The notes under the pieces: generated by a model
Database searches by the model: none
The model's input: the letters and a program-made list of their open reading frames with translations, nothing else
What the model was told of the DNA's origin: nothing
Shown here: piece after piece, positions 1 through 64,000 of the stretch
Layout: the number at the start of each line of letters is the position of its first letter
How positions within the stretch are numbered: position 1 is the first letter of the stretch
Program-made: the position numbers and the translations under genes
Source of the DNA: Omnitrophica bacterium GWA2_41_15
Lineage (GTDB): Bacteria; Omnitrophota; Gorgyraeia; Gygaellales; Profunditerraquicolaceae
Length of the DNA stretch: 64,000 nucleotides
Direction of reading: 5' to 3'
Assembly (NCBI GenBank): GCA_919901915.1
Contig: CAKKQB010000013.1
Location: forward strand, 64,192 to 128,191

Positions 1-1933
1 CTTTCGCTTTTTCTCTTATCTGCTTGTTCCAGAAAAATCTTTTTTTGCTTAAAAGAGTTAGGTAAGGAGAGGCCTCTTTGAAACAAACTTCTTCTATAAG
101 AGACATGTTCTCTAAAAGCGCGTTATTTTCCTTAACAGAAAAAAGCAATTCAACCGCCTCTTTTCTTGCCCCCTCACTTTTAGACAAAGCTTCTAACGCC
201 TGCCTCTTCAACAAAGGTGTACCTTTCTCTAAGGAAAGAATCGTAAATTTTTCATCAATCGCGCTTAATTTCTGCATCGCCTTCAATACTTCTATCTTTA
301 TAAACTCATTAGAAAACGAAAAAATATTCTTAAGCGCTTCTATGGCCAAGGCCAAATCAACTGTTTTCAAGCCATCTATAATCCCTAGCATAAATCCTAC
401 ATCAGTATTCTTTTTCTCTAAATTCCCATAAAAAATGTCCTTATGCCCGGGAAAAAACTTAAAAAATAATTTCAAGGCATAAGCGCTAACCTTACCTTCA
501 TTAAATATTTTATCCAGATAAAATTCAACCCCCATAGAGGATTTTTCCAGGGTATCCGCGAAATACTCCAAGTCAGAAGACAGTGGTTCGGCCTCCCCTT
601 GCCGAAGCCGCAAGTCAGAGGACAGTGGTTCGGCCGGCTCCCAAAACAGATTTTCTATTATTTTTGTAACGCGCGTATCCAAGACATCAAGAAAACGGCT
701 TAAATACGGTTTTTGTTTTCTTCCGTCTTTCAAAGCGCCACACAGATATTTAAGATATTGATAATCCTTTACCTTAACTATCTCGGGGAGCTCTTGAGAA
801 ATTTTTTCTATAATCTGCTCGGCCTTTTCAGAGTTTTCCTCTTGCGCGAACATACTCAACAAAATCAAACGGTAATTTTTTTGCAAAATTCCACGGTCAA
901 AAGAAAAAGCTCCCCCGGAAGAAATATCATTAAGCATAGCGCTAATCCTGCCGCGATAAACCTCTGAATCAAGAGAGGCATTGGGTTGGGCCAATAATTC
1001 CTGTATCTTTTTTATTGCTTTAGGATTCTGTTTTAAAGAATCTTTATTGAATGAATCTGTTAAAAAAAGTGAAGCGATGCCCTCCTGCATTTTTTCATCC
1101 GTGAAACGGGAAAATAACTCCAAACTTAAATTATCAAAATTTTCATCTTTTAATATTCCGCTCCAAAGCGCTCCCGCGAAGTCCTCTTCGCTCAAATGTC
1201 TAAAGAATACCTTAATTTTATCTATATTTTCTCCCCCTAAAACATCTTTATGCCTTAAAACTGACCTGAACATCGCGCTAATACAGGTTCTAAATCTTTC
1301 CTGATCATGTTTTTTAAGATAATCTAAAAAGGCCGTCACGCTCTGCCTTAGCTCTTCGTCATTAAGTAAATCATCCGCCTTAAACCTTAGAGCTATCTTT
1401 TCAAAATTATCCGCGAACACGCTTACCTTCTCTGAATCGCCCGAGCCTATTGCCTGAGCGACTAAATATTCCCATACATCCCTAATTTCTTCTCCCTCAT
1501 CTTTTAAAAATTGCGAATAATCCAACTCTTCAATAGATACATGCGCGATATTCTCCTTTTTTAGAATGCCCCCAAGGCCGCCTTGTTTAAAAACTTCTCG
1601 AACAGGTAAAGCTAAGCCGGCAAGAAAATATCTCAATTCCTCAACCGTAGCGCCTTGTTCTATCTGAATACTTCTCAATTTACGACGGTGAAAAATCATG
1701 GCTAATTCAACGCAAAACCCCATTTTCTGCCAATACCTTGAGTCCAAAAACAAAGAATTGGGAGTAACGCCTATTTTTATCGGGTTTAAAAAACCAAACA
1801 CCAAATCAGCGTTTTTTTTAAATTTTTCCACGGAATCTATAAAATAGGGGTGTGTTCCAGAATAAGAGGAGGCATTGTTTATAGCTATACGCAGGCTTTT
1901 AAGAAAATCATTTAAGACTTCTTCTTTATTCAT
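1..1933 (-). CDS. hypothetical protein, 3'-partial (>=644 aa, continues past left window edge)
   Basis: Read by hand on minus strand: ATG at 1931-1933 (MNKEEVLNDFLKSLRIAINNASSYSGTHPYF...) stays open to position 1; missing from ORF track only because no in-window stop; no domain recognised; carries an in-frame 42-bp tandem duplication (AEPLSSDLRLRQGE/AEPLSSDL). Confidence 0.6.
   Translation of the reverse strand, partial: MNKEEVLNDFLKSLRIAINNASSYSGTHPYFIDSVEKFKKNADLVFGFLNPIKIGVTPNSLFLDSRYWQKMGFCVELAMIFHRRKLRSIQIEQGATVEELRYFLAGLALPVREVFKQGGLGGILKKENIAHVSIEELDYSQFLKDEGEEIRDVWEYLVAQAIGSGDSEKVSVFADNFEKIALRFKADDLLNDEELRQSVTAFLDYLKKHDQERFRTCISAMFRSVLRHKDVLGGENIDKIKVFFRHLSEEDFAGALWSGILKDENFDNLSLELFSRFTDEKMQEGIASLFLTDSFNKDSLKQNPKAIKKIQELLAQPNASLDSEVYRGRISAMLNDISSGGAFSFDRGILQKNYRLILLSMFAQEENSEKAEQIIEKISQELPEIVKVKDYQYLKYLCGALKDGRKQKPYLSRFLDVLDTRVTKIIENLFWEPAEPLSSDLRLRQGEAEPLSSDLEYFADTLEKSSMGVEFYLDKIFNEGKVSAYALKLFFKFFPGHKDIFYGNLEKKNTDVGFMLGIIDGLKTVDLALAIEALKNIFSFSNEFIKIEVLKAMQKLSAIDEKFTILSLEKGTPLLKRQALEALSKSEGARKEAVELLFSVKENNALLENMSLIEEVCFKEASPYLTLLSKKRFFWNKQIREKAK
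571..646. repeat. in-frame 42-bp tandem duplication inside gene A derived from a ~45-bp mini palindromic element
   Basis: caagtcagaRgacagtggttcggcc x2; homologous to 9768-9813 in opposite orientation. Confidence 0.7.
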
Positions 1934-2070
1934 CGTACATTAGCAACTTGAACCCGGATTTTGCAATAGAAACGACATTCGCCGGCAAATCGGTTTCGGC
2001 TATAGGAAGCCGAACCATAGCCTTGTGGCTAAAAGAGCGCATCTTCATCATTTTAACAGGAACCGGAATA

Positions 2071-2106
2071 AGTGTAGAAACGAGGCACTGCCTCGTCTCT
2101 ACACTT
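2071..2106. repeat. family D hairpin (GTAGAGACGC stem, variable loop)
   Basis: agtgtagaaacgaggcactgcctcgtctctacact. Confidence 0.6.
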
Positions 2107-2145
2107 ATTTCTGGCGCACCCTTCACATTATTTACAAAAGAACCA

Positions 2146-2376
2146 TTATTTTTGGGCTTTAATTTTCTCGATATTTATATCTTTACCTCTTAAATACTCA
2201 AAGGCCTTAGCTACTTCCTCTTCATCTCCCTCTAAGCCAAGTATAGCCCAACCGGAATACATAGAGAATGACGCCTCAAATATATTCAAGTTAATATTAA
2301 AACTTTTACACAAATAACAAATTATAGACTCATCCTTTAAATTGCCGGGAAAGGTTAACCCAATCAATACTTTCAT
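2146..2376 (-). CDS. small NIL/ACT-like domain protein
   Basis: 76 aa; ILGLEGDEEEVAKAFEYLRGKDINIE segment resembles stand-alone NIL (MetN C-terminal type) domain. Confidence 0.45.
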   Translation of the reverse strand: MKVLIGLTFPGNLKDESIICYLCKSFNINLNIFEASFSMYSGWAILGLEGDEEEVAKAFEYLRGKDINIEKIKAQK

Positions 2377-2401
2377 CTAAAAATCTCCGTAATCGATTCC
2401 A

Positions 2402-4114
2402 CTAAGCCTCCTCTGTTACCCGCAATACTTCATCTGGCGTCGTAGAGCCATTCTTGATTTTCTCTATGCCATCTTCGTATATGGTACGCGAACCTAAGAT
2501 TATCGCCTTTTTCTGAATTTCACGGCCAGGCATTTTAGCAACAACCATACTCTTAAGTTCATCATTCATCACCAGAAACTCAAAAATACCGATACGGCCA
2601 AAATATCCAGTATTCTTACAATTCTGACAGCCCTTTCCGCGATAAAATTCACCCTTATAATCTAATTTTAAATCACGCAACATCTCGTCAGAAGGCATAT
2701 AGCTTTCCTTACATTTAGGACAAATTACCCGCACTAACCTCTGCGCTAATATTCCAGTAACAGAAGTGGCAATTAAAAATGGCTCAATGCCCATATCCAA
2801 GAGCCGGGTCAGAGAACTAACGGCATCATTGGTATGCAGTGTAGAAAGCACTAAGTGCCCTGTTAAAGATGCCTGGATAGCAATCTCGGCAGTCTCTTTG
2901 TCGCGAATTTCACCTACCATTATTATATCCGGGTCCTGGCGCAAAATATTACGCAACCCATTAGCAAAAGTCAGGCCCGCAAGGGGATTAACCTGCGTTT
3001 GACGAATAAGAGGAACATCATATTCTACGGGATCCTCAATGGTAATGATATTTTTTTCTATGCTATTTATTACAGATAAGGCGGCGTAGAGGGTCGTGGT
3101 CTTACCTGAGCCAGTCGGCCCGGTAACTAAAATTATTCCATTGGGCCTTGTGATTAACTTTTCAAAGCCCTTTAGGTCTTTATCGGAAAAACCCAATTGG
3201 CTTAAACCTAAAATCACGTTGGATTTATCCAAAATTCTTAAAACTATATTTTCTCCGTTAATCGTAGGAAAAGAAGAAACCCTTAAATCAAGATTCTTGT
3301 TTTCCATCTTAATCTGAATCCGGCCATCTTGGGGCCTGCGCGTCTCAGCTATATCCATTCTCGCCATCACCTTAACACGCGAAACAAAAGCGCCCTGAAG
3401 GTATTTGGGAAGCTGCTGGGCCTCATGCAAAATTCCGTCAATGCGATAACGAATAAGTATCTTGCCTTGGGCTGGTTCAATATGGATATCGCTGGCGCGG
3501 TCTTTAACTGCCTGCATAATAATTAAATTTACTAATTTTATAACCGGCGCCTCCTCGGTAATATCAACTAATCCCTCGGGAACAAGCTTCTCTGCGCCTG
3601 TTGAAAAAGGAGACAAACCTTTAGGGCCTTTCGCCTGAACAGATAATTTTTCTTCGGTTAAATCTTCTATTAATTTTTTGACATCCCCTGCTGCCCCATA
3701 ATACTGGTCAATCATTTTTTCGATTGCCCCGGGTGAAGCCAGCATCGGCTCAATTACGTCTATACCGCTACTTTTTCTTATTTCATCTAACACCATAATG
3801 TTATGAGGATCTGCCATTGCCACTGTAAGAGAATTACCGATTTTAAATAAAGGCATGGCCTTGAATCTTTTTGCCATTGCCTCCGGAATAAATTTTATTA
3901 TCGCGGAATCAATCAAATAATCCGCCAAATCTATAAATGGAACACCTATTGAACCAGCCCATGCCTTCAAAATATCCACTTCGGAAATAAATCCCAGGCG
4001 TTCCAGGGCCTTCTCTAAAAGAAGACCTGTTTTTGCCGCCTCTTCCTGACCCTGGACAAGCTGCTCTCGCGTAATTATGCCTTCCTGAATAAGAAAATCA
4101 ACGCTTGCGCTCAT
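2402..4114 (-). CDS. pilB: type IV pilus assembly ATPase PilB (GspE family)
   Basis: 570 aa; N-terminal T2SSE_N-like region, Walker A GPTGSGKTTT, Asp/His boxes, tetracysteine CPKC...CQNC zinc motif. Confidence 0.9.
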   Translation of the reverse strand: MSASVDFLIQEGIITREQLVQGQEEAAKTGLLLEKALERLGFISEVDILKAWAGSIGVPFIDLADYLIDSAIIKFIPEAMAKRFKAMPLFKIGNSLTVAMADPHNIMVLDEIRKSSGIDVIEPMLASPGAIEKMIDQYYGAAGDVKKLIEDLTEEKLSVQAKGPKGLSPFSTGAEKLVPEGLVDITEEAPVIKLVNLIIMQAVKDRASDIHIEPAQGKILIRYRIDGILHEAQQLPKYLQGAFVSRVKVMARMDIAETRRPQDGRIQIKMENKNLDLRVSSFPTINGENIVLRILDKSNVILGLSQLGFSDKDLKGFEKLITRPNGIILVTGPTGSGKTTTLYAALSVINSIEKNIITIEDPVEYDVPLIRQTQVNPLAGLTFANGLRNILRQDPDIIMVGEIRDKETAEIAIQASLTGHLVLSTLHTNDAVSSLTRLLDMGIEPFLIATSVTGILAQRLVRVICPKCKESYMPSDEMLRDLKLDYKGEFYRGKGCQNCKNTGYFGRIGIFEFLVMNDELKSMVVAKMPGREIQKKAIILGSRTIYEDGIEKIKNGSTTPDEVLRVTEEA

Positions 4115-4132
4115 AACTGATACTCCTTCATT

Positions 4133-6085
4133 TTAAAGACGCGAACGTACAAATTTTGAGATAATTTTTTTATCTTTAGTTTTTAAATTTATAAATTCAA
4201 GGCCCAGCTTATATTCTTTAACGCCAATTCCCGGTGCCTCTTCTATATATTTTATCCAGGCCACATCCGCCATAACACAAAAAGGCTTTACTTTAGGAAA
4301 TTTCAATTTAACCTGTATCCGGCTGTCTGTTTCTATCTTTCTCTTAGCTATAAAACAAATTCCGCCTTCAGAGATATCAATAGTTTGAGAAGATTCTATC
4401 TCTTCCCCGGGCAATAAAATCTCAATATCCGCTTTATAAAAAATCCTGCGAAAACGCCTCTTTTCTAAGCCAACGCGTATCTTCTTAATATTGATACTGC
4501 TTATAAGCCGCGAAGCAGGAAGAGATTGAGATTTAGAATCATACGGCAATACTCCTAAATTTATAAAAACATTCTCTAAATTCTGTGCCGCGAAATATTT
4601 TCTTATTCTATTCTTGAGTAAATCGCAAAATTTTACGGCCACCTCTTCTCCTGCCTTTAAAAGCAGGATACCAATTTCTCCTTCTTTATAATTCTCTAAG
4701 CATACCCGCGGGGAACAGGCAGATATATCCCCCGCGCCTAATTTCTCAAATGTTTCCTCAAAAAATACCTTTAAATTACCAAGTAACCCTATGGAGTCAA
4801 TATTGAATTCTTTCTGGAATTGCGCGTAATTAACAATCAGCAAATTAACCAAATAAACAGGCAGGCTTTCTTCCGCTAAATTATTAATCTTATCCCTGAT
4901 ATCCTTGCTTAATATTTTATCCGTATAAAATCTGGGCAGGGTAAAATAAAATTTACTGCCCACGCCCAATTCAGATTCAACCCAAATCTCTCCACCGTGT
5001 TTTTCTATCAATTCTTTCGTGATAAAAAGCCCCAACCCGACTCCTTTTCTCTTTACTTGAGATTCACTGGCAAGCTGAATAAACTTATTAAATATTTTAG
5101 GTAAATCTTGTTTGGCTATCCCAATACCCGTGTCCATAACAACTACTCTAACCTTATCCTCCAAAATTCTGACTTCAATCCTAATCTTTCCGTTTTGTTC
5201 GGTAAACTTTATAGCGTTATTAACTAAGTTCGCGATAACCTGATTTATTCTTCCGGCATCTATAAATATATTTATTTCTTGGCCCTGAGGCAAATCATAC
5301 TCCAAACCTACGCCCTTTTGCTCTGCCAATTTTTTAAAAAACGCGAAAGAATCCATTAGTAAATCGCTAAGATTAACTAACGAATAACGCATTTTAATCT
5401 TACCTCTTTCAAATCTAGAAATATCAAGCAGTTCTTCTATTATATCATTTAGGCGCGCTATATTATTTTTTGCCTTCGTAAGTATTTCTTTCTGCTTAGA
5501 AATTAATGGGCCCGCAACCTCATCGATAAGAAGCATTACCGCGTCTTTAATAATCGCTAGTGGTGTCCTAATCTCATGAGAAACAACAGAAACAAATTCA
5601 GACTTCATTCTATTTAATTCTTCCAATCCTTCTATTTTTTTGCAAATCAACGCCTTTTCTTCTCTCAAGCGCTCAAATTGCATGCGCTGGGTAATATCCC
5701 TGGTAATACCAATAAGGCCGACAATCTTACCTTTATTGTCGTATCTGGGTATCTTGGTTGTTGACGCGTAATTATCAACGCCGTCTACCCGTGTAGCCCT
5801 TTCAATTTTATCAATTATAGGCTTACCGGTCGTCATAACATGCAAATCATCCTTAGCCATTTCCCGCGCCCGTTCCCGGGGAAAAATATCAAAATCCGTT
5901 TTCCCAACTACCTCTTCGGGCTTAAGGCCCAAGCCCTTAGCATGGGTCTGATTAACCATAATCAGCCTCCCCCGGGTATCTTTAAAGTAAATAACATCCG
6001 GCACCATATCCATAAGATCGGAAAGAAGTTTATACTTATTCTCTAACTCTTTATATTTCTTTTGTAACTCTTTAAAATTATTCAT
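4133..6085 (-). CDS. PAS sensor histidine kinase with C-terminal PilZ (c-di-GMP binding) domain
   Basis: 650 aa; PAS (aa ~20-135), HisKA H-box SHEIRTPL, HATPase_c (N/G boxes), C-terminal RRFRRIFY...DISEGGICF PilZ signature (RxxxR + D/NxSxGG). Confidence 0.85.
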   Translation of the reverse strand: MNNFKELQKKYKELENKYKLLSDLMDMVPDVIYFKDTRGRLIMVNQTHAKGLGLKPEEVVGKTDFDIFPRERAREMAKDDLHVMTTGKPIIDKIERATRVDGVDNYASTTKIPRYDNKGKIVGLIGITRDITQRMQFERLREEKALICKKIEGLEELNRMKSEFVSVVSHEIRTPLAIIKDAVMLLIDEVAGPLISKQKEILTKAKNNIARLNDIIEELLDISRFERGKIKMRYSLVNLSDLLMDSFAFFKKLAEQKGVGLEYDLPQGQEINIFIDAGRINQVIANLVNNAIKFTEQNGKIRIEVRILEDKVRVVVMDTGIGIAKQDLPKIFNKFIQLASESQVKRKGVGLGLFITKELIEKHGGEIWVESELGVGSKFYFTLPRFYTDKILSKDIRDKINNLAEESLPVYLVNLLIVNYAQFQKEFNIDSIGLLGNLKVFFEETFEKLGAGDISACSPRVCLENYKEGEIGILLLKAGEEVAVKFCDLLKNRIRKYFAAQNLENVFINLGVLPYDSKSQSLPASRLISSINIKKIRVGLEKRRFRRIFYKADIEILLPGEEIESSQTIDISEGGICFIAKRKIETDSRIQVKLKFPKVKPFCVMADVAWIKYIEEAPGIGVKEYKLGLEFINLKTKDKKIISKFVRSRL

Positions 6086-6104
6086 AAAAAAGATTTTTCC
6101 GTAA

Positions 6105-6255
6105 ATAGGGACTGCCCGACTGGACCCCGGCTTCCGCCGGGGTGACGAGCTAACATTGTCATTCCCTCGGTCAGCCTCATTACCATCGTCGTCATTCCGG
6201 CGAAAGCCGGAATCCAGAAAGAAATCTTGTCCACCTCGTAGGCGCGCGCTTATCT
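6105..6255. repeat. composite of family A-type hairpins between REC gene and HK gene
   Basis: ctggaccccggcttccgccggggtgac and gtcattccggcgaaagccggaatccag in opposite orientation. Confidence 0.65.
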
Positions 6256-6298
6256 TTACTCGTATTCACCTACCAGGTGGACTCTGGTTCCCTAAATG

Positions 6299-6670
6299 CT
6301 AACCAAGTAACTGGCGAATCTTCTCTAATAACACGTGGGCATCAAAAGGTTTAGTAATATAAACGTCGGCGCGCACATCTTTAGCTATTTCTTTATCAGA
6401 TTCATCAGCGCGCGCGGTAAAAATAATAATTGGAATATTTTTATATTTCTCGTCAAACTTTAGCAACCGGCATACTTTATAACCGTCCATTTTAGGAAGC
6501 ATTAAATCTAATATAATAAGGTCTGGATTCTCTTTTTTCGCTTTCTCTAAACCCTCCAGGCCATCCCCCGCGGAAATAACCTCATAATCATTAGCCTCTA
6601 ACCGCAGGCTGACAGTTTCAACCAAATCACTCTCATCTTCAATAATCAATATTCTCTTTTTACTCATCAC
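6299..6670 (-). CDS. stand-alone response-regulator receiver (CheY-like)
   Basis: 123 aa; ILIIEDE...DLIILDLMLPKMDG...K conserved REC residues; no output domain. Confidence 0.85.
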   Translation of the reverse strand: MMSKKRILIIEDESDLVETVSLRLEANDYEVISAGDGLEGLEKAKKENPDLIILDLMLPKMDGYKVCRLLKFDEKYKNIPIIIFTARADESDKEIAKDVRADVYITKPFDAHVLLEKIRQLLG

Positions 6671-6691
6671 ACGATACCTCCCTTAAAAATT

Positions 6692-6768
6692 TGGTGACGG
6701 CGGGTGGATTTGGACCACCGACTTAACGGGTATGAGCCGTTTGCTCTACCAGACTGAGCTACGCCGCC
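6692..6768 (-). tRNA. tRNA with CAT anticodon (elongator Met or Ile2/lysidine type; not initiator)
   Basis: Minus-strand GGCGGCGTAGCTCAGTCTGGTAGAGCAAACGGCTCATACCCGTTAAGTCGGTGGTCCAAATCCACCCGCCGTCACCA folds as cloverleaf; anticodon loop CTCATAC; anticodon stem lacks the 3 G-C of initiators; encoded CCA; T-loop reads TCCAAAT (C at position 55 unusual). Confidence 0.75.
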
Positions 6769-6775
6769 TTAATCC

Positions 6776-7264
6776 TTACTGTTCCAAGATAAGTTCAATA
6801 TTTCTAGAGCCGTTATTCAAAATAACCCTGTCAAGCTTTATATCAACTACAGTATGGACGCCAATCTTATCTCCCACTTTTACAATATTATCATTTATTA
6901 TCGCCAAAGAAGCTTTTTTATCACAAATTATACCCATAAGTTTTAAGCCAATTATTTCTTCGTCGCAAAAATAAGTCTTACCGCTAAAAGGGCATCTTCC
7001 CTGAACATGTCCTTTGTCCGGCGGCGATTGCCTCGCGGTCCGTGGCTCCTCCGAGAAGCGGGTAAAACTAGGAACCTGCTTGTCTAACGGGTTAATTATC
7101 GCGGATACACCAGGATTTGTTCCGTTAAGAGGTTCTTTTCTCATGGAAGGAACGGCATTGGTCAAGGACCTTTTCTTAATCACCTTTAGGGTATTTCCCC
7201 AGGCAAAAATAAAAACCAGAATTAACACTCCTGTAATAATTATTTTTACGCGTTCCTTATCCAT
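6776..7264 (-). CDS. PilP-like pilus assembly lipoprotein/periplasmic protein
   Basis: 162 aa; N-terminal TM helix; C-terminal GLKLMGII...INDNIVKVGDKIGVHTVVDIKLDRVILNNG matches PilP/GspC HR-domain pattern; position after pilO. Confidence 0.55.
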   Translation of the reverse strand: MDKERVKIIITGVLILVFIFAWGNTLKVIKKRSLTNAVPSMRKEPLNGTNPGVSAIINPLDKQVPSFTRFSEEPRTARQSPPDKGHVQGRCPFSGKTYFCDEEIIGLKLMGIICDKKASLAIINDNIVKVGDKIGVHTVVDIKLDRVILNNGSRNIELILEQ

Positions 7265-7430
7265 ATTGTCACAAAAAGAGTATTATAGTTTCCACTGAAA
7301 AAGTGGAAACTATATGATTACAACGATTAAAAAATAGATTACAGTGATTAATGTCCGACGAGAAAAAATCTCCGTAATCTTTTTAAAATCTCCGTAATCA
7401 AGTTACTGCTGGGTTTTTCAGCAGTAACTA

Positions 7431-7991
7431 TTATGGAACCTTTTTAAACAAATAAACAGAAATTTGCAAAACAGCTTCTAAACAAATTTGACCTTCCCCC
7501 GCGCCCTGAATCTTAAGCTCTCTTATCCTTACAAGAAACACGGGATTATTCCTTAAAATATCTAAATATCTATTTATGGCTATAAATTCACCTGCCAAAT
7601 TAAAAGTTATAGGCAACTCTTCTATATCATAACCCGAAACAGGAGTTTCTATTGGGCGCCTGCTCGAACTGCTAAGATTTTTAATTTCGATATTTAAATT
7701 CTTTGCTGTCTCGGATAGATTATTTATTACTATTTCTTCCTTATTAAGCAGTTGGCTTTCAATTTTATTCAGTTGCGCTCCCATACCATTTAATGCTTCC
7801 CCTACATCCTTGCCCTGAAGAATACCTTTTATTTCTAAAATCTGGCTATCAGCATCCTTCAATTGATTCTTTATCAAAGCAAACCTCCGTATCTGGGGAG
7901 AATAAACAAACTGCCAGAACAAAAACAAAAACACCGCCGCGGCTACAGCAAAATAAATAATTTTCCTCTGTTCTTTGTTTAACACTATCAT
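7431..7991 (-). CDS. PilO-like inner-membrane pilus assembly protein
   Basis: 186 aa; single N-terminal TM (IIYFAVAAAVFLFLFWQFVY) then coiled coil; gene order pilMN-pilO-pilP. Confidence 0.6.
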   Translation of the reverse strand: MIVLNKEQRKIIYFAVAAAVFLFLFWQFVYSPQIRRFALIKNQLKDADSQILEIKGILQGKDVGEALNGMGAQLNKIESQLLNKEEIVINNLSETAKNLNIEIKNLSSSSRRPIETPVSGYDIEELPITFNLAGEFIAINRYLDILRNNPVFLVRIRELKIQGAGEGQICLEAVLQISVYLFKKVP

Positions 7992-8012
7992 AGCAATATT
8001 AATTTAACACGA

Positions 8013-8218
8013 ATTCTCATGGGGCTGTTGCGAAATGCCATTTTTCGTCATTCCGGCGAAAACCGGAATCCAGAACTCTTTGATTTTAATAGACTTATGG
8101 ATACCGGCGACCGAGGGCGAAATGACCGAGGAAGTGTCGGAGCCTAACTGGGCTCGACCTTTCGCCAATATGACGATTTTAATGTATTTTGCAACAGCCC
8201 CCTCATGGATTTATCCGT
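8013..8218. mobile_element. MITE family A (~200 bp) with ~20-bp TIRs CATGGGGCTGTTGCGAAAT and internal hairpin GTCATTCCGGCGAAARCCGGAATCCAG
   Basis: near-identical copy at 51988-52171; TIRs read directly; spurious ORF 8035-8259. Confidence 0.8.
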
Positions 8219-8255
8219 GTTTATCCGTGTTCTTTTATCCGTGTCAATCCGTGTT
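8207..8255 (-). promoter_or_regulatory. cluster of 4 direct TTATCCGTGT (minus: ACACGGATAA) motifs with 10-14-bp phasing, just after pilMN stop / upstream of pilO
   Basis: ttatccgtgtttatccgtgttcttttatccgtgtcaatccgtgtt. Confidence 0.6.
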
Positions 8256-16071: not shown

Positions 16072-17286
16072 CTACCCCGGCCTAAACAATTTAATCAAAT
16101 TCCACATCGGCAGGAATATAGCCAAAGCCATAATTAAAACCATAATCCCTAAAACAAAAATTAATATAGGCTCAATATAAGTAGTCAAATTCCTGATCAT
16201 ATAAGCTGTTTCCCTGTCATAATAATCCGCCACATTTATAAGCAATTCGCCCATCCTGCCTGTTTGTTCTCCGGTTGAGACCATCTGAACTACAACAATA
16301 GGAAACAAATTGCTTACCTTCATCGGTTCAGACATACCCTTGCCCTGGTTAACATTTTCCTTGATATGCCCGATTGCCCGCGCGACAATAATATTTCCGG
16401 ACGTGTTTGCCGTTAAATCCAACACCTCTAAAATAGACACGCCGCTTTCCATTAATATGGCGGTAACACGCGCGAAACGCGACATAATAAGCAAGGTTAT
16501 CAACGGCCCCAAAACCGGAATCTTTAATTTAAGATTATCAAAAATAGGCCTGCCTATTTTTGAATTAATGAAACTCCTTAAACCAAAAATACCTGCTCCT
16601 GTCAACAAAATAAATAAATACCAAAATTTCTTGATACTAATACTAAGGGCGATTAAAATCCTTGTCGGAAGAGGCAATAACGTATTAAACTGGCTGTAAA
16701 TAACCGCAAAACGCGGAATGACAAAGGTAATCACAATAAGAAAAGCTACACATAAAGCAGAAAATGCCAACATCGGATAACGCGTGGCCGCGTTTATGCG
16801 GCTGGAAGTATCAATCTCCTGCTCTAATAACCCCGAGAGCCTTTCCAAAACACCCACTATATTACCGCTGGTCTCCGCGACCTTAATCATCGCGACGTAG
16901 ATACCATTAAAAATTTGGGATTGCTCTTTTAAGCTATCAGAGAAACTTAAGCCTCCTTTAATATTGAGGGCAATTTTTTCAATAACAGATTTAAAATATC
17001 TATTTTTTGTTTGTTGTGCCAGCGTCTCTAAGTTTGATAACAAAGGAAGCCCCGCCTTTTGCATAGAATAAAGCTGGCGCGTAAAAACATCCAACTCTTG
17101 AAGCCCCACGCGCTTAAACCGCTTAAGAATCTTTCCAACGCCCAAATCACGCGCTTCAATAATGGATATGGGAATATAGCCCATATCCGCCAGTTCTTTC
17201 GCGGCAAAATCGCTGGTTTCAGCGACAATCGTGCCTATAGCAAGCTTAGAAAATTTATCACGCGCCTTATATTTAAAATTAGCCAT
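16072..17286 (-). CDS. pilC: type IV pilus platform protein PilC (GspF family)
   Basis: Start at [10 protein letters not shown]; two GspF repeats, 3 TM; start ATG (17286) overlaps carB stop (ATGGCTAA). Confidence 0.85.
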
Positions 17287-18916
17287 ACGTAGAATAATAA
17301 TAAGGTGTAGCGGCATGGAACTCCGCGGCACAGGTATCTACAAGTTTATACACGGGAAAAATATTAAATGATTCGCGTAATTTATACATGTCTTCTTCAT
17401 TTTTACCTAGTAAACGACTCAACTGCCTATCGCTAAAACCAAATTCCTTCGCTTGAGTAAGGAGCTCTTTTGTAATATTATTCTTGTTTTTTATAATCTC
17501 TTTCTCTAAATCAATTATTTCTTTTATATTTGCCAAAAACCAACGGTCAATCTTGGTTAATTCATTAATTTTTTCTATATCCACCCCTATCCTTAAGGCA
17601 TCGCCAATATAAAAGATCCTTTCAGCGTTAGGTATTCTTAACTTTTGCTCAATCTTTTCCCACGCGCCATTATCCAATTCGCCTAAACTTTCTAAACCAT
17701 ACTTTTTAATCTCCAGAGAACGCAGGCCCTTCTGCAAAGCCTCCTTAAAAGTCCTCCCTATCGCCATTACCTCACCAACGGACTTCATAGAAACTGTAAG
17801 CGTGGGATCAGCGGATGGAAATTTTTCAAAAGTAAAGCGGGGAATTTTTACCACGCAATAATCTATTGCCGGTTCAAAACAAGCGGGCGTTTCTTTGGTA
17901 ATATCATTAGGGATCTCATCTAAGGTATAACCCACGGCTAACTTCGCGGCAATTTTCGCGATGGGAAAACCAGTCGCCTTAGACGCCAGAGCAGAGCTTC
18001 TTGAAACCCTTGGATTCATCTCAATAATAACCATGCGCCCGGTTTCAGGATTAATCGCGAATTGAATATTAGAGCCTCCTGTACTAACGCCTATCTCTCT
18101 TATGCAGGCAATTGAGGCGTCGCGCATTTTTTGATATTCTTTATCAGTTAACGTTTGAATAGGCGCGACAGTAATACTATCTCCTGTATGTACGCCCATC
18201 GGATCAAAATTTTCAATGGAACAAACTATTACCACATTATCCATTGAATCCCGCATTACCTCTAATTCAAACTCCTTCCAGCCAATTACCGATTCCTCAA
18301 TAAGAATTTCGCTGTTCATGCTGGACTCAAGGCCATACTTTGCCAAATCCTTAAATTCTTCTATATTATAAGCAACACTTCCGCCTGTTCCGCCTAATGT
18401 AAAACTCGGCCGAATAATCACCGGAAAACCTATCTCTTTAACCGCCTCTATGGCCTCATTTAAATTATAGGCCTTTTTACTTTTAGGCAGGTCCAGGCCA
18501 ATTTTTTGCATCGCCTTTTTAAAAAGCTGCCTGTCTTCGCCTTTTTTGATTGCCTTTATATCTACGCCAATGGTTTCTACCTTATATTTTTTAAGGATTC
18601 CTTTTTCCGCTAAATCTATAGATATATTTAAAGCGGTCTGCCCTCCCAATGTAGGCAATAACGCGTCCGGCCTTTCTCTGGCGATAATCTTTTCTATGAC
18701 CTCTACGGTCATTGGCTCAATATATGTCGCGTCTGCCATTTGAGGGTCGGTCATAATAGTAGCAGGATTTGAATTTATTAAAACTACTTTATAACCTTCC
18801 TGCCTTAAAACCTTGCAGGCTTGAGTTCCGGAATAATCAAATTCACAACCCTGGCTGATAATAATCGGGCCTGAACCAATAATTAGAATCTTCTTTATGT
18901 CAGTACGTTTAGGCAT
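17279..18916 (-). CDS. carB: carbamoyl-phosphate synthase large subunit, N-terminal half only (split carB)
   Basis: [35 protein letters not shown]...; ends ...[14 protein letters not shown] exactly at the boundary between the two homologous halves (cf. E. coli ...YMYSTYEEE...). Confidence 0.85.
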
Positions 18917-18922
18917 AATAAT

Positions 18923-19029
18923 TAGCGTAGAGCGTAGAGCGGATAGTAAAATTAGCATTTAGCGTAGAGCGTAGAGCGTTTAATAAAAGTCTTTTGCCTT
19001 TTCTCTACGCTCTACGCTATACGCTATCC
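18923..19029. repeat. heptamer-array palindromic repeat, family F (AGCGTAG/AGCGTAT/AGCGGAT units), between carA and carB
   Basis: tandem 7-bp units in inverted arrays around AT-rich spacers. Confidence 0.85.
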
Positions 19030-20102
19030 TTCATCATCTCTATAAATTTCCCAAATAGGTATTTCGTATCATGCGGACCAGGAGATGCCTCGGGATGAAA
19101 CTGAACAGAAAAAACAGGCAATTTCTTATGCCGCATTCCTTCCAGGGTATCGTCATTTAAATTTATATGCGTAAGCTCTATATCTTTCTTATCCAAAGAA
19201 TCTATGTCCACGCAAAAACCGTGATTTTGCGCTGTTATACAAACTTTTCCTGTCTTTAAGTCCTTAACCGGATGATTCGCGCCATGGTGGCCGAATTTAA
19301 GTTTATAGGTTTTACCGCCAAAAGCAAGCCCTAACATCTGATGGCCAAGGCAGATTCCGAATATCGGCAATTTACCAATTAAGCCTCTTGTTGTTTCTAC
19401 AACATATTTTACTGCTGATGGATCTCCCGGGCCGTTAGAAAGCAAAACCCCGTCAGGTTTAAGCTCTAAAATATCCTCTGCTCTTGTTTCAGCCGGCACA
19501 ACTACTGCTTCGCAATTATGCTCAACGAGCTCTCTTAAAATATTATATTTTACCCCGCAATCAATCACTACAACCTTATATTTAGCTTTCTTTAAACTAG
19601 GCCAGATATATTTTTTGGCACAACTTACCTCTTTAACTAAGTCTATTCCCGTCAGTCCCAATGACTTTTTTACTTTTTCCACTAAACTCTTTTCATCCAA
19701 ATCTCGCGTAGATAAAACTGCCTTCATCGCGCCTTTTTCTCTGACATGCAAGGTTAGCGCTCTTGTATCTATCCCTTCAATACCCATGATATTATTTTCT
19801 TCTAAGTATTCTCCTAATGACTGCTCCTTGCGCCAATTACTGGCAATTTTACTATATTCTTTTACCGCGAATCCTTCCAGAAACAACCCTGCTGACTCTG
19901 TATCAAGCCTGTTTACGCCATAATTACCAATTAAAGGATACGTCATCGTAACAATCTGGCCTTTATAAGAAGGGTCTGTCAAGATCTCCTGATACCCTGC
20001 CATACTGGTATTAAAAACTATCTCGCCATAGCTTTCGCCAGAAGCGCCAAAAGATTTACCCCTAAATATCATTCCGTCTTCTAATACAAGAATTGCTTCC
20101 AT
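19017..20102 (-). CDS. carA: carbamoyl-phosphate synthase small subunit (glutamine amidotransferase)
   Basis: 361 aa; CarA N-domain + class I GATase (ICLGHQ, catalytic His/Glu). Confidence 0.9.
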   Translation of the reverse strand: MEAILVLEDGMIFRGKSFGASGESYGEIVFNTSMAGYQEILTDPSYKGQIVTMTYPLIGNYGVNRLDTESAGLFLEGFAVKEYSKIASNWRKEQSLGEYLEENNIMGIEGIDTRALTLHVREKGAMKAVLSTRDLDEKSLVEKVKKSLGLTGIDLVKEVSCAKKYIWPSLKKAKYKVVVIDCGVKYNILRELVEHNCEAVVVPAETRAEDILELKPDGVLLSNGPGDPSAVKYVVETTRGLIGKLPIFGICLGHQMLGLAFGGKTYKLKFGHHGANHPVKDLKTGKVCITAQNHGFCVDIDSLDKKDIELTHINLNDDTLEGMRHKKLPVFSVQFHPEASPGPHDTKYLFGKFIEMMKDSV

Positions 20103-20107
20103 ATTTT

Positions 20108-20136
20108 TAGCGTATAGCGGATAGCGTAGAGCGTAT
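20108..20136. repeat. family F heptamer array (single arm, 4 units) between purF and carA
   Basis: agcgtat agcggat agcgtag agcgtat. Confidence 0.7.
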
Positions 20137-20157
20137 AATAGTATAAATTATTATCTT

Positions 20158-21525
20158 TTACTCCAATATGTACTTTGATATTTTTTTCGGCGGCTCTATG
20201 AGGTATTTTCCATCAAAACAAGCAGTGCAAAATTTATCTTTTGGTAAAGGCATAGCTTCCAGCATCCCTTCTTTGCTTAAATATTCAAGGCTATCCGCGC
20301 CGATAAAATCACGTATCCAATCAATGCTATGCTTAGCGGCAATAAGTTCTTTCTTGGTGGGAAAATCAATGCCATAAAAACAAGGGCTGATAAGCGGCGG
20401 GCAGCTTACCCGCATATGCACCTCTTTTGCTCCTGCCTCACGAATAGTTTTAATCCTGACCTTTGAGGTTGTGCCGCGCACAATTGAATCCTCAATAACC
20501 ACAACCTTTTTATCTTTTAAAATCGGCTTCACCGGATTAAGTTTTACCTTCACCCGGAAATCCCTCTGGGCCTGATCTGGCTGAATAAAAGTCCTGCCAA
20601 TATAATGATTACGCATCATTCCCATTTCATAAGAAATGCCTAAATGCTGCGCGTAACCTAACGCGGCGCAAGTACCGGAATCAGGGACAGGCATAACAAT
20701 ATCAGCCTTAACAGGAAATTCCCGCGCAAGCTGTTGGCCTAATTTTTTTCTTGTCTGATAAACATTCTCTTCAAAAATATTGCTGTCCGGCCGCGCGAAA
20801 TAAATGTATTCAAAAATACAAAACCCACAATCTTTTTTTATAACCGGCCTAATCGAATCTATTTTATCCTTTTGAATAAAGACAGTCTCCCCCGGCAAGA
20901 TATCCCGGACATATTGAGCGCCGATTAAATCAAATACACAGGTTTCACTGGCTAGGACATACGCCGCGCCTAATTTTCCTAAACAAAGCGGACGAAATCC
21001 TAAAGGGTCTCGTGAACCAATTAGAATATTATTAAACATTAAAACTAAGGAATACGCGCCTTTTAACTGCGCAAGCGCCCACGGGATTGCCTCTTGATAA
21101 TCTCTCTTAGGGCTATGGGCGATAAGATGCGCGATCACCTCTGAATCCATAGTCGTCTGAAACAACGCGCCCTTATCTTCTAATTGCCGCTGTAATTGAA
21201 ACGCGTTGACAATATTTCCATTATGGGCTATAGCAATATGACAGTTTTTAGTTTTTACATAAAACGGCTGGGCATTTTTTAAGGTACTGCTTCCTGTTGT
21301 GGAATAGCGCACATGACCAATCGCTAAATCGCCTTTGAGGCTAGAAATAGCTTTCTTATCAAATACCTCACTAACCAGGCCAAGGGCTTTATGGATATGG
21401 GGCTTCGAGCCATTGTGGGTAACTATGCCGGCAGATTCTTCGCCACGATGCTGAAGCGCGTATAATCCAAGGTAAGTAATTTTTGCGGCTTCTTTATGCG
21501 GATAAATCCCAAATATTCCACACAT
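20158..21525 (-). CDS. purF: amidophosphoribosyltransferase
   Basis: MCGIFGIY N-terminal nucleophile, PRTase domain, C-terminal Cys cluster. Confidence 0.9.
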   Translation of the reverse strand: MCGIFGIYPHKEAAKITYLGLYALQHRGEESAGIVTHNGSKPHIHKALGLVSEVFDKKAISSLKGDLAIGHVRYSTTGSSTLKNAQPFYVKTKNCHIAIAHNGNIVNAFQLQRQLEDKGALFQTTMDSEVIAHLIAHSPKRDYQEAIPWALAQLKGAYSLVLMFNNILIGSRDPLGFRPLCLGKLGAAYVLASETCVFDLIGAQYVRDILPGETVFIQKDKIDSIRPVIKKDCGFCIFEYIYFARPDSNIFEENVYQTRKKLGQQLAREFPVKADIVMPVPDSGTCAALGYAQHLGISYEMGMMRNHYIGRTFIQPDQAQRDFRVKVKLNPVKPILKDKKVVVIEDSIVRGTTSKVRIKTIREAGAKEVHMRVSCPPLISPCFYGIDFPTKKELIAAKHSIDWIRDFIGADSLEYLSKEGMLEAMPLPKDKFCTACFDGKYLIEPPKKISKYILE

Positions 21526-21610
21526 CTTCTATTTATAGTATAAAAAGTTATGCCTAAGCATCTCTATTATTATCTCTTTATAAATAAAAATTAAGTAGTT
21601 AATACTAAAA

Positions 21611-21772
21611 AAGTGGCATTCAGGCTGTCTCGCAATCCTTATCGTGTCATTGCGAGGGCTGATTTATCAGCCCGTGGCAATCTTTTTACGACGAAGAATG
21701 TTAAAAAGATTGCTTCGCTTCGCTCGCTCTTGACACGCATTTTATTATTGTGATACAGTCTCAATGACACGA
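21611..21772. repeat. family C palindromic repeat (TGTCATTGCGAG...CTCGCAATGACA with GAAGCAATCTTTTTAAAAAGATTGCTTC core)
   Basis: direct reading; between purF and TA pair. Confidence 0.7.
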
Positions 21773-21898
21773 AAATGAGGACTTTTCAGCGCTAACTAAC
21801 TAAGTATAACATATTCCTTTAGTCCGTCAACATAAAACGCAACTTAATTTGGGAATGATACCATAAAAGCGATAAAAAGGGGAAAAGTTAAAGTAGTT

Positions 21899-22276
21899 TC
21901 AGGCAGTTTCGATAGCTCTTGTAGGCCGAGTAATATGAACTTTGTCTTTTTTTACAATTACCATGGCATTTTCAAAGGAAGCAAACATCTTTTTTTCTAC
22001 TAAGGGGTTCAAGATGTTAAGAAGGGCATCGGGAGCGAAAGGGTTAATTCTAAAAAATACAATTCCTTTATGGGTTCCTAAGGGGAATCTATAAAGACTG
22101 GTGAAATCATTATCTAAGGTAAGAATAATTCTATTTTCTTTTCTGCAAAACGAAACTATCTCTTCATCACTAGCCTTTTGCAATCCCACATCTAAGGCTT
22201 TAATAATATCGTAGCCATTCTTACGCAAGAGTTCTACGCCACAGCTAAAGAAACAATGGTCAGCAAATAACTTCAT
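21899..22276 (-). CDS. DUF5615/Mut7-C-like PIN-fold putative toxin
   Basis: 125 aa; pairs with upstream DUF433 gene, abutting (stop/start adjacent). Confidence 0.55.
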   Translation of the reverse strand: MKLFADHCFFSCGVELLRKNGYDIIKALDVGLQKASDEEIVSFCRKENRIILTLDNDFTSLYRFPLGTHKGIVFFRINPFAPDALLNILNPLVEKKMFASFENAMVIVKKDKVHITRPTRAIETA

Positions 22277-22522
22277 TTAGTTAACCTCTTGGACAAAAAC
22301 TTCTTCGTTTTTAAAGATACAGGCAGCGTAATGAATGCAGGCTTTAATATCTTCGGGGGTAATATCAGGATAGCATTGTTTAATAATTTCCTCTATAGCC
22401 AGCCCTTGTTCAATAAGTTCCAGAACCATATAAACAGGAATTCTGGTTTCTTTAATACAGGGTTTTCCAAAGCAGATGTTGGGGTTAATAGAAATTCTAT
22501 CTTCCAGAGAATTATTTGCCAT
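22277..22522 (-). CDS. DUF433 family putative antitoxin
   Basis: Start moved to MANNSLEDR (strong AGGAGG 8 nt upstream at 22531-22536). Confidence 0.55.
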   Translation of the reverse strand: MANNSLEDRISINPNICFGKPCIKETRIPVYMVLELIEQGLAIEEIIKQCYPDITPEDIKACIHYAACIFKNEEVFVQEVN

Positions 22523-22869
22523 TGTTTCCACCTCCTGGCTGAAATATAACACGAACTTATATAAGCGTCAAGTTTTATCTCACAAAAATCAGGCCAGCCC
22601 ATATAAGTATAGATGGAAATTAGGGGAAATTAGGGACAGCGACCGTTTTTCTGTAATAAAATAGTCGCTGACCCTATTTTCCGCAATTTCGCAATTTCGA
22701 AATTATTATGAATAATATTGCCCCAAAGCAACCGCTTTCTTTTTTACCCCTTTTGGTATAGAAATCCCATAATTTATAGTGTATACTTTATTACAAAAAT
22801 ACATATCAGCTATCAGCTGTTGATGAACCGCGGTTCGTGGGATTATTATGATTAACAAAAATAACAACA

Positions 22870-22897
22870 TAGAGACGCCCCAGTGGGGCGTCTCTAC
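22870..22897. repeat. family D hairpin
   Basis: tagagacgccccagtggggcgtctctac. Confidence 0.6.
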
Positions 22898-23069
22898 AAA
22901 ATTCTTATCTTTAATTCTCTGCTTCTCTCTCCTACTTCAGCAGACAGGCTTGGCTCAGGCTCTGCCTTCTCTTTCTCAGCCTCAACCTCAGCCTTTGCTC
23001 CGCTATCTCTCCGTCAACTCCGCCAATCCCAATAATTATTTTAATTTCCTGATGGATAAGGGTAGTAAC

Positions 23070-23178
23070 GTGTCATTGCGAAGAGGAGCGCTTTTTAGCG
23101 ACGACGAAGCAATCTTTTTACGAAGTAACTCTTTAAAAGATTGCTTCACCCTCGCTAACGCTCGGGTTCGCAATGACA
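23070..23178. repeat. family C palindromic repeat, possibly with AATAATTA target-site duplication
   Basis: gtgtcattgcgaag...cgcaatgacaca; aataatta at 23031-23038 and 23196-23203. Confidence 0.65.
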
Positions 23179-23223
23179 CATTACTTTCCACAATAATTAC
23201 GAATGACTCCTAATTTGTGCTAT

Positions 23224-23513
23224 TTACTTAGGTAACCTCTTCTATCGGCAGGAGAAAGGCTTTTACGCCTTCCTTATTTAAGGTTTCTCTCAATTTTCTT
23301 ACGCGGGATAAAAGTTTCTTAGCCAAATCATCCTCGCAAGCCACCGCTAAAACATTATTTAGGCCCGGCCATACGTTACTATCTAAATGCGGCTCACTTA
23401 CTTTGCCTTTACCTAAAACACGCTGCCATTTAGTAAAATGTTAATACCGCAGGCCTCTAAGGCATCCATAACCTCTATGTCAATTGCTTCATTATAAGTA
23501 ATCAAAACTAGCT
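23224..23513 (-). pseudogene. PII-like small protein (family commonly next to CzcA/RND pumps), interrupted by -1 frameshift
   Basis: MKLVLITYNEAIDIEVMDALEACGI... stops after 34 aa; +1 frame continues KWQRVLGKGKVSEPHLDSNVWPGLNNVLAVACEDDLAKKLLSRVRKLRETLNKEGVKAFLLPIEEV; shift near 23440-23450. Confidence 0.5.
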
Positions 23514-26500
23514 TCATTGTTTATGCCTCCTGCCTTTAATAAGCGCGTAAATAACCGGGACTAAAACTAATGTAATGAGAGTAGAAATACTTAGGCCTCC
23601 GATCATGCTGATACCTATGGGCCTCCAAGTTTCCGAGCCTTCCCCGCGGCTAAAGGCAAGCGGAATCATCCCGAACAAGGTAGTGATGGTAGTCATTAAA
23701 ACCGGCCGCAAGCGGTTTGCGCCGCCGGTAACCACCGCGTCAGCAATAGAGAGCCCGCGGGAACGCAATATATTTATATAATCAACTAAAACAATCGCGT
23801 TATTTACGACGATACCGACGAGCATAATCAGGCCGATAAAAGAAGCAATATTTAAGGTTGTCCCTGTAACAAAAAGGCTAAAAGCCACGCCCGTAAAAGC
23901 AAAAGGCACGGAAAACATAATAATAAACGGGTCAATTAGGGAGCCGAATTGGCTGGCCATTACCATGTAAACCAAAAGCGCCCCCAGTAAAAATAAAAGA
24001 AATAAATCCCGGAAGGATTTTGCCTGTTCTTCCACATCTGCGCCCAGATTTACTGTTATGCCCTGCGGGATATTTTCCGTCTCAATTATTTTGCGCACAT
24101 CTTTAGCCACCTCACCTAAGGAACGCCGGAAAACATTCGCCTCTACCTTAATAATGCGCTCTTGATTCTGGCGTTCAATCTGTATGGGTCCGGTCTTATA
24201 AACTACTGCCGCTATACTGCTTAAACGGATAACCTTGCCCGCGGAATTCAGCAAAGAAATATTTTCTATATCACTTATACTGGCGCGGTCCTCGTCTTTA
24301 AGCCGCACAAAAACATCATATTCTTCTCCTGCCTCGCGGTATTTGGTAGCAGCACTCCCGTAAAAATAAGTACGCAACGTATCTGTAATCTGGCGCATGC
24401 TTAGCCCTAATAAAGATGCCTTGGTACGGTCAACCTCAATTTGTAGCTCTGGTTTGCCTATGTCGCGCGAAATACTTGTATCAACCACGCCGGGGATACG
24501 TTCCATCTTATCTTTAATTTTATTAGCAAGTTGGCCTGTAATTGTAAAATCATTCCCAAGGATTTCTACAGAGACAGGTTTGCCTGCCCCGAACATCAAT
24601 CGGGAAATCGGACTAATGGAAGAAATATTTACTTTTTTTACCCCGAGGATAGTTTTAAGCTTTGGTCGCAGACTTTCTCCGATTTCCTTGGCAGAGCGGC
24701 TGCGCTGTGTTGTTTTGCTTAATTTAATCCCGACAGTCGCGACATTTGAGCCGCTTTTTGCGCTAAATACCGAACCGAACCGACCGCTTGTGGTTGATTG
24801 TCCGCTGCGCGAATATACCTGTTTAGCCTCCGGAACTTCTCCATAGATAATTTTTTCCATTGCCCTTGCCGCGCGGTCAGTCTCTTCTACGCGCGTACCA
24901 ACCGGCATCTCTACTGTAATGGTCAAATCGCCGGAGTCTTCTTCCGGAACAAATTCCGTTCCAACGCGGGAAATAAGAAAAATACTAAAGATAAATACGC
25001 CAATAGCAATAAAAATAGTTGCACCTTTAAATTTAAGCGCTTGAGTTAAAATTTTCGCGTAAGTATAATCAAAAAAAGAAAGTAGTTTTCCGCTTTTCTC
25101 ATAAAGAAACCGCCAAAGGTCTTTTTTGTCCTTTACAGGTTCTGCCGCGGGATTTTTTAACCATAAAGAAGAGAGCATCGGGCTGAAGGTGAGAGCAGTA
25201 AAAAGCGAAGCCAGAAGCGTAACCGTAATCATTACTGCTAATTGTCTAAAGAAAACCCCGACTATTCCGGTAATAAAAACCATCGGCAGAAAAACAACTA
25301 CAGTGGTAAAGGTTGAGGCGCTGACTGCCGAGCCTACTTCAGAAGAGCCAAAGATTGCCGCCTCTTTCGGTTTCTGGCCGCGTTCAAGTTTGCGCACGAT
25401 ATTATCCACAATTACTATCGCGTTGTCCACGACCATTCCGATGGCAATAGCCAGGCTGGAAAGGGAGATGATGTTAATTGTGTAACCGAAAAAATACATA
25501 AAGGTAAAAGCGATAATCAGGGAAAACGGGATAGTCAGGGTAATGATTAGGCTGGGTAAAAATTGGCGCAGGAAAAAGAAAACCACAATTACCACAAAAA
25601 TTCCCCCCCAGTAAATAGTCTGAGACAAATCATTAATTGACTGTTCAATATGTTCGGCATTATCCATAAGCACGGCAAACTTAATTCCTTCTGGTAGGAG
25701 AGGTTGGAGCCGCAATAGTTCCTTGCGCACACTCTTAACGATATCCACGGTATTGGCGCCGGAACGTTTCTGTATCATCATCATTACACTGGGGACATTA
25801 TTTGAGCGCACAAACATTGTCTCTTCCTTAAAAGAATCCGCTACACTGGCAACATCCTTAAGATAAACGGTTTTTTCAGCCTGCTGGGTGAGGATGATGT
25901 CTTTTATCTGTTCGGGATTGCTGAATTCTCCGGGCACGCGCAGGCTGTAATCGGTAAAACCAATTTTTAGGCCGCCGGCAGGAAGGGTGATATTTTCTTC
26001 AGAGAGCCTGTTGATTACCTGTTGGGGGGAGATGTTATATGCCTCTAGGCGGCCGCGGTCAAGGCTGACATTAATCTGGCGCTCTCTTCCGCCAGAAATC
26101 TGCACTGCCCCGACCCCGGGAAGCCGTTTAAGCGCCTCAGCCACATTTTTATCCATCAGATGGTATAATTGGGTATAGTATTTTTCGGAGCTGACAGAGA
26201 AATAAAGAATAGGGATCATTGAGGTGTTAAACTTAAAGACAATCGGCGTATCAATTTCCTCAGGGAGGAGTCGTTTGGCAAATTCTAATTTATCGCGGAT
26301 ATCATTTGAGGCCTCATCAAGATTAACCCCCCATTTAAAACGGCAGGAGACTACGGATGTTCCCTCCATAGAACGCGAGGTAAGCTTGTCTAAGTTAGCA
26401 ACAGTGGCAAGGTTATTTTCTATAACCTCGGTAACCTTACTTTCTACATCTTCCGCGGAAGCCCCTTCATAAACAGTAATAACAGAAATTGAAGGCGGTT

Positions 26501-26621
26501 CAATTTCAGGCATCAAATCAAGAGGAAGCCGAAAAAAAGAAACTATCCCCCAGACTAGGACCGCGAAAAAAATCATCAGATTTGCTACCGGGTATTTTAC
26601 GCCGAATTCAGGTAATTTCAT
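23514..26621 (-). CDS. RND efflux transporter (AcrB/CzcA, HAE family)
   Basis: 1035 aa, 12 TM with two large periplasmic loops. Confidence 0.9.
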   Translation of the reverse strand: MKLPEFGVKYPVANLMIFFAVLVWGIVSFFRLPLDLMPEIEPPSISVITVYEGASAEDVESKVTEVIENNLATVANLDKLTSRSMEGTSVVSCRFKWGVNLDEASNDIRDKLEFAKRLLPEEIDTPIVFKFNTSMIPILYFSVSSEKYYTQLYHLMDKNVAEALKRLPGVGAVQISGGRERQINVSLDRGRLEAYNISPQQVINRLSEENITLPAGGLKIGFTDYSLRVPGEFSNPEQIKDIILTQQAEKTVYLKDVASVADSFKEETMFVRSNNVPSVMMMIQKRSGANTVDIVKSVRKELLRLQPLLPEGIKFAVLMDNAEHIEQSINDLSQTIYWGGIFVVIVVFFFLRQFLPSLIITLTIPFSLIIAFTFMYFFGYTINIISLSSLAIAIGMVVDNAIVIVDNIVRKLERGQKPKEAAIFGSSEVGSAVSASTFTTVVVFLPMVFITGIVGVFFRQLAVMITVTLLASLFTALTFSPMLSSLWLKNPAAEPVKDKKDLWRFLYEKSGKLLSFFDYTYAKILTQALKFKGATIFIAIGVFIFSIFLISRVGTEFVPEEDSGDLTITVEMPVGTRVEETDRAARAMEKIIYGEVPEAKQVYSRSGQSTTSGRFGSVFSAKSGSNVATVGIKLSKTTQRSRSAKEIGESLRPKLKTILGVKKVNISSISPISRLMFGAGKPVSVEILGNDFTITGQLANKIKDKMERIPGVVDTSISRDIGKPELQIEVDRTKASLLGLSMRQITDTLRTYFYGSAATKYREAGEEYDVFVRLKDEDRASISDIENISLLNSAGKVIRLSSIAAVVYKTGPIQIERQNQERIIKVEANVFRRSLGEVAKDVRKIIETENIPQGITVNLGADVEEQAKSFRDLFLLFLLGALLVYMVMASQFGSLIDPFIIMFSVPFAFTGVAFSLFVTGTTLNIASFIGLIMLVGIVVNNAIVLVDYINILRSRGLSIADAVVTGGANRLRPVLMTTITTLFGMIPLAFSRGEGSETWRPIGISMIGGLSISTLITLVLVPVIYALIKGRRHKQ

Positions 26622-27499
26622 TCTCCTCTTCCCTCTCTATCAACGATTATTGCCGCGCCGTCTTTTAGGTCCTGCTGGCCGAAAACAATCACTATATCTC
26701 CTTCTTTTATCCCGGTTAATATCTCAAGCCTGTTGTTATCGCGCCGGCCCGTAGTAACCTTAGTTTTATTAGCAATATTACCCTCTGCCAAAAAGACAAA
26801 TTTTTCTCCTCCATCCTGCACAACGGCGTCTTGAGGTAAAACCAAAACATCGCTTAAAACTGAGGCAATAATTTTAATCCGGCAAAACATCCCGGATTTT
26901 AAATGATGGCTGTTATTCGGGATAGAGATTTCTATTGGCAGGGTGCGGGTTTGCGAGTCAACCATCTCGCTGACGCGCCAAACCTCTCCGAAAAATTCTT
27001 CACGCGGATAAGCCTCTACCGCAATGACTGCTCTAAGACCGCGTTTCATATAAGGTATATCCTGCTCAGGGATATTCAGCTGGACAATTACCTCATCCAT
27101 ATTTACGACAATTGCTACCGCGCTTAAGCCGGGCGTAAGGCTAGCCCCTTTATCAAGAAGGATTCTTCCGACAATGCCGGAAATCGGAGACTCAACTTTG
27201 GCTAATTCAAATTTTAATCCGGTTTCATCGCGGTCAATATTTGCCAGCGCCTGGCCTTTTTGCACTACATCCCCCTCCTCAACCAAATATTCAAAAAGCT
27301 TCCCGGTAACTTTAGAAAAAACCTTTGCTTCGTCTTTTGCCTTAAGGCTACCGACATAATCAAAGGATAAAGTAAAATTTTCTTTTTTTACCGGCGCGGC
27401 CTTAACAACTTGTTTCGCTTGCTCTGCCATGGCAGGGCAGACGAACAATAGAATAAAAAGATAAAGACAAATTTGCATTCTATATTTTGCATTTTTCAT
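26618..27499 (-). CDS. RND efflux periplasmic adaptor (membrane fusion protein)
   Basis: 293 aa, signal peptide, HlyD/AcrA-like lipoyl/beta-barrel pattern; 4-nt overlap with RND. Confidence 0.85.
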   Translation of the reverse strand: MKNAKYRMQICLYLFILLFVCPAMAEQAKQVVKAAPVKKENFTLSFDYVGSLKAKDEAKVFSKVTGKLFEYLVEEGDVVQKGQALANIDRDETGLKFELAKVESPISGIVGRILLDKGASLTPGLSAVAIVVNMDEVIVQLNIPEQDIPYMKRGLRAVIAVEAYPREEFFGEVWRVSEMVDSQTRTLPIEISIPNNSHHLKSGMFCRIKIIASVLSDVLVLPQDAVVQDGGEKFVFLAEGNIANKTKVTTGRRDNNRLEILTGIKEGDIVIVFGQQDLKDGAAIIVDREGRGE

Positions 27500-27501
27500 T
27501 T

Positions 27502-28764
27502 TTATATCCCTCCTGTTGCCTGCTCAAACTTTGCCTTAGCGATAATGTAATCGTAAATTGCCTGCTTTTGATTAAACAAAGAAACCTCGTATTTTAGCCC
27601 GGCATCACCCAAATCAAGGGAACTGCTCTGGCCGGCTTTGTATTTTTCCTGTAATACTAAAAATGTATTTTTATAAAGGCCCTCCTCGGTTTGGCTGGCC
27701 TTTATTCTGGCAATAGCGTTCTTCAGCTCTAAATAAGTATTTTTTAATTCCAAAGCGATATCCTTAACGGTTTTTTCTTTAATAAGACGCGTTGCTTTTA
27801 AATCCACGATTGCCTGCTCAATCTTAGCCTTGGTCAACCAACCATCAAATATAGGCCCGGAGAAAGTCAGGCCAATCACATTATAATCATTCTGGTTTTT
27901 TTCCATAGCTGTACTTGCGCGCGAACGGCCGTAATAATCCCAAGAGGCATAAATATCCGGACGGTTACCCGCCTTGGCAATTTCAATTGACCTCTTATCC
28001 GCGTTCTCCTGCGCCTCATATTGCTTTATTTCCGGCCTATTACGCATCGCTTTTAAAAATGCTTCATCAAAAGCAATCACGCGCTCTTCATAATTAAACA
28101 CGCCCGTTAATTTTATCCGCGCGTCAAAACCTAAATATAATAAATTTCTCAAAAGCTCTTCGCCTGTTTCAACCTGATTTAAAGACGCGCTATAAGCCTC
28201 TTCTGTTACGGCAAGCGACAACTGAATACCTAAAATATCAGATTCAGAAACCTCTCCGTTTTTATAACGTAAAAGTAAAGAATTCAAATGTTCTCGCGCG
28301 TTTTCAAGTATCCCTCTATTTAACCGCGTAAATTCCTCACTGAGAAGTAAAGCATAAAATGCCTTTGTTACGTCTAAAACTAATTCTAATTTTGTCTTAT
28401 CCATAATAGCCCGCGCCACTTCAAATTTAGCGTTATTATACCGGATAGTATTAACAACCTCGCCACCTCTATAAAGGTATTGTTTTAAAGCGGCTCCAGC
28501 AGTAGTTTGCGCCAAGTCCTTCGCGTAATACCCCCGAGTATCTGTCAGGCTTCCAGTAAGATTTAGCGTCGGGAAAAAACTGGCTTTACTCTCAGAGATT
28601 TTCTCTTTCGCTTTTTTAACATCTTCTGCCTTAAGCAAAATGCCGCGGTTATCCCGCAAGGCAATAACTATCGCTTCATCAAGAGTCAAAGTTATCTCTT
28701 GCGCGTGGACAATAGACGGTAAAAAAAAAGTAAGTACGATTAACAAAAAAAATAGTCTTTTCAT
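27502..28764 (-). CDS. outer-membrane efflux protein (TolC-like OMF)
   Basis: 420 aa, signal peptide, two OEP repeats. Confidence 0.8.
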   Translation of the reverse strand: MKRLFFLLIVLTFFLPSIVHAQEITLTLDEAIVIALRDNRGILLKAEDVKKAKEKISESKASFFPTLNLTGSLTDTRGYYAKDLAQTTAGAALKQYLYRGGEVVNTIRYNNAKFEVARAIMDKTKLELVLDVTKAFYALLLSEEFTRLNRGILENAREHLNSLLLRYKNGEVSESDILGIQLSLAVTEEAYSASLNQVETGEELLRNLLYLGFDARIKLTGVFNYEERVIAFDEAFLKAMRNRPEIKQYEAQENADKRSIEIAKAGNRPDIYASWDYYGRSRASTAMEKNQNDYNVIGLTFSGPIFDGWLTKAKIEQAIVDLKATRLIKEKTVKDIALELKNTYLELKNAIARIKASQTEEGLYKNTFLVLQEKYKAGQSSSLDLGDAGLKYEVSLFNQKQAIYDYIIAKAKFEQATGGI

Positions 28765-28766
28765 TT

Positions 28767-29117
28767 TTAAACGAAATTTTCTTGAACCAACATCTCCTTT
28801 ATTCGCGTCAGAATACGCAGGTAATCAAGCCGATCTTTTTCTGAAATCTTGCTAAAAATTTTAATAATCATCTCTCGCCGCTGGACATTGATCTTCTTAA
28901 CCAGCTTCGTACCGCGCAAGCTAAGTTTTACTTTAATAATCCGCCTGTCTTTAGAATCATCCTGTCTTAAACAATATCCGCCCCTAACCAGCCTATCCAC
29001 AGTGCCGGTCATCGCGGCGGTAGTCACGCGCATAAAACGCGCCAAAGCGCTCATCTTAGATTCGCCTACACGGTTTAAAGACTCCAAAATCAAAATTGTC
29101 AAGGAGTAACTACTCAA
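28767..29117 (-). CDS. MarR-family transcriptional regulator (short; TTG start in ORF track)
   Basis: wHTH ...SALARFMRVTTAAMTGTVDRLVRGGYCLRQDDSKDRRIIKVKLSLRGTKL; N-terminal dimerisation helix apparently missing; start immediately after terminator T-run, no SD. Confidence 0.65.
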   Translation of the reverse strand: MSSYSLTILILESLNRVGESKMSALARFMRVTTAAMTGTVDRLVRGGYCLRQDDSKDRRIIKVKLSLRGTKLVKKINVQRREMIIKIFSKISEKDRLDYLRILTRIKEMLVQENFV

Positions 29118-29124
29118 TAAAAAA

Positions 29125-29156
29125 AGCGCCTCTGCTTTCGCAGAGGCGCTTTTTTT
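29125..29156. terminator. bidirectional rho-independent terminator separating GOGAT-family gene/MITE region from marR-efflux operon
   Basis: A7-AGCGCCTCTGC-tttc-GCAGAGGCGCT-T7. Confidence 0.7.
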
Positions 29157-29161
29157 GTAAT

Positions 29162-29421
29162 AGTTCAGCTCTCGGAAGTACCCGTCGGTGTCATTGCGAG
29201 CCCGAAGGGCGAAGCAATCTCTTTAAAAAGATTGCTTCGTCGCTATCGCTCCTCGCAATGAGACTGCGTCATAATTCGGTTTTGGTGTCATTCCGGCGAA
29301 AGCCGGAATCCATTCTCCGGCAATAACACAACTCACTGGATTCCGGCTTTCGCCGGAATGACGAATTTTTAACGATTATGACACAGTCTGAATGACACAA
29401 GTACTTCCAAGAGCTGAACTA
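29162..29421. mobile_element. ~260-bp composite MITE bounded by 20-bp TIRs (AGTTCAGCTCTYGGAAGTAC) carrying a family C hairpin and a palindromic pair of family A hairpins
   Basis: TIRs at 29162-29181 and 29401-29421; internal gtcattgcgag...ctcgcaatgag (29188-29264) and 29286-29362. Confidence 0.7.
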
Positions 29422-29466
29422 TTACCTTTTTTTGTATTTCTTAAAACAGAAAACTCCTTAAGTCCA

Positions 29467-31110
29467 TTAGGCCGCCTTCATGATCTTCTTTGCCTTGGCA
29501 TCAGCCGCATCTGTAATAAACGCGATTCCGGTTTCCTTTTCAGTCTCACGGTTGGCAGAGAAAATATCATCCCGGGTAATTGTCTTGAGCGAAAATCTCC
29601 TCGCGCCAGCCATTAACTGCTGAACCCCTGCGGCTAATTTATCCGCCAATGTCCAAACAGCAACCGCGCCATACGGAATATTTTTCATTTCATCCTTGCC
29701 AACCTTTTTCTGCACATCATAGTATCCGGAAAATATCTCATCAACAGTAGCTCCGAATTCAGCAACCGAAGCAGGAAGCTTATCCCAATTGCCACAAACT
29801 TTTTCTTTTACTGCCGGATTCAATGCTCCCTCGATATTCGAGCCCAAAAATCCGGGAATCATCAACGAGCGGCCCATACAAACAAGTTTCGTATACGGAG
29901 CGCCTAAAGCCAACGCCTTAAAAATATGGTCTTCACGGGCTAGACCGCCAGCAAAAGCCATATCCACAACTTTCTTATCTTTTTTAGTAAGCATTTGCGC
30001 GTACTCATAAGCCTTAGCATGCAAAAGAAGAGAAGGAACTCCCCATGCCTCCATCATATTCCACGGGCTCATTCCAGTTCCGCCGCCTGAACCATCAATA
30101 GTAAGCAAGTCTAATTTCGCGTCAGTAGCGTATTTTATAGACATCGCCAAAGCTTCCATTCCGTAAGAACCGGTTTTTAAAGAAATGCGCTTATAACCGA
30201 TTTTACGCAAATATTTAACCGCCTTCATAAAATTTTCTCTCACAGCGTCAGAAGAAGATAGGCTTGTATAACCTAAACGGCTGTGGCGCGCGAATGACTT
30301 AATTGCTTTGTGTTTAAAAGCCTCTTGAACTTCCGGAATCGTAGGATCAGGGTCAACCACATAACCTCTTTTCTTTAAGAAAAGGGCGTAGTCAAGGCTA
30401 TTTACCTGAATTTCTCCACCGATACACTTTGCTCCCTGGCCCCACTTAAGTTCAATAATCGCCTTATCACCATATTTCTCAATCACGTATTCAGCAACGC
30501 CATTACGCGTATCTTCCACATTCATCTGCACGATAATCGCGCCATATCCGTCATAATAACGTAAAAATGTCTCAATCCTTCTATCTAATTCCGGCGCCTT
30601 CAAAATCCTGCCGTCTTTTATTTCCGCTTTCTGATCAATACCAACTACGTTTTCGCCAACTACAATTGGAAAACCTACTAGCGCCGCGCCTACAGCAAAA
30701 GATTCCCAATATTTAGCGGCAATAAATGTTGAGCCTAACGCGCCGGTCATCACAGGAATTTTAAACTTTGTCTTTACTTGCTGCCCAAATTCACCCTCAA
30801 GGCTTACATTCGGAAAAATACAATCATCTTCAGAATTGGATAACCCTTTTGGCAAACCAGTAACTCCGTAATTATATCCATTTATACGCAAAGAATTATA
30901 GCAAACACCCGTATGAGAGGTATTGGAACTGCCTGCTGTAGTAAAACTATAATCCCTGGGGTAGAGCATTTTTCTTCCCTTAAGGCTCGAAAGCCATGTT
31001 TCACATTTTCCCATACAATCAGCCCGGCACAAGGTGCATAAGCCTGATTCCGCGGGATTGCCTCTATTCACACTCCCTAAAGCATCATTTGTCTTTGGCC
31101 ATTGAATCAT
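29467..31110 (-). CDS. glutamate-synthase-family FMN-binding domain protein (archaeal-type GltB central domain, stand-alone) with N-terminal Cys cluster
   Basis: 547 aa; CTLCRADCMGKC; TIM-barrel FMN region with DGSGGGTG motif. Confidence 0.7.
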   Translation of the reverse strand: MIQWPKTNDALGSVNRGNPAESGLCTLCRADCMGKCETWLSSLKGRKMLYPRDYSFTTAGSSNTSHTGVCYNSLRINGYNYGVTGLPKGLSNSEDDCIFPNVSLEGEFGQQVKTKFKIPVMTGALGSTFIAAKYWESFAVGAALVGFPIVVGENVVGIDQKAEIKDGRILKAPELDRRIETFLRYYDGYGAIIVQMNVEDTRNGVAEYVIEKYGDKAIIELKWGQGAKCIGGEIQVNSLDYALFLKKRGYVVDPDPTIPEVQEAFKHKAIKSFARHSRLGYTSLSSSDAVRENFMKAVKYLRKIGYKRISLKTGSYGMEALAMSIKYATDAKLDLLTIDGSGGGTGMSPWNMMEAWGVPSLLLHAKAYEYAQMLTKKDKKVVDMAFAGGLAREDHIFKALALGAPYTKLVCMGRSLMIPGFLGSNIEGALNPAVKEKVCGNWDKLPASVAEFGATVDEIFSGYYDVQKKVGKDEMKNIPYGAVAVWTLADKLAAGVQQLMAGARRFSLKTITRDDIFSANRETEKETGIAFITDAADAKAKKIMKAA

Positions 31111-31398
31111 TTTAATTCTCCTTTTCTATTTGTTACACAATTTCTCTGCCTATAGCTTTGGCTATCGAAAGCCAAAGCTAAAAATTAAAAAGACACCTTA
31201 GAAAGTATTCAGAACGTCTTTGTTCTATACTTCTTTCGAAAAACCCAACCTGCTTCTTTGCAAGTTCCGGCTGTCTTAAATTATTGACAAAATCTTAGCA
31301 CCGAAACAACTTTTGTCAAGAAAAATAAACACGAATTACCACGAATTTTCACCCCACACCAATACATTAGTAACCCGCTTTGTCGTATCGAGCGCTCT

Positions 31399-31466
31399 TT
31401 TTGGGCGAGCAAGCTCGCCCCTACGAATCGTCGTATACATCGCGTAGGGGTGGGCTTGCCCACCCT
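31399..31466. repeat. family E triple overlapping hairpins (GGGCGAGCAAGCTCGCCC / CCCCTACG..CGTAGGGG / GGTGGGCTTGCCCACC) downstream of pyrG
   Basis: 29-bp core TTTTGGGCGAGCAAGCTCGCCCCTACGAA shared with 33203-33231. Confidence 0.65.
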
Positions 31467-31527
31467 ATGTTGATTATTAAATTCGTAACTATGTTCACAA
31501 TAAATACAAAACAACGAAAATTTGCTA

Positions 31528-33186
<1,659 letters not shown>

Positions 33187-33202
33187 TCATCTTATAATTT
33201 CT

Positions 33203-33300
33203 GTTTTGGGCGAGCAAGCTCGCCCCTACGAAAAATTATCATCGTCCGGTCAAACCCCGGAATCGTACGGGACAGGCATGGCTACCCCCTACACGAGCGA
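33203..33300. repeat. family E copy upstream of pyrG
   Basis: same 29-bp core. Confidence 0.65.
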
Positions 33301-33322
33301 CAATCCCTATTATAGGATATTT

Positions 33323-34750
33323 TTAGATAATCGGCAAATTATTTTCTTGCGTCAAATACTTATCCATAAAATCAGCGCAGCGCCTTCCTTCTGAAATGGC
33401 CCAAACAATTAAAGACTGACCGCGACGCATATCTCCACAAGAAAAAACGCCTCGCCGAGAAGTCAGAAAACTTTCTTTTAACAAGTTGTTTCTCTCTGGG
33501 GGCAAAAAACCCAAGGCTAAAATTACCAAATCCCCATCGAGTTCAAATTCGCTTCCGGAAATTTCTTCCATTACAGAATGGCCTGATTCATTCTTCTTGA
33601 ATTCAACCCGGCAGCAAGAAAGCTTTTTTACGTGTCCATTCTCACCAATAAACTTTTTTGTGGAAACCGACCAATCGCGAATTCCAGCTTCTTGGTGGCT
33701 GGTAGTAGCCTTAAGAAGCAGCGGATACTTTGGCCAGGGATAATCACGCGTGCGGGATTCAGCCGGCCGCGGCATAATTTCAATCTGGGTGACGCTCTTC
33801 GCGCCTTGCCTATGCGCGACGCCGATACAATCCGCGCCGGTATCCCCGCCGCCAATCACCACAACTTTTTTATCTTTAGCATCAATAAGTTCATCCGAAG
33901 AAAATTTTACGCCTTGCGCTCTTTTATTTGATTGAATCAAATAATCCATCGCGAAATATATGCCTTTTAATTCCCTTCCTTCTATCTTTTCAGCCGCAGG
34001 CTGATCCGCCTTCGGCGGAAGATCCCGAGGAATACGAGAACCGCAAGCTAAACAAATCGCGTCAAACTCTTTTCTTGAATAAGGCGCCTTTAAATCCATA
34101 CCCACATTTATGCCCGGCATAAATTTTATTCCTTCCTTTTTCAAAATTTCTAAGCGCCGATCCAAAATCCTTTTTTCTAATTTAAAATCCGGGATCCCAT
34201 AGCGAAGAATACCGCCAATTTTATCATCCCGCTCAAACACCACTACATTATGCCCCGCCTTGTTTAATTGATCCGCGCAAGATAAGCCCGCAGGGCCAGA
34301 ACCAATAATTGCCACTTTTTTTCCGGTGCGCCTCTTAGGCGGATTAGGCTTAATAAATCCATGTTTAAACGCGTACTCAATTATTGCCAACTCATTCTCT
34401 CTTGTAGTTACCGCCTCATCATTAATCTCTAAAACACAGGCATATTCGCAAAGAGCCGGACAAATTCTGCCGGTAATCTCCGGAAAATTATTAGTAGCCG
34501 AAAGCAGCAAATAAGCCTTTTCCCACTTGCCGCGAAATAACAAATCATTCCATTCCGGGATATAATTACTAATGGGACAGCCCCAAAGACAAAACGGCGT
34601 CCCACAATCCATGCAGCGCGAAGCCTGCTCCATAGAATGTTCGACTGCAGGTAATATGCCCACTTCGCGATAATCTTGGACGCGTTCACAAACAGGCCTG
34701 CATTTAGATACTTGCCTTTTAACTTTTAAGAAACCTTTAATATCACCCAT
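33323..34750 (-). CDS. gltD: glutamate synthase small (beta) subunit
   Basis: 475 aa; two Cys clusters, GSGPAGL FAD and NADPH Rossmann motifs; overlaps gltB by 8 nt. Confidence 0.9.
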   Translation of the reverse strand: MGDIKGFLKVKRQVSKCRPVCERVQDYREVGILPAVEHSMEQASRCMDCGTPFCLWGCPISNYIPEWNDLLFRGKWEKAYLLLSATNNFPEITGRICPALCEYACVLEINDEAVTTRENELAIIEYAFKHGFIKPNPPKRRTGKKVAIIGSGPAGLSCADQLNKAGHNVVVFERDDKIGGILRYGIPDFKLEKRILDRRLEILKKEGIKFMPGINVGMDLKAPYSRKEFDAICLACGSRIPRDLPPKADQPAAEKIEGRELKGIYFAMDYLIQSNKRAQGVKFSSDELIDAKDKKVVVIGGGDTGADCIGVAHRQGAKSVTQIEIMPRPAESRTRDYPWPKYPLLLKATTSHQEAGIRDWSVSTKKFIGENGHVKKLSCCRVEFKKNESGHSVMEEISGSEFELDGDLVILALGFLPPERNNLLKESFLTSRRGVFSCGDMRRGQSLIVWAISEGRRCADFMDKYLTQENNLPII

Positions 34751-37700
34751 CTGATGCCTCCACCAACTCTATTTTCTCTTCTGTTTTTCTGCCTCCTAAT
34801 ACACGTTTATATTCAATGGGCATAACTTTTACAAATTTTTTTAATTCAGGAGTAAAATTATCTAAGATATTTTTCGCGCTGGAACTGCGCGTATAATGAT
34901 AGTGATTAGAAAGCAACTTCTCGATTGTTCGCGCGTCTTCTTCGGCCACGGCCTCAAGTATTACCATTTCCATATTGCACTTATTCTTAAAATCTCCGTC
35001 CTTATCCCAAACATAGGCGATACCGCCTGACATACCCGCGGCAAAATTTCTTCCGGTTCTGCCGATAACCACAACTCTGCCTCCGGTCATATATTCGCAA
35101 GCGTGATCTCCTACGCCCTCAACCACCGCGTAAAGGCCGGAATTCCTGATACAAAATCTCTCACCGGCAATCCCGCGGATATAGGCAGAGCCTAAAATTG
35201 CTCCGTAAAAAGTAGTATTGCCAATAATAATATTTTCTTCTACTTTGTAATTTGATTGCCTATCCGGATAGATGATAATTTTCCCTCCGGACATACCTTT
35301 ACCTACATAATCATTCGTCAGGCCTTCTAACTCAAGAGTAACTCCTTTGGCAAGCCAAGCGCCAAAACTTTGACCTGCCACACCCTTAAATTTAAAGTGT
35401 ATCGTATTCGCGGGTAAACCATCCTCCCCAAAAATACGACAAACTTCGCCGCTTAACATCGTGCCGACACTACGATTATGATTTCTAATGGATAGCTCTA
35501 TTTTAATTGGCTTCCTATTTTCCAAGGCGCCCCGAGCCAATTCGATAAGTTTTCTATCTAGAATATTGTCAATTCCGTAATCCTGTTTATAAGGAGCCAA
35601 ACCACTGCCCTCTGGCTTGCGGCTCGGGCTATGGGAAGCCCGACCATTGCCCTTTGGCTGATATAAAATCCGGGAAAAATCTATTTTCTTTGCTTTCCAG
35701 GGAAGAATCTTGCTATTTACTTCCAACAAATCAGCGCGGCCAATCAGATCATCTATTTTAACAATACCTAAACTACTCATAATCTGACGCAATTCCTGGG
35801 CAATGAAACGAAAATAATTTTCTACATATTCCGGCTTCCCGCTAAAGCGTTTCTCTAAAAGTTCATCCTGCGTAGCCACGCCAAGAGAACAGTTATTTAA
35901 GTGGCAATGTCTAAGCATAACACATCCCAAAACAACTAAGACTGAAGTACAAAATCCAAACTCCTCCGCGCCCAAAAGCGCGGCCACAGCCACATCCCTG
36001 CCGGTGCGCATTCCTCCGTCAACCTGAAGCCTCACCCTGCTTCTTAAATCATTTAAAACCAGGGTCTGATGTGTTTCGGCAATACCTAATTCCCAGGGAA
36101 GCCCGGCATGCTTAATGGAACTTAAGGGGGATGCCCCGGTGCCGCCATCTCCGCCGGAAATCAAAATCATATCCGCGTGCCCCTTAGCCACTCCCGTGGC
36201 AATAGTTCCTACTCCAATTTCAGAAACAAGTTTTACACTAACGCGCGCGCGCGGATTAACATTTTTTAAATCAAAAATTAGCTGGGCTAAATCTTCAATA
36301 GAATAAATATCATGATGCGGCGGCGGAGAAATCAAAGTTACGCCGGGAGTTGTATAACGAATCTTAGCGATAGCCGCGCTTACTTTGTGGCCGGGAAGCT
36401 GGCCGCCTTCCCCGGGCTTAGCGCCTTGCGCGATTTTAATCTGCAATTCATCAGCATTTACTAAGTAATTCGTAATAACGCCAAAACGCCCGGAAGCAAC
36501 CTGCTTTATAGCGCTGCGCTTAGAATCTCCGTTTGGGAACGCGACAAAACGCGCTGGATCCTCTCCTCCTTCGCCGGTATTAGACCTACCCCCCAATCTA
36601 TTCATCGCGATAGCTATTGTTTCATGGCAAGCCTTACTAATTGAGCCAAAACTCATCGCGCCGGTAACAAAACGCCGGACGATTTCGCTAACCGGCTCTA
36701 CTTCTTCAATGGGAATAGGCTTAACTTCTTTAAATTTAAAAAGGCTTCTTAAAGTAGCAGGATTACTTGATTGATCATTAATGAGTTTCGCAAACTCCTG
36801 GTATTTTTTAGAATCATTATTTCTTACCGCACCCTGCAAAGCGGCAATACTATCCGGATTCCAAAGATGAAATTCACCGTCTTTCTTCCACTGATACAGG
36901 CCGCCAGTTGCTAAAAATGGCCTTTGTAAACCATCGACCGCGAATGCCTCTTTGTGCCTTAGAAGCGCTTCCTTCTCAATAATTCCTAAATCAATACCTC
37001 CAATACGGGAAACTGTTCCGGTGAAATATTTATCAATTACCTCTGAACTTAGGCCCAATGCCTCGAATATCTGCGCGCCCCGATAACTTTGTAAAGTAGA
37101 AATTCCCATTCTTGAGAGTATCTTTAGAATGCCTTTATCCACTGCCTTAATATAATGCTTTATCGCGGACTCTAAATCTAAGTCAACTTCCTTATCTCTA
37201 ATTAAAAAGGCGGCCGCTTCATAGGCAAGATACGGATTAATACAATCCGCGCCATACCCAAACAAGAGCGCGAAATGATGCACCTCGCGCGGAGAAGCGC
37301 TTTGAACAATAATACTTACCTGGGTACGCAGCGCCTTTCTTACCAAATCCTGATGCACACAAGCCGTTGCCAATAACGCGCTAAGGCAGGCCTTATCTTT
37401 ATTTATACCCTGATCACTTAAAATAACAAAAGTAAAACCCTCTTTTATCGCGGCTTCTGTTTCTTTGCAAATCCTGTCTAATGCTTTTTTAAAATTGTTT
37501 TTTTCTGAAATATTAAACAGAAGAGAAATTGTTTTTGTTTTAAAACCGTTCTTTTTTATATCGTGAATCTTTTTCAGATCTTCATTTGTCAAAATAGGAT
37601 TTTTTACTAATAACTTATGGCAATGCCGCGGCTGCTCATCCAAAATATTTTTTTGCGGCCCTAAATACGTATCAAGGCTCATCACCAGCTCTTCCCTGAT

Positions 37701-39386
37701 TGGGTCAATTGCCGGATTAGTAACCTGCGCGAATAACTGTTTAAAATAACTATAAAGCAACTGCGGCTTATCAGATAAAACCGCATGCGGGGTATCATTA
37801 CCCATTGAGCCATTCGGTTCATGAGAATCTTCCACCATAGGTTTAATGATAAATTTAAAATCCTCGCGGGTGTAACCGAAAGCTTTGAATAGAGTTAACG
37901 GATCTACTTTATTAGCGGATAGCGGATAGCTTTTATTAGCGTAGAGCGTAGAGCGTAAAGCGTAGAGCGTTTTGCTTTTCCTATCCGCTATACGCTCTAC
38001 GCTATCCGCTGATAATTTATCCAACTCTAACATATTTTTTTTAAGCCATTCTCCATACGGCTTAGAGCTTGCCATTGTTTCTTTTATTTCCTTATCTTCA
38101 ATTATGCGGCCTTCTTCTGTATCAACAAAAAGCATCTTTCCCGGTTCAAGCCTTCCTGAGATAGAAATATCATCCGGCGCGATATCTAAAACCCCTGCCT
38201 CTGAAGCCATAACTACCAAATTCTTTTTGGTCACAATATAGCGGCTAGGCCTTAAACCATTTCTGTCTAAAACCGCGCCAATCCTTACGCCATCAGTAAA
38301 GGCAATGGCTGCCGGTCCATCCCAGGACTCAATAAGACAAGTGTGGTATTTATAAAAATCTCTTACATTTTGACTCAAAAGATTATTCTGCTCCCAAGCG
38401 CTGGGTATTAACATCATCATCGCGTGAGACAAAGATCTACCCGATAAAACTAAAAGTTCAAAAACATTATCAATAGCCGCGGAATCGCTTCCCCCGGGAA
38501 CAATCACCGGAAAAATTTCCTTTAAATCCTTACCAAATAATTTACTTTTTAGTAAACCTTGGCGGGCAGTCATCCAATTTATATTCCCTTTTAAGGTATT
38601 TATCTCTCCATTATGCGCCAAGAACCGAAAAGGCTGCGCCAGATCCCAAGTGGGAAAAGTATTGGTACTATAACGGGAATGCACTAAACAAATCGCGCTT
38701 TGAAGAGCGCTGTCTTTTAAATCCAAAAAGAATTTCTCCAACTGCTCAGGCATAAGCAGGCCTTTATAAGAAAGCGTGCGGCAAGAAAGATTAGTAATAT
38801 AAAAAAATGATTTTTGTTTTAAGAATAAAGAGCGGATTTCGTTTTCTATTTTCTTGCGGATAATATAAAGCCTGCGCTCAAAATCAAGGCCATCCTTACC
38901 TATACTTAGACCTTTACCTTTACCTATAAAAACCTGCTCAATCACCGGTTGAGTAAGCTTTGCGGTTTTGCCAATCGCGGAATTATCAACCGGGACAATC
39001 CGCCAACCAAGCAAGGCCTGGCCCTCTTCTTTAATAATTCTAGCAAAGATACCCTTACATAACGCGCGCTCTTTTTTGTTAGTGGGAAGAAATACCATGC
39101 CTATCCCATAATCGCCAGAGGACGGTAAAATAAAATTTTCCTTCGCGCAGGCTTTTGCCAAAAATTCATGTGGCGCCTGAATAAGTATGCCTGCGCCATC
39201 CCCGGTCTCTGGGTCGGCGCCAGTTGCCCCGCGATGAGAAAGACGGCCTAAAACCTCCATGCCCTGTTTAATAATTTCATAAGATTTTTTGCCTTTGACA
39301 TCGCAAACAAATCCTACGCCGCAGGAATCATGTTCAAAACGGGAATCATACAACCCGTATTTTTCTAATTTCTGACGATTATCCAT
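34743..39386 (-). CDS. gltB: glutamate synthase large (alpha) subunit; carries in-frame heptamer-repeat insertion
   Basis: 1547 aa; MDNRQ..CGVGFV Ntn glutaminase, FMN and GXGXG domains; residues ~459-492 encoded by palindromic repeat at 37912-38010. Confidence 0.95.
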   Translation of the reverse strand: MDNRQKLEKYGLYDSRFEHDSCGVGFVCDVKGKKSYEIIKQGMEVLGRLSHRGATGADPETGDGAGILIQAPHEFLAKACAKENFILPSSGDYGIGMVFLPTNKKERALCKGIFARIIKEEGQALLGWRIVPVDNSAIGKTAKLTQPVIEQVFIGKGKGLSIGKDGLDFERRLYIIRKKIENEIRSLFLKQKSFFYITNLSCRTLSYKGLLMPEQLEKFFLDLKDSALQSAICLVHSRYSTNTFPTWDLAQPFRFLAHNGEINTLKGNINWMTARQGLLKSKLFGKDLKEIFPVIVPGGSDSAAIDNVFELLVLSGRSLSHAMMMLIPSAWEQNNLLSQNVRDFYKYHTCLIESWDGPAAIAFTDGVRIGAVLDRNGLRPSRYIVTKKNLVVMASEAGVLDIAPDDISISGRLEPGKMLFVDTEEGRIIEDKEIKETMASSKPYGEWLKKNMLELDKLSADSVERIADRKSKTLYALRSTLYANKSYPLSANKVDPLTLFKAFGYTREDFKFIIKPMVEDSHEPNGSMGNDTPHAVLSDKPQLLYSYFKQLFAQVTNPAIDPIREELVMSLDTYLGPQKNILDEQPRHCHKLLVKNPILTNEDLKKIHDIKKNGFKTKTISLLFNISEKNNFKKALDRICKETEAAIKEGFTFVILSDQGINKDKACLSALLATACVHQDLVRKALRTQVSIIVQSASPREVHHFALLFGYGADCINPYLAYEAAAFLIRDKEVDLDLESAIKHYIKAVDKGILKILSRMGISTLQSYRGAQIFEALGLSSEVIDKYFTGTVSRIGGIDLGIIEKEALLRHKEAFAVDGLQRPFLATGGLYQWKKDGEFHLWNPDSIAALQGAVRNNDSKKYQEFAKLINDQSSNPATLRSLFKFKEVKPIPIEEVEPVSEIVRRFVTGAMSFGSISKACHETIAIAMNRLGGRSNTGEGGEDPARFVAFPNGDSKRSAIKQVASGRFGVITNYLVNADELQIKIAQGAKPGEGGQLPGHKVSAAIAKIRYTTPGVTLISPPPHHDIYSIEDLAQLIFDLKNVNPRARVSVKLVSEIGVGTIATGVAKGHADMILISGGDGGTGASPLSSIKHAGLPWELGIAETHQTLVLNDLRSRVRLQVDGGMRTGRDVAVAALLGAEEFGFCTSVLVVLGCVMLRHCHLNNCSLGVATQDELLEKRFSGKPEYVENYFRFIAQELRQIMSSLGIVKIDDLIGRADLLEVNSKILPWKAKKIDFSRILYQPKGNGRASHSPSRKPEGSGLAPYKQDYGIDNILDRKLIELARGALENRKPIKIELSIRNHNRSVGTMLSGEVCRIFGEDGLPANTIHFKFKGVAGQSFGAWLAKGVTLELEGLTNDYVGKGMSGGKIIIYPDRQSNYKVEENIIIGNTTFYGAILGSAYIRGIAGERFCIRNSGLYAVVEGVGDHACEYMTGGRVVVIGRTGRNFAAGMSGGIAYVWDKDGDFKNKCNMEMVILEAVAEEDARTIEKLLSNHYHYTRSSSAKNILDNFTPELKKFVKVMPIEYKRVLGGRKTEEKIELVEASDG
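37912..38010. repeat. family F heptamer-array palindrome inserted in frame inside gltB
   Basis: agcggat x2 ... agcgtag x4 ... ctatccgct atacgct ctacgct atccgct; translates LSADSVERIADRKSKTLYALRSTLYANKSYPLSANK. Confidence 0.85.
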
Positions 39387-39391
39387 ATTTT

Positions 39392-39558
39392 TAGCGTATA
39401 GCGTATAGCGTAGAGCGTAGAGCGTATAGCGTATAGCGTAGAACGTAGAGCGTAGAGCGGATAGCGGATAGTAAAAATCTATGTTTTAACTATATGTTAT
39501 CCGCTATTCCTACACGCTTTCTTTCCTATCCGCTAAACGCTATACGCTCTACGCTAAT
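39392..39558. repeat. largest family F locus (11-unit left arm + degenerate right arm) between glnN and gltB
   Basis: direct reading of tandem heptamers. Confidence 0.85.
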
Positions 39559-39589
39559 ATAAAATACCTCATAGACCTACGAGGCATAT

Positions 39590-41785
39590 TTAGTTTATAA
39601 ATAACATCTCCCTATATTTGGGAAGATCCCAGGTATCATCCGGAACAACAGATTCCAATGAGTCCACGTGCCTGCGGATATGCTCCATTAACGGCTTAAG
39701 CTCCTCAAAATAAATCTGCGCGCGTTTTTCGCTGCCTACCTGTTTAGCCCTATCAAGCAGTTTAACCATCGCCAGAGAATTTTTACGCACATAATAAATC
39801 TTTGAAACTACCTCACAAAGATGCTCTTTTTTATCATTTAATACCGCCTCATTTATTTTTAGGCCCGCGCTTTTCTTAAGCTTAACTAATTCATCCAAAG
39901 TAGAAGCCAGTAATTTCTCATACTTATAACCCGCTGGCACCACCGAAGCATTAACCATCTCATTTAAAGTATTAGCTTCGATTTCCAGAATGAGATTATA
40001 CATATGGATCCAAATGTGATACCGCGCAGCCAACTCCTCTTTAGAAAAAACCTTATATTTTTCAAAAAGAGCGACATTTTCTTTTTTATTTAAAGCTTCC
40101 AGCGACTCATAAGTAGCAGCGACATTCGCTAAACCGCGTTTTTTAGCTTCCTTGACCCACTCCTCTGAATAGTTATTTCCTTCAAAACGAATATACTTAG
40201 TTTCTTTAACGATTTTAGAGATCACCTGCAAAACGCCAGCGTTAAAATCCTTTCCCGCGGAAACAGCTCCCTTAATCTGCTCAGCAACATAGTCTAAGCT
40301 TTCAGCAATTATCGTGTTGATTACCGTAATCGACGTAGAGATATTCTGCGATGAACCTACAGCGCGGAATTCGAATTTAGCCCCGGTAAAAGCAAACGGT
40401 GAAGTACGATTCCTATCCGTTGAATCCTTGCTAAACTTAGGCAGACGAGCGATACCAAAATCCATAATATCAGCTTTAGAAACTTTTGACTTAACCCCTT
40501 TTTCAATCATATCCAAAATATTAGTCAATTGCTCGCCCAGAAACACACTAATGATCGCCGGAGGCGCTTCATTTGCCCCTAAACGATGCTCATTGCCGGC
40601 TAATGCCACAGAGGCGCGCAAAAGATCGCCATGCGAATAGACTGCTCTTAAAACCGCGGCTAAAACCGCTAAAAATTGCAGATTATCTTCCGGAGTCTGG
40701 CCGGGATTAAGCAAATTATTACCTTGATCATCCGCTAGCGACCAGTTCAGGTGTTTTCCGCTTCCGTTTATACCGGCAAATGGTTTCTCATGCAAAAGGC
40801 AAACCAGATTATGCTTTAAGGCAACCTTCTTCATCAACTCCATAAGTAATTGGTTATGATCAGCGGCAATATTTGATTCCTCAAACATTGGAGCAAATTC
40901 ATACTGATGCGGAGCAACTTCATTATGACGGGTTATTACCGGTATGCCCAACTTATAAGCCTCTTGAGCCACCTCAAACATAAAATTAACTACGCGCTCT
41001 TTAATCGTTCCGAAATACTGATCTTCTAATTGCTGGCCTTTAGGGCTTGGCGCGCCAATCAAAGTGCGGCCGGTCATAATTAAATCCTGGCGTAAATTAT
41101 AATAGTTTTTATCAATCAAAAAGTATTCCTGCTCCGCCCCGCAAGTTGAAAAAACTTTTTTGATCTGCTGATGGCCAAAAAGCTTAAGCAATTCCAATGC
41201 GGATTTATTTAAAGCTTCATCAGAACGCAGAAGCGGAAGCTTCTTATCCAATGCCTCACCATGATAAGAAATAAATATCGTCGGAATACAGAGAGTCTTA
41301 CCCAGCGCGCTTTCAATAATAAAAGCGGGGCTGGAAGGATCCCATGCGGTGTAACCTCTGGCTTCAAAAGTCGCGCGAATGCCGCCTGAAGGAAAACTCG
41401 ACGCATCAGGCTCGCCTTGAATCAGTTTATTCCCGGAAAATTTCTCAATAACTTTACCCGGGCCAATAATCGAAATAAAACTATCATGTTTTTCCGCGGT
41501 AAGCCCGGTCATCGGCTGAAACCAATGCGTATAATAGGTAGCGCCCAAATCAGTCGCCCAATTTTTTATAGCATCAGCAATCTCATCAGCTTGAACCAAA
41601 CTTATAATCTTACCCGCAGACATCCATGTCTTAAACGCCTCAAAAGTATCCTTAGAAATATGTTTCTGCATAGTTTCAAGGCTAAAAGTATTCTGCCCGA
41701 AATACGTAGAAACTTTATCCGGCGCCTCCACCTTATCTAATTCTAAACTTTTAATCCTAAACAAAACTTTCTGTCTTATACTCAT
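39590..41785 (-). CDS. glnN: glutamine synthetase type III
   Basis: 731 aa, GSIII length and N-terminal/catalytic architecture; RBS AAAGGAGG. Confidence 0.85.
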   Translation of the reverse strand: MSIRQKVLFRIKSLELDKVEAPDKVSTYFGQNTFSLETMQKHISKDTFEAFKTWMSAGKIISLVQADEIADAIKNWATDLGATYYTHWFQPMTGLTAEKHDSFISIIGPGKVIEKFSGNKLIQGEPDASSFPSGGIRATFEARGYTAWDPSSPAFIIESALGKTLCIPTIFISYHGEALDKKLPLLRSDEALNKSALELLKLFGHQQIKKVFSTCGAEQEYFLIDKNYYNLRQDLIMTGRTLIGAPSPKGQQLEDQYFGTIKERVVNFMFEVAQEAYKLGIPVITRHNEVAPHQYEFAPMFEESNIAADHNQLLMELMKKVALKHNLVCLLHEKPFAGINGSGKHLNWSLADDQGNNLLNPGQTPEDNLQFLAVLAAVLRAVYSHGDLLRASVALAGNEHRLGANEAPPAIISVFLGEQLTNILDMIEKGVKSKVSKADIMDFGIARLPKFSKDSTDRNRTSPFAFTGAKFEFRAVGSSQNISTSITVINTIIAESLDYVAEQIKGAVSAGKDFNAGVLQVISKIVKETKYIRFEGNNYSEEWVKEAKKRGLANVAATYESLEALNKKENVALFEKYKVFSKEELAARYHIWIHMYNLILEIEANTLNEMVNASVVPAGYKYEKLLASTLDELVKLKKSAGLKINEAVLNDKKEHLCEVVSKIYYVRKNSLAMVKLLDRAKQVGSEKRAQIYFEELKPLMEHIRRHVDSLESVVPDDTWDLPKYREMLFIN

Positions 41786-41803
41786 GTGTTCCTCCTTTTA
41801 ATA

Positions 41804-41850
41804 GTGTATAGCGGATAGTTTTACTTTTTTTTATCCACTAACCTACCCTT
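41804..41850. repeat. family F-derived short hairpin with T9 loop between amt and glnN
   Basis: gtgtatagcggatag-T9-atccact. Confidence 0.6.
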
Positions 41851-41865
41851 TATAACTAACAATTA

Positions 41866-43023
41866 CTAAGCATCAAGAAATTCTTCAGCATCCGCGTAGG
41901 CCTCTGCTCTTCTGCCAAAAAGCGAAAGTATTAATCCCGAGATATACCCACTAACAAAAGCTAGTACAACAGCAATAACAATACCTGTCCACTGCTTTCT
42001 GCAATCTAATCCGCTTACAACAAACATCGCGGCAATACCGCCCATTAAACCGGGTAGCCCATGTAAACACATAACACCGCAAGTATCTACTTTCTTAATT
42101 TTATTCTGCAACCATGGGAGAATAACAGCAAAACCAAATACCGACAAGGCTCCGGCTAATAATCCGATTACCATTGAACTAACTGGGTTCGCGTAATCAC
42201 AAGTAGAACCAATAGCCACGCCGCCAGCCAATGACGCGTTCGCGATATCACTAATTGAAATCTTGCGCCTCAAAACACAAGAAGTAATATAGGTAGCTAA
42301 CGTCGCGCCGCAAAGAGCAATAACCACATTAATTACCGTTTGTGGCACCTTTGCCGTTGGCACAAGCGCCGCGCAAAAACTTGGCCAAAAAAACCACAAG
42401 ACCATACTCCCCAACATTGAGAATCTGTCGCTTACAACATCCGTTTCTATGGGTGTATCAAATTCTTTTTTTGTGGTCAAATTCATTATCAGGCCAAACC
42501 CAAAAATAGCTCCGAAGGCATGGATTATTATAGAACCTCCAGTATCCGCGAAACCGCCATTAGGCAACAATCCAAAGCCGCCTGAAAGAATTATCCATTC
42601 ATTCAACATATAACAAGGAACAAAAAGCAACCCTAATATAATATATTGAATCATTTTTAATCTGCCTAACACCGCGCCGGCACAGATCAAAAGGCCTGCT
42701 CCCGCGAACTCTGCCAAAATCAAGCCGTCTATACCTGTCTGAACATTTCCAAATAAACCTAAACTATTGAGACAAATATATAACGGTACTGCCACGCTTA
42801 CCAGCAAGAATGTCGCTGTCAACGCGGAGCGCCCATACTTTTTAACAAAAACCATCAAAAAACCAAACCCAACTAAAAGCATTGCCATTATATGTATTGC
42901 CCGATCACATTTTTGAACATCTGTAACTGGGCCTAAAAAATCCTCTGCCGAACTAACACGCAGAAAAATTAACGACGCAGCCAACACCAACAACAATATT
43001 AACATCCAACGATTTTTTTTCAT
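41866..43023 (-). CDS. amt: ammonium transporter (Amt/Rh family)
   Basis: 385 aa, 11 TM, Amt signature DFAGG...; leader with promoter/operator/terminator. Confidence 0.85.
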   Translation of the reverse strand: MKKNRWMLILLLVLAASLIFLRVSSAEDFLGPVTDVQKCDRAIHIMAMLLVGFGFLMVFVKKYGRSALTATFLLVSVAVPLYICLNSLGLFGNVQTGIDGLILAEFAGAGLLICAGAVLGRLKMIQYIILGLLFVPCYMLNEWIILSGGFGLLPNGGFADTGGSIIIHAFGAIFGFGLIMNLTTKKEFDTPIETDVVSDRFSMLGSMVLWFFWPSFCAALVPTAKVPQTVINVVIALCGATLATYITSCVLRRKISISDIANASLAGGVAIGSTCDYANPVSSMVIGLLAGALSVFGFAVILPWLQNKIKKVDTCGVMCLHGLPGLMGGIAAMFVVSGLDCRKQWTGIVIAVVLAFVSGYISGLILSLFGRRAEAYADAEEFLDA

Positions 43024-43083
43024 TTTATCCTTTCTTTGCCTAAAAAAGTAACTTCCCTTAATAAGCTGAAGACGTCCCTGTCC

Positions 43084-43119
43084 TTAAAAACAAGAAGCCC
43101 CAAAACATTTTGGGGCTTC
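43084..43119 (-). terminator. intrinsic terminator inside the amt 5' leader (attenuator)
   Basis: minus GAAGCCCCAAAATGTTTTGGGGCTTC followed by TTGTTTTTAAGG; 60 nt upstream of amt ATG. Confidence 0.7.
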
Positions 43120-43130
43120 TTTGCCTTTGA

Positions 43131-43175
43131 CTTAATTGTCAATTAAGATCATAGCATATTTCATATTCTTGTCAA
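43131..43175 (-). promoter_or_regulatory. amt promoter (minus-strand TTGACA-16-TATGAT) with 8-1-8 palindromic operator CTTAATTGWCAATTAAG spanning the predicted TSS
   Basis: -35 at 43170-43175, -10 at 43148-43153, palindrome 43131-43147. Confidence 0.6.
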
Positions 43176-43201
43176 GAAAAAAAATGCAAGGGGAGGGGAA
43201 T

Positions 43202-44635
43202 TTAGGTTCTTTCGTCTTTAAGGTAGTTAATTATTGAAAAAGCGGCTTTCTTAGCCATGCCCATTGCCTCAATAACCGTGCCTTCTCCACCCACGATATC
43301 TCCGCCGGCAAAAACGCCTTTAATAGATGTCTCCATAGTTTGGGGGTTTACGATAACATCTTTGTATTTATCGGTTTTTAACTCCGATGTAACATTAGTT
43401 AAAACCTGATTTGCCTGCAAACCCACGGCAATAATCGCTATATCGCAATCTATTCCAAAATCGCTTCCCTCTACAGCAACCGGCCTTCTTCTCCCGGATT
43501 CATCCGGCTCTCCCAAGCGGCACCTAAGACACCTTAACTTTTGCACCTTTCCTTCCTCATCGCCGATAAACTCTACTGGCTGAACCAAAAATTCAATTTT
43601 TATTCCCTCTTCCTTAGCATGTTCGATTTCCAATCTTCTTGCCGGCATCTCAACTTCAGTCCTACGATAAAGAATTGTGGTGTTAGGGCTAAACCCATTT
43701 ATTATTTGCAATCTTAACGCGGCTCGAGCAGCATCCAAAGCTGTATTGCCTCCGCCAACAACTAAGACCTGCTTACCTATATTAATAGGGGTGTGAAACT
43801 GAGGAAACTTGTCAGCTAACATCAAATTAACCCGAGTTAAGAATTCATTGGCTGAATAAACATTGCCTAAATTCTCGCCTTTTATTTCTAAAAATGACGG
43901 CACACCCGCGCCCAACCCCAGAAATATAGCAGAATATCCTTCGCTAAAAAGCTCATCTAACGCCTTAACTTTTCCCACAATAAAATTAGGGATGAGTTGA
44001 ACCCCCAATTTCTTTAACTCATTTATTTCATAATCAAGAACATCGCGCGGCATCCTAAAAGGGGGTATCCCATACCTTAAAACTCCGCCCGGTTTATGCA
44101 AACTCTCAAAGATATCCACCTTTACTCCCTGCCTTGCCAATTCACCGGCGCAAGCCAAACCAGCCGGACCAGAACCCACAACCGCGACTTTAAACCCAAA
44201 CTTAACAAATTTCTGATCCTTGCCTGCTGGCGCCTCCAAATTATTCTTTACCCCATAATCACCGACAAATCTTTCCAAAAAATGAATATTGATTGCCTGC
44301 TCTGAAGCAAAAGAGGCGGTCTTTTTTGTCAAAACACAAGCCCTGCGGCACTGATATTCCGCGGGACAAACCCTTCCGCAAATAGAGGGAAAATCATTCT
44401 TTTCCCGAAGAATAAAATAAGCCGCCCTATAATCTTTTTTGGTAATCCAAGAGATAAACTCCTTTATATTTATTCCTACGGGACAACCGAATTGACAAAT
44501 AGGGTTCGGACACTGCAGACAGCGGTTAGCCTCAATAAGCGCCTCTTCTTCTGTGTATCCTAAAACTACCTCATCAAAATTCTTTATTCTTTCTGAAGGA
44601 TTTAATTCTCTTACTTTTACTGCTTCTTTTTTCAT
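43202..44635 (-). CDS. nfnB: NADH-dependent reduced ferredoxin:NADP oxidoreductase large subunit (NfnB/SudA, GltD-like)
   Basis: 477 aa, 2x[4Fe-4S] Cys motifs, FAD and NADPH Rossmann folds. Confidence 0.8.
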   Translation of the reverse strand: MKKEAVKVRELNPSERIKNFDEVVLGYTEEEALIEANRCLQCPNPICQFGCPVGINIKEFISWITKKDYRAAYFILREKNDFPSICGRVCPAEYQCRRACVLTKKTASFASEQAINIHFLERFVGDYGVKNNLEAPAGKDQKFVKFGFKVAVVGSGPAGLACAGELARQGVKVDIFESLHKPGGVLRYGIPPFRMPRDVLDYEINELKKLGVQLIPNFIVGKVKALDELFSEGYSAIFLGLGAGVPSFLEIKGENLGNVYSANEFLTRVNLMLADKFPQFHTPINIGKQVLVVGGGNTALDAARAALRLQIINGFSPNTTILYRRTEVEMPARRLEIEHAKEEGIKIEFLVQPVEFIGDEEGKVQKLRCLRCRLGEPDESGRRRPVAVEGSDFGIDCDIAIIAVGLQANQVLTNVTSELKTDKYKDVIVNPQTMETSIKGVFAGGDIVGGEGTVIEAMGMAKKAAFSIINYLKDERT

Positions 44636-44661
44636 CCTCTTATTTTTAATGTTTTAGTATT

Positions 44662-44741
44662 TAGCGGATAGCGTATAGCGTATATATAGGTTTTACTATC
44701 CGCTATACGCTCTACGCTATACGCTATACGCTTGATATTTT
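44662..44741. repeat. family F palindrome between nfnB and nfnA
   Basis: agcggat agcgtat agcgtat / atccgct atacgct ctacgct atacgct atacgct. Confidence 0.85.
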
Positions 44742-45569
44742 AAGATTACAGATATGCTTTTCTTTATCTAAATAAACACTGTTCCTCTTTGTCAATTCAT
44801 CCCAATTTACTTGAGTTCCGTCAAATTCCGGGCCATCAACGCAAGCAAATTTCGTCTTACCTGCCACAGTTACACGGCAACAGCCGCACATTCCAGTAGC
44901 ATCTACCATCAAAGGATTCAAAGAAACAATGGTTTTAACTTTAAAATCGCTAGCAACCTCGCAAACTCTTCTCATCATCGGTATCGGGCCGACTGCGTAA
45001 ATTAGCGAATAGCGGATAGCGGATAGTGAATAGCTTAATACCTCCTGCAAAATATCAGTAACAAAGCCTTTCCTGCCGCAAGAACCGTCATCAGTGGTTA
45101 TATAAAGCTCATCGCAAAACACCTTTAGCTCCTGCTCCAAAATCAATAAATCATTGTTTCTTGCGCCCAGTATAGTAGTAGTATGGTTTCCCGCTTCTTT
45201 CAAAGCCTTGGCAACCGGATAAATCTCCGCAATTCCTACGCCTCCGCCTACAAGAATTAAATTTCCAAAATTTTTAATCTCAGTAGCATGCCCCAGGGGC
45301 CCGGCCAAAGCGTATAATGAATCACCAACCTCCATCTTGCCCAGCAACTTAGTAGTTAAGCCAACCTCTTGAAAGATCAAGGTAATTGTGCCTATGTCAG
45401 AATTTTTATCTACTATAGTTAGAGGTATCCTTTCGCCTTCCTCGCATACCATAAGAACAACAAATTGGCCCGGTCTTACTTTCCTGGCAATAAGCGGGCT
45501 TAAGATTTCAAAGCGCTTAATTGTTACGTCTTGCGTTTGTGCTAAAATTTCTTTTTTGATTATCCGCAT
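44724..45569 (-). CDS. nfnA: NfnA/SudB (PyrK-like FAD/[2Fe-2S] subunit); in-frame heptamer-repeat insertion
   Basis: 281 aa; C-terminal CGCC...C 2Fe-2S; segment LSYSLSAIRYSLI encoded by repeat 45003-45036. Confidence 0.75.
   Translation of the reverse strand: MRIIKKEILAQTQDVTIKRFEILSPLIARKVRPGQFVVLMVCEEGERIPLTIVDKNSDIGTITLIFQEVGLTTKLLGKMEVGDSLYALAGPLGHATEIKNFGNLILVGGGVGIAEIYPVAKALKEAGNHTTTILGARNNDLLILEQELKVFCDELYITTDDGSCGRKGFVTDILQEVLSYSLSAIRYSLIYAVGPIPMMRRVCEVASDFKVKTIVSLNPLMVDATGMCGCCRVTVAGKTKFACVDGPEFDGTQVNWDELTKRNSVYLDKEKHICNLKISSV
45003..45036. repeat. family F single arm inserted in frame in nfnA
   Basis: agcgaat agcggat agcggat agtgaat. Confidence 0.75.
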
Positions 45570-45607
45570 AGAAAAAATTGATTACCGAAAGAAAAGGATT
45601 CGTTGAT

Positions 45608-45728
45608 GGGACTGTTGTGAAATACCAAACCTTGCGTCATTCTGAGGCCGAAAGCCGAAGAATCTCGACGCTGATAAGATCCTTCGCTTCGCTCAGGATG
45701 ACGAAAAAGGGTATTTCGCAACGGTCCC
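45608..45728. mobile_element. MITE family B: same TIR family (GGGACTGTTGYGAAATAC) with different internal hairpin GTCATTCTGAGGCC...GCTCAGGATGAC
   Basis: TIRs at 45608-45626 and 45709-45728. Confidence 0.7.
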
Positions 45729-45740
45729 TTGATCGGAATC

Positions 45741-46478
45741 TTACTTTACATCACTGTAATCATTCTTATTTTTTAATTCGGCAGTTAAAATAATTGCTTC
45801 GGCGATTTCGCGCATGGACTTACGTTTATCCATACTCTGTTTTTGAATTAATCTGTAGGCCTCGGATGGTTTTACATCTGCCTCCTGGGAAAGTATATCC
45901 TTTGCCCGTTCAATCAGCTTGCGGGTAACTAAGGCTTCTTCAGCGCTATGCGCCCGCAAAGATAATTCAGCATTTTCAATGGCCATAGCCGTCTGATTGG
46001 CCAAAGTTGTAAGAAGACTTATCTCGGATTTTGTAAACTTATGTCTTTTTGAGGTATAACAATTAAGCACGCCGATTACTGTCCCTCTTACTGCCAAAGG
46101 GACACTAGCCAAAGAACAAAGCCCTTCTTTTTTAGCGATGTCCCTATTTAAGTAATCCGCGTCTTCCCTGACATCCAAAACAACCATTGATTTATTATCC
46201 CGCGCAACCGCTCCCGCAATCCCCTCTCCTAATTTTATATTGGGTTTTTTATTGTAGCTTTGAGAAATAGACTGGGTCGCGCGTACAACTAATTCTTTCC
46301 TCTCGGAATCAAGAAGCATCAAAGAAGAGATTTTTAAATTCATCACCTGGGCAGTAACCTCAACAACTAAACGAAGAAGCTCGTCCAGATACAAGCCTGA
46401 AGTAATCAGGTTCGCGACCTTAGAAATCGCCTCAATCTGCTTTGTATAAACCTGATAACCCTTTACCTTTTTAATCAT
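45741..46478 (-). CDS. GAF-ANTAR RNA-binding antitermination regulator
   Basis: 245 aa; N-terminal GAF; C-terminal ANTAR (EAYRLIQKQSMDKRKSMREIAEAII). Confidence 0.8.
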   Translation of the reverse strand: MIKKVKGYQVYTKQIEAISKVANLITSGLYLDELLRLVVEVTAQVMNLKISSLMLLDSERKELVVRATQSISQSYNKKPNIKLGEGIAGAVARDNKSMVVLDVREDADYLNRDIAKKEGLCSLASVPLAVRGTVIGVLNCYTSKRHKFTKSEISLLTTLANQTAMAIENAELSLRAHSAEEALVTRKLIERAKDILSQEADVKPSEAYRLIQKQSMDKRKSMREIAEAIILTAELKNKNDYSDVK

Positions 46479-46484
46479 AATTAG

Positions 46485-47642
46485 TTAACGATTCCTCTTC
46501 AAAAAACTTTCTATTCTACTTAACGCCTCTTTCAAATTATCAAAACTTGCGGCATAGGATATGCGAATATTGTCCGCGAACTGAGCGCCAAAAGCTGTGC
46601 CCGGAATAACCGCGACCTTTTCCTCCTTTAAAAGCTGTTGGCAAAAATCCATCGCCTTAAGACCGCTGCTTTTTATGCTGGGAAAAGCATAGAAAGCACC
46701 CTGCGGCTTTGAACACTCAAGGCCGATGCGATTCAGCTCACTAACCACAAACTCTCTTCTTCGTTTATATTCACGCTTCATCTCTTCCACTGATTTTCTG
46801 CCTGAATGCATCGCTTCAGAAGCAGCTATTTGAGAAGTAATAGACACGCACATAATGGTATACTGATGAATCTTAGTCATAGCCGCGATAATCTCTTTTG
46901 GGCCGCAAGCAAAGCCCACACGCCAGCCAGTCATCGCGTAACTTTTGGAAAAACCATCAAGATAAACAGTCGAATTTTTTGCTTGAGGCAATGTCGCGAA
47001 AGGCGTATGAGTAAAATCATACGTCAAATCTCCATAAACCTCATCGCTGATACAAAGCAGATTATACTTCAACGCGATCTTCTTAATTTCCTCTAATTCT
47101 TTTTTAGTATAAGATACGCCCGTAGGATTAGTAGGGTAGTTCAATATAATTGCTTTAGCTTTCTTGTCTATGCTCTTCTCCAAGCTTTCCGGTGTAAGCT
47201 TAAAATTGTTTTTACTTGTATCGATATAAACAGGTATACCGCCGGCTAATTCACTAACCGGGCCGTAAGAAACATAACATGGCTCGGGTATAATTATTTT
47301 ATCACCCGGATTTATAATGGAACGCAAAACTAAATCCAAAGCCTCGCTTACCCCAACAGTAATCAAAATCTCTTCATCCGGACAATAATCCAAACCGTAT
47401 TTATTTTTTAGGTATTGTGAAATGGTCAGCCTTAATTTATACAAGCCCTTATTTGAGGTGTAAGAGGTAAAACCCTCTTCTAATGAAGCTATCCCTGCTT
47501 CGCGTATCTGCCAAGGCGTAACAAAATCCGGCTCACCCACGCCAAGGGAAATTACATCCTTCATGCCTAATACTAAATCAAAAAACGCGCGAATTCCGGA
47601 GGGATGCATTTGCTTAACTTTTTCGGAAACCAAATCTTTCAT
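46485..47642 (-). CDS. class I/II PLP-dependent aminotransferase (aspartate aminotransferase-like)
   Basis: 385 aa; NPTG, SKSYAMTGWRVGF PLP-lysine region. Confidence 0.85.
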   Translation of the reverse strand: MKDLVSEKVKQMHPSGIRAFFDLVLGMKDVISLGVGEPDFVTPWQIREAGIASLEEGFTSYTSNKGLYKLRLTISQYLKNKYGLDYCPDEEILITVGVSEALDLVLRSIINPGDKIIIPEPCYVSYGPVSELAGGIPVYIDTSKNNFKLTPESLEKSIDKKAKAIILNYPTNPTGVSYTKKELEEIKKIALKYNLLCISDEVYGDLTYDFTHTPFATLPQAKNSTVYLDGFSKSYAMTGWRVGFACGPKEIIAAMTKIHQYTIMCVSITSQIAASEAMHSGRKSVEEMKREYKRRREFVVSELNRIGLECSKPQGAFYAFPSIKSSGLKAMDFCQQLLKEEKVAVIPGTAFGAQFADNIRISYAASFDNLKEALSRIESFLKRNR

Positions 47643-47650
47643 CGTTTTCA

Positions 47651-47718
47651 GCGTTTAGCGGATAGCGTTTAGCGTATAGTTTTTTTTATCCGCTATACGC
47701 TCTACGCTATACGCTATT
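47651..47718. repeat. family F palindrome between lrp and aminotransferase
   Basis: arms around T8 loop. Confidence 0.85.
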
Positions 47719-48202
47719 AATACGATATAGCTATCCTCTTATTCTCTTCCCTGTGCTTCAAAATCACTCCATCTTCCTTATATTTTTTTAATAAAAAGTG
47801 CGTGACTATGCCGCGGATATTCTCGAGGCAAGAAAGTTTCTCCGCTACAAATTGTGAAACTTTTTGTAAATTCTTGCCCTCAACTATAACCAAAAGGTCA
47901 TACGTGCCGGAAATCAAGCAACAGTCAGTTACCTCCGGAAACGAATAAATACGCTCAGCAATTTTATCAAAACCAATATCCTTTTGCGGAGCAATATTAA
48001 CCTCTATCAAAGCCCTGACGGAAGGCTCTTCGGTTTTAATTAAATCCTTATTTATTACTGTTTTATATTTTAAAATTATCCCCTCTTTTTCATACTTTTT
48101 TATCGCCTCTTTTATTGCCTCCGGCTTTTTCTTTAACATTTTCGCGATCTCTTCCGGAGTTACAAGCGCGTTCTTTTCTAATATCTCTAATATTTCGTCC
48201 AT
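47717..48202 (-). CDS. lrp: Lrp/AsnC-family transcriptional regulator
   Basis: 161 aa; HTH + RAM domain. Confidence 0.85.
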   Translation of the reverse strand: MDEILEILEKNALVTPEEIAKMLKKKPEAIKEAIKKYEKEGIILKYKTVINKDLIKTEEPSVRALIEVNIAPQKDIGFDKIAERIYSFPEVTDCCLISGTYDLLVIVEGKNLQKVSQFVAEKLSCLENIRGIVTHFLLKKYKEDGVILKHREENKRIAISY

Positions 48203-48225
48203 TACCTCGCTCCTTTCAGTCGCTC

Positions 48226-48288
48226 GGAGAGAACAGATTACAGAGTACGGATTACTGAAAGATTTTTCTGTGCTCTGTTCTCTGTGCT
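48226..48288. repeat. family G heptamer palindrome (CAGAGAA/CAGAGCA units) forming nadE 3' end
   Basis: gagagaacagattacagag ... ctgtgctctgttctctgtgc. Confidence 0.8.
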
Positions 48289-49008
48289 TTCTTTAATATA
48301 GCATATTTTCGGCCCTTCCCTCTTATGCTCTGATTTCTTTACCATATTTTTTACTTTATTTACTTTCTCTTTTGATAAGACCTGTTTCTTCTTGTTTTCC
48401 AAACGCTCCAATATGTCATCTAACTCGTTATAGGTAAGCCCCATTTCTCCTTCATCGGTCTGGCCTGGCCAGAGTCCGGCAGTAGGCGGCTTAGTAACAA
48501 TGGATTCGGGAATCTTTAATTCTTTAGCCAATGCCCTTACCTGTTTTTTTAATAAACCGCCGATTGGCAAAATATCCGTTGCCCCGTCGCCATACTTGGT
48601 AAAATAACCGACTTCAATTTCAGATCTATTTCCTGTGCCGCAGACAAGATAATTAAGTTTATTGGCAAAATAATATAAAACTAACATCCTTAAGCGCGGT
48701 TTTAAATTTGCCAAAGCTAACGGCCCCGCTTTGGGTAAAATTTTCATGACATTGTCGTAAATATCAGCCAAATCAATTAATTTTATTTTTATCCCAAATT
48801 TCCTTGCCACTAACTTTGCGTCATCTAAATCCTGTTTTTGACTATGACAGCCAAGAAACAAAACCAAAAGTTTTTGTTTACCCAGCGCTTCCCTGGCTAA
48901 AACAGCTACCACCGCGGAATCTATCCCCCCGCTTAAACCCATAACAATACCCTTTGCCTTAGCCGCTTTGACCTGCTGCCTAATCCAAGAAATAATTTTC
49001 TTTTTCAT
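48238..49008 (-). CDS. nadE: NH3-dependent NAD+ synthetase; C-terminus supplied by heptamer repeat
   Basis: GLSGGIDSAVVAVLA PP-loop; last 16 aa STENRAQKNLSVIRTL encoded by repeat 48226-48288. Confidence 0.85.
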   Translation of the reverse strand: MKKKIISWIRQQVKAAKAKGIVMGLSGGIDSAVVAVLAREALGKQKLLVLFLGCHSQKQDLDDAKLVARKFGIKIKLIDLADIYDNVMKILPKAGPLALANLKPRLRMLVLYYFANKLNYLVCGTGNRSEIEVGYFTKYGDGATDILPIGGLLKKQVRALAKELKIPESIVTKPPTAGLWPGQTDEGEMGLTYNELDDILERLENKKKQVLSKEKVNKVKNMVKKSEHKREGPKICYIKESTENRAQKNLSVIRTL

Positions 49009-49107
49009 ATTTTATTTAAAAATATCACCTAAATAAACCGGGACCGAGAACCGCCCCTGTTTCTTGCCCCTGCTTCTCACAATATTGCACTTTTAAGCAA
49101 TGCTCGT

Positions 49108-49815
49108 TTACGCGGCTTCGCGCAAAAAATTTGTACCCCTGCAGGCGCCGACGCAAACTCCGCAAACATATTGATCTGCTAATCTCTGCTTTTGAAACTC
49201 CTTTAACTTCTCAAAACACTTGATATGATCAAATTCTGTTGCTTCCTCTTTTATTGCTCCAGAGGGACATATTTTAGCACAAAGCATACAACTACCGCAA
49301 TCTTTTTTTACCGGCTTATCTATTTTCAAAGGCATATTGGTAAGTATGGTAACTAAGCGAAATTGACTTCCTAAGGTTTCGTTAACCAATAAATTATTCC
49401 TGCCAATCCAGCCTAAACCAGCTAAGACACCTATCTTTTTATGCGAAAGATGCGCCTTTTGGTTCTGCCAATCTAAAATTATTGAAGCAGGAATTGGCAA
49501 GGCAAGAAAACTTTTTTTCTGTATGTAATTACATATTTTAAGGCTACTCTGATCCAAAAACGCGTTGACTACGCGATAATGATGAAAATAAAGACGGGTA
49601 GGACTATCAACAATTTCTTCTAAAATACTCCCGGATAACCTTACGCCCAGGCAAACCGCGCTATCTAATTTATCAATGGCCTTGCCAGATAAAAGAAAAT
49701 CCTTTTTTATCTCTTTGATATCCGCGACACCAAATAAATCTATACCTAAATCCTGACAGAATTTCTTTAATTGCGAATAATTTTTATTTTTGCTTACACT
49801 CTCTTGCATATACAA
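49108..49815 (-). CDS. epoxyqueuosine reductase (QueG)-like 4Fe-4S protein, short form
   Basis: 235 aa; GLGWIGRNNLLVN...LGSQFRLVTILT like QueG core; CGSCMLCAKICPSGAI ferredoxin motif. Confidence 0.5.
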   Translation of the reverse strand: MYMQESVSKNKNYSQLKKFCQDLGIDLFGVADIKEIKKDFLLSGKAIDKLDSAVCLGVRLSGSILEEIVDSPTRLYFHHYRVVNAFLDQSSLKICNYIQKKSFLALPIPASIILDWQNQKAHLSHKKIGVLAGLGWIGRNNLLVNETLGSQFRLVTILTNMPLKIDKPVKKDCGSCMLCAKICPSGAIKEEATEFDHIKCFEKLKEFQKQRLADQYVCGVCVGACRGTNFLREAA

Positions 49816-49832
49816 TTATCAAAAACCACCCT

Positions 49833-49901
49833 GTCATTCTGAGGCCCTGAAGGGGCCGAAGAATCTCGACGCTAATAAGATCCTTCGCTTCGCTCAGGAT
49901 G
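49833..49901. repeat. family B internal hairpin module without TIRs, overlapping mnmG 3' end
   Basis: gtcattctgaggccctgaaggggccgaagaatctcgacgctaataagatccttcgcttcgctcaggatgac. Confidence 0.7.
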
Positions 49902-51773
49902 ACAAAAATGAGATATTTTCTTCAAATACACCATTAAAATAGAAATGGCCGCGGGCGTTACTCCGGAAATTCGCGAAGCCTGGCCCAGATTTAATGGCCT
50001 AAACTTACTTAGCTTTTCTTTAACCTCTCTCGAAAGGCTATTGATAGCAGTATAATCCAACCCCTCCGGAAGCCTGATTTTTTCTAAATTTTTAAATCTC
50101 TCCACATCCTTTAATTGCCTCCGGATAAATCCCGCGTATTTTACCTCAATTTCAATCTGACGTAAAGCTAATTCCGGAAAATTATTGAAAAAATCCTCCT
50201 GGCACAAGTTTTTTAATTTCTCGATGTCAATCTGCGGCCTTTTTAAGAGCTCCTCAAGAGTTACGGATTTCTTTAAAGGAGAACTACTATATTGGGTCAG
50301 CTTATCATTGACCTCCCGCGTTGGCTTAAGACGCGTATTTCTTATACAATTAAAACCTTCGGTTATCGCGTCTTTTTTCCTTTGTAATTTTTCATAATCC
50401 TTGCTATTTACCAATCCTAAATCATACCCTATTTTTCCAAGGCGTAAATCCGCGTTATCTTCGCGCAAGATCAAGCGATATTCCACGCGCGAAGTAAACA
50501 TCCGGTATGGCTCAAGAGTTCCCTTAATAGTTAAATCATCTATCAATACGCCAATATAGCTGGTCGCGCGATCCAAAATCAATGCCTCCTTAGATTTTAC
50601 TCTTAAGGCCGCGTTTATTCCCGCGATTAAACCCTGGGCTGCTGCTTCCTCATAACCGGTAGTGCCATTAATTTGTCCGGCAAAATATAAATTCTTAATC
50701 AATTTTGTTTCTAAAGAAAGCTTTAGCTGGGTAGGCTCTGCCACAGTATGCTCTATTCCATAACCAAAACGAATAATTTTAGCATTCTCTAATCCTTCAA
50801 TTGAATGTATTAAGTCCGATTGCGCGTCTTCAGGCAAACTTGTGGACAGGCCATTCGGATACACCTCATCCGTAGACAAACCTTCTAGCTCCAGAAACAC
50901 CTGGTGCCTTTCTTTATCAGAAAATTTAACAATTTTGTCTTCAACTGACGGACAATAGCGGACTCCCGTTGCCTTGATAAGGCCGGTATAGAGCGGAGAA
51001 CGGCATAAATTATCAAGAATAATTTTATGAGTTCTTTTATTTGTATAGGTTATATGGCAGGGAACTTGTTTTTGTATTAACTTTTCACTTGAAAAAGAAA
51101 ACGCTCGCGCCGGATTATCCCCTTCCTGAACTATAAGCTTAGAAAAATCTATTGTATTCTTATCTAAGCGGCTGCAGGTCCCGGTTTTAAATCTAAGCAA
51201 ATAGAAACCTAACTCCTTTAGGTTATTTGTCAGGCCTATCGCCGCTGGCTCATTGATGCGCCCCGCGCTAAAAGACTTAAGGCCAACATAGATTAAGCCA
51301 TCTAAAAACGTGCCCGGACAGATAACCACGGTTTTGGATAAAATCTCCTCGTCCTTACTCGTAACCACCCCCATCACTATATTATCAGAAACTACCAATC
51401 TTTTTACCTCCGCCTCTTTGATAAAAAGATTTTCCTGTTTCTCCAATATTTCCTTCATATACTGGCTGTATATTTCCATATCCACCTGCGCGCGGGATGA
51501 TTGCACAGCCGGCCCCTTAGAGGCATTAAGAATTCTAAACTGAATTCCGCTAAAATCAGCGGCCTTCGCCATTTGCCCGCCCAAGGCATCAATCTCTTTT
51601 ACAAGCTGGCCCTTGCCTACTCCGCCAATCGCCGGATTACAGCTCATCAAGCCTATTGTTTTCACGCTCAAAGTAATAATAAGCGTCTTGCAGCCCATCC
51701 GCGCTGAAGCCAACCCTGCCTCAATTCCAGCATGGCCGGCGCCAATAATTATAACGTCGTAATTTTGAGTCAT
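49872..51773 (-). CDS. mnmG: tRNA uridine-5-carboxymethylaminomethyl modification enzyme MnmG; C-terminus runs into MITE
   Basis: 633 aa; IIIGAGHAG FAD motif; terminal HFCHPERSEGSY encoded by repeat 49872-49901. Confidence 0.95.
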   Translation of the reverse strand: MTQNYDVIIIGAGHAGIEAGLASARMGCKTLIITLSVKTIGLMSCNPAIGGVGKGQLVKEIDALGGQMAKAADFSGIQFRILNASKGPAVQSSRAQVDMEIYSQYMKEILEKQENLFIKEAEVKRLVVSDNIVMGVVTSKDEEILSKTVVICPGTFLDGLIYVGLKSFSAGRINEPAAIGLTNNLKELGFYLLRFKTGTCSRLDKNTIDFSKLIVQEGDNPARAFSFSSEKLIQKQVPCHITYTNKRTHKIILDNLCRSPLYTGLIKATGVRYCPSVEDKIVKFSDKERHQVFLELEGLSTDEVYPNGLSTSLPEDAQSDLIHSIEGLENAKIIRFGYGIEHTVAEPTQLKLSLETKLIKNLYFAGQINGTTGYEEAAAQGLIAGINAALRVKSKEALILDRATSYIGVLIDDLTIKGTLEPYRMFTSRVEYRLILREDNADLRLGKIGYDLGLVNSKDYEKLQRKKDAITEGFNCIRNTRLKPTREVNDKLTQYSSSPLKKSVTLEELLKRPQIDIEKLKNLCQEDFFNNFPELALRQIEIEVKYAGFIRRQLKDVERFKNLEKIRLPEGLDYTAINSLSREVKEKLSKFRPLNLGQASRISGVTPAAISILMVYLKKISHFCHPERSEGSY

Positions 51774-51823
51774 TCGTAAATATTATGAAGTAATTATCGT
51801 AAATATTTAATAGACAACCTGAT

Positions 51824-51987
51824 AACGAAAGTTCCTGTTTGCGCACGAAATTTTTTGCCATGCGCTACGGTTTACTCCTCGTTTCCGCAGTGACTTACCA
51901 AAAAAAACAAGTGCTCCAACTCGTCGTAAATCCTTGCGCACATTTGGCAAAAAAATTTCTAATTGTGCGCAAACAGGAACTTTCGTT
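51824..51987. repeat. 164-bp element bounded by 23-bp perfect inverted repeats (AACGAAAGTTCCTGTTTGCGCAC) adjacent to MITE A copy 2
   Basis: arms at 51824-51846 and 51965-51987. Confidence 0.65.
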
Positions 51988-52171
51988 GAGTCTGTTGCGA
52001 AATGCCATTTTTCGTCATTCCGGCGAAAGCCGGAATCCAGAACTCTTTGATTTCAATAGGCTTATGGATACCGGCGACCGAGGGCGAAATGCCCGAGGAA
52101 GTGTCAGAGCCCAACTGGGCTCGACCTTTCGCCGGTATGACGGTTTTAATGTATTTCGCAACAGTCCCTCG
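51988..52171. mobile_element. MITE family A, second copy
   Basis: ~95% identical to 8013-8218 including TIRs. Confidence 0.8.
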
Positions 52172-52280
52172 TTATCTGACAACCATCATTTTTTATCACA
52201 TTATTTACGAAAGAACCATAATTTTCCATATAAATTAAAAAAAATGCTATAATTTAGATTCTTTCGTATTTAAAATAATC

Positions 52281-52310
52281 CGTAGGGGCGGTTCGTGAAC
52301 CGCCCTTACG
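52281..52310 (-). terminator. 30-bp perfect palindrome CGTAGGGGCGGTTCGTGAACCGCCCTTACG downstream of apgM (terminator or repeat family)
   Basis: GC-rich 12-bp stem; minus strand followed by ATTATTTTAAAT. Confidence 0.5.
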
Positions 52311-52353
52311 ACGAAACATAAATCATTGAAACGGTTGATTGGCGCGTTTAATA

Positions 52354-53637
52354 TTATTCTCTCGCGCTTTTCACGAGGAGAGGCATGATATCCCGGCCAA
52401 GAAGCTCGCCAAGCGAACCAAGCGATGCCGCTTTTTCAGAAAAACTTAAAGAACCGTCGGGCTTAATGTTTCCACCCGAGATAAGCAAAGGAACGGGGTC
52501 AGAGGAATGGGCTTTTATGACGCAAACAGTAGAATGATCCGCGGTTACAGCAATAATCGTATTGTTTATATCTATTTTTGGCAAAAAGCTTGAAAAAAAA
52601 TACTTATCTATCGCTTCAATAATGTCTTTCTTTTTATTAAAATCTCCGTCGTGCGCTGGCTCATCAGGGCCTTTGATATGCACATAAATACCATCATATT
52701 TCTTCATTGATTCCAAAGCCACCTTAGCCCAAACAGGATAATCCACATCTAAATGCCCGCTTGCATCAGGAACATCAATTATATCCATACCTGTTAATAA
52801 GGCAATCCCTTTTTCTACAGGCATCTGCACAAATGAACCAAACTTTACATCGTAAAAACTCTGAATAGGGGGAAATTTAGGGATGTGGTCCCCCGCGTCA
52901 CGCGATAAAATCACATTGCCGGGCATCTTATTTTCAGAAATCCTCTTTTTATTAACTAAGGAATCATTTAAAACTTTATGGGATTTCTGGGTAAATTCAT
53001 TTAAAAGCGCGGCCGCCTCCTTTGACTCGGGTGAATTCTCGTATCCGGGCATAGGAATTGACTCAACCACAAAATTCTCAAATTTCTCCTTGGCAACACC
53101 AAACACACCCTCCCTGTCATACGCGGGATCAGTATTAGTAATCCATCCGGATAATCTAGAGCGAACCCCTCTTATCACCAAAATTCCGCGATGCCCAATA
53201 GTACTTTTAAATTCAAAAGTCGCGCTTGAAAGCGTAACCTTTGAATTAATTTCTTTTGATAAAGCGACAGCCTCTTCAGTGGTAAGATTTCTTCCCACGC
53301 GCCTATCCTTAATTGTCAAGCCATCTGGCGCCACTGTGGCAAAATTAACCCGGAAAGCCACATCACCATCATTTACAACCAACCCTTCCGCGAAAGATTC
53401 TAAGGGCCCTCTGCCTGTATAATATTTGTGCGCGTCATAGCCTAAAAGACTGATTACCGCGATATCCGACTCCGGAGCAATTCCCTTAGCAACAGGATAA
53501 ACAATACCGGTTCTGCCTTTTTGAGCAAGACGATCAAGATTAGGCGTTAAAGCCGCCTCTAAAGGAGTTTTATTACCTAATTCCTTAACCGGTAAATCAC
53601 CTAAACCATCGAGAACTATATAAATAATTTTTTTCAT
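52354..53637 (-). CDS. apgM: archaeal-type cofactor-independent phosphoglycerate mutase
   Basis: 427 aa; MKKIIYIVLDGLGD metalloenzyme N-terminus. Confidence 0.85.
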   Translation of the reverse strand: MKKIIYIVLDGLGDLPVKELGNKTPLEAALTPNLDRLAQKGRTGIVYPVAKGIAPESDIAVISLLGYDAHKYYTGRGPLESFAEGLVVNDGDVAFRVNFATVAPDGLTIKDRRVGRNLTTEEAVALSKEINSKVTLSSATFEFKSTIGHRGILVIRGVRSRLSGWITNTDPAYDREGVFGVAKEKFENFVVESIPMPGYENSPESKEAAALLNEFTQKSHKVLNDSLVNKKRISENKMPGNVILSRDAGDHIPKFPPIQSFYDVKFGSFVQMPVEKGIALLTGMDIIDVPDASGHLDVDYPVWAKVALESMKKYDGIYVHIKGPDEPAHDGDFNKKKDIIEAIDKYFFSSFLPKIDINNTIIAVTADHSTVCVIKAHSSDPVPLLISGGNIKPDGSLSFSEKAASLGSLGELLGRDIMPLLVKSARE

Positions 53638-53644
53638 ATTTTAT

Positions 53645-53700
53645 TAGCGCGGATAGCGTTTAATTTTTTCTATACGCTATACGCTCTACGCTATACGCTA
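53645..53700. repeat. family F palindrome between nrdJ and apgM
   Basis: agcgcggat agcgttt ... atacgct atacgct ctacgct atacgct. Confidence 0.85.
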
Positions 53701-53710
53701 AAACTTTTAT

Positions 53711-56068
53711 TTAACATTTACTAAATCCGCACCCCTGACATTTGACACAACCCTCTTCGTGACGCAATGTTCCTCCGCAATCAGGACAAACACCCATAAT
53801 CTCCCCATGCAATTTAGCGTTAAAAATAACAGCTTCATCACTAGAAGAGTGCTTCATAGCCATATCTACGGATTCTAAAGAAGCTACAGCCGAGGCGCCA
53901 TTTATCAACCTTTTCTCAATCACACGGGCAATAGCATCAGCGCAAGAAAATATTCGCTGCCCCTTTTCCCATGATGGACTGGGACAACGGATATTGCGCA
54001 ATTGCTCAATAATGGATTTTACCTCAATGCCTGAACGAAAAGCCAGAGAAACCAACCGGCCAATAGCTTCGAGCTGAGAAGCAGCGCAACCACCGGCTTT
54101 ACCCATCTGAGTAAAAAGCTCAAAAGGCATACCTCCTTCATCACTATTGGTTGTTATATATAAGTTACCGCATCCTGTAGCGACTTTGGTCGTTGTGCCG
54201 CTAATTACTTCCGGCCGCGGCTGCGGAGCAATTTCTTTCTTAGTCTCTGGAGTTTTTGTATCCTGTTTTTGCTCATTATGCGCGATATTTAAAACCTGTT
54301 CTTCACGGCTCCTATCACGATATATGGTAATACCCTTACAACCCAATTCATAAGCCAGCTCATAAGCGCGCTCGACATCTTCTATTGTTGCCTCATGAGG
54401 AAAATTAATAGTTTTGGATACAGCGTTATGTGTATATTTCTGAAAGACAGCCTGCATACGCACATGCCACTCAGGCGAAATATCGTGCGAAGTAACAAAT
54501 ACCCTCCTTATGTCTCCGGGAATATCCTTAAAATCATGAATAGAACCTTTTTCAGTAATTCTTTGTATCAACTCGCGGCTATAAAAACCTCTTTCACGCG
54601 CCACCTTTTCAAATAACGGCTCAACCTCCATCAATTTATTATTATCCATTACATTACGATAATAGGATAAAGCGAATAACGGCTCTATCCCTGAAGAACA
54701 GGGCCCGGCAATAATACTAATTGTTCCGGTAGGAGCAATAGTAGTTAAAGTGGCATTGCGCAGACGCAACCCCTTAGAACCTTCTTTTTTATCATAAATA
54801 CTGCCTTCAAAAACAGGAAATAATCCTTTCGTCTTGCCTAATTCCTGCGACTTCTTAATTGCCTCATTTAACACAAAAGACATCACCTTATCGGCAAGGT
54901 TAACCGCTTCATCGCTATTGTAAGGAATATTAAGCTGTATTAATAAACTTGCCCAACCCATAACGCCTAAACCGATTTTACGCGTTAATTTTGTGGCTTT
55001 TTCTATAGCAGGTAATGGAAATTTATTTACATCAATAAGATTGTCCAGAAAATACACGGCTAAATGCGTTACGCTTCTTAATTTATCCCAATCAATCCGT
55101 TCGGCGCACTTTGTTTGCTCAGGATTGATGGTGAGCGTAGTCGAACCATCAATTTCACAGCCTCCTGCTCCTTTTTCCTTAATCATCCGCGCCAAATTTA
55201 CAGAACCTAAATCACAACTTTCATAAGGCAAAAGTACTTGCTCACCACACGGATTTGTTGATTCATATCTTCCCAATTTCGGCGTGGGATTAAAATCATT
55301 CATCCTATCAATAAAAATAAGTCCTGGTTCGCCATTCTTATGCGCCTGTTTTACGATTAAATCAAATACTTTTTTCGCGCTAAGCTGCCGGACGGCTTTA
55401 TTTGTATGGGGGTCAATCAAATCATACTCTTGTCCATTTTGTAATTTCCGCATAAAATCATGAGTTATGGCAACCGAAATATTGAAATTAGTAATCTCTT
55501 TATTACTGTTCTTACAAGTAATAAATTCCAATATATCCGGATGGTCTACACGCAAAATACCCATGTTAGCGCCTCTGCGGCAACCGCCCTGCTTTACCGC
55601 CTCTGTTGCCGCATCATAAACTCTCATAAAAGAAATCGGGCCTGAGGCAACCCCTCCAGTGGTTCTAACCATAGAGTTTTTAGGGCGCAGGCGAGAAAAA
55701 GAAAACCCTGTACCTCCACCGGATTGATGAATCAGAGATGTTGCTTTTAATGTTTCAAATATCGACTCCATAGAATCTTCAATGGGAAGTGTAAAACAAG
55801 CGCTCAATTGAGCAAGCTCTTTTCCCGCGTTCATAAGGCAAGGCGAATTCGGCATAAATTCCAAGGCAGTCATAATACGATAAAAAGCCTCTTCTAATTG
55901 AGCTATCTCTTCTTCTGTCTTACCATAAAGTTTATCCGCGCTGGCAATCGCTTTTGCTACACGGCGAAATAACTCTTGCGGCTTTTCGACAACACAACCC
56001 GTCTCATCCTTGCTCAAATATCTTTTTTCTAATACCTTTAAAGCATTCTCAGAAAGTTTTAATGTCAT
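53711..56068 (-). CDS. nrdJ: class II (adenosylcobalamin-dependent) ribonucleotide reductase
   Basis: 785 aa; LKVLEKRYL N-terminus, catalytic Cys loop, C-terminal CPDCGG...CVKCQGC zinc ribbon. Confidence 0.9.
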   Translation of the reverse strand: MTLKLSENALKVLEKRYLSKDETGCVVEKPQELFRRVAKAIASADKLYGKTEEEIAQLEEAFYRIMTALEFMPNSPCLMNAGKELAQLSACFTLPIEDSMESIFETLKATSLIHQSGGGTGFSFSRLRPKNSMVRTTGGVASGPISFMRVYDAATEAVKQGGCRRGANMGILRVDHPDILEFITCKNSNKEITNFNISVAITHDFMRKLQNGQEYDLIDPHTNKAVRQLSAKKVFDLIVKQAHKNGEPGLIFIDRMNDFNPTPKLGRYESTNPCGEQVLLPYESCDLGSVNLARMIKEKGAGGCEIDGSTTLTINPEQTKCAERIDWDKLRSVTHLAVYFLDNLIDVNKFPLPAIEKATKLTRKIGLGVMGWASLLIQLNIPYNSDEAVNLADKVMSFVLNEAIKKSQELGKTKGLFPVFEGSIYDKKEGSKGLRLRNATLTTIAPTGTISIIAGPCSSGIEPLFALSYYRNVMDNNKLMEVEPLFEKVARERGFYSRELIQRITEKGSIHDFKDIPGDIRRVFVTSHDISPEWHVRMQAVFQKYTHNAVSKTINFPHEATIEDVERAYELAYELGCKGITIYRDRSREEQVLNIAHNEQKQDTKTPETKKEIAPQPRPEVISGTTTKVATGCGNLYITTNSDEGGMPFELFTQMGKAGGCAASQLEAIGRLVSLAFRSGIEVKSIIEQLRNIRCPSPSWEKGQRIFSCADAIARVIEKRLINGASAVASLESVDMAMKHSSSDEAVIFNAKLHGEIMGVCPDCGGTLRHEEGCVKCQGCGFSKC

Positions 56069-56149
56069 TTTTTTTCTCCCTATCGTATTACATTTGACAC
56101 TATCATATTACACGTATTGTCAAAAGTATTTAGTTAATTCTTTTATATC

Positions 56150-56225
56150 TGCTGGCTCTTGTCATTCCGGCGAAAGCCGGAATCCAGTCTTCTGGACCCC
56201 GGCTTTCGCCGGGGTGACATCTTAA
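56150..56225. repeat. pair of family A-type hairpins upstream of nrdJ
   Basis: gtcattccggcgaaagccggaatccag + ctggaccccggctttcgccggggtgac. Confidence 0.65.
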
Positions 56226-56338
56226 ATTTTCTATAATAAGTATAACCTATACAAAAATTTTTGTCAAGAAAAAAACACAATCTATAGTATTATATTAAAT
56301 TAAGTATACAATATGCTGTATTTTACCTCGAGTGGGGT

Positions 56339-57367
56339 TTAACCGGGATTTAAAGGTTGACAGGATTCCCTGATAATTAATTCTGATGGCAAAATTATTT
56401 TTTCTATTTTCTCATTATTCCCCGGACGCATAAGCAAGTTTATTTTTTTTACGCTTTCCTCGCCCATCTTAATCAGGGGCTGCCGGACTGTAGTTAAAGC
56501 TACCGGGCCATAAAGACCGGATGGATTATCATCAAAACCTACGATAGACAAATCAGCAGGTATCTTTTTGCCCAATTCTCTGGCTACGCTCATTACCTCC
56601 AAAGCCATAGCATCCGAAGAAACAAATACAGCAGAAGGCCCGTCTTGCATCTTAAGCAAATTTTCCGCGGCACTCCTGGCCTGGCCGCGAGAATAATCCG
56701 TTCTAAATATATATTTTTCGTCTAACGTGATATTGTTCTTCTCTAAAATATGCTTATACCCCTCAAAACGCTGAGTTGCCGCTTGCGTAGCCAAATCGCC
56801 CGTAATATGCGCTACTTTTCTATGCCCCAAACTAATTAAATAATTAACTGCTACCTCCGCTCCGCCTGTATTATCAACAGCAATACAATTAACATTTAAG
56901 TCTTCAATGAAATTATTAATTACCACGCAAGGAATATTATTATCCAGCACGTCTAAAAGCTGTTGGCGATTACCGATAATATCAGCAAAAATTATGCCGC
57001 CTAAACCGCTTAAATTTAAAAATGCCTGCCTATTAGTAAGATGTAACAATAAATCTAATTTTAACGCGTCGCAAAGCGTGCCGATACCGCGTATCAACTC
57101 CAGCGCGTAAAATGAATAAAAAATCCCTTCATATTGCGGCATAACCAAAGTTACTACATTGCTTTTTCCTGTGGCAAGCCTTTGCGCGAATATTGATGGT
57201 TTAAATTTAAGCTCCTCAATTACCTCCAATACCTTAGCGCGATTCTTTTCTCCTACTGTGGGAATTTTATTTATCACACGCGAAACTGTAGTAATAGATA
57301 CCCGGGCTTTACGGGCAACATCCTCTATGGAAATAGTCTTGGAAGGAGTTTTTCTAATGCGGCTCAT
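56339..57367 (-). CDS. LacI-family transcriptional regulator
   Basis: 342 aa; N-terminal HTH (ISIEDVARKARVSITTVSRVIN) + periplasmic-binding-fold sugar domain. Confidence 0.85.
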   Translation of the reverse strand: MSRIRKTPSKTISIEDVARKARVSITTVSRVINKIPTVGEKNRAKVLEVIEELKFKPSIFAQRLATGKSNVVTLVMPQYEGIFYSFYALELIRGIGTLCDALKLDLLLHLTNRQAFLNLSGLGGIIFADIIGNRQQLLDVLDNNIPCVVINNFIEDLNVNCIAVDNTGGAEVAVNYLISLGHRKVAHITGDLATQAATQRFEGYKHILEKNNITLDEKYIFRTDYSRGQARSAAENLLKMQDGPSAVFVSSDAMALEVMSVARELGKKIPADLSIVGFDDNPSGLYGPVALTTVRQPLIKMGEESVKKINLLMRPGNNEKIEKIILPSELIIRESCQPLNPG

Positions 57368-57384
57368 TCATTAAATCACAAATA

Positions 57385-57460
57385 TACACGAATTTTTTAA
57401 CACGGATTTTCACGGATCTATCCGTGCCCATCCGTATCTTATTTATTCGTGTATATCAAG
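57385..57460 (-). promoter_or_regulatory. cluster of 6 motifs in both orientations (incl. palindrome CACGGATCTATCCGTG) upstream of LacI-family gene
   Basis: acacgaattttttaacacggattttcacggatctatccgtgcccatccgtatcttatttattcgtgt. Confidence 0.6.
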
Positions 57461-57462
57461 TG

Positions 57463-58326
57463 CTATCTAACAACATCCCCGATCTTAACGGGAAACATTT
57501 CTCTCTTTATATCACAAGCCGCGATATTGCTGCGAGTCTGAATCACTTCAAGAGAAGCGATAAGTTGATCTTCTCTATAAACCCGAAAGATATCACCTAC
57601 CTTGGCGCCCGCGTCAAACCCTAAATTTATAATCACGAAATTACTCTCTTTATTTATTGCTAATACTTTGCCCCTAACGGGCACGACAGGTATTTCCCGC
57701 GCTTCGGGTTCTGCCGATGGACGCACCACAATGGGAGATAGCTCTATGGCTTTTATACCATCCCTTACCTCTTCGGCCTTAGGTATCCGCGGCCCGGGCG
57801 CGCTTTGAATAACATCCGGCTGTTCTTTAAGGTTATCTACCTGCGCTACAGGGCTTGGTATTATCTGCTCTTCTCCTTCAAAACTTTGTTCAACCTTTAT
57901 CTTCTCTTTTTGTGAATCCTGAAATTTTTTCTCCAGATCATTCTTTTGCTCGTTCAACTTACTTAATTGCCGCGTTAGAATCTTATTATCATTTTTTAAT
58001 ACCTCAAATCTCTGCTCTAATAGAGCCTTGGCATTCTTCTCTTCCTCTAATTCACTCGTTATACTATCTATTGCTTTTTGAAGGCCATCCTTTTCCGAAG
58101 AAATCTCATCCATCCCAGCGCTTAAAGAATTAAGCTTTTTTTCATAATCATGCGCGTCGCTTTTAAGCTTATTAATACCATTCTCTAATGTTACCTTTTC
58201 CTCTTTTAAAACTTCTTTATCTCTTATTAATTGCTGCTTAACGCCTTGGGCTTGTATAAAAAGAAGAAAAAAAACTATCGCGAAACCCGCAAGACCTATT
58301 ATAATAAATTTTGTTTTTTGCTCCAT
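57463..58326 (-). CDS. membrane-anchored coiled-coil protein with C-terminal small beta domain (unknown function)
   Basis: 287 aa; N-terminal TM, ~150 aa coiled coil, Pro-rich linker, C-terminal VRGKVLAINKESNFVIINLGFDAGAKVGDIF..VKIGDVV. Confidence 0.5.
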   Translation of the reverse strand: MEQKTKFIIIGLAGFAIVFFLLFIQAQGVKQQLIRDKEVLKEEKVTLENGINKLKSDAHDYEKKLNSLSAGMDEISSEKDGLQKAIDSITSELEEEKNAKALLEQRFEVLKNDNKILTRQLSKLNEQKNDLEKKFQDSQKEKIKVEQSFEGEEQIIPSPVAQVDNLKEQPDVIQSAPGPRIPKAEEVRDGIKAIELSPIVVRPSAEPEAREIPVVPVRGKVLAINKESNFVIINLGFDAGAKVGDIFRVYREDQLIASLEVIQTRSNIAACDIKREMFPVKIGDVVR

Positions 58327-58364
58327 CAGTTCTCCTCAGAAAAGAAAACTTATACTTACTCTAA

Positions 58365-59591
58365 TCAAACAAATGTTTTCTGCATAACAAGGCTTGCCGC
58401 GCCTAATGCTACCGCGTTTTCTCTTAGCTGGGAATAAACTATCCTTAAATCATCGGTTGCCTCCCTAAAAGCCCAAGACTTAACCGTAAAATTAACCTTA
58501 CTTAAAAAATCATCTCCTGCTTCTTCAAGCCCGCCTCCGATAACAACAGTCTGGGGATTAAGCAAATTCACAAGATGCGCGATTTTTATACCTAACCTTC
58601 TGGCTGCCACTTCTAAAACTGAAAGCGCGATTTCATCCCTTGAGCGCACAGCTATAAATACACTTTTTAAATCCACATTATCTATATTACTTGAGGTAAG
58701 CTTAAAAAACTTTTCCGCCTTCTCCTTATCCTTAGCCAGCATTAACTTCACATCGCTGACAATACCCATATCCATTTCCCAATGCTTTATAAAACAACTG
58801 TTGCCGAGAGAACAATTAAAATCATCCTGCTCCTTATAATTAGAAATTGAAACTTCTCCGGCGTAACCTTGAGACCCGCGGTAACAATCGCCATTAATCA
58901 TAATTCCGCACCCCACACCTGAGAACATAAATATAGCATTACTAATATCACGGTTTAGAACAAACCATTTCTCGCCGAAACAAGCGGCGGTCGCGTCATT
59001 TTCAATTAATACTGGTAAATTAAATTCTTTTCCTAATAGATCGCCTAAAGGAAAATCTGCCGAAGCATACGTATAACAATGATCCATCTTTTGAGGCCAG
59101 TGTATGGAACCATTTTTTTTGTTAATCAAACCGGCAATACCTACACCAATGCCTCTTATTTTAGGAGTATACTCCTTTGAGCGCCTGAAAATCTCCCGAA
59201 CAATCTCAAGCAGGCATTCAGCAATATCTTTAACAGAAGGCCTTGGACGGACAATCTGTGTTTTGGTAATGATGTTGCCTTTTAAATCTATCAAAAGGCC
59301 AACCATGTTCATAAGATTTAATCCTACCCCGATAACATAACCGGCTTGAGAATTTAAATCCAAAAGAACAGGCCTTCTTCCGCCTTCCGAAGTATCTAAT
59401 TCTTTCTCGTAAATTAAATCCTGTTTTATAAACTCATCGATATAACTAGAGATAGTTACTACATTTACGCCCATCTCTTTAGATATATCCGGACGGCTTA
59501 TAGGCCCATGCCTTCTTAATATTTCCAATATATCAATATTGCGTTTCTCTTTTTCTGATAAAATTTCTTTTTGAAGGTTTAATGAAGACAT
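58365..59591 (-). CDS. ROK-family transcriptional regulator (HTH + sugar-kinase-like domain)
   Basis: 408 aa; N-terminal wHTH, ROK signature with Cys/His zinc motif. Confidence 0.85.
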   Translation of the reverse strand: MSSLNLQKEILSEKEKRNIDILEILRRHGPISRPDISKEMGVNVVTISSYIDEFIKQDLIYEKELDTSEGGRRPVLLDLNSQAGYVIGVGLNLMNMVGLLIDLKGNIITKTQIVRPRPSVKDIAECLLEIVREIFRRSKEYTPKIRGIGVGIAGLINKKNGSIHWPQKMDHCYTYASADFPLGDLLGKEFNLPVLIENDATAACFGEKWFVLNRDISNAIFMFSGVGCGIMINGDCYRGSQGYAGEVSISNYKEQDDFNCSLGNSCFIKHWEMDMGIVSDVKLMLAKDKEKAEKFFKLTSSNIDNVDLKSVFIAVRSRDEIALSVLEVAARRLGIKIAHLVNLLNPQTVVIGGGLEEAGDDFLSKVNFTVKSWAFREATDDLRIVYSQLRENAVALGAASLVMQKTFV

Positions 59592-59737
59592 CTAGCGCAC
59601 CATAAGTATAATTTTTATAAAATTTTCGTACCCGCCATTAACTATTTATACTACTAAAAATAGGGCAAGTCAAGAAAAATCGTAGAGATTATTTCGTGTT
59701 TAAGGTAATAAACGTAGATTAAATATAAAAGATATTT

Positions 59738-59767
59738 GTAGGGGCGGTTCGCGAACCGCCCAAATAA
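59738..59767 (-). terminator. near-identical palindrome GGGGCGGTTCGCGAACCGCCC downstream of GH gene
   Basis: minus strand followed by AAATATCTTTTATATTT. Confidence 0.5.
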
Positions 59768-59775
59768 TAGAATTA

Positions 59776-61116
59776 TTAATGAAATTTTTTCTTGGCTTTT
59801 TTTGAGATACACAAGGCGGGATTTTTCCAAAACTCTTTGAGCGTATAATAAGCTTTGCGGGGAGAGCGTTTATTCAACCTTTGTCCTGCCGGGTCTTTAC
59901 TGCCTAATAAGGCATCCTCAGGCTCTTGCGACAATGCCACAATACCAAACCACTCTTCATTCATATTTTTATTGCCTTCTACCTTTATATCAAAATAATA
60001 GTTTCCGTTAGACCAATTCGAACCAGTATCATGCTCGAGCCACGTATCAGAGGCATGCTCATCATACTTCCACCATTCATCTGACCACTCAAAAATAACG
60101 CCGCCTAAACAATTGCCCGCGCCTTTCTTATTACCCGCCAGATTCCCATAAATCTGACACCATTGAGATTCCAGGAAAAATGCCTGCATATCCTGATCTT
60201 CCTTTTTTAAATAGGCATCATAACAATCAGCACCAATTTCTACCAAAAGAATTGGCTTGTCAAAAGTTAATTTTAAAGATTTAAAAAGGTTTCCAAAGGT
60301 CTTACCTCTATAGATAATGCAAGCAATCAAATCTACGTCAGGACAATATTCCTTCGCGTATTCCAACCCTGTCAACTCGCCATTCCCCAATGCCACAGGA
60401 TGTTGAGGGTCGAGTTCATGGACAGCTTTCGTCAAATCATTTACATAAGAATAATAAATCCTGGAACGTATGGCTCCTTGTTTCTGGGGATCTGGTTCTT
60501 TTTCTGCTTCTTCGCAGGCCCAAGGATTAACACGGCCTAAACAAGAATAGTTATTTTCATTGCCCATAATCCACATAAGCAATCCGGGCTCGTCCTTATA
60601 TAAGCTGACCATATCCAGGACATCTTTCTTTATTCTTTCCTGAAAACCCTTATCTCCATAGAATGGGCCGGGATACTCCCAAAAAGATAACCAATGGCCT
60701 AAAATTGTGCGTATTCCGTAAAGCTGATAAAGCTCGCTAATTACTTTTTTTACCGCTTCTGGATTATCTCCCGGCTGATAAATTCTTATGGTATTAACCC
60801 CCATCTCATGCATCAGTTTTCCGTCTACAATCCAAGGTTTATTGGGGTCAGACCACCAGTCATATTCGTGATTCTTACCAATAGGAACAGGATTATAACA
60901 AACCCCTTTTACGATGTAAGGTTTTTTATCTACTATCAACTGGTAGTAATTATTTTTAAGTTTTTTAATATAAACTCCGGGCTTTGGCTTTGAGGCCATA
61001 CCCATTAAAAACAGAACACAGAGCACAGAAAACAGAGAACAGAATATTTTTCTCTGTGCTCTGCGCTCTGTTCTCTGTGCTCTATTTTCCGTTCTCTTAT
61101 TCATACTTAATTTCAT
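59776..61116 (-). CDS. putative clan GH-A (TIM-barrel) glycoside hydrolase; N-terminus encoded by heptamer repeat
   Basis: 446 aa; MGVNTIRIY, IMGNENNY (acid/base), GGVIFEWSDEWWK (nucleophile region); paralog of 62381-63961; start uncertain (alternative Met at MGMASKP). Confidence 0.65.
   Translation of the reverse strand: MKLSMNKRTENRAQRTERRAQRKIFCSLFSVLCVLFLMGMASKPKPGVYIKKLKNNYYQLIVDKKPYIVKGVCYNPVPIGKNHEYDWWSDPNKPWIVDGKLMHEMGVNTIRIYQPGDNPEAVKKVISELYQLYGIRTILGHWLSFWEYPGPFYGDKGFQERIKKDVLDMVSLYKDEPGLLMWIMGNENNYSCLGRVNPWACEEAEKEPDPQKQGAIRSRIYYSYVNDLTKAVHELDPQHPVALGNGELTGLEYAKEYCPDVDLIACIIYRGKTFGNLFKSLKLTFDKPILLVEIGADCYDAYLKKEDQDMQAFFLESQWCQIYGNLAGNKKGAGNCLGGVIFEWSDEWWKYDEHASDTWLEHDTGSNWSNGNYYFDIKVEGNKNMNEEWFGIVALSQEPEDALLGSKDPAGQRLNKRSPRKAYYTLKEFWKNPALCISKKAKKKFH
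61001..61074. repeat. family G heptamer palindrome forming 5' end of GH gene
   Basis: aacagaacacagagcacagaaaacagagaacagaa / tctgtgctctgcgctctgttctctgtgctct. Confidence 0.8.
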
Positions 61117-62290
61117 CTAAATAAAATGTTACTCCTTGCGGATTATTGTCAAGATTAGCCGCCCAGCAGAAACCACCGATAATATAGGACATATCCTTGC
61201 CCTTTAAATCAATAGAATACTGTGTCCATTCTTTGTTCAGGATAACCGGGCCAATATTAGCTGAATCAGAATCAGAATATTCCCCCATTATTCCGCCAAC
61301 CTTAAATTCCTCGATACGCTCTCCTCCATTTTCTCCGTGCGCCCAAAAGGATAATTTAACAGCCTTGGACAGATCATAACCCGCGTCTATTGTTCCCCAG
61401 TTATTAGCCGGCTCCTGCCAAAACATCCCCGCCCAACGACTGCCTTGAGAAGCCTTATTACCATAAATAATTTTAATACAAGTATCTCCTAAATAAGGGT
61501 TCTCCTTCGACGTTCCATTAAATTTCAAATCACTGTAATCACCCATCCAACCCGAAGAAATAAAGTGGTTTATGGAAGACCTATCAGCATAAACATAGAA
61601 AGGCATCTCCTTTTGTTTTTTGCCTTCCGGTTTCATAGCTGAATCAACCTCAAACTTTATATCGTCAATAAAAAATTTGGCTCCTTCGAGATTCAAATCA
61701 GCGGTAGTAATCCACGAGAAACCACCGCTTACACAAGATAAGTCTTTCCCCGCAAGATTAATTGTATATTGCTTCCATACATCAGTAAGTTCGATCGGCC
61801 CCATTTGCGCGTCTACTGAATCTGGATATGTATTTTTTGGCTCAATACCAATTCCGCCGACCTTTACCTTCTCTATCACTTCCCCGCCTTTAGCGCCTCT
61901 TGCCCAAAAAGTTAACTTAGTCATCCCGGTTAAATCATACCCGCCTTTTTTGCTTCCCCAATTATTAGCCGGATTCTGCCAATAAACACCTACCCATTCC
62001 TTGCCTTGCGATCTCTTGGCGGTATATTCAAATTCAATGCAAGTACTTCCTGAATGAGGGTCTTCCGTAGACTGATCATTCATCTTAACATCGCCATAAT
62101 CACCCATCCATCCGGAAGGGGCATAATGATTTTCACGGCTATTTCTATCCGCGTAAACCACGAATTCCTTAGTGCCCGCGACACTCTCAACAACTTGAGT
62201 TGTTTCTCCGGTTTCCCCTGCTTCCTGCGCCATTACGCAAAAAGGCAACGCCAAAATCGCTGCTACTAACACCACTAACAACTTCTTCAT
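61097..62290 (-). CDS. secreted protein with two tandem ~170-aa carbohydrate-binding-module-like repeats
   Basis: 397 aa; signal peptide; internal duplication YADR.S..NHY.PSGWMGDY...W.G..WQ.PANNWG..GYDL..L.FWA.G..GGE.IE..KVGGI. Confidence 0.55.
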   Translation of the reverse strand: MKKLLVVLVAAILALPFCVMAQEAGETGETTQVVESVAGTKEFVVYADRNSRENHYAPSGWMGDYGDVKMNDQSTEDPHSGSTCIEFEYTAKRSQGKEWVGVYWQNPANNWGSKKGGYDLTGMTKLTFWARGAKGGEVIEKVKVGGIGIEPKNTYPDSVDAQMGPIELTDVWKQYTINLAGKDLSCVSGGFSWITTADLNLEGAKFFIDDIKFEVDSAMKPEGKKQKEMPFYVYADRSSINHFISSGWMGDYSDLKFNGTSKENPYLGDTCIKIIYGNKASQGSRWAGMFWQEPANNWGTIDAGYDLSKAVKLSFWAHGENGGERIEEFKVGGIMGEYSDSDSANIGPVILNKEWTQYSIDLKGKDMSYIIGGFCWAANLDNNPQGVTFYLDEIKYE

Positions 62291-62308
62291 TTTACCCCTC
62301 CCATTTTT

Positions 62309-62378
62309 CGTATTACGTGATGCGTGACGCGTATCGCGTTAAAATTTTCGCAATACGCACAACGCACGACGCAATACG
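62309..62378. repeat. family H heptamer palindrome (CGTGACG/CGTATCG units) between CBM and GH genes
   Basis: cgtatta cgtgatg cgtgacg cgtatcg ... gcaatac gcacaac gcacgac gcaatac. Confidence 0.75.
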
Positions 62379-62380
62379 AA

Positions 62381-63961
62381 TTACCTCCACATCTTCTTAT
62401 ACTGATAATACGACTTCCTCAACTGCCTTAAAAAAGGGCTTACCTTCCCATCCCCTTGGCCGCAAATACCTAGCCACTCCTCATGCATAAAACCATCGGG
62501 AAACGGCCCGGTCCATAAACCCTTTGTATCATGCATTGAAGGCTCGTACGCTTTCCACCATTCATCTAACCACTCAAAAACAACCCCGCCTATGGAATTA
62601 CCATCTCCCGCGCAAAATGCCGAATTCTTAAGTATGTCATCCCATGTAGCGCTGTGATATTGAGCCTGCAAATTCTCGGCTTCATCAGAAGTTTTTCCTT
62701 CAGCATAAGCAGGACAGCCATACTCTGTAATAAACACCGGCTTATCCGCCTCTTCTTTTACCTGACGCCAAATTTGGCCAAAACCGTAATTGCCTCGATA
62801 AGCATTAGTGCCAAAAATATCTATATCCGGGGCATCTTTGCCAAACTTATCTAAAAACAAAACGTCACCGCTGCATATAGCTACCGGGTGTTCAGGGTCA
62901 ATGGATTTAATACGTATAGCTACCTCATTAGCAAATTTAAAAAAAGCATCCGGCTCCTTATCCGCGTTGCAAGCATAACCATAAACATTTTCATTACCCA
63001 AAAGCCAGAAAAGCACAAATGGCTCATCTTTAAATTCCATAACCATATCCGTTACGGATTTCATCATATTTTTCTTATGTTCCTGATTATTATAATCTGT
63101 TCCGGGATTCCAGGACGCGCCTGAACCAATGGCATACTTACCTAAAAAGTCCCCCATAATCACCCTAATACCGTATTTATCATAAAGTTCACGCAGAAGT
63201 TCCTTATCTATTTTTTGCGGATGATGATACAGCCTTATAGTATTTACACCCATCTCCTTCATTAACTTAAAATCTCCCACTGCCGGCTCATTCTTATCCC
63301 AAAGATTATTTTTATTTTTATCCACAAAACTATCATATGGGCCGTCAGGCTTGCCATTACCATTAAAATCCTCATTCATCCAATTTCCCATCGTACCTTC
63401 ATCCGGAGATTGACCAACTTTCGTAGGCGCGTAAGTTACACCACGGATTTGGTAAGGTTTTTTATCCACGAATAGTTCCCAGTCACCGGTTTCATATTGG
63501 ATAAGATTGACCTTACCACTGCCTAACCTCTTTTTTATACTTAACAGGCTTTTATCCGGCTTAAACCTTAATTTTTCTAAAATATTTATCTTAACAAATT
63601 TTCCCGGATTAGCAATTACCACATCGTTAGAAACATCGTTATCGAAACCATTTTCTATCCTTACGTAAGCGTCGGCAAGCTTGTAACCTAACTGGGGATT
63701 CTGCCGCAAGAGAAAATTTATCTTAGAAATAGCGGCTTGCGCCAAATACCATGGCGTATGCCAATAAGTCCAGCCGTAACTTCCCGGAAAATGCACTAAA
63801 ATAGCGTAGTAACATTTTATCGCTTGTTTTACCAACCCGGACTTTTCCAACATCAACGCGGTATAAAATAATTTTACGCCTGTCGGCTCAGGCGCGGTTT
63901 GCCATTTTAAAAATGCCGCTTCTAAATCCGGCGAATGCATAAAATCCCAATGCGAACCCAA
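62381..63961 (-). CDS. putative clan GH-A glycoside hydrolase (paralog), 5' end may extend beyond window
   Basis: 526 aa; MGVNTIRLY, LLGNENVYG, GGVVFEWLDEWWK; ORF-track start is TTG at 63959-63961 with open frame upstream to 64000. Confidence 0.65.
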   Translation of the reverse strand: MGSHWDFMHSPDLEAAFLKWQTAPEPTGVKLFYTALMLEKSGLVKQAIKCYYAILVHFPGSYGWTYWHTPWYLAQAAISKINFLLRQNPQLGYKLADAYVRIENGFDNDVSNDVVIANPGKFVKINILEKLRFKPDKSLLSIKKRLGSGKVNLIQYETGDWELFVDKKPYQIRGVTYAPTKVGQSPDEGTMGNWMNEDFNGNGKPDGPYDSFVDKNKNNLWDKNEPAVGDFKLMKEMGVNTIRLYHHPQKIDKELLRELYDKYGIRVIMGDFLGKYAIGSGASWNPGTDYNNQEHKKNMMKSVTDMVMEFKDEPFVLFWLLGNENVYGYACNADKEPDAFFKFANEVAIRIKSIDPEHPVAICSGDVLFLDKFGKDAPDIDIFGTNAYRGNYGFGQIWRQVKEEADKPVFITEYGCPAYAEGKTSDEAENLQAQYHSATWDDILKNSAFCAGDGNSIGGVVFEWLDEWWKAYEPSMHDTKGLWTGPFPDGFMHEEWLGICGQGDGKVSPFLRQLRKSYYQYKKMWR

Positions 63962-64000
63962 AAGCCTTTTTTGCTCCTTTGCCTTCTTAAATTCGGGGTC

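Follow-up and report, generated by a model that had tools for sequence, protein, structure and literature searches.

What does a histidine kinase that carries a canonical PilZ domain do next to the gene for a pilus assembly ATPase? The question is raised by a 64,000-nucleotide stretch of DNA (hereafter, the window) from the genome of an Omnitrophica bacterium, in which such a kinase and a single-domain receiver are embedded in a cluster of probable type IV pilus genes. A sequence-only reading of this locus had suggested a c-di-GMP-gated phosphorelay that controls pilus extension. Our analysis favors a simpler arrangement, to which we give roughly even chances, namely, a two-component pair that would respond to c-di-GMP and a PAS signal and act on pilus assembly by PilB. 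Type IV pili of Omnitrophota may serve to attach the cells to surfaces or hosts, and we found no account of c-di-GMP signaling in this phylum in the openly accessible literature.

A canonical PilZ domain within a histidine kinase

The kinase and the receiver are encoded on the minus strand, exactly where the sequence-only reading had placed them (Table 1), and no start codon is present in frame 5' of position 6085 for the 650-aa kinase ORF. The PAS, HisKA, HATPase_c, and PilZ domains previously recognized in this protein all match Pfam above the respective cutoffs, and the segments RRFRRIFY and DISEGGICF, taken as the PilZ signature, are present. In an alignment of 32 orthologs, many columns of the PAS domain (positions 29-132) are invariant, as are the H-box residues S169-H170-E171-x-R173-T174-P175 and, in the HATPase_c domain, N286, N290, D318, G320, G322, G348, G350, and G352, such that the phospho-acceptor histidine and the N, G1, and G2 ATP-binding boxes of HisKA-type kinases are all in place. 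The sequence around the histidine reads H170-E171-I-R-T174, with E171 and T174 invariant, which we take to be the ExxT/N phosphatase motif of HisKA domains (H170-E171-x-x-T174), a mark of bifunctional kinases. The protein is probably a cytoplasmic enzyme of the HisKA type with both kinase and phosphatase activities. No match to Response_reg or Hpt was detected anywhere in its 650 aa, so the kinase and the receiver would form a plain His-to-Asp two-component pair, not the phosphorelay proposed earlier.

Table 1 Features of the kinase-receiver locus and the surrounding pilus cluster
Feature	Position in the window	Strand	Evidence
PilB/GspE-family assembly ATPase, 570 aa	2402..4114	-	T2SSE 469 bits, MshEN 73.5 bits
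Soluble sensor histidine kinase, PAS-HisKA-HATPase_c-degenerate GGDEF-PilZ	4133..6085	-	ORF listing, Pfam, 32-ortholog alignment
Canonical PilZ domain, residues 541-646; R543xxxR547 and D570xS572xxG575	4148..4465	-	Pfam, motif conservation, Foldseek
Cryptic degenerate GGDEF-fold domain, residues ~394-515	4541..4906	-	Predicted structure comparison
HATPase_c catalytic domain, residues 276-384; N, G1, G2 boxes intact	4934..5260	-	Pfam 107 bits, E 8e-31
HisKA dimerization and phospho-acceptor domain, residues 160-228	5402..5608	-	Pfam HisKA 56 bits, E 3.5e-15
PAS sensor domain, residues 27-134	5684..6007	-	PAS_4 66 bits, E 4e-18; PAS_9 46 bits
Receiver-kinase intergenic spacer, 213 bp; two GC-rich hairpins of a dispersed intergenic repeat	6086..6298	.	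Sequence
Single-domain response-regulator receiver, 123 aa	6299..6670	-	Response_reg 97 bits vs threshold 30.2
pilP/GspC-like gene	6776-7264	-	Weak PilN, T2SSM, and GspC matches over the pilP-pilM genes
pilO-like gene	7431-7991	-	As for the pilP/GspC-like gene
pilM-pilN fusion	8256-9980	-	PilM_2 77 bits; otherwise as for the pilP/GspC-like gene
Three minor pilins	10130-12367	-	N_methyl matches
TPR membrane protein	12476-13969	-	ORF
Inserted PemK/MazF-like toxin-antitoxin pair	14123-14634	-	PemK_toxin 47 bits
Two identical major-pilin genes	14737-15617	-	N_methyl matches
Small pilin-like ORF	15812-16057	-	ORF
pilC	16072-17331	-	T2SSF 173 bits

The PilZ domain scores 51.0 bits against a Pfam gathering cutoff of 22.5 (E 2e-13) and covers profile positions 1-100 of 102. 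In the 32 orthologs, R543 and R547 of the N-terminal-loop RxxxR motif and S572 and G575 of the (D/N)xSxxG motif never vary, and conservation is at least 90% for D570 and G574; thus, both points on which the claim of a bona fide PilZ domain hinged, the profile score and the glycines of the second motif, hold up. In Foldseek searches, the predicted C-terminal half of the kinase resembles c-di-GMP-bound PilZ domains in the PDB, namely, 4xrn, Alg44 (4rt0), YcgR (5y6g), and MapZ (5xly), with E-values of 3e-7 to 4e-6 and target TM-scores of 0.66-0.79; over the ligand-bound PilZ structures matched, the target TM-score ranges from 0.66 to 0.81. The modeled strands are followed by a helix (fragment residues 251-264), as in the PilZ fold, a beta-barrel with six strands plus a helix at the C-terminus. 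The linker bearing RxxxR is the sole long segment of low confidence in this model (fragment residues 133-158), compatible with a loop that would become ordered by the ligand. On these grounds, the domain is predicted to bind c-di-GMP.

Loss of binding is common in the PilZ superfamily (10.1101/2020.02.11.943704), and the domain could have lost its affinity for c-di-GMP and persist as a structural relic. A regular-expression search for GG[DE]EF, HD..GYP, and EALxR over all ORFs of the window yielded no credible diguanylate cyclase or phosphodiesterase, as might be expected under this scenario, and as a consequence, c-di-GMP metabolism in this organism is an assumption of the reading that we favor. 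We nevertheless consider a relic highly improbable, given that both motifs are invariant or nearly so in orthologs with an overall identity of just 52-70% and that distant members of the family retain a Pfam-significant PilZ domain. The single EALxR match in the window falls inside a 1580-aa ORF. An ORF of 646 or more codons downstream of pilB, which extends beyond the window edge, was considered as a possible HD-GYP protein and rejected for lack of Pfam support.

A degenerate GGDEF domain detected by structure comparison

The segment between HATPase_c and PilZ, which was missing from the earlier domain list, has no Pfam match even at E <=10, and a profile search of PDB sequences produced nothing significant, the best relevant hit being a diguanylate cyclase at E 0.96. 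Its identity was resolved by structure comparison only, which revealed the alpha/beta fold of the GGDEF type; distant members of the family and paralogs do match Pfam GGDEF (PF00990), with 26-54 bits. With this domain assigned, the C-terminal half of the kinase consists of degenerate GGDEF and PilZ, with nothing left over. A GGDEF-fold domain can thus escape Pfam, which is relevant to censuses of c-di-GMP signaling proteins.

The GG(D/E)EF motif is absent: the beta2-beta3 hairpin reads KEGEI in the window kinase, and the family consensus is xxGE[C/F/W]. KEGEI was assigned to the GGDEF-motif position by eye, against the PleD sequence. SgmT, PopA, and other receptors built on a degenerate GGDEF domain need an RxxD I-site upstream of the active-site position. 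This site is absent as well, the equivalent residues being SPRV in the window kinase and xPQI in the consensus; the degenerate GGDEF domain of SgmT has the I-site RHPD (PMC3509222). The explanation that we consider best is that the degenerate GGDEF domain is a catalytically dead spacer joining PilZ to the catalytic core. The Omnitrophota paralogs of the kinase are HK-GGDEF-REC hybrids, so that PilZ in the kinase fills the slot of their receiver. In a library of 1.84 billion proteins, all 13 of the longer proteins that match the degenerate GGDEF-PilZ module are histidine kinases.

The receiver is the likely cognate partner of the kinase

The receiver had been described as an orphan, which it is not. 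In 22 of 42 related loci, the kinase gene is directly followed, within 600 bp on its 3' side, by a receiver ortholog (59-73% identity), which usually adjoins pilB. Overall, the receiver is the top neighbor cluster of the kinase (27 loci). Being the most conserved neighbor, it is the likely cognate partner. The acidic pocket (E11-D12), the phospho-acceptor aspartate (D55), and the conserved threonine and lysine (T85 and K107) of receiver domains are legible in the translation, and the nearest solved structures are those of PhoP, RpaA, CheY, and RR468.

Gene packing is tight in several loci. The kinase and receiver genes overlap by 8 bp in two (L002 and L144), and the gap between receiver and pilB ranges from -17 to +26 bp in six. 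In two loci (L122 and L138), the kinase is 3-6 kb away and the receiver is still with pilB. The common order elsewhere is HK-REC-pilB, from which the window differs in that the receiver lies upstream of the kinase, behind the repeat-bearing spacer.

PilB lacks the MshEN c-di-GMP motif

As previously reported for this locus, the kinase lies between pilB and the pilM/N/O/P genes: pilB starts 18 bp past the kinase stop, downstream, and the pilP-like, pilO, and pilM-pilN genes (6776..9980) are upstream. The same alignment-complex set recurs 3' of kinase-receiver-pilB in four other loci (L002, L115, L119, and L144). The rest of the pilus operon spans 10130..17331 on the minus strand. Type IV pilus machinery, as distinct from type II secretion, would comprise PilB, PilC, PilM/N/O/P, and pilins bearing a class III signal sequence. 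A PilB/GspE ATPase, T2SSF, PilM_2, and N_methyl pilins are present, but the ATPase scores 605 bits with TIGR02538 (PilB) and 623 bits with TIGR02533 (GspE), both just under the cutoff. Secretin and PilT were not found among the annotated ORFs in 1-33 kb.

The window PilB was examined for the MshEN c-di-GMP motif, two tandem 24-residue repeats of the form RLGxx(L/V/I)(L/V/I)xxG(L/V/I)(L/V/I)xxxxLxxxLxxQ (PMC5013675). Both the strict and the relaxed forms are absent in this protein and in 17 related PilBs (a synthetic positive control matched both), and the NCBIfam c-di-GMP_motif profile gives 33.7 against a cutoff of 38. Direct c-di-GMP reception by PilB through MshEN was therefore rejected. 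Any c-di-GMP input would then require an accessory receptor, the situation also of X. citri PilB, which likewise lacks the MshEN motif (PMC8389850), and the kinase is the sole predicted entry point for c-di-GMP found in the 17-kb cluster.

The sequence-only reading had invoked PilZ proteins as c-di-GMP effectors that act on PilB, which is accurate only in part: the PilB-binding PilZ proteins of P. aeruginosa and X. citri bind no c-di-GMP, and FimX is the component that does (PMC8389850). Binding of the X. citri PilZ to PilB's N-terminal domain, also without the MshEN motif (PMC8389850), suggests an alternative in which catalysis is unchanged and c-di-GMP on PilZ, perhaps together with the degenerate GGDEF domain, brings the kinase to PilB or to the base of the pilus, or else sequesters it. 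A precedent is SgmT, a histidine kinase whose C-terminal GGDEF domain is degenerate and mediates its clustering, and for which c-di-GMP alters localization but not in vitro phosphorylation (PMC3509222); furthermore, the kinase gene itself adjoins pilB in the window and in one other locus (L084). However, the PilB-binding proteins of the non-canonical class (PA2960/XAC1133 type) lack the c-di-GMP motifs that the kinase PilZ keeps, the degenerate GGDEF domain here lacks the I-site that SgmT has, and about 60% of the family loci are not beside pilB. Tethering in this form appears quite improbable.

Family distribution and genomic context

The earlier impression that the domain architecture is unusual applies to the literature but not to the phylum: it defines a conserved Omnitrophota family of about 48 clusters at 50% identity, with more than 120 full-length homologs of the kinase at 52-69% identity. 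Distant members have other sensor modules, and one was found in a Spirochaetales MAG. We found no description of a histidine kinase-PilZ fusion in the openly accessible literature, and two PilZ surveys neither list nor analyze kinase fusions (10.1101/814665; 10.1101/2020.02.11.943704). A separate scan of a genome collection with full-length alignment picked generic kinase peptide patterns and mostly returned unrelated kinases; the only true orthologs were L004 and L005, both on short contigs, along with HK-GGDEF(-REC) paralogs.

The loci surveyed for gene neighborhoods were found by one PilZ peptide pattern, and many of the contigs are short, so the sample is biased. Within it, pilus genes are located at most 10 kb from the kinase in about 10 of the 26 loci with sufficient flanking DNA (~40%); in the remaining ~60% of informative loci, the kinase, with or without the receiver, is remote from pilus genes. 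The proposed tie between a c-di-GMP-gated kinase and the pilus is strengthened by conserved synteny with pilB and pilus genes, but the linkage is not universal.

Because the kinase and the receiver occur elsewhere in unrelated contexts, the pair may be a general regulator, that is, a general-purpose c-di-GMP-responsive system with its true output elsewhere, brought into this operon incidentally by local rearrangement. Six loci contain the kinase and the receiver without pilus genes (L001, L089, L092, L093, L099, and L111) and one contains the kinase alone (L003), and the atypical gene order in the window and the dispersed repeat within the receiver-kinase spacer also fit this view. Against it, the pilus cluster (PilB, major pilin, PilC, minor pilins, PilMN, and PilP-like) is the sole multi-gene system that recurs near the pair, the other recurrent neighbors being single genes (amidase, polysaccharide deacetylase, and an AMIN+PilZ protein), and the receiver is packed very tightly against pilB, which it follows when apart from the kinase. 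We regard an incidental association as unlikely.

A predicted route from c-di-GMP to the pilus motor

Under the reading that we favor, the kinase would receive two inputs, one through the N-terminal PAS domain and the other, c-di-GMP, through the C-terminal PilZ domain. The RxxxR linker and the PilZ barrel would bind c-di-GMP, and by analogy, this could turn the degenerate GGDEF-PilZ module relative to the DHp/CA core. How autokinase and phosphatase activities are balanced, or else receiver access, would shift, and the phosphorylation state of the receiver would be altered. The receiver has no output domain and accordingly may act by protein-protein contact, tuning pilus assembly through PilB or the PilM/N/O platform. 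The domain make-up, the conserved residues, the folds, and the synteny of kinase with receiver and of receiver with pilB are observed; c-di-GMP binding, the switch between kinase and phosphatase, the way in which regulation runs, and the target of the receiver are inferred.

A variant of this scheme leaves the autokinase unchanged: at high c-di-GMP, the fused PilZ domain would bind the receiver or block its docking site and so control phosphotransfer only. This would resemble, in cis, the action of HapZ, a stand-alone PilZ protein that, when c-di-GMP is high, binds the SagS REC domain and governs phosphotransfer (10.1101/2020.02.11.943704; PMC12564702). The presence of REC after the degenerate GGDEF domain in the paralogs implies that the C-terminal module occupies the place at which DHp would usually contact a receiver, and the status of the receiver gene as the most conserved neighbor points the same way. 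We consider such gating unlikely, although sequence alone cannot tell it apart from the favored scheme.

A more specific version of the two-component reading, which we put forward tentatively and with chances well short of even, is that the degenerate GGDEF-PilZ module replaced the REC domain of an ancestral HK-GGDEF-REC hybrid. The kinase would then be a coincidence detector that phosphorylates the free receiver only when the PAS signal and c-di-GMP are both present, and the phospho-receiver would dock on the motif-less N-domain of PilB, switching extension on or off. If so, a two-component system and a second messenger would reach the pilus motor by post-translational means alone, and this route would be conserved throughout a phylum whose members are nanobacteria, largely uncultivated and possibly dependent on hosts. 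Given that the family is widespread in Omnitrophota and recurrently linked to pilus genes, it offers a testable handle on behavioral regulation in a phylum almost without genetics. A kinase with a canonical PilZ domain in cis would, in addition, be a compact, readily purified model for the transmission of PilZ ligand binding to a catalytic partner.

Comparison with known c-di-GMP-responsive kinases

Control of histidine kinases by c-di-GMP is known in a few unrelated solutions, including the catalytic domain of CckA, the pseudo-receiver of ShkA, the I-site of SgmT, and HapZ acting in trans. In the HapZ-SagS system of Pseudomonas aeruginosa, HapZ is a separate, single-domain PilZ protein, and its target is the REC domain in a hybrid kinase that feeds an HPt relay. 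In the window, PilZ is part of the kinase itself and follows a degenerate GGDEF domain, neither REC nor HPt is fused to the kinase, and a single-domain receiver encoded separately is the probable partner. In Caulobacter crescentus, ShkA is activated by c-di-GMP via an internal pseudo-receiver (PMC6969517). The likeness is that output is governed by c-di-GMP bound to an internal domain that is non-catalytic and lies C-terminal to the kinase core (PMC6969517, PMC7010744), as is predicted for the window kinase; however, the ShkA receptor is not a PilZ domain, and ShkA, a hybrid kinase, belongs to a multistep relay with transcription as its output and has no link to the pilus.

SgmT of Myxococcus xanthus is similarly a soluble histidine kinase, in which the sensor, a GAF domain, is N-terminal and a catalytically dead GGDEF domain is C-terminal, and it is a c-di-GMP receptor with an indirect effect on pilus-dependent motility (PMC3509222). 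It differs in binding c-di-GMP via its intact I-site and in having REC and no PilZ, and its partner DigR is a DNA-binding regulator; in the window kinase, predicted binding is assigned to PilZ. The PilB-PilZ-FimX complex of Xanthomonas and Pseudomonas involves no phosphotransfer, in contrast to the canonical PilZ domain fused here to a kinase that looks active. The M. xanthus protein Pkn1 is also a protein kinase-PilZ fusion (PMC8316039), but the kinase is of the Hanks Ser/Thr type, and its PilZ domain is predicted not to bind c-di-GMP.

Repeats in the receiver-kinase spacer

A promoter and terminator scan of positions 2000-8400 gave counts that do not exceed the shuffled expectation, with nothing firm on operon structure, and detected no terminator from the receiver through the kinase to pilB. 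The two hairpins of the spacer belong to a dispersed intergenic repeat. About 30 bp of the spacer repeat are common to copies at 8045, 29287, 29336, 52012, and 56161, and the second hairpin is present in 2 copies. The element of the TTCCGGCGAAAGCCGGAA type has 7 matches at <=2 mismatches, against 0.15 expected; 6 are intergenic, and the seventh is probably due to chance.

A degenerate GGDEF domain in a phylum-wide family of PilZ-containing histidine kinases

The kinase and the receiver are minus-strand open reading frames with exactly the coordinates assigned in the sequence-only reading. The PilZ segment of the kinase exceeds the threshold of the PilZ HMM and retains the second-motif glycines on alignment; that observation was correct, well above chance. 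The approximately 150 residues that separate HATPase_c from PilZ yield no Pfam match, even at E up to 10, and no significant sequence match in the PDB. In the AlphaFold model of the C-terminal half of the kinase (pLDDT 75), the PilZ part matches ligand-bound 4xrn, Alg44, YcgR and MapZ (Foldseek, E about 1e-6 to 1e-7, target TM-score 0.66–0.79), and the middle domain gives only weak cyclase and Cas10-palm matches. Omnitrophota paralogs (loci L007, L020, L013 and L043), whose similarity to the kinase extends through the middle segment, contain a Pfam-detectable GGDEF domain at the equivalent position, followed in some of them by a receiver, and distant proteins with a segment between the histidine kinase and PilZ score 26.5–53.6 bits for GGDEF. 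The complete architecture of the kinase is PAS-HisKA-HATPase_c-degenerate GGDEF-PilZ, and the cryptic GGDEF domain is one of three improvements on the sequence-only reading. This domain is predicted to be catalytically dead: the GG(D/E)EF hairpin has the sequence KEGEI (xxGE[C/F/W] in the family consensus). SPRV (consensus xPQI) occupies the position of the RxxD I-site, which also rules out a role as an I-site receptor of the SgmT or PopA type. A further Omnitrophota paralog (L006:1438-5946, 1502 aa), judged by eye, has a CheB/CheR-like N-terminus; PAS, a histidine kinase and a segment resembling GGDEF follow, and a receiver forms the C-terminus.

Features of the window and domains of the kinase
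Feature	Position	Strand	Remarks
Kinase, 650 aa	4133-6085	(-)	ORF
Receiver, 123 aa	6299-6670	(-)	ORF; Pfam receiver domain, 97 bits
PAS_4	kinase residues 27-134		Pfam, 66 bits
HisKA	kinase residues 160-228		Pfam, 56 bits
HATPase_c	kinase residues 276-384		Pfam, 107 bits
PilZ	kinase residues 541-646		Pfam, 51.0 bits vs gathering cutoff 22.5, E 2e-13
ORF, >646 aa	2-1939	(-)	runs off window start; no Pfam match
NIL-domain ORF, 76 aa	~2130-2360	(-)	48.5 bits
Hairpin	7284-7314	(-)	13-bp perfect stem, T-rich tail
PilM-PilN fusion, 574 aa	8256-9980	(-)	extra N-terminal segment, ~85 aa
PemK/MazF-like toxin with putative antitoxin	14123-14634	(-)	toxin, 47 bits
Major-pilin genes, two identical	14737-15240 and 15201-15617	(-)	
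Exact tandem duplication, 421 bp	14714-15134 and 15178-15598		100% identity, 464-bp spacing
pilC	16072-17331	(-)	
Palindrome TTCCGGC-GAAA-GCCGGAA	6195-6212, 8051-8068, 29291-29308, 29341-29358, 52018-52035, 56165-56182		
Second hairpin CCCCGGC-nnnn-GCCGGGG	6125-6142, 56197-56214		two gaps; accompanies palindrome

A search of 5.8 billion proteins identified more than 120 full-length homologs of the kinase (52–69% identity), every one with the PAS, HisKA, HATPase_c and PilZ Pfam set, and all named ones from Candidatus Omnitrophota MAGs. Among the 32 homologs aligned for conservation scoring, the phospho-acceptor H170 with its flanking S-H-E-x-R-T-P, the N box (N286, N290), the G1 box (D318, G320, G322) and the G2 box (G348, G350, G352) are invariant, as are R543 and R547 of the PilZ RxxxR motif, S572 and G575; the conservation of D570 and G574 is 90% or higher. 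By its residues, the kinase looks catalytically competent, and its conserved H-E-x-x-T signature is one that we take to be the mark of a bifunctional kinase/phosphatase. Judged from its translated sequence, the kinase is a soluble protein, with no predicted membrane segment and, at the N-terminus, a short stretch that resembles a coiled coil. The receiver has the full set of phosphorylation residues and no output domain, and hence must work via protein contacts. NCBIfam similarity of both proteins is generic, far under every equivalog cutoff, which places the pair outside every named two-component system.

Using a profile of the degenerate GGDEF+PilZ module, we exhaustively searched 1.84 billion cluster representatives and delineated a core family of 48 clusters at E <= 1e-30. 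Under the core score, all 13 longer proteins that match both parts of the module are histidine kinases, with variable N-terminal modules (none, PAS, PAS-PAS, REC or REC-PAS-PAS); the named distant examples come from Omnitrophota MAGs and one Spirochaetales MAG (MBN1410896.1). The architecture, called unusual in the sequence-only reading, defines a phylum-wide family, best classed as predicted c-di-GMP-responsive histidine kinases. We found no paper on such a family in the searchable literature; a census of M. xanthus includes the Ser/Thr kinase-PilZ protein Pkn1 and no histidine kinase-PilZ protein (PMC8316039).

The receiver is the probable cognate partner of the kinase and packs closely with pilB in several loci

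As the sequence-only reading had it, the kinase and receiver genes lie between pilB and the pilM/N/O/P genes, within one long minus-strand pilus cluster. In the order of transcription, this cluster consists of pilC, a small pilin-like ORF, two identical major-pilin genes, an inserted PemK/MazF-type toxin-antitoxin pair, a TPR membrane protein, three minor pilins, a pilM-pilN fusion, pilO, a pilP/GspC-like gene, the receiver, a 213-bp spacer, the kinase, an 18-bp gap and pilB; no terminator was detected by a consensus scan in the gaps that separate receiver, kinase and pilB. Against the equivalog cutoffs for PilB and for GspE, the score of the ATPase falls slightly short in both cases, and neither a secretin nor PilT was seen near the cluster, the predicted identity of which as a pilus rather than type II secretion is not airtight.

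We collected 56 related loci (49 non-redundant), most of them via a metagenome scan with a family-specific C-terminal profile, in a survey that was seeded by one PilZ peptide pattern and includes many short contigs. A receiver ortholog (59–73% identity) is encoded on the same strand within 600 bp downstream of the kinase in 22 of the 42 loci with enough sequence, overlapping the kinase gene by 8 bp in L002 and L144. In an unbiased ranking, for which all ORFs near the kinase were clustered across 48 non-redundant loci including the window, the receiver is the top neighbor (27 loci, median +19 bp), followed by PilB-family ATPases (14 loci; full-length PilB downstream in 12 of these, the window counted), the major pilin (10), PilC (9), minor pilins (5–7), PilMN (6) and the PilP-like protein (5); no other recurrent multi-gene system was found. 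The receiver, which had been taken for an orphan, is probably cognate to the kinase.

The linkage of the kinase to the pilus is confined to about 40% of the informative loci: the start of pilB lies no more than 1 kb downstream in 7 of the 26 loci whose flank is 2.7 kb or longer, pilus genes lie 3–6 kb away in three more (L122, L138 and L113), and L001, L003 and others present the kinase, with or without the receiver, in unrelated contexts. The common order is HK, REC, pilB, pilC, pilins, pilMN, pilO, pilP (L002, L115, L119 and L144), of which the window has a rearranged version. In six loci, receiver and pilB are spaced by -17, 1, 4, 11, 13 and 26 bp, and in L122 and L138 the receiver remains directly upstream of pilB although the kinase is 3–6 kb off; this packing suggests that the functional tie of the receiver is to PilB.

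L122 also encodes a second, very large kinase (7269-11798; CHASE, multiple PAS, HisKA-HATPase_c and degenerate GGDEF, without PilZ), flanked by the kinase-PilZ gene on one side and a REC-REC-pilB block on the other; such a kinase is likewise clustered in three other loci, and several HK-degenerate GGDEF kinases may converge on pilB-linked receivers. Where the kinase and receiver do not adjoin pilB, a protein with AMIN and weak PilZ domains (23 bits; L099:11865-12983, 372 aa; same cluster in six loci) is encoded about 1 kb downstream, with a 190-aa uncharacterized protein in between.

A possible route of c-di-GMP input to the pilus ATPase

The N-terminus of PilB is an MshEN-type domain (73.5 bits). 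The c-di-GMP motif known from MshE consists of 24 residues in tandem (PMC5013675); in strict or relaxed form, both copies are missing from the N-terminal 60 residues of PilB in the window and from those of 17 related PilBs in the collected loci (Omnitrophota and others), in a test that matches a synthetic positive control; the NCBIfam c-di-GMP motif model is under its cutoff for the window PilB. Given the lack of this motif, c-di-GMP input to the ATPase would need an accessory receptor, as in the case of X. citri PilB (PMC8389850). The kinase PilZ is the sole predicted c-di-GMP-binding site found in the annotated 17-kb cluster, and a motif scan of the window turned up no c-di-GMP-metabolizing enzyme.

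Canonical PilZ proteins have an RxxxR loop that becomes ordered around the ligand. The kinase uses this loop to connect its degenerate GGDEF to the PilZ barrel, and the model contains no other long stretch of low confidence, so that ligand binding would change the mutual packing of the two domains. We infer a mechanism in which two inputs, c-di-GMP and a cue sensed by PAS, probably converge on the kinase, the altered packing being passed via GGDEF to the catalytic core, where it could shift the kinase/phosphatase balance; ShkA would be an analog, its output being shifted by c-di-GMP by other means (PMC6969517). Alternatively, the packing change might gate access of the receiver, by analogy with HapZ acting on SagS (10.1101/2020.02.11.943704). 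The paralogs carry a receiver exactly at the position of PilZ, which fits both versions. By synteny, PilB is the leading candidate target of the receiver. The earlier notion of a c-di-GMP-gated kinase tied to the pilus is partly supported, in its domain call and pilus synteny; the receiver is probably cognate rather than orphan, the architecture extends to a phylum-wide family, and the degenerate GGDEF had been missed.

Additional features of the pilus cluster

The identical major-pilin genes result from a 421-bp exact tandem duplication that is either very recent or an assembly artefact. The toxin gene, overlapped by a small gene for a DUF2281-like putative antitoxin, has the major-pilin genes on one side and the gene of the TPR membrane protein on the other. 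The PilM-PilN fusion, also present in L002, L115, L119 and L144, is weakly similar, by NCBIfam, to the Amuc_1101 PilM-like family. A hairpin between pilO and the pilP-like gene, overlapped by a promoter-like site (10/12 matches), may serve as an attenuator or terminator within the cluster. Directly downstream of pilB is a NIL-domain ORF, followed by a long ORF; neither is a conserved neighbor in the related loci.

The receiver-kinase spacer contains two GC-rich hairpins of a repeat element of about 30 bp. Its palindrome is present in six intergenic gaps of the window vs 0.15 expected by chance, including, within the pilus cluster, this spacer and the gap between pilMN and pilO; the related loci collected gave no match to it. 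The element resembles dispersed repeats of the REP or MITE type.

Follow-up and report, generated by a model that had tools for sequence, protein, structure and literature searches.

Tagged hairpins in the intergenic gaps

The window, i.e., the whole stretch of 64,000 nucleotides analysed here, carries eight copies of a 28-nt unit, (C/T)GTC-A(TT/CC)CCGGC-GAAA-GCCGG(AA/GG)T-CCAG, distributed over five intergenic gaps; chance alone would give about zero. In each unit, an 8-bp stem opening with A-T is capped by a G-rich loop of 4 nt and flanked by unpaired nucleotides, the (C/T)GTC tag on the 5′ side and the CCA(G/T) tail on the 3′ side. With at most one mismatch, GTCATTCCGGCGAAAGCCGGAATCCAG was found at 6191+, 8047+, 29287+, 29336−, 52014+ and 56161+ (0 expected in 100 shuffles), while GTCACCCCGGCGAAAGCCGGGGTCCAG was matched at 6120− (loop GGAA) and 56192−; the core CCGGCGAAAGCCGG gave 8 matches versus 0.25 expected. 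All the copies are intergenic and fall inside the hairpin blocks delimited by the original prediction. The flanking genes are all on the minus strand, and five units lie on the plus and three on the minus strand.

These hairpins are CGTC-tagged REPs of the family CGTC-1, the class of Neisseria dRS3/NTS and Rickettsia RPE-6, also called Ssn-related motifs (SRM). They are not a new kind of element, and some copies also lie within a small transposon family. The published SRM search pattern is matched by 7 of the 8 units (0.09 in shuffles). The units and related hairpins are as follows.

6120..6147, minus strand: CGTC-1 unit, CC/GG stem, loop GGAA, CGTCACCCCGGCGGAAGCCGGGGTCCAG
6190..6217, plus strand: CGTC-1 unit, TT/AA stem, CGTCATTCCGGCGAAAGCCGGAATCCAG; matches the published SRM pattern
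8046..8073, plus strand: CGTC-1 unit within MITE-A1; one-sided closing-pair change, GGC GAAA ACC, with a C.A mismatch
21645-21735 and 23071-23178: further dimers of the related family given in the next line
29189..29264: two hairpins of a related tagged family, (T)GTC-ATTGC-GAG-(variable inner hairpin)-GAAGCAAT-C, arranged as a tags-outward dimer
29286..29313, plus strand: CGTC-1 unit, tag TGTC, tail CCAT; left half of a tags-outward homodimer
29336..29363, minus strand: CGTC-1 unit; right half of this homodimer, 22-nt spacer
52013..52040, plus strand: CGTC-1 unit within MITE-A2
52283-52312 and 59738-59762: GTAG-tagged hairpins
56160..56187, plus strand: CGTC-1 unit, TT/AA stem; left half of a tags-outward heterodimer
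56192..56219, minus strand: CGTC-1 unit, CC/GG stem; right half of this heterodimer, 4-nt spacer

The tag of the 6120..6147 unit points toward the 6190..6217 unit (tags-inward), and the 42-nt spacer between them contains a decayed unit, GTCATTCCCTCGG... The original prediction of two hairpin variants with pairing-preserving changes was borne out exactly: the TT/AA and CC/GG forms differ solely at stem pairs 2 and 3, both T-A in the former and both C-G in the latter. Folding of both as ssDNA predicts an 8-bp hairpin with a 4-nt loop, at −9.0 and −10.8 kcal/mol (z = −4.6 and −2.5), respectively. The 8046..8073 unit is an uncompensated intermediate.

Covariation of the stem and conservation of its flanks

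Covariation in the contig extends beyond two forms: besides the one-sided intermediate (8047), the source contig holds two compensated forms just outside the window (L124 16343-16405), ATTCCGGT/ACCGGAAT and ATTCCGGA/TCCGGAAT. In a cross-genome scan of 120 loci from many phyla, in which four stem positions per side were left free, these positions were fully complementary in 123 of 137 copies, with nine types represented. A second set, picked by tag and tail alone, provided 93 distinct sequences with 87% paired cells (70.6% when shuffled) and a covariation score of 0.405 (0.147 when shuffled). None of 500 shuffles scored as high, and slid controls gave 0.04-0.15, so that covariation remains significant once the copies are aligned. 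Changes on both sides were observed in seven of the eight stem pairs; Watson-Crick double changes numbered 109 and G.U cells ~27 of 744, where the copy counts include amplification and the independent compensatory events are therefore fewer than the cells counted. Outside the selection of the first pattern, 53 copies had 7/7 inner pairs (chance background, 0-5 pairs). Homologous positions of the MITEs hold ATACCGGC/GCCGGTAT, ATACCAGT/ACTGGTAT and ATACCCGT/ACGGGTAT. The paired substitutions are statistically robust, and the hairpin is under constraint.

The unpaired parts are conserved to a similar degree. Although neither was imposed by the search, the 5′ tag C/T-GTC was present in 212 of 218 units (position −1 being C in 176 and T in 36) and the CCA tail in 191 of 218. 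The conservation of the G-rich 4-nt loop across phyla is comparable to that of tag and tail, and tag, tail, first pair and loop are constant in Chloroflexota, Pseudomonadota, Desulfobacterota, Elusimicrobiota, Patescibacteria and Omnitrophota. Tag and tail, though unpaired, equal the stem in conservation, so that both sequence and structure are under selection; of the earlier proposal that structure and not primary sequence is selected, the hairpin constraint stands while the exclusion of sequence does not. For SsnA of N. meningitidis, altering the palindrome with the hairpin kept abolished nuclease activity, GTC is required for cutting, and the C right after the palindrome matters most for binding (Chenal et al. 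2025, Nat Commun 16:2388; PMC11893778). The conservation of tag and tail observed here mirrors these requirements.

Dimers and the MITE family that carries them

Tags-outward pairs make up 75 of 88 dimers, and 63 of these 75 are heterodimers. The commonest one, ATTCCGGC + ACCCCGGC (13/75, in 120 loci from other phyla), is identical to 56160-56219. The two variants, TT/AA and CC/GG, represent the partners within this heterodimer and not alternative alleles of a single module. The heterodimer is predicted to fold as one long hairpin of −29.6 kcal/mol rather than as two local hairpins of about −20 kcal/mol; as the long hairpin is thermodynamically favoured, independent folding of the units would depend on kinetics or protein.

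Some of the hairpins are located in small elements which share the TIR GGGRCTGTTGCGAAATRC:

8021..8201: MITE-A copy 1, 181 bp; TIR GGGGCTGTTGCGAAATGC / GTATTTTGCAACAGCCCC; duplication CTCAT at 8016-8020 and 8202-8206
8100..8175, minus strand: MITE-A1 partner unit, CGTC tag, stem ATA(TT/CC)GGCGA...TCGCCGGTAT
45608..45728: MITE-B, 121 bp; TIR GGGACTGTTGTGAAATACC / GGTATTTCGCAACGGTCCC; duplication TTGAT at 45603-45607 and 45729-45733
45635-45667 (plus), CGTCATTCTGAGGCCGAAAGCCGAAGAATCTCG, and 45678-45703 (minus), CGTCATCCTGAGCGAAGCGAAGGATC: MITE-B interior, tags-outward dimer of other tagged hairpins
49833..49903: dimer as in the MITE-B interior, without TIRs
51988..52168: MITE-A copy 2, 181 bp, 93% identical to copy 1; duplication TCGTT at 51983-51987 and 52169-52173
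52067..52142, minus strand: MITE-A2 partner unit, CGTC-ATACCGGCGA...TCGCCGGTAT-C, with a ~52-nt two-hairpin insert in the loop

The loop of the MITE-A1 partner unit likewise holds a ~52-nt insert of two hairpins, which is missing from the same unit in another locus (L196), and two of its stem positions are T.G. The dimer at 49833-49903 is homologous to the MITE-B interior from one GTC tag to the other (plus a few A). The modularity proposed for the MITEs is evident in the window, as MITE-A and MITE-B share one TIR and carry different tagged hairpins, and it extends further: in 97 metagenome loci the TIR family carries at least eight tagged-hairpin types, and the partner ends, which were not selected by the search, had a GTCA-tagged hairpin in 28 of 29 cases. 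The 5-bp target duplications are perfect in all three window copies and were found in 23 of 32 elements overall. The elements are non-coding and 106-285 bp in length, with TIRs beginning GGGG/GGGA, AT-rich duplications and hairpins 5-10 nt inside each TIR. They may be likened to bacterial MITEs such as Tn3-derived TIMEs in small size, GGGG-terminal TIRs, AT-rich 5-bp duplications and lack of coding capacity; the TIMEs have a 38-bp Tn3-type end, in contrast to a ~19-bp TIR followed by a tagged hairpin. No related transposase was found.

The Ssn nuclease, competing explanations and known systems

The known protein of the class is Ssn, a single-domain GIY-YIG nuclease of ~95 aa, which binds and cuts the ssDNA hairpin of the Ssn-related motif; SsnA neither acts on nor binds RNA and has no activity on dsDNA (PMC11893778). 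The IS630/Tc1 or IS200-like transposase initially envisaged as the cognate enzyme has found no support. There are four distinct GIY-YIG loci in other genomes (L097, L274, L275/L276 and L277; Pfam PF01541, E = 4.5e-17) in which a tagged ATTCCGGC unit stands right upstream of the start codon and an inverted unit abuts, or lies a few nt from, the stop codon; the stem type of the window thus borders these Ssn-family genes at both ends. Neither the window nor the source contig (77 kb readable) nor MITE-bearing metagenome loci totalling 524 kb, sibling Hainich assemblies among them, yielded an ssn gene; in single-sequence and profile searches L097 was the sole match. According to the published survey, ssnA is missing from 19% of the genomes that contain over 200 motifs (PMC11893778). 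Given the stem specificity of N. meningitidis SsnA, a genome with more than one stem type would require either an enzyme of relaxed specificity or more than one enzyme.

Could the hairpins chiefly be RNA elements, such as 3′-end stabilisers, processing sites, terminators or small RNAs, with covariation reflecting selection on RNA folding? All the copies lie between co-directional genes, 3′ of a stop codon, the GAAA loop closed by C-G is a GNRA-type tetraloop, and RNA roles were discussed by Di Nocera et al. (PMC3733652). Moreover, the dimer 56142-56237 shows a sub-threshold match (38.8 bits, E = 5e-07; gathering score 65.3) to Rfam RF02625 (WsnRNA46, Wolbachia sRNA 46), whose consensus is itself a tags-outward dimer, GUGUCA...UCCAGAA / CUGGAU...GAUGACAC. 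We nevertheless consider this explanation unlikely. With all genes on the minus strand and units on both, transcripts would present GAAA loops in some copies and UUUC in others, and, along the direction of transcription, the hairpins are not followed by a U-run. The tag and tail conserved across phyla are needless for a plain stem-loop, and no Rfam family was matched at its gathering score. Of the RNA or cruciform DNA structure originally proposed, RNA is the less likely level, given the inactivity of SsnA on RNA, the rarity of G.U pairs beside the Watson-Crick double changes and the mixed orientation to transcription.

Quasi-palindrome correction is an established mutational process, and the paired changes might be its by-product, arising through template switching in the palindrome or gene conversion between dimer partners, followed by amplification of master copies. 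A few abundant stem types do hold most copies, as master amplification would yield, and one-sided intermediates are present (8047 and the right unit of MITE-A1). This account is improbable, as it leaves unexplained the constancy of tag, tail, first pair and loop across six phyla, and heterodimer partners that differ while each is internally complementary are the opposite of partner conversion; compensation itself may well come about through such an arm-to-arm process. Mobilization as REP/REPIN elements by RAYT (an IS200/IS605-type Y1 HUH transposase), or as IS630/Tc1-like MITEs, is more improbable still, despite the strong general likeness (tagged palindrome, inverted doublets, intergenic location and ssDNA-hairpin recognition) and the GTAG-tagged hairpins of the window. 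The tag is CGTC rather than GTAG, and Di Nocera et al. saw no Y1 transposase gene with flanking CGTC units (PMC3733652). Pfam scans of the window ORFs revealed no transposase of any type, none was found in the readable 77 kb of the Omnitrophota contig, and ORF clustering of the 120 loci gave no recurrent transposase family; the TIR elements duplicate 5 bp, as opposed to TA for IS630/Tc1. Least credible is a dsDNA site for a dimeric regulator or nucleoid protein, whose half-sites would shift together with protein specificity. The core is a perfect palindrome and E. coli REPs bind gyrase and IHF (cited in PMC3733652), but the conserved flanks, CGTC and CCA, lack symmetry, several stem types coexist in one contig, and SsnA is inactive on dsDNA.

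Taken together, it is probable that these CGTC-1/Ssn-related motifs are ssDNA hairpins under an Ssn-type constraint, spread as dimers and as MITE cargo. As in the experimentally studied members, the tag-bearing strand would fold as ssDNA, and Ssn would bind it and nick a few nt upstream of the tag. If the same constraint holds here, the unit must self-fold while keeping tag, first pair, loop type and tail, so that stem positions 2-8 could change only pairwise. The tags-outward heterodimer would be the gene-less counterpart of the hairpin-ssn-hairpin cassettes in other genomes. Two routes of spread are suggested for the Omnitrophota contig, dimers delimited by their tags and hairpins carried inside the TIRs of the 5-bp-duplicating MITE family. 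By analogy, Ssn presumably acts on the copies in the Omnitrophota host, and it may be Ssn, rather than another enzyme, that copies the dimers.

The closest description is that of CGTC-1, equated with dRS3 by Di Nocera, De Gregorio & Rocco (2013, BMC Genomics 14:522; PMC3733652). Common to both are the CGTC/TGTC tag, the 8-bp stem from A-T, the 4-nt loop and the CCA tail; a predominance of tags-outward ('HH') dimers, some CGTC-1 species having heterodimers; multiple stem, loop and tail subtypes per family; and an intergenic, gene-downstream location without an adjoining transposase. In Halothiobacillus neapolitanus all CGTC-1 dimers are within a 41-bp palindrome, GGGaaGCTT-GAAAaACC...GGTaTTTCgAAGC-gCCC, which resembles, as judged by eye, the window TIR GGGACTGTTGTGAAATACC. 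In contrast, Candidatus Omnitrophota is absent from the five phyla of that study, the CC/GG unit deviates at the second pair from the rule 'A-T then T-A', and the flanking palindrome is here a transposon end with 5-bp target duplications, unreported there. In Neisseria, dRS3 is part of the 28-nt NTS CGTCATTCCCGCGMAVGCGGGAATCYRG (PMC11893778), which has tag, first four pairs, tail and length in common with CGTCATTCCGGCGAAAGCCGGAATCCAG, while the inner stem is CGC/GCG in NTS and GGC/GCC in the window. The natural-transformation role of Ssn/NTS is known solely from N. meningitidis, and dimers, heterodimers, covariation, MITE carriage and the CGTC-REP classification do not figure in PMC11893778. 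The window dimer aligns to the tag, tail and stem ends of RF02625, whose units in Wolbachia are longer in the stem and separated by 50 nt; with a score well under gathering, membership was rejected. REP/REPIN with RAYT is similar in that a short tagged palindrome probably spreads as inverted doublets, is recognized as an ssDNA hairpin and has a single-copy cognate gene flanked by repeats, and differs in combining a GTAG tag with an HUH Y1 enzyme, as against CGTC with GIY-YIG.

Tagged hairpins of the window and their class

A scan of the window returned six occurrences of the 27-mer GTCATTCCGGCGAAAGCCGGAATCCAG with at most one mismatch (6191+, 8047+, 29287+, 29336−, 52014+ and 56161+) and two of the form GTCACCCCGGCGAAAGCCGGGGTCCAG (6120− and 56192−), against an expectation of zero for either in shuffled sequence. 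The repeated hairpins of the original prediction are therefore real, and every copy falls within the blocks that it had named. The 28-nt units are all intergenic, and the surrounding gene array lies wholly on the minus strand. For both stem forms, TT/AA and CC/GG, the predicted fold is an 8-bp stem with a 4-nt loop, which 8/8 units show; the difference between the forms is confined to stem pairs 2 and 3, T-A, T-A in the one and C-G, C-G in the other. The tag is CGTC in five units and TGTC in three, while the tail is CCAG or CCAT in 8/8. The arrangements comprise two tags-outward (HH) dimers, two HH dimers within the TIR-bounded MITE-A elements and one tags-inward pair, including the following.

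56160-56187 (+), TT/AA, and 56192-56219 (−), CC/GG: heterodimer, tags outward
29286-29313 and 29336-29363: homodimer

A generic search for GTC plus a hairpin is useless as a detector, since it gave 28 hits in the window against 14-26 in shuffles, not above background.

The anatomy of these hairpins is that of the CGTC-1 REPs, which have an unpaired CGTC/TGTC tag, an 8-bp stem starting A-T, T-A, a 4-nt loop and a CCA tail, and which form intergenic HH dimers without a dedicated transposase (PMC3733652). The tag of that family is CGTC, or TGTC/CCTC, and Neisseria dRS3 and Rickettsia RPE-6 were named as its elements (PMC3733652). The window units are likewise mainly HH dimers, intergenic and without a neighbouring transposase. 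The rule of A-T followed by T-A is obeyed by the six TT/AA units, pair 2 being C-G in both CC/GG units; the latter are a minority subtype of CGTC-1, the published stem rule being worded "almost invariably".

dRS3 has also been described as part of a 28-nt oriented element, NTS CGTCATTCCCGCGMAVGCGGGAATCYRG, which folds as single-stranded DNA and is bound by SsnA, a 94-aa single-domain GIY-YIG nuclease that cuts a few nucleotides upstream and acts on the tagged strand only (PMC11893778). NTS-like "Ssn-related motifs" (SRM) flank ssn genes across phyla; at least one motif was found near 71% of homologues and motifs on both sides in 42%, and ssnA was present in 81% of genomes with more than 200 motifs (PMC11893778). 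The SRM search pattern, HGTCWYN(0-2)YYVSBRHN(0-5)WNVSBRGN(0-2)RNCYNB, matched seven of the window units, while 100 shuffles averaged 0.09 matches and never exceeded 1; the one unit not matched is that with loop GGAA. The window hairpins are thus members of a class described in 2013 and partly explained in 2025.

Covariation and the object under constraint

The pattern GTCANNNNGGCGAAAGCCNNNNTCC, which leaves four stem positions free per side, was employed with one genome per species on at least 120 loci from Dehalococcoidia, Alpha-, Beta-, Gamma- and "Delta"-proteobacteria, Parcubacteria, Elusimicrobia, Bacteroidota, Acidobacteriota, Gemmatimonadales, Verrucomicrobiia and Bipolaricaulota. Among the matches listed, full complementarity was observed in 123/137 copies with nine stem types, namely TTCC/GGAA (67), CCCC/GGGG (18), TCCC/GGGA (16), TACC/GGTA (13) and others. 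Selection by the inner stem was avoided in a second set, every [CT]GTCA-N18-TCCA in the window and the at least 120 loci, which yielded 207 matches and 93 distinct sequences from the window and the loci listed; 8/8 pairs are formed in 164 matches and 7/8 in 22, and about 20 are chance-like. For the 93 distinct sequences, with the chance-like rows kept in, 87% of cells are paired against 70.6% in shuffles, and the covariation score is 0.405 against 0.147. The paired substitutions that had been predicted are significant after alignment, as 0/500 shuffles reach this score; slid controls gave 0.04-0.15. Two-sided changes were observed at 7/8 stem pairs of the same sequences. Most copies in the source contig have C-G as closing pair; the 8047 copy has C.A (one-sided), and a dimer just outside the window (16343-16405 of L124, the source contig) has T-A and A-T. 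Stems at homologous positions of one MITE family are ATACCGGC/GCCGGTAT, ATACCAGT/ACTGGTAT and ATACCCGT/ACGGGTAT.

The two variants on which the original prediction was based are the partners of a dimer. Among the 260 units pooled from the loci listed, 88 dimers were found (75 tags-outward, 8 tags-inward and 5 tandem), and the tags-outward ones consist of 63 heterodimers and 12 homodimers. The commonest pairing among the loci listed, ATTCCGGC + ACCCCGGC (13 cases), is identical to the window heterodimer. Each heterodimer partner is internally compensated, yet the partners remain different from one another, which argues that the constrained object is the 8-bp unit hairpin and not the long inter-unit hairpin. 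The predicted long hairpin has −29.6 kcal/mol in the heterodimer versus −38.7 kcal/mol in a synthetic homodimer, a loss of about 9 kcal/mol; the two local hairpins amount to about −20 kcal/mol, and the long hairpin stays the predicted minimum for the heterodimer. Hence the view that a heterodimer forces two separate local hairpins, and with it the published idea that heterodimers escape long-palindrome cleavage, is only partly supported.

Occurrences of the 28-nt unit extend from Omnitrophota to Chloroflexota and Pseudomonadota, and so do those of the TT/AA + CC/GG heterodimer itself, so that the heterodimer rather than the single hairpin looks like the conserved unit. The point is relevant to how Ssn enzymes accept stem variants or tell them apart, which is important if they are to serve as programmable ssDNA cutters. 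The same heterodimer was seen inside another TIR, TTGATGRNYTCGTAAAAAGTC, in several Desulfobacterota MAGs; in the Desulfobacterota loci L016, L023, L039, L044, L063, L068, L100, L101 and L112, a TT/AA + CC/GG (or CT/AG) heterodimer lies within TTGATGRNYTCGTAAAAAGTC ... GACTTTTTACGARNYCATCAA. One arm of this repeat is also found just downstream of the ssn cassette in locus L277.

The further prediction that selection does not act on primary sequence is too strong. In a set of 218 units from other genomes, selected only for the GTC tag, the first A-T pair and at least 6/7 inner pairs, the base preceding GTC is C in 176/218 and T in 36/218, and the tail CCA, which the search did not require, is present in 191/218 (CCAG 129, CCAT 53); tag and tail are thus conserved though unpaired. 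The loops are almost all G-initial (GAAA, GGAA, GAAG, GCAA, GCAG and others). In the mutational map of SsnA, the base triplet upstream of the palindrome controls cutting, the C right after the palindrome contributes most to binding, and activity is lost when the stem is altered in sequence with its structure kept (PMC11893778). The conserved tag, tail and loop of the units mirror this map.

The hairpins may have a function at the RNA level as a side effect, and the dimer at 56142-56237 does match Rfam WsnRNA46 (RF02625), whose consensus is likewise a tags-outward dimer; the match, at 38.8 bits, is below the gathering threshold of 65.3 and places the dimer outside the family. As the main constraint, RNA function is at odds with the conserved unpaired flanks, the lack of U-runs, the rarity of G.U-type cells (about 27/744, versus 109 Watson-Crick double changes) and the occurrence of units in both orientations relative to a single transcription direction. 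The last two observations favour constraint at the DNA level. For an intrinsic terminator, reading of the sequence revealed no A-run before the units on the + strand, which is the U-run site for minus-strand transcripts. At 29120-29157, a classical bidirectional terminator-like hairpin, AAAAAAAGCGCCTCTGC-TTTC-GCAGAGGCGCTTTTTTT, shares an intergenic gap with four tagged hairpins, and termination in this gap does not require the tagged repeats. Palindrome-templated mutation may be the route by which compensation arises; nevertheless, it cannot account for the conserved flanks or for lasting heterodimers.

TIR-bounded carriers, ssn genes and spread

Three window elements carrying tagged hairpins share the TIR GGGRCTGTTGYGAAATRC(C), and all three are bordered by perfect 5-bp direct repeats.

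8021-8201: MITE-A1, direct repeat CTCAT
51988-52168: MITE-A2, 93% identical to MITE-A1, direct repeat TCGTT
45608-45728: MITE-B, direct repeat TTGAT

All three possess the TIRs, target-site duplication, absence of coding capacity and dispersed copies of MITEs. A metagenome scan with TIR + 4-9 nt + CGTCAT returned 97 loci, in which about 85 ends are true and preceded by GGGA or GGGG. These ends bear at least eight tagged-hairpin types, including CGTC-1 with GGC, CGC or AGT inner stems, 9-bp-stem units with a CTTGA loop, GTCATCCTGAGCGAAGCGAAGGATC, GTCATTCTGAGG...GAAGAATC with various inner hairpins, and longer forms. The complete elements (n = 32, 106-285 bp) have a perfect target duplication in 23/32 and four of five bases in 4 more, all of these duplications being AT-rich. 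A tagged hairpin lies 5-18 nt inside the TIR in 114/115 ends, 86 of which were selected for the hairpin; at partner ends outside the search selection, a GTCA-tagged hairpin was found within 18 nt of the TIR in 28/29. The predicted modular MITEs with exchangeable cargo are thereby supported and extended, with the proviso that hairpins always in the same subterminal place, at both ends, may belong to the functional end rather than to the cargo. A MITE family with clean 5-bp duplications and tagged hairpins always inside its ends offers a concrete, testable route of spread for repeats "without a dedicated transposase".

Each MITE-A has one CGTC unit (8100-8175 and 52067-52142) whose loop contains a module of about 52 nt with two small hairpins (GGTCGAGCCCAGTTGGGCTC...CCTCGGGCATTTCGCCCTCGG); in locus L196 (8640-8817) the module is instead in the other unit's loop.

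Pfam scans of the window ORFs gave no transposase and no Y1_Tnp match, and no transposase recurs among the at least 120 loci listed, where the genes recurring beside the repeat belong to ubiquitous families only (SDR, ABC ATPase, histidine kinase and similar). The fetched loci, a small sample biased to short elements, contained no pair of TIRs separated by 0.4-12 kb and having a matching duplication, as an autonomous relative would. REP/REPIN elements with RAYT were rejected, the tag being CGTC and not GTAG and the window ORFs lacking a Y1 HUH transposase. Mobilisation by IS630/Tc1 or IS200-like (RAYT/REPIN) enzymes, as suggested originally, accordingly fails on tag, enzyme and duplication size (5 bp). 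Taken together, the original prediction was right in its covariation and its modular MITEs, too strong in its denial of primary sequence, and unsupported in its choice of enzymes.

The search for ssn, a family of cd10448 GIY-YIG proteins of about 95 aa, employed a GIY-YIG regex, which found one gene; phmmer and an HMM derived from 120 homologues added no others. The one gene lies in 1 of the at least 120 loci (L097, a Syntrophobacteraceae MAG), and its product is a GIY-YIG protein of 96 aa (PF01541, E 4.5e-17); CCGTCATTCCGGCGCAAGCCGGAATCCAG precedes the start codon by 9 nt, and an inverted unit follows the stop after 2 nt. At E ≤ 1e-10 the protein family comprises at least 7,984 clusters. The layout is shared by three more distinct loci (L274, L275/L276 and L277), with a tagged ATTCCGGC unit upstream, sometimes bearing an extra hairpin in its loop, and an inverted unit abutting the stop codon. 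The window stem type is therefore one that flanks ssn genes, being found on both sides in 4/4 distinct loci examined, all in other organisms. The hairpin in the loop of the upstream unit in L274 differs from the MITE-A module. The Ssn-type GIY-YIG proteins collected (P0121-P0240, 120 of the at least 7,984 clusters) are very abundant, with 77-88% mutual identity, and many come from contigs of less than 3 kb, consistent with multi-copy sequence fragmenting the assemblies. Translation through the upstream hairpin (...PAQAGIQ...) has lengthened many ssn gene calls at the N-terminus, to 115-147 aa.

With phmmer and the HMM, no ssn homologue was detected in the window or record positions 1-77005 of the 95-kb contig, in three related Omnitrophota loci, or in 524 kb of MITE-bearing metagenome loci including the sibling Hainich H43 assemblies; the 13 kb of contig flanking the window (5.4 and 7.6 kb on its two sides) contain neither an ssn gene nor a transposase. 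That Ssn would act on the window units in this organism is an inference.

How tagged repeats get copied, and whether by Ssn, is the question touched by these results. The dimer of MITE-B also occurs without TIRs.

49833-49903: dimer whose homology to its MITE-B counterpart (45635-45703) spans from one GTC tag to the other

This indicates that tag-bounded dimers are copied independently of the MITE. On a joint reading, which we consider rather unlikely, HH heterodimers would be non-autonomous versions of hairpin-ssn-hairpin cassettes, copied in trans through nicks made by a GIY-YIG Ssn just outside each tag, and the tagged hairpins would be functional subterminal parts of the TIR-bounded MITE instead of passive cargo, coupling two mobile systems. 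The exact tag-to-tag duplication is cited for it, as are the ssn genes that occupy the "spacer" of the same dimer architecture and the tagged hairpins inside 114/115 TIR ends, 86 of these ends being hairpin-selected. Such copying would be transposition-like, a kind of mechanism not known from any GIY-YIG enzyme.

Host, neighbouring repeats and known systems

The window PyrG is 81-89% identical to proteins named Candidatus Omnitrophota at NCBI, and sibling assemblies are labelled Hain-H43. In 45 kb of three related Omnitrophota (PyrG 87-93% identical), no SRM was found, a hint of a lineage-specific repeat load here; synteny with these three is not conserved. In viral contigs (IMG/VR) the motif occurs in only 46 stretches, 0 with an ssn gene; the tagged repeat is thus not a phage feature.

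Other repeats were observed in the contig. Arrays of the heptamers AGCGTAG / AGCGTAT / AGCGGAT, with up to 11.4 copies and reverse-complement arrays 30-75 nt later, occupy many short gaps between the genes of the nitrogen-assimilation cluster; other short tandem units likewise lie in intergenic gaps, and one TTTATCCGTG array directly adjoins the right end of MITE-A1. GTAG-tagged palindromes share the contig with the CGTC units, so both REP super-families coexist. A further tagged family, whose inner hairpin is different in every copy and always paired, is missed by the SRM pattern because the latter allows loops of at most 5 nt.

18913-19049, 20098-20140, 37903-38027, 39387-39562, 41797-41840, 44645-44754, 44993-45035, 47639-47732, 53634-53709: heptamer arrays
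8207-8255, 13984-14046, 14687-14736, 15175-15198, 57400-57450: TTTATCCGTG tandem units
48267-48294 and 61008-61101: CTCTGTG/AAAACAG tandem units
62300-62380: CGTATTACG.../...CGCAATACG tandem units
52283-52312, 59738-59762: GTAG-tagged palindromes, GTAGGGGCGGTTCG(T/C)GAACCGCCC
2074-2103, 10019-10046, 22868-22897: GTAG-tagged palindromes, GTAGAGACGC-loop-GCGTCTCTAC
21645-21735, 23071-23178, 29189-29264: HH dimers, (T)GTC-ATTGC-GAG-[variable inner hairpin]-GAAGCAAT-C
14714-15598: exact 464-bp tandem duplication, 1.9 copies, 100% identical, spanning two pseudopilin-type ORFs with N-terminal methylation motifs
571-617 and 9765-9811: 47-nt inverted match, 87% complementary, 9 kb apart, AGTCAGAAGACAGTGGTTCGGCC...GCCGAAGCCGCAAGTCA, part of the motif recurring at 617-640

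A literature search gave no paper on the exact 25-mer, its translation VIPAKAGIQ or the TIR. The CGTC-REP paper (PMC3733652) and the NTS/SRM paper (PMC11893778) are not linked by citation in either direction. Since both name dRS3 and the window matches feature by feature, CGTC-1 and NTS/SRM can be equated, and the two literatures treat the same object. For a specialist the finding is ordinary, as paired-only stem variation has been catalogued since 2013 and the cognate nuclease known since 2025; what is new compared with these systems is the host phylum, the extra stem subtypes and the MITE carrier.

Follow-up and report, generated by a model that had tools for sequence, protein, structure and literature searches.

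A split carB gene conserved in an Omnitrophota clade and its overlap with the pilus gene pilC

The DNA analyzed here, a stretch of 64 kb (hereafter the window) from a groundwater member of the Omnitrophota, contains a carB gene that stops halfway through the large subunit of carbamoyl-phosphate synthetase (CPSase), and its stop codon overlaps the start of pilC, a gene of a pilus locus. This raises the question of whether the gene is a natural half-gene, a decaying remnant or an error of the assembly, and of what its junction with a pilus gene represents. Split versions of carB, a textbook curiosity familiar from Aquifex and Methanocaldococcus, have been used in arguments on the evolution of the internally duplicated CPSase. 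We consider it probable, taking all its parts together, that carB is naturally split in this lineage, that its C-terminal half is encoded separately, that the enzyme consists of three polypeptides and that the junction with pilC is secondary. The features discussed below are collected in Table 1.

Table 1. Features of the window around the split carB gene (positions counted from the first letter of the window)
Feature	Position	Strand	Evidence or remark
unk644 homologue	5..1933	-	tblastn, 46% over 648 aa; no Pfam match
Remaining type IV pilus-like cluster after pilC	2402..16057	-	gene calls, Pfam, ORFs
PilB ATPase gene	2402-4114	-	
PAS/HisKA/PilZ kinase gene	4133-6085	-	
Response regulator gene	6299-6670	-	
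PilM-containing protein gene	8256-9980	-	then two small ORFs
Three pseudopilin-like ORFs	10130-12367	-	
TPR membrane protein gene	12476-13969	-	
PemK toxin gene	14123-14455	-	
Two tandem pilin genes	15201-15617, 14737-15141	-	
81-aa ORF	directly after pilC in cluster order	-	ORF
pilC (T2SSF-family type IV pilus platform protein, 404 aa)	16072..17286	-	PF00482, two stretches, E = 2.3e-51
carB-N/pilC overlap, 8 nt, ATGGCTAA	17279..17286	-	TAA 17281-17279 and pilC ATG 17286-17284
carB-N (CPS.A-type; CPSase large subunit, N-terminal half)	17279..18916	-	ORF, Pfam, E. coli CarB alignment
Palindromic element, heptad repeats CGCT[A/C]T[A/C]	18922..19027	.	motif count, inverted arms, hairpin
carA (CPSase glutaminase, small subunit, 361 aa)	19017..20102	-	PF00988 and PF00117
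purF (amidophosphoribosyltransferase)	20158..21525	-	Pfam

The open frame of the half-gene (hereafter carB-N) spans 17279..18958 and measures 559 aa when counted from its first ATG. The original prediction assigned a product of 546 aa to this interval; the open frame does exist, but the product has 545 aa followed by the stop (the figure of 546 counts the stop codon) and its start is probably the ATG at 18916 (MPKRTDIKK...). This start is the likely one because all the homologues begin at the same methionine (MPKR), and a motif located 5 nt upstream of it recurs before the ATGs of carA and gltB. The ATG at 18958 was rejected, as the additional 14 codons correspond to a repeat element.

The Pfam content of the product is limited to CPSase_L_D1, CPSase_L_D2 and CPSase_L_D3 (PF25596, PF02786 and PF02787), with a preATP-grasp, an ATP-grasp (CPSase_L_D2) and an oligomerisation domain, and the search of this product retrieved neither the second ATP-grasp half nor the MGS domain. 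Its residues 1-544 align with residues 1-547 of Escherichia coli CarB (734 bits), in which the paralogous second-half match begins at residue 556 and the domain boundary, as we take it from the structure papers, lies near residues 553/554. Nine residues (R129, R169, E215, H243, Q285, E299, N301, R303 and R306) are identical between the two proteins, and we take them, following the structures of Thoden and Holden, to be ATP-site residues of CarB. The E. coli CarAB enzyme (fused CarB of 1073 aa; PDB 1BXR, 1JDB) thus resembles the locus in its carA-carB order and in the homology of the N-terminal half; in contrast, carB-N terminates (...YYYSTYG*) in the linker that follows the oligomerisation domain and precedes the second synthetase, and the second synthetase and allosteric domains are absent. 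The claim that only the N-terminal half is encoded is therefore upheld by the three Pfam domains and by the end-to-end match. The product would be a complete and functional CPS.A-type subunit, combining the carboxyphosphate (first ATP-grasp) and oligomerisation domains and ending in the linker where a fused CarB would enter its second synthetase domain. The carA gene is located directly upstream, the pair being kept wherever the locus of a relative reaches far enough upstream, and the two genes are probably co-transcribed.

The position of the stop is not particular to this genome. In at least 20 species-level relatives, nearly all labelled as Omnitrophota, the carB stop is found 0-13 residues past the YSTY motif. 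Among species-representative genomes, the split is present in L004-L013, which are Omnitrophota, as well as in L019-L021, L026 and L032, whose labels are various or unclassified bacteria, and in the remaining loci checked CarB continues past the YSTY linker into the second half. Among the best 120 homologues, about 60 have lengths of 543-565 aa and identities of 81-85% and are encoded on contigs of up to 403 kb, and dozens of metagenome proteins, also of 543-565 aa, have the same end point. The split carB-N sequences form one main clade in a neighbor-joining tree calculated without support values, and the best match among the species-representative genome contigs is L004 (86% identity). The dN/dS ratios of carB-N range over 0.04-0.07 (0.074 relative to L004, 0.043 relative to L002). 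The gene is under purifying selection with a conserved stop codon and is not a recent truncation, in agreement with the natural split proposed originally.

These results bear directly on two other readings of the stop. The source is a metagenome assembly, in which the apparent split and overlap could be envisaged as products of a false stop or of chimeric joining. Nevertheless, an identical carB-N protein is present on three contigs, the same stop recurs in at least 20 independent assemblies and species, the ATGGCTAA junction is also found in L004, which belongs to a different WGS project, and PilB is found again, with other genes of the contig, in Logan assemblies from separate runs. The sequencing-error stop that had been named as an alternative is excluded by the identical stop in L004 and by the three contigs, and we attach practically no weight to an artefact of any kind. 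The second reading would see carB-N as a truncated pseudogene, a fused carB cut by the pilus insertion whose N-terminal half is now decaying, which could be in line with a breakpoint of the inserted block in the last carB-N codons and with no C-terminal half behind it. However, the relatives without the pilus insertion end carB-N at the same place (DK*, DKK* or E*), the low dN/dS and the intactness of all domains and ATP-site residues do not fit a decaying gene, and L004 possesses both genes intact, with 86% (carB-N) and 78% (pilC) identity. A pseudogene is therefore extremely unlikely.

If carB is naturally split, a separate C-terminal half (carB-C) is expected, and in relatives it is indeed found as a stand-alone gene that starts at its own ATG and encodes about 520 aa. 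The D1, D2 and MGS domains occur together in about 90 proteins of 514-565 aa, and such a CPS.B-type half of about 520 aa would comprise a preATP-grasp, an ATP-grasp and an MGS-like allosteric domain. The distance between the halves varies widely. In L010, the order is carB-N, orf84 and carB-C with its own ATG, with a gap of only 0.34 kb, and the gap measures 1.3 kb in L084, 2.0 kb in L089, 3.4 kb in L179, 4.3 kb in L091 and 6.7 kb in L171; in L172 and L173, the C-half is unlinked from the N-half. Within the crown group of the tree of C-halves (neighbor-joining, without support values), all six stand-alone C-halves with known context are linked to an N-half, an arrangement that we call type A. 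One lineage (P0262/P0264) carries a C-half of the stand-alone type fused to a foreign N-half: the former is 92-95% identical to stand-alone C-halves, and the latter 55-58% identical to the N-halves of the split clade. These observations suggest that the split or fused state is evolutionarily fluid in this clade and that the gap between the halves is a hot spot of gene insertion, a proposal better supported than the loss of the C-half discussed below. The halves could thus have been adjacent at first in the clade, with genes accumulating between them until they became unlinked.

In the window, a tblastn search with the N-half, itself paralogous to the C-half, retrieved only the self-match, and no CPSase domains were detected beyond its ends, in 7.6 kb on one side and 5.4 kb on the other. 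Neither was carB-C found in the 77 kb read of the parent contig (NODE_67:1-77005). The original statement that the C-half is not nearby is confirmed in this range, and the second half that could have contradicted it, just outside the window, was not encountered in the flanks read. The same was observed in seven other loci (L002, L003, L005, L006, L008, L011 and L176), without carB-C within 10 kb of carB-N. Together with them, the window would represent a subclade, type B, in which carB-C no longer comes after carB-N. Six stand-alone C-half proteins, selected for tracing on their source signature or their place in the tree (P0147, P0250, P0168, P0214, P0319 and P0180), were each from another sample, and when 30 protein clusters were expanded for a member in NCBI and ENA, P0319 alone fitted, again from another sample. 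The matches listed in a metagenome scan with a C-half query were mostly fused CarBs of other phyla, L091 alone being informative, and none of the small sample of C-half contexts traced belonged to a type-B genome. The assembly GCA_041643025.1, with a type-A (L089) and a type-B (L002) locus, was considered as a single genome holding both and discarded, as its contig numbering relative to contig sizes suggests an assembly at the metagenome scale.

Could the type-B subclade then have lost the C-half altogether, so that CarA and a CarB-N homodimer perform all three steps of the reaction without an MGS-like domain? Such an N-half-only synthetase would account for the seven type-B loci lacking a C-half within 10 kb, for the 77 kb of this contig and for the linkage of every traced crown-group C-half to a type-A N-half. 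Also in its favor, the summary in PMC6022934 attributes both ATP-dependent partial reactions to CPS.A as well as to CPS.B of Aquifex, each in isolation, and describes a 41-kDa CPS of M. smithii that is active as a homodimer. Nevertheless, the same source gives the full glutamine-dependent reaction of Aquifex for the three-subunit mixture. In addition, the type-B and type-A N-halves are 79-84% identical and have the same C-terminal end, without a visible functional shift, and the C-half contexts sampled are few. Unlinked need not mean lost, because the related lineages L172 and L173 do hold unlinked stand-alone C-halves. We therefore regard the loss of the C-half as unlikely, although it is the alternative to which we grant most weight, and retain a separately encoded C-half, presumably located elsewhere in this genome.

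Two known split enzymes can be compared with this arrangement. As in Aquifex, two genes encode the large subunit, the division falling between the homologous synthetase halves, and the glutaminase subunit is separate; in type-B genomes, this one included, the halves do not lie side by side, as is presumably also the case of the Aquifex CPS.A and CPS.B genes. In Methanocaldococcus jannaschii, whose two halves we take to be MJ1378 and MJ1381, they are separate ORFs a few genes apart, as in the type-A relatives L010, L084, L089 and L179; this organism is an archaeon, whereas the window itself shows the unlinked type-B arrangement. The Omnitrophota case differs from Aquifex in that it concerns a mesophilic groundwater organism with about 40% GC and in that its clade displays a graded series from adjacent to unlinked halves. 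In Aquifex aeolicus, CPS.A and CPS.B, together with GLN, have been shown biochemically to give an active glutamine-dependent synthetase (Ahuja 2001, J Biol Chem 276:45694, according to the summary in PMC6022934), so that the likeness to Aquifex drawn originally, with carB-N in the CPS.A/CPS.B arrangement, finds support in this summary. By analogy, CarA, carB-N and the separate C-half would most likely assemble into a heterotrimeric, glutamine-dependent carbamoyl-phosphate synthetase.

The junction with pilC is a separate matter. The overlap ATGGCTAA (TAT GGC TAA in the frame of carB-N on the minus strand) includes bases of the last two sense codons of carB-N and its TAA, and it contains the only conserved pilC start, with no other in-frame ATG upstream and an identical junction in L004; the overlap originally described is therefore real. 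No terminator-like site on the minus strand was found between the two genes, nor did the 20 nt that precede the pilC ATG contain an SD-like motif. An internal pilC promoter was also considered and rejected, the sole minus-strand match inside carB-N scoring 9/12 and the number of sites in the whole scan (24) being similar to that in shuffled sequence (17.6 +/- 3.8). Same strand, an 8-nt overlap, no SD-like motif and no terminator between are features shared with gene pairs translated by termination-reinitiation, and pilC could be translated in this way by ribosomes coming from carB-N; the difference is that the partners are here functionally unrelated and their junction, common to the window and L004 only, is evolutionarily recent.

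It could be argued from these same features, and from the conservation of the junction in L004, that the overlap serves to bind PilC and the pilus, in their stoichiometry or regulation, to the metabolism of carbamoyl-phosphate, arginine or pyrimidines. However, the junction is restricted to the window and its closest relative, and in other relatives carB-N is equally tight to VTT, beta-CASP, purF, pyrG, yjbQ or an unknown gene, the distance to the next gene ranging from -4 to +3 nt in the majority of the relatives compared. Overlaps are also common on this contig, where they affect 9 of the 43 same-strand junctions (21%), and an SD-like motif precedes only 22 of the 46 starts, leaving 24 without. 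Furthermore, a platform protein and a biosynthetic enzyme would not be expected to need a common stoichiometry, none being known. A functional coupling is thus very unlikely. Translational coupling as such is plausible but would be incidental, because carB-N is tightly joined to whichever gene comes next in the relatives, and for the same reason the junction does not deserve to be called an odd one in this clade, as it had been.

The overlap would instead be secondary and lineage-specific. In L176, from a sister ENA assembly with a consecutive accession (85% identity), the VTT/DedA gene is located 3 nt after carB-N, and in L002 it begins at -4 nt relative to the carB-N end. The contigs of the window and of L176 are collinear apart from two blocks (11.4 kb and 18.8 kb), and in the former VTT stands 18.8 kb beyond carB-N, after pilC...pilB, NIL, unk651 and an HD-GYP gene. 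The comparison with L176 and L002 therefore supports the carB-N/pilC junction as an insertion boundary, as had been suspected for the pilus locus. The breakpoint would fall in the terminal one or two codons of carB-N, and the 5' end of pilC would therefore supply the final Gly codon and the stop.

The rearrangement is nevertheless more complex than a single simple insertion. The unk644 homologue and the HD-GYP gene, the latter just outside the window, separate the pilus cluster from the VTT gene; in other relatives, unk644 and the HD-GYP gene are found upstream of pyrG/carA, and the beta-CASP and M48 genes are missing from the arrangement of this contig. The purF gene, upstream of carA in the window, is located after carB-C in type-A relatives. 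The inserted pilus genes begin with pilC, 78% identical to its L004 orthologue, and the presence of PF00482, PF00437/MshEN, PF11104 (PilM) and PF07963 (pilin methylation motif) identifies them as a type IV pilus or T2SS-like assembly cluster.

A known oddity thus characterizes a whole clade of the Omnitrophota, a phylum that has received little study and for which our literature search found no description of a split carB. The intermediate stages in the clade (halves 0.3 kb apart, 1-7 kb apart with foreign genes between, unlinked, and apparently re-fused with a different N-half) offer a natural series for the study of gene fission, gene fusion and subunit co-evolution. In practice, annotation pipelines label both halves as "carbamoyl-phosphate synthase large subunit", which could introduce errors when paralogues are counted or the completeness of a pathway is judged. 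The pilC overlap, for its part, would exemplify a rearrangement breakpoint that recruits the 5' end of a neighbor as a new stop, with no indication of a link between metabolism and pili. If the C-half was truly lost in type B, CarA and a CarB-N homodimer would constitute a minimal CPSase, a living example of the presumed ancestral state before the duplication.

The spacer between carA and carB-N presents a feature of its own. Its 100 nt are occupied by the palindromic element, which also encodes the last codons of carA and in which the heptad motif occurs 27 times, compared with 0.45 expected. The inverted arms of this element are predicted to form a hairpin of -41.7 kcal/mol (z = -4.7). In L002 and L176, carA and carB-N share 8 nt, with no such element between them.

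In this Omnitrophota locus, carB is naturally split in the manner of Aquifex, and the original prediction of a natural split is borne out by the stop region conserved in relatives, the low dN/dS and the intact ATP-site residues. Counted from its first ATG, the minus-strand ORF encodes 559 aa. Homologues all start at an internal Met (MPKRTDIKK...), the ATG of which has a motif 5 nt upstream that is also found ahead of the carA and gltB start codons, and on these two grounds carB-N, the gene for the N-terminal half of the CPSase large subunit, would most likely encode 545 aa. The product had been described as an N-half only, which holds, and as 546 aa long, a count that includes the stop codon. 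According to Pfam, its only domains are three of CarB: preATP-grasp, ATP-grasp and oligomerisation. In the alignment, the protein covers residues 1-547 of E. coli CarB end to end (734 bits), and its paralogous match to the second half begins only at residue 556; the polypeptide thus stops precisely in the linker that joins the oligomerisation domain to the second synthetase domain. The ATP-site residues of E. coli CarB, R129, R169, E215, H243, Q285, E299, N301, R303 and R306, are all identical in carB-N. It matches a CPS.A-type half in domain content and homology, in its conserved stop, in being under purifying selection and in lying next to carA.

The identical protein is found on three contigs, including NODE_67 (ENA ERZ1292638, 95 kb), the longest on record being 133.6 kb. 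Of the best 120 homologues, about 60 have a length of 543-565 aa and 81-85% identity, on contigs reaching 403 kb (the named ones being Omnitrophota), and fused CarBs are only 64-75% identical. None of the ~60 fused matches is listed above 954 aa, many being annotated as 'partial', and full-length CarB (~1070-1120 aa) is plainly present in genome loci; the homologue listing seems to under-represent it, and its length distribution is not to be taken as biological. In species-representative genomes, the stop falls 0-13 residues past YSTY in the Omnitrophota loci L004-L013 (76-86% identity) and in L019-L021, L026 and L032 (72-73%), while all remaining loci checked read on beyond this linker. For the window N-half, dN/dS comes to 0.074 with L004 and 0.043 with L002. 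Taken together, the three contigs with the identical protein, the homologue lengths, the conserved stop, these dN/dS values and the ATP-site residues exclude, for practical purposes, both a sequencing-error stop and a decaying carB remnant.

Split carB genes are already a known kind, to which Omnitrophota add a case, and the window gene resembles the split carB of Methanocaldococcus jannaschii. In Aquifex, the large subunit is likewise divided into CPS.A and CPS.B with a separate GLN subunit, according to a 2001 study as relayed in PMC6022934. Our literature search retrieved no description of split carB in Omnitrophota. The added value of this clade is that it keeps stages from adjacent to unlinked halves. 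L010 (Omnitrophica RIFCSPLOWO2_01_FULL_45_10) is arranged as pyrG-carA-carB-N-orf84-carB-C-purF, where carB-C, the gene for the second, CPS.B-type half, begins with its own ATG. With this C-half as query, we retrieved ~90 stand-alone proteins that are 514-565 aa long and combine preATP-grasp, ATP-grasp and MGS-like domains. Among readable contexts, the gaps between the halves form a graded series (Table), and carB-C is followed by purF-guaA-purL in the loci with called genes (L084, L089, L171, L179) and by at least purF in L010 and L091. Across relatives, the genes gathered in the gaps are unrelated and partly mobile-looking (yjbQ, yajQ, dus, GH3, fic/RhuM, DUF1016, holin-like); the gap looks like an insertion hot spot. 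Unlinked C-halves are located in L172 (purS-purQ-purL...carB-C) and L173 (purC-sua5-queA-permease-carB-C-pyk).

We call the linked arrangement type A, and type B the order in which VTT/DedA and/or beta-CASP come after carB-N, with L27 and M48 next and the C-half absent within 10 kb (L002, L003, L005, L006, L008, L011, L176). The window N-half clusters with L004 inside type B in a NJ tree without support values, which is indicative only. As claimed, no C-half lies nearby: tblastn with the N-half, a paralogue of the C-half, retrieved no second half in the 64-kb window, none was found in NODE_67:1-77005, and none of the six traced stand-alone C-half proteins comes from the window's sample. Most likely, this genome holds an unlinked C-half elsewhere. 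An enzyme made of the N-half only, with no C-half in the genome, is improbable. Every crown-group C-half with traced context is of type A, leaving no direct type-B case with a C-half. An N-half-only enzyme is biochemically conceivable: for Aquifex CPS.A and CPS.B in isolation, each of the two is reported to catalyse both partial reactions that depend on ATP, and a 41-kDa archaeal CPS reportedly acts as a homodimer, but the full glutamine-dependent reaction in Aquifex is described for the complex that CPS.A forms with CPS.B and GLN (PMC6022934).

Separately, three fused Omnitrophota CarBs of 1087 aa (P0262, P0264, P0261) have C-halves 92-95% identical to the stand-alone ones, in the same 90% cluster as P0150, and N-halves only 55-58% identical to those of the split clade. 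This suggests discordant histories of the two halves, a stand-alone C-half having been re-fused with a different N-half or, as an alternative for P0262 and P0264, a different N-half having come in by replacement.

On the minus strand, carB-N ends with TAT GGC TAA and the ATG of the T2SSF/PilC gene lies at 17286-17284; ATGGCTAA (17286-17279) is common to both genes, confirming the overlap of stop and start. L004 (86% identity in the N-half, 78% in PilC) is the only relative with this junction, where ATGGCTAA is identical and the pilC frame offers no other ATG upstream. The closest well-assembled relative, P0010 (85% identity; contigs named 'Hain_H51_02um', from the ENA assemblies ERZ1292634, ERZ1292639 and ERZ1292641, whose accessions are next to the window's ERZ1292638), has the order GS-gltB-gltD-pyrG-carA-carB-N-VTT-beta-CASP-L27-M48-LpxB(-)-GFO(-)-ABC-rpsB-tsf. 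Mapped onto the window and its contig extensions, these genes form a collinear backbone (60-85% amino-acid identity), against which the window contig has an 11.4-kb block between pyrG and carA and an 18.8-kb block between carB-N and VTT; beta-CASP and M48 are missing at the window locus. Other relatives have unk644 and the HD-GYP gene upstream of pyrG or carA, so the rearrangement history is more complex than a single simple insertion. Relatives end in ...YSTYDK before the stop, compared with ...YSTYG in the window and L004, which places the breakpoint within the final one or two carB-N codons, the Gly codon and stop now coming from the 5' end of pilC. The carB-pilC join is a lineage-specific rearrangement, and the 18.8-kb block and this breakpoint support the proposal that a pilus locus was inserted with its boundary here.

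Between carB-N and pilC, the minus strand shows no terminator-like site, promoter-like matches are no commoner than in shuffled sequence, and the pilC ATG lacks an SD-like motif within 20 nt; coupling by termination-reinitiation may reasonably be inferred from the sequence. Coupling is not special to this pair. The junction had been considered odd for an operon, which does not hold for this clade, as the carB-N stop abuts whatever gene comes next, at -4 to +3 nt, in most relatives examined. Moreover, 9 of the 43 same-strand junctions on the window contig overlap and only 22 of its 46 starts have an SD-like motif. From these tight junctions, overlaps and starts, we read the overlap as a consequence of genes being packed compactly at the breakpoint of a rearrangement, not as a functional link of carbamoyl-phosphate synthesis and pili.

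Features of the window and relatives (positions in the window unless a locus is named; spacing in nt from carB-N to the next gene)
Feature	Position or locus	Detail
carB-N ORF from first ATG	18958-17279 (-)
carB-N, most likely extent	17279-18916 (-)
pyrG	31546-33135
11.4-kb block	pyrG to carA	Glu_synthase-domain protein, MarR-family gene end, OEP-MFP-RND efflux system, DUF433/DUF5615 pair, purF
18.8-kb block	carB-N to VTT	pilC...pilB, 76-aa NIL protein, unk651, HD-GYP protein
Spacing -4	L002; L012	VTT; pyrG
Spacing 0	L089
Spacing +1	L084	yjbQ
Spacing +2	L005	beta-CASP
Spacing +3	L176; L009	VTT; purF
Gap 0.34 kb	L010	orf84
Gap 1.3 kb	L084	yjbQ, one ORF
Gap 2.0 kb	L089	three ORFs
Gap 3.4 kb	L179, L180, L182	GH3, dus, holin, orf92
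Gap 4.3 kb	L091
Gap 6.7 kb	L171	yajQ, dus, fic, DUF1016, yjbQ, holin, others
Tandem pilin genes	14737-15617
PemK-family toxin	14123-14455
DUF433/DUF5615 pair	21899-22552
Kinase/PilZ and post-pilB sites	4133-6085; 5-1933; L085 14260-15609
gltB ORF	34743-39386
Heptad element, carA/carB-N spacer	18922-19027
Heptad element within gltB	37905-38012
Other heptad elements	20107-20133; 39391-39557; 44661-44727; 45002-45021; 47655-47717; 53682-53701

The pilus cluster contains two tandem pilin genes with the N_methyl motif, whose 98.5% identical proteins and 464-nt offset indicate a very recent tandem duplication, and a toxin-antitoxin-like pair (a PemK-family toxin with a small ORF upstream); a second such pair, DUF433/DUF5615, is in the inserted 11.4-kb pyrG-carA block. 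The cluster also encodes a sensor kinase (PAS/HisKA) whose C-terminal domain is PilZ, and pilB is followed by genes for a NIL-domain protein, an uncharacterised protein of 651 aa and an HD-GYP protein; this gene content hints at c-di-GMP control of the pilus.

Finally, the window contains REP/MITE-like palindromic elements made of tandem CGCT(A/C)T(A/C) heptads terminating in ...CGCTAA. The heptad has 27 matches where 0.45 would be expected by chance, and the 180 loci of relatives have none. Genes with such an element immediately upstream of the ATG include gltB, carA and carB-N. The element occupying the carA/carB-N spacer encodes the last carA codons (hairpin of -41.7 kcal/mol, z = -4.7), in place of the 8-nt carA/carB-N overlap of L002 and L176. 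Another is an in-frame insertion in the glutamate synthase gene gltB (~aa 459-494), adding ~26-36 residues between GATase_2 and the central domain relative to its orthologue in L176 (1547 aa, against 1524 aa in L176).

Follow-up and report, generated by a model that had tools for sequence, protein, structure and literature searches.

The 64,000-nucleotide stretch of DNA analysed here (the window) comes from the groundwater genome of an uncultured bacterium, and all of its genes discussed below lie on the minus strand. It was assigned to the Omnitrophota because homologues of its CarA and GltB (72-80% identity) are recorded as such, which agrees with the earlier impression that the lineage is not cyanobacterial. 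The window contains tandem AGCG[T/G]A[G/T] heptamers (AGCGKAK) at nine loci, clustered amid genes of nitrogen and glutamine metabolism (purF, carAB, glnN, gltB, amt and nadE). All nine loci listed in a preliminary description were recovered as period-7 arrays by Tandem Repeats Finder and, as a second method, by a regex scan. With at most one mismatch, the pattern AGCGKAKAGCGKAK gave 48 double-unit matches compared to 0.25 expected from shuffles, and none of 100 shuffles reached 48. The nine loci hold 66 AGCG-headed units (20 AGCGTAT, 19 AGCGTAG, 17 AGCGGAT, 6 AGCGTTT and four singletons), and the 7-bp period is strict in both direct and inverted orientation. The elements are built from tandem 7-nt units, with a purine-rich arm, an AT-rich loop and a complementary pyrimidine-rich arm. 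This direct-then-inverted architecture had been ascribed to every locus; it is clear at six, which fold as hairpins, but 41804..41850 is degenerate and two loci have one arm only. Similarly, the spacer had been described as often T7-T9, but a clean T6-T8 loop is present only at 41804, 47651 and 53645, the other loops being AT-rich and mixed. Each arm has 1-11 units, the count differing from arm to arm and from locus to locus; paired arms are not mirror images, and their mismatches fall at the variable positions.

As first described, seven of the loci lie between co-directional genes and two within genes (gltB and nfnA). At carA|carB, a composite of two direct arrays followed by an inverted one (18923..19029; predicted fold dG -41.6, z -4.75) contains the carA stop codon (19017-19019) and ends 6 nt before the carB ATG (18916). 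Here carA ends GAT AGC GTA TAG (..MMKDSV, then the stop), where homologues typically end ..MMKKYA or a near variant. The purF|carA array (20108..20136) is a single arm of four units without a reverse-complement partner, stopping 5 nt short of the carA ATG (20102). The largest hairpin, at glnN|gltB (39392..39558; dG -71, z -6.55), spans 167 bp, has 11 units in one arm and stops 5 nt short of the gltB ATG (39386). A separate small terminator-like hairpin lies nearby at 39587-39564. The degenerate short hairpin at amt|glnN (41804..41850; dG -13.7, z -3.5) belongs to the same family, with just one or two units that can be recognised in each arm; after it come AAGGAGG, a normal Shine-Dalgarno sequence, and then the glnN ATG. 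The hairpin between the nfn genes (44662..44741; dG -32.3, z -4.9) includes the stop codon of nfnA (44724-44726), which ends ..AGC GTA TAG; the transcript order is nfnA then nfnB, the reverse of that originally given. At lrp|aminotransferase the hairpin (47651..47718; dG -30.1, z -6.0) fills the junction, beginning right after the lrp TAA, and the aminotransferase ATG (47642) lies 6 nt from the predicted stem end and 8 nt from the array end. The nrdJ|apgM hairpin (53645..53700), which stops 7 nt short of the apgM ATG (53637), has only two left-arm units, one with a 2-nt insertion (AGCGCGGAT), and its predicted fold (53640-53706) is weak (z -1.7).

The two intragenic arrays are in frame. Within gltB, a 99-bp composite hairpin of two direct arrays and one inverted (37912..38010; dG -46.6, z -6.2) is open in one frame only and codes for most of ..SADSVERIADRKSKTLYALRSTLYANKSYPLSAN.., in the linker joining the amidotransferase and central domains; GltB homologues at 51-72% identity (alignment A1) lack ~24 residues at this point. 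In the same linker, locus L202 carries (NCACGAA)x6, an in-frame array that is independent of this one. Within nfnA, a single arm of ~4.7 units without a reverse-complement partner (45003..45036) encodes ..LSYSLSAIRYSL.. at a surface-loop position that is 3-4 residues shorter in the solved structures of NfnI and NfnA (5jca_S and 4ylf_A). A second family of the same design, with ACAGAGN units, a loop and NCTCTGT units, occurs at 61007..61096 (dG -50.4, z -9.7), where a stop codon (TAA, 61097-61099) and an ATG (61005-61003) border it directly. An array of this family with a partial inverse arm also forms the C-terminal tail of nadE (48228..48300), which ends ..ESTENRAQKNLSVIRTL before the stop; the array is stop-free and adds ~18 residues, and alignments with nadE homologues in relatives reach only residues 236-238 of 256.

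Per 100 kb, the window has 39 period-7 arrays, relatives at 71-79% identity have 12.8 and distant loci have 1.1, while periods 5, 6, 8 and 9 remained at background. A reverse-complement partner within 130 nt was found for 72-74% of arrays here, compared to 11% in loci from other phyla. Such arrays are therefore common within a single Omnitrophota clade, and their abundance is particular to period 7. As the source is a short-read metagenome assembly, low-complexity repeats could in principle have produced them as assembly or sequencing artefacts. We regard this as negligible: a second, independent assembly (ERZ1292640) is identical to the window over 21 kb except for one SNP, the proteins are recorded on three contigs (one an NCBI record), reading frames stay open through arrays in essential genes, and the same design recurs in many unrelated MAGs.

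Comparison of presence and absence in relatives, as proposed in the preliminary description, bore out its reading: the orthologous junctions are either empty or occupied by hairpins with different units. At carA/carB, the genes overlap in L237 (ATGCCTAA) with no array, L239 has an AAAAGTN hairpin and L238 an unrelated REP-like palindrome. The lrp|aminotransferase spacer is only 2 nt in L124 and L125, whereas hairpins with differing units occupy it in the window, L123, L131 and L132; the nrdJ|apgM spacer is 1 nt in L127. Units in relatives include GGACGTN, RGTCACN and AAAAGTN, the dominant unit differing genome by genome, and other Omnitrophota CarA tails (e.g. KSAKCKAKSAKL and EKSKVKSKKVKPKVKS) look heptamer-encoded. 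This pattern indicates that the arrays were gained at junctions that overlap or are 1-2 nt apart in relatives and that were probably translationally coupled. Some of the empty sites could be clean deletions. The arrays are not confined to the window, since hairpins of the same design are also present on other contigs from Omnitrophota MAGs (L027, L071 and L114, the last two being different contigs of one MAG). AGCGKAK arrays on this contig are restricted to 18.9-53.7 kb, and we therefore infer genome-wide spread in the source organism from these other MAGs.

The predicted RNA hairpins of the AGCGKAK elements had dG values of -14 to -71 kcal/mol and z scores of -3.5 to -6.6, with nrdJ|apgM the exception. 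They are not a known RNA, terminator or promoter: the hairpins had no Rfam family match, and no terminator or promoter signature was found at the heptamer elements. They might instead be selected cis-acting mRNA elements, like REP or phage T7 intercistronic sites, kept for shielding upstream cistrons from 3' exonucleases, for RNase III processing or for enforcing translational coupling. Hairpin stability, the location inside operons between co-directional genes and the occupation of the same junctions in several relatives are consistent with this. So is the geometry: at the lrp, nrdJ, carA and 61007 loci, stop and start are 1-17 nt apart when counted across the foot of the stem, and no Shine-Dalgarno sequence is visible; five downstream genes show none. 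TAACTGA arrays a short way upstream of start codons in Beggiatoaceae have also been proposed to have a translational role (PMC4679880). However, when both strands of 17 hairpins were folded, the sense strand was clearly the more stable in ~5 and the antisense in ~5, while ~7 differed by less than 2 kcal/mol. The sense strand therefore folds no better than the antisense, leaving no G-U signature of RNA-level selection; only 61007..61096 among the 17 showed a strong sense-strand G-U bias. The absence of hairpins at the same junctions in close relatives, the copies within coding sequence, the arm mismatches at variable positions and the missing Rfam match also argue against selection for an mRNA function. 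We consider this reading unlikely, and the mRNA stabiliser or processing role first proposed gained no positive support.

The omega ribbon-helix-helix repressor of pSM19035 polymerises along heptad operator sites, and the arrays could similarly be DNA operators or iterons for a protein that polymerises along heptads, the unit being matched to each genome's regulator. This would fit the strict period in direct and inverted orientation, the genome-specific units, the position in a nitrogen/glutamine gene block and the annotation of Geobacter heptanucleotide arrays as putative regulator sites (PMC2700814). However, the arrays are not at promoters but in operons and coding regions, where they even provide stop codons, and in relatives the units also adjoin unrelated housekeeping genes (apgM, gidA and fer4). 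A unit that changes, or is absent, at orthologous sites is ill-suited to a conserved regulon; arms that are loop-separated and always convergent are expected of a hairpin and unnecessary for duplex binding; and the genes beside the arrays include no candidate for the binding protein. Placement and unit change between relatives therefore argue against a DNA iteron, a role previously suggested, and we think it quite improbable.

Analysis of the units themselves revealed an exact 20-mer, ATAGCGTAGAGCGTATAGCG, at four loci (including 44701-44720, 47691-47710 and 53675-53694), always on the same strand and spanning three unit variants. The unit order beside the loop is conserved (TAT-TAG-TAT-GAT), with the GGAT unit adjoining the loop in other Omnitrophota MAGs as well as here. 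The shared 20-mer suggests that sequence was copied from one locus to another and then altered by slippage. Homology between loci ends at the array ends, except for a 19-nt junction that the carA and gltB starts share exactly, which favours independent insertions over remnants of one duplicated segment. Alternatively, each array could have been born in place by local slippage and fold-back template switching, with no transfer, the likeness of units reflecting mutational preference. Some arrays do begin inside a local stop codon (L127 TAAGTCGCAAGTCATAAGTC and L132 TGACATAAATGAC), L127 has several different units at neighbouring loci, and in gltB of L202 native codons seem to have been expanded into the array; Mrazek 2007, as cited in PMC4679880 and PMC4692102, found heptamer tandem repeats over-represented in many bacteria and proposed polymerase slippage as the cause. 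Independent local seeding would not, however, be expected to give one unit family at nine loci within 35 kb, nor the 20-mer in one orientation at four loci or the conserved unit order, and we find birth in place improbable.

Our preferred explanation, to which we give a probability of roughly 0.55, is that the elements are dispersed palindromic heptamer microsatellites, tolerated as they fold out of the mRNA. Among the three roles suggested at the outset, a selfish or neutral slippage element is therefore the best fit. In this model, a hairpin block would be copied into new junctions, candidate routes being microhomology-guided template switching, gene conversion or a mobiliser acting in trans; no transposase, HUH, reverse transcriptase or integrase domain was found in 71 kb of the contig, and no target-site duplication or fixed element length was seen at the arrays. 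The arms would afterwards expand, contract and drift via replication slippage, and selection would act as a filter through which only near-harmless copies persist. Between genes, the insert would fold on itself in the mRNA and return the upstream stop and downstream start to the stem foot, so that termination-reinitiation coupling could continue, as the geometry suggests. The purine-rich 5' arm would present TAG in all three frames, so a gene with an invaded end should terminate at once; the array-encoded AGC GTA TAG is the end of both carA and nfnA. Within genes, the survivors would be in-frame, stop-free copies in linkers or loops. If a hairpin did benefit the cell, for instance by protecting mRNA 3' ends, by allowing RNase III processing or by enforcing coupling, that would be a secondary effect.

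REPs commonly have a GTAG head, and GTAG is also present within AGCGTAG. The REP/BIME/REPIN elements (PMC3333891) resemble the arrays in being short, palindromic, genome-specific extragenic repeats that lie between co-directional genes and can form mRNA hairpins. However, REPs are single 20-40 nt palindromes rather than tandem 7-mers, they depend on a RAYT transposase (71 kb of this contig revealed no RAYT gene), and they are extragenic, whereas two copies here are within genes. Short tandemly repeated repetitive (STRR) heptamers were reportedly described in heterocystous cyanobacteria by Mazel and colleagues in 1990, and we know of no function for them. Like the arrays described here they are tandem heptanucleotides with several unit families per genome at many dispersed, mostly intergenic loci, but their units and lineage are different. 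They are cited, without the acronym, by Rehm et al. 2015 (PMC4692102), according to whom Nostoc GGGGAYT arrays have few inverted pairs, in contrast to the 72-74% of arrays with an inverted partner here. TAACTGA repeats, found in marine Beggiatoaceae and some Cyanobacteria and Bacteroidetes (MacGregor 2015, PMC4679880), likewise end a few nt before start codons without a Shine-Dalgarno sequence, have occasional intra-ORF copies and are patchily distributed phylogenetically. They comprise 169 direct sets and one inverted, all of a single fixed unit, whereas the arrays here mostly have inverted partners and a genome-dependent unit.

STRRs had been named as the closest precedent; the likeness holds, but one other system is closer (PMC4692102) and a second appears to be (PMC2700814). 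Xanthomonas genomes each carry 70-75 pairs of convergent GGGAATC arrays on opposite strands, which are capable of forming stem-loops, are mostly intergenic and are conserved in position between species but variable in length (PMC4692102). These pairs share with the Omnitrophota elements tandem 7-nt units, convergent arms, a purine-rich unit first and no known function. They differ in phylum and in having G-tracts that form G-quadruplexes, AGCGKAK being without G runs; moreover, related Omnitrophota genomes differ in the sequence of the unit, and arrays there have invaded the ends of genes as well as linkers. Geobacter metallireducens has multicopy heptanucleotide elements (GGACCGG x4 at 49 sites, and MTYCTGA x5), proposed to be 'global regulator sites' (PMC2700814). 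As here, the families are dispersed, lie both between genes and inside them and consist of heptanucleotides (four or five) in tandem, and putative regulator sites as a class are mostly paired in that scheme; unlike here, their copy number is fixed, and the annotation gives them as putative regulator sites or regulatory RNA. The Omnitrophota therefore add an example to a heptamer-repeat phenomenon already known in cyanobacteria, Xanthomonas and Geobacter.

The preliminary description had claimed tandem heptamers at nine loci, and Tandem Repeats Finder called period-7 arrays at all nine (18923-19029, 20108-20136, 37912-38010, 39392-39558, 41804-41850, 44662-44741, 45003-45036, 47651-47718 and 53645-53700). 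With their unit of 7 nt they fall in the class of tandem arrays that have units of 5-11 nt and are longer or commoner than expected by chance. The elements are 29 to 167 bp long and two of the nine copies are intragenic. The pattern AGCG[TG]A[TG] matched 79 units when both strands are counted, and eight of the nine loci account for 55 of these; locus 41804 has one exact match only. A two-unit pattern with at most one mismatch gave 48 hits, where dinucleotide-preserving shuffles predict 0.25. The 66 AGCG-headed units in the nine loci were AGCGTAT (20), AGCGTAG (19), AGCGGAT (17), AGCGTTT (6) and four singletons. The inverted, two-armed architecture that had been ascribed to all nine loci held for the two-armed ones, in which the pattern scan always placed the plus-strand arm ahead of the minus-strand arm, but 20108-20136 and 45003-45036 are single-armed. 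Locus 41804-41850 does belong to the heptamer family but is degenerate, the left arm of 53645-53700 is short, and 18923-19029 and 37912-38010 are composites, in each of which two direct arrays are combined with an inverted one. The long imperfect hairpins were borne out by folding of the gene-sense RNA (dG -14 to -71 kcal/mol, z -3.5 to -6.6), with a weak fold at locus 53645 only (z = -1.7). The arrays are not an assembly artefact, because a second assembly of the same population (ERZ1292640) is identical across 21 kb save one SNP. This second assembly is too nearly identical to tell whether unit number varies between strains, and the protein clusters contain no other close strains.

The window belongs to a groundwater-metagenome contig of 95 kb, for which the contig name in the second assembly, Hain_H43, suggests the Hainich site; all called genes lie on one strand over at least 71 kb of this contig, an extreme gene-strand bias. 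CarA homologues (77-80% identity) and a GltB fragment (72-74% identity, aligned over about half of the query) carry the name Candidatus Omnitrophota or Omnitrophica in their source records. The AGCGKAK loci sit among clustered genes for glutamine and nitrogen metabolism, with the transcript order glnN, gltB, gltD, pyrG, several unrelated genes, purF, carA, carB, and with amt and nadE upstream of glnN. Further period-7 families were missing from the original list of loci: an ACAGAGN/NCTCTGT hairpin at 61007-61096 (dG -50, z -9.7), an ACAGAGN-family array inside the nadE tail (48267-48288) and, on the same contig outside the window, arrays of TTCTGTT, AGCTGAT, CAGCCGT and TTACCAC. Direct arrays of a 10-nt unit, TTTATCCGTG, are found at 8210-8255, 13986-14046, 14692-14734 and 15178-15198. 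The core of this unit, ATCCGTG, is close to the heptamer ATCCGCT, and the arrays lie immediately after stop codons in a pilus/type II secretion gene cluster, with no inverted partner. A perfect 464-bp tandem duplication (14714-15598; 1.9 copies, 100% identical) carries two genes for pilin-like (N_methyl) proteins, both 134 residues long, and a 10-mer array bounds each copy. A dispersed 177-bp repeat that contains the palindrome GGATTCCGGCTTTCGCCGGAATGAC (8025-8201 and ~51958-52134; 94% identical) is distinct from the heptamer arrays and is MITE- or REP-like; one copy lies in the unusually long apgM/gidA spacer (580 nt) and a related copy precedes nrdJ, in the lacI/nrdJ spacer (56069-56338).

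We counted arrays of at least three copies and at least 85% identity for periods 4 to 12. Period-7 arrays were present at 39 per 100 kb in the window, at 12.8 per 100 kb in twelve loci of relatives with a 71-79% identical aminotransferase and at 1.1 per 100 kb in 68 loci of distant organisms; periods 5, 6, 8 and 9 were at background in all three sets. A reverse-complement partner lay within 130 nt for 72-74% of the arrays in the window and relatives, compared with 11% in loci of other phyla. The array signal is specific to period 7 and to this Omnitrophota clade. Heptamer arrays are not universal among Omnitrophota, since two 21-kb Omnitrophota regions (L237 and L238) contain none. The dominant unit, present at several loci in each case, differs by genome, i.e. 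GGACGTN in L131, RGTCACN in L127 and AGCGKAK in the window; AGCGKAK is also dominant on two contigs (L071 and L114) of one Lake Pavin Omnitrophota MAG. Our search of the literature found no earlier description of heptamer repeats in Omnitrophota.

A mobile element common to many phyla would be an alternative to this restricted distribution, and a scan of genome contigs for (AGCGTAG)x3 did yield at least 120 loci in many phyla. We dropped it because control scans of viral contigs gave similar numbers for AGCGTAG (5 loci) and for three other heptamers (5, 7 and 13), and because unrelated genomes have a background of about one period-7 array per 100 kb; any heptamer is expected to give such counts. 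Among the (AGCGTAG)x3 loci, the detailed hairpin design was common only to those from Omnitrophota (L027, L071 and L114). In L012, from Phycisphaerae, one arm alone matches, ending in a loop-side GGAT unit.

Presence or absence at orthologous junctions had been suggested as a check on mobility, and both empty and filled sites were found in relatives. At the lrp/aminotransferase junction, where the window has a 68-bp AGCGKAK hairpin (47651-47718), L124 and L125 are empty, with a 2-nt spacer (TAAGCATG), and L126, L129, L130 and L133 have spacers of 19-25 nt without an array. The same junction is filled by an AGTTCAN hairpin in L123, an AAAAGTN hairpin in L131 and an AAATGAC/AAATCCC hairpin in L132, and L127 has four direct AAGTCAC units there. 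The nrdJ/apgM junction holds an AGCGKAK hairpin in the window (53645-53700) and a GGACGTN composite in L131; the spacer measures 1 nt in L127 and 35 nt in L129. At carA/carB the genes overlap in L237 (ATGCCTAA), and the junction is filled by a 107-bp composite in the window (18923-19029), by an AAAAGTN hairpin in L239 and by an unrelated REP-like palindrome in L238. From these junction contents and the genome-specific dominant units we therefore conclude that position, 7-nt period and hairpin design recur, and the sequence does not.

The palindromic repeat of L238, GGGACAGTTCTC...GAGAACCGTCCC, is found at 9960-10010 and 11098-11245 of that region, at both the pyrG/carA and the carA/carB junctions; differing hairpin elements thus settle at the same junctions. 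The lrp/aminotransferase spacer of another relative (L122, 4401-4855) has a 440-nt insert, and this junction therefore admits quite different inserts. When translated by eye, the L122 insert looks like a small four-helix-bundle protein of the '23S rRNA intervening sequence' type.

Read in gene sense, the arm ahead of the loop runs TAT-TAG-TAT-GAT, or nearly so, at four loci, and an A-rich loop comes next. One 20-mer, ATAGCGTAGAGCGTATAGCG, covers three differing unit variants and recurs exactly at 37986, 44701, 47691 and 53675, each time on the minus strand, and the element/start junction is identical over 19 nt between carA and gltB. Multi-unit haplotypes shared in this way would not arise if local sequence had slipped independently at each locus, and are thus evidence for copying between loci. 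The post-loop arm has 1 to 11 units and is not a mirror of the first arm, a variability that is as expected from later slippage. A neighbouring mobiliser gene was rejected, none being present within 71 kb: Pfam searches of 71 kb of the contig found no transposase, HUH, reverse transcriptase or integrase domain, and the Pfam matches for contig positions 1-71 kb include no RAYT (Y1 HUH transposase). Reading of the flanks and comparison of filled with empty sites revealed no consistent target-site duplication; the sole duplication-like feature is the ATAAAA on both sides of the nrdJ/apgM element.

We also considered whether the hairpins are a known RNA family, terminator or promoter. The one Rfam match at gathering score in the window is a tRNA (6695-6768), with none at the heptamer hairpins. 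An intrinsic terminator combines a GC-rich stem with a U tract; on the minus (mRNA-sense) strand of the 37-55 kb interval no terminator call fell on a heptamer hairpin, and no promoter was called at the hairpins in gene sense. Terminator-like sites were found nearby (43121-43092 and 39587-39564), and weak terminator calls inside the arrays (37955-37975 and 53646-53660) are on the plus, i.e. antisense, strand. With no match from Rfam and no gene-sense call from the terminator and promoter scans, these identities were rejected. Selection at the RNA level was rejected as well, as there was no consistent folding bias: among 17 hairpins the sense strand was clearly favoured in about five and the antisense strand in about five, the remainder being near equal, and many G-U pairs were found at locus 61007 only. 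There is no signature of such selection because sense folds no better than antisense and the G-U-rich fold is confined to that locus. In the amt leader (43175-43092, minus strand) a promoter close to consensus, TTGACA-16-TATGAT plus an upstream TG, precedes a strong terminator-like hairpin, and a GAF-ANTAR regulator gene (45741-46478) lies 2.5 kb upstream of the leader; ammonium transport may perhaps be under ANTAR-controlled antitermination.

The arrays rewrite genes by donating stop codons, adding C-terminal tails and inserting about 24 residues into GltB. The array supplies the 3' end of both carA and nfnA, as AGC GTA TAG. CarA here ends in MMKDSV, and related Omnitrophota typically end in MMKKYA or a close variant, e.g. 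KKHA; other Omnitrophota CarA tails look heptamer-encoded, with confirmation at the DNA level in L239. Three units of an AGCGTAG array are enough to place TAG in every reading frame, so that an invaded gene terminates immediately. The ACAGAGN family has no stop triplet and nadE is therefore extended, with an extra tail ending in ESTENRAQKNLSVIRTL that runs past the point where relatives cease aligning. The 99-bp element in gltB (37912-38010) is open in one frame only, and its added residues lie in the linker between the amidotransferase and central domains, as judged against homologues at 51-72% identity; L202 has an independent in-frame (NCACGAA)x6 array in the same linker. The array inside nfnA (45003-45036) adds 3-4 loop residues when compared with the solved structures of NfnI and NfnA.

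Starts, stops and C-terminal tails beside heptamer arrays are easily miscalled by annotators. The ORF-list start of carB (18958) lies inside the array, and the conserved MPKRTDIKK start is at 18916. For a 446-residue ORF (59776-61116), the called start at 61116 creates an overlap with the upstream gene and reads through the 90-nt ACAGAGN hairpin; the ATG at 61005, 1 nt past the stem, is more likely to be the start. This carB (17279-18916) encodes the N-terminal half only (~545 residues, domains D1-D3) and has a type II secretion F gene after it; carB is half-size in L238 too, and L237 has a full gene of 1082 residues.

We propose that hairpin blocks would be copied to new junctions, that the copies would then drift by slippage, and that hairpins would persist where they are harmless. 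At the three comparable junctions the empty state is an overlapping or adjacent stop and start without a Shine-Dalgarno sequence, the classic arrangement for translational coupling. Once the junction is filled, the stop is located at or within the 5' foot of the stem and, at five junctions, the ATG lies 1-8 nt past the 3' foot; from these positions the folded insert would therefore bring stop and start close together again. A terminating ribosome would open the base of the stem covering the start codon. Long perfect palindromes are unstable, and this instability may account for the lasting mismatches at unit positions 5-7.

All the DNA examined contained 31 inverted period-7 pairs, of which 27 had the purine-rich arm first, 1 had the pyrimidine-rich arm first and 3 were neutral; in the window the purine arm is first in every pair. 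This order is identical when read on either strand and applies to about seven independent unit families. The sole pyrimidine-rich-first pair (ATTTTGG... / ...CCAAAAT) is at 3643-3737 of L015, from a Planctomycetota MAG. Stop triplets were more frequent in the first arm in 18 pairs and in the second arm in 3. Possible causes of the purine-first order are the location of stop codons in the first arm, co-transcriptional folding that masks a pyrimidine-rich segment able to load Rho, and a strand bias of fold-back synthesis. It is also conceivable, although we consider it unlikely (probability roughly 0.15), that a dedicated and undescribed process makes or spreads heptamer hairpins and that purine-arm-first is a general rule. 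Such a process, with a built-in step of 7 nt, may be a trans-acting mobiliser or fold-back synthesis by a polymerase, and a candidate rule is that a pyrimidine-first arm would be a naked Rho loading site, so that purine-first arrays survive. If a dedicated process does operate, the Omnitrophota junction hairpins, whose orthologous sites are empty or filled and whose units are genome-specific, would provide a comparative system for the long-standing problem of the 7-nt preference of bacterial tandem repeats.

Among genomes with 70-80% protein identity, corresponding gene junctions can be empty, overlapping or filled and form an unusually clean comparative set, in which the filled junctions keep the hairpin design and differ in unit. 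What the present case adds is the comparison of empty with filled sites, unit turnover, rewritten gene ends and the arm-order rule. Heptamer tandem repeats have been known since 1990. According to the summaries of Mrazek 2007 in PMC4679880 and PMC4692102, many bacteria have heptamers as their most frequent long simple repeat, and slippage of the polymerase was proposed as the cause. In Geobacter, heptanucleotides in tandem sets of four or five make up dispersed families, with some copies intragenic (PMC2700814), Beggiatoaceae have arrays immediately upstream of start codons that lack a Shine-Dalgarno sequence (PMC4679880), and the GGGAATC arrays of Xanthomonas form convergent inverted pairs (PMC4692102). 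Heptamer arrays, convergent pairs and arrays before starts are therefore already known; the phylum Omnitrophota and the units are new, and Omnitrophota is a candidate addition to the phyla with very high heptamer repeat density.

Of the known systems, MITEs are expected to have terminal inverted repeats, a roughly fixed length and a target-site duplication, whereas the elements here vary from 29 to 167 bp without a consistent flanking duplication. The heptads of Omega/ribbon-helix-helix operators are contiguous 7-bp units in promoters and are bound by a cognate repressor, whereas those described here are inside operons and genes, at sites that are not promoter-like. REP/REPIN sequences are short imperfect palindromes repeated in extragenic space; the elements here are palindromic and dispersed, but they consist of tandem 7-mers, vary in length and are intragenic in two of nine copies. 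As in Xanthomonas, arrays of the same unit lie close together on opposite strands; all pairs in the window are convergent, and the 'always convergent' pairs (PMC4692102) match the purine-first order. However, the Xanthomonas units have a G-tract and are G-quadruplex-capable, whereas the three main units here, AGCGTAT, AGCGTAG and AGCGGAT, lack G runs of three or longer. Cyanobacterial STRRs are likewise tandem heptanucleotides at many dispersed loci, here nine in 35 kb together with further unit families, although the STRR1-3 units belong to heterocystous cyanobacteria and AGCGKAK to Omnitrophota. The preliminary reading of an STRR-like or REP-like heptamer family in a non-cyanobacterial lineage is thus supported by the Omnitrophota source and by the empty and filled junctions.
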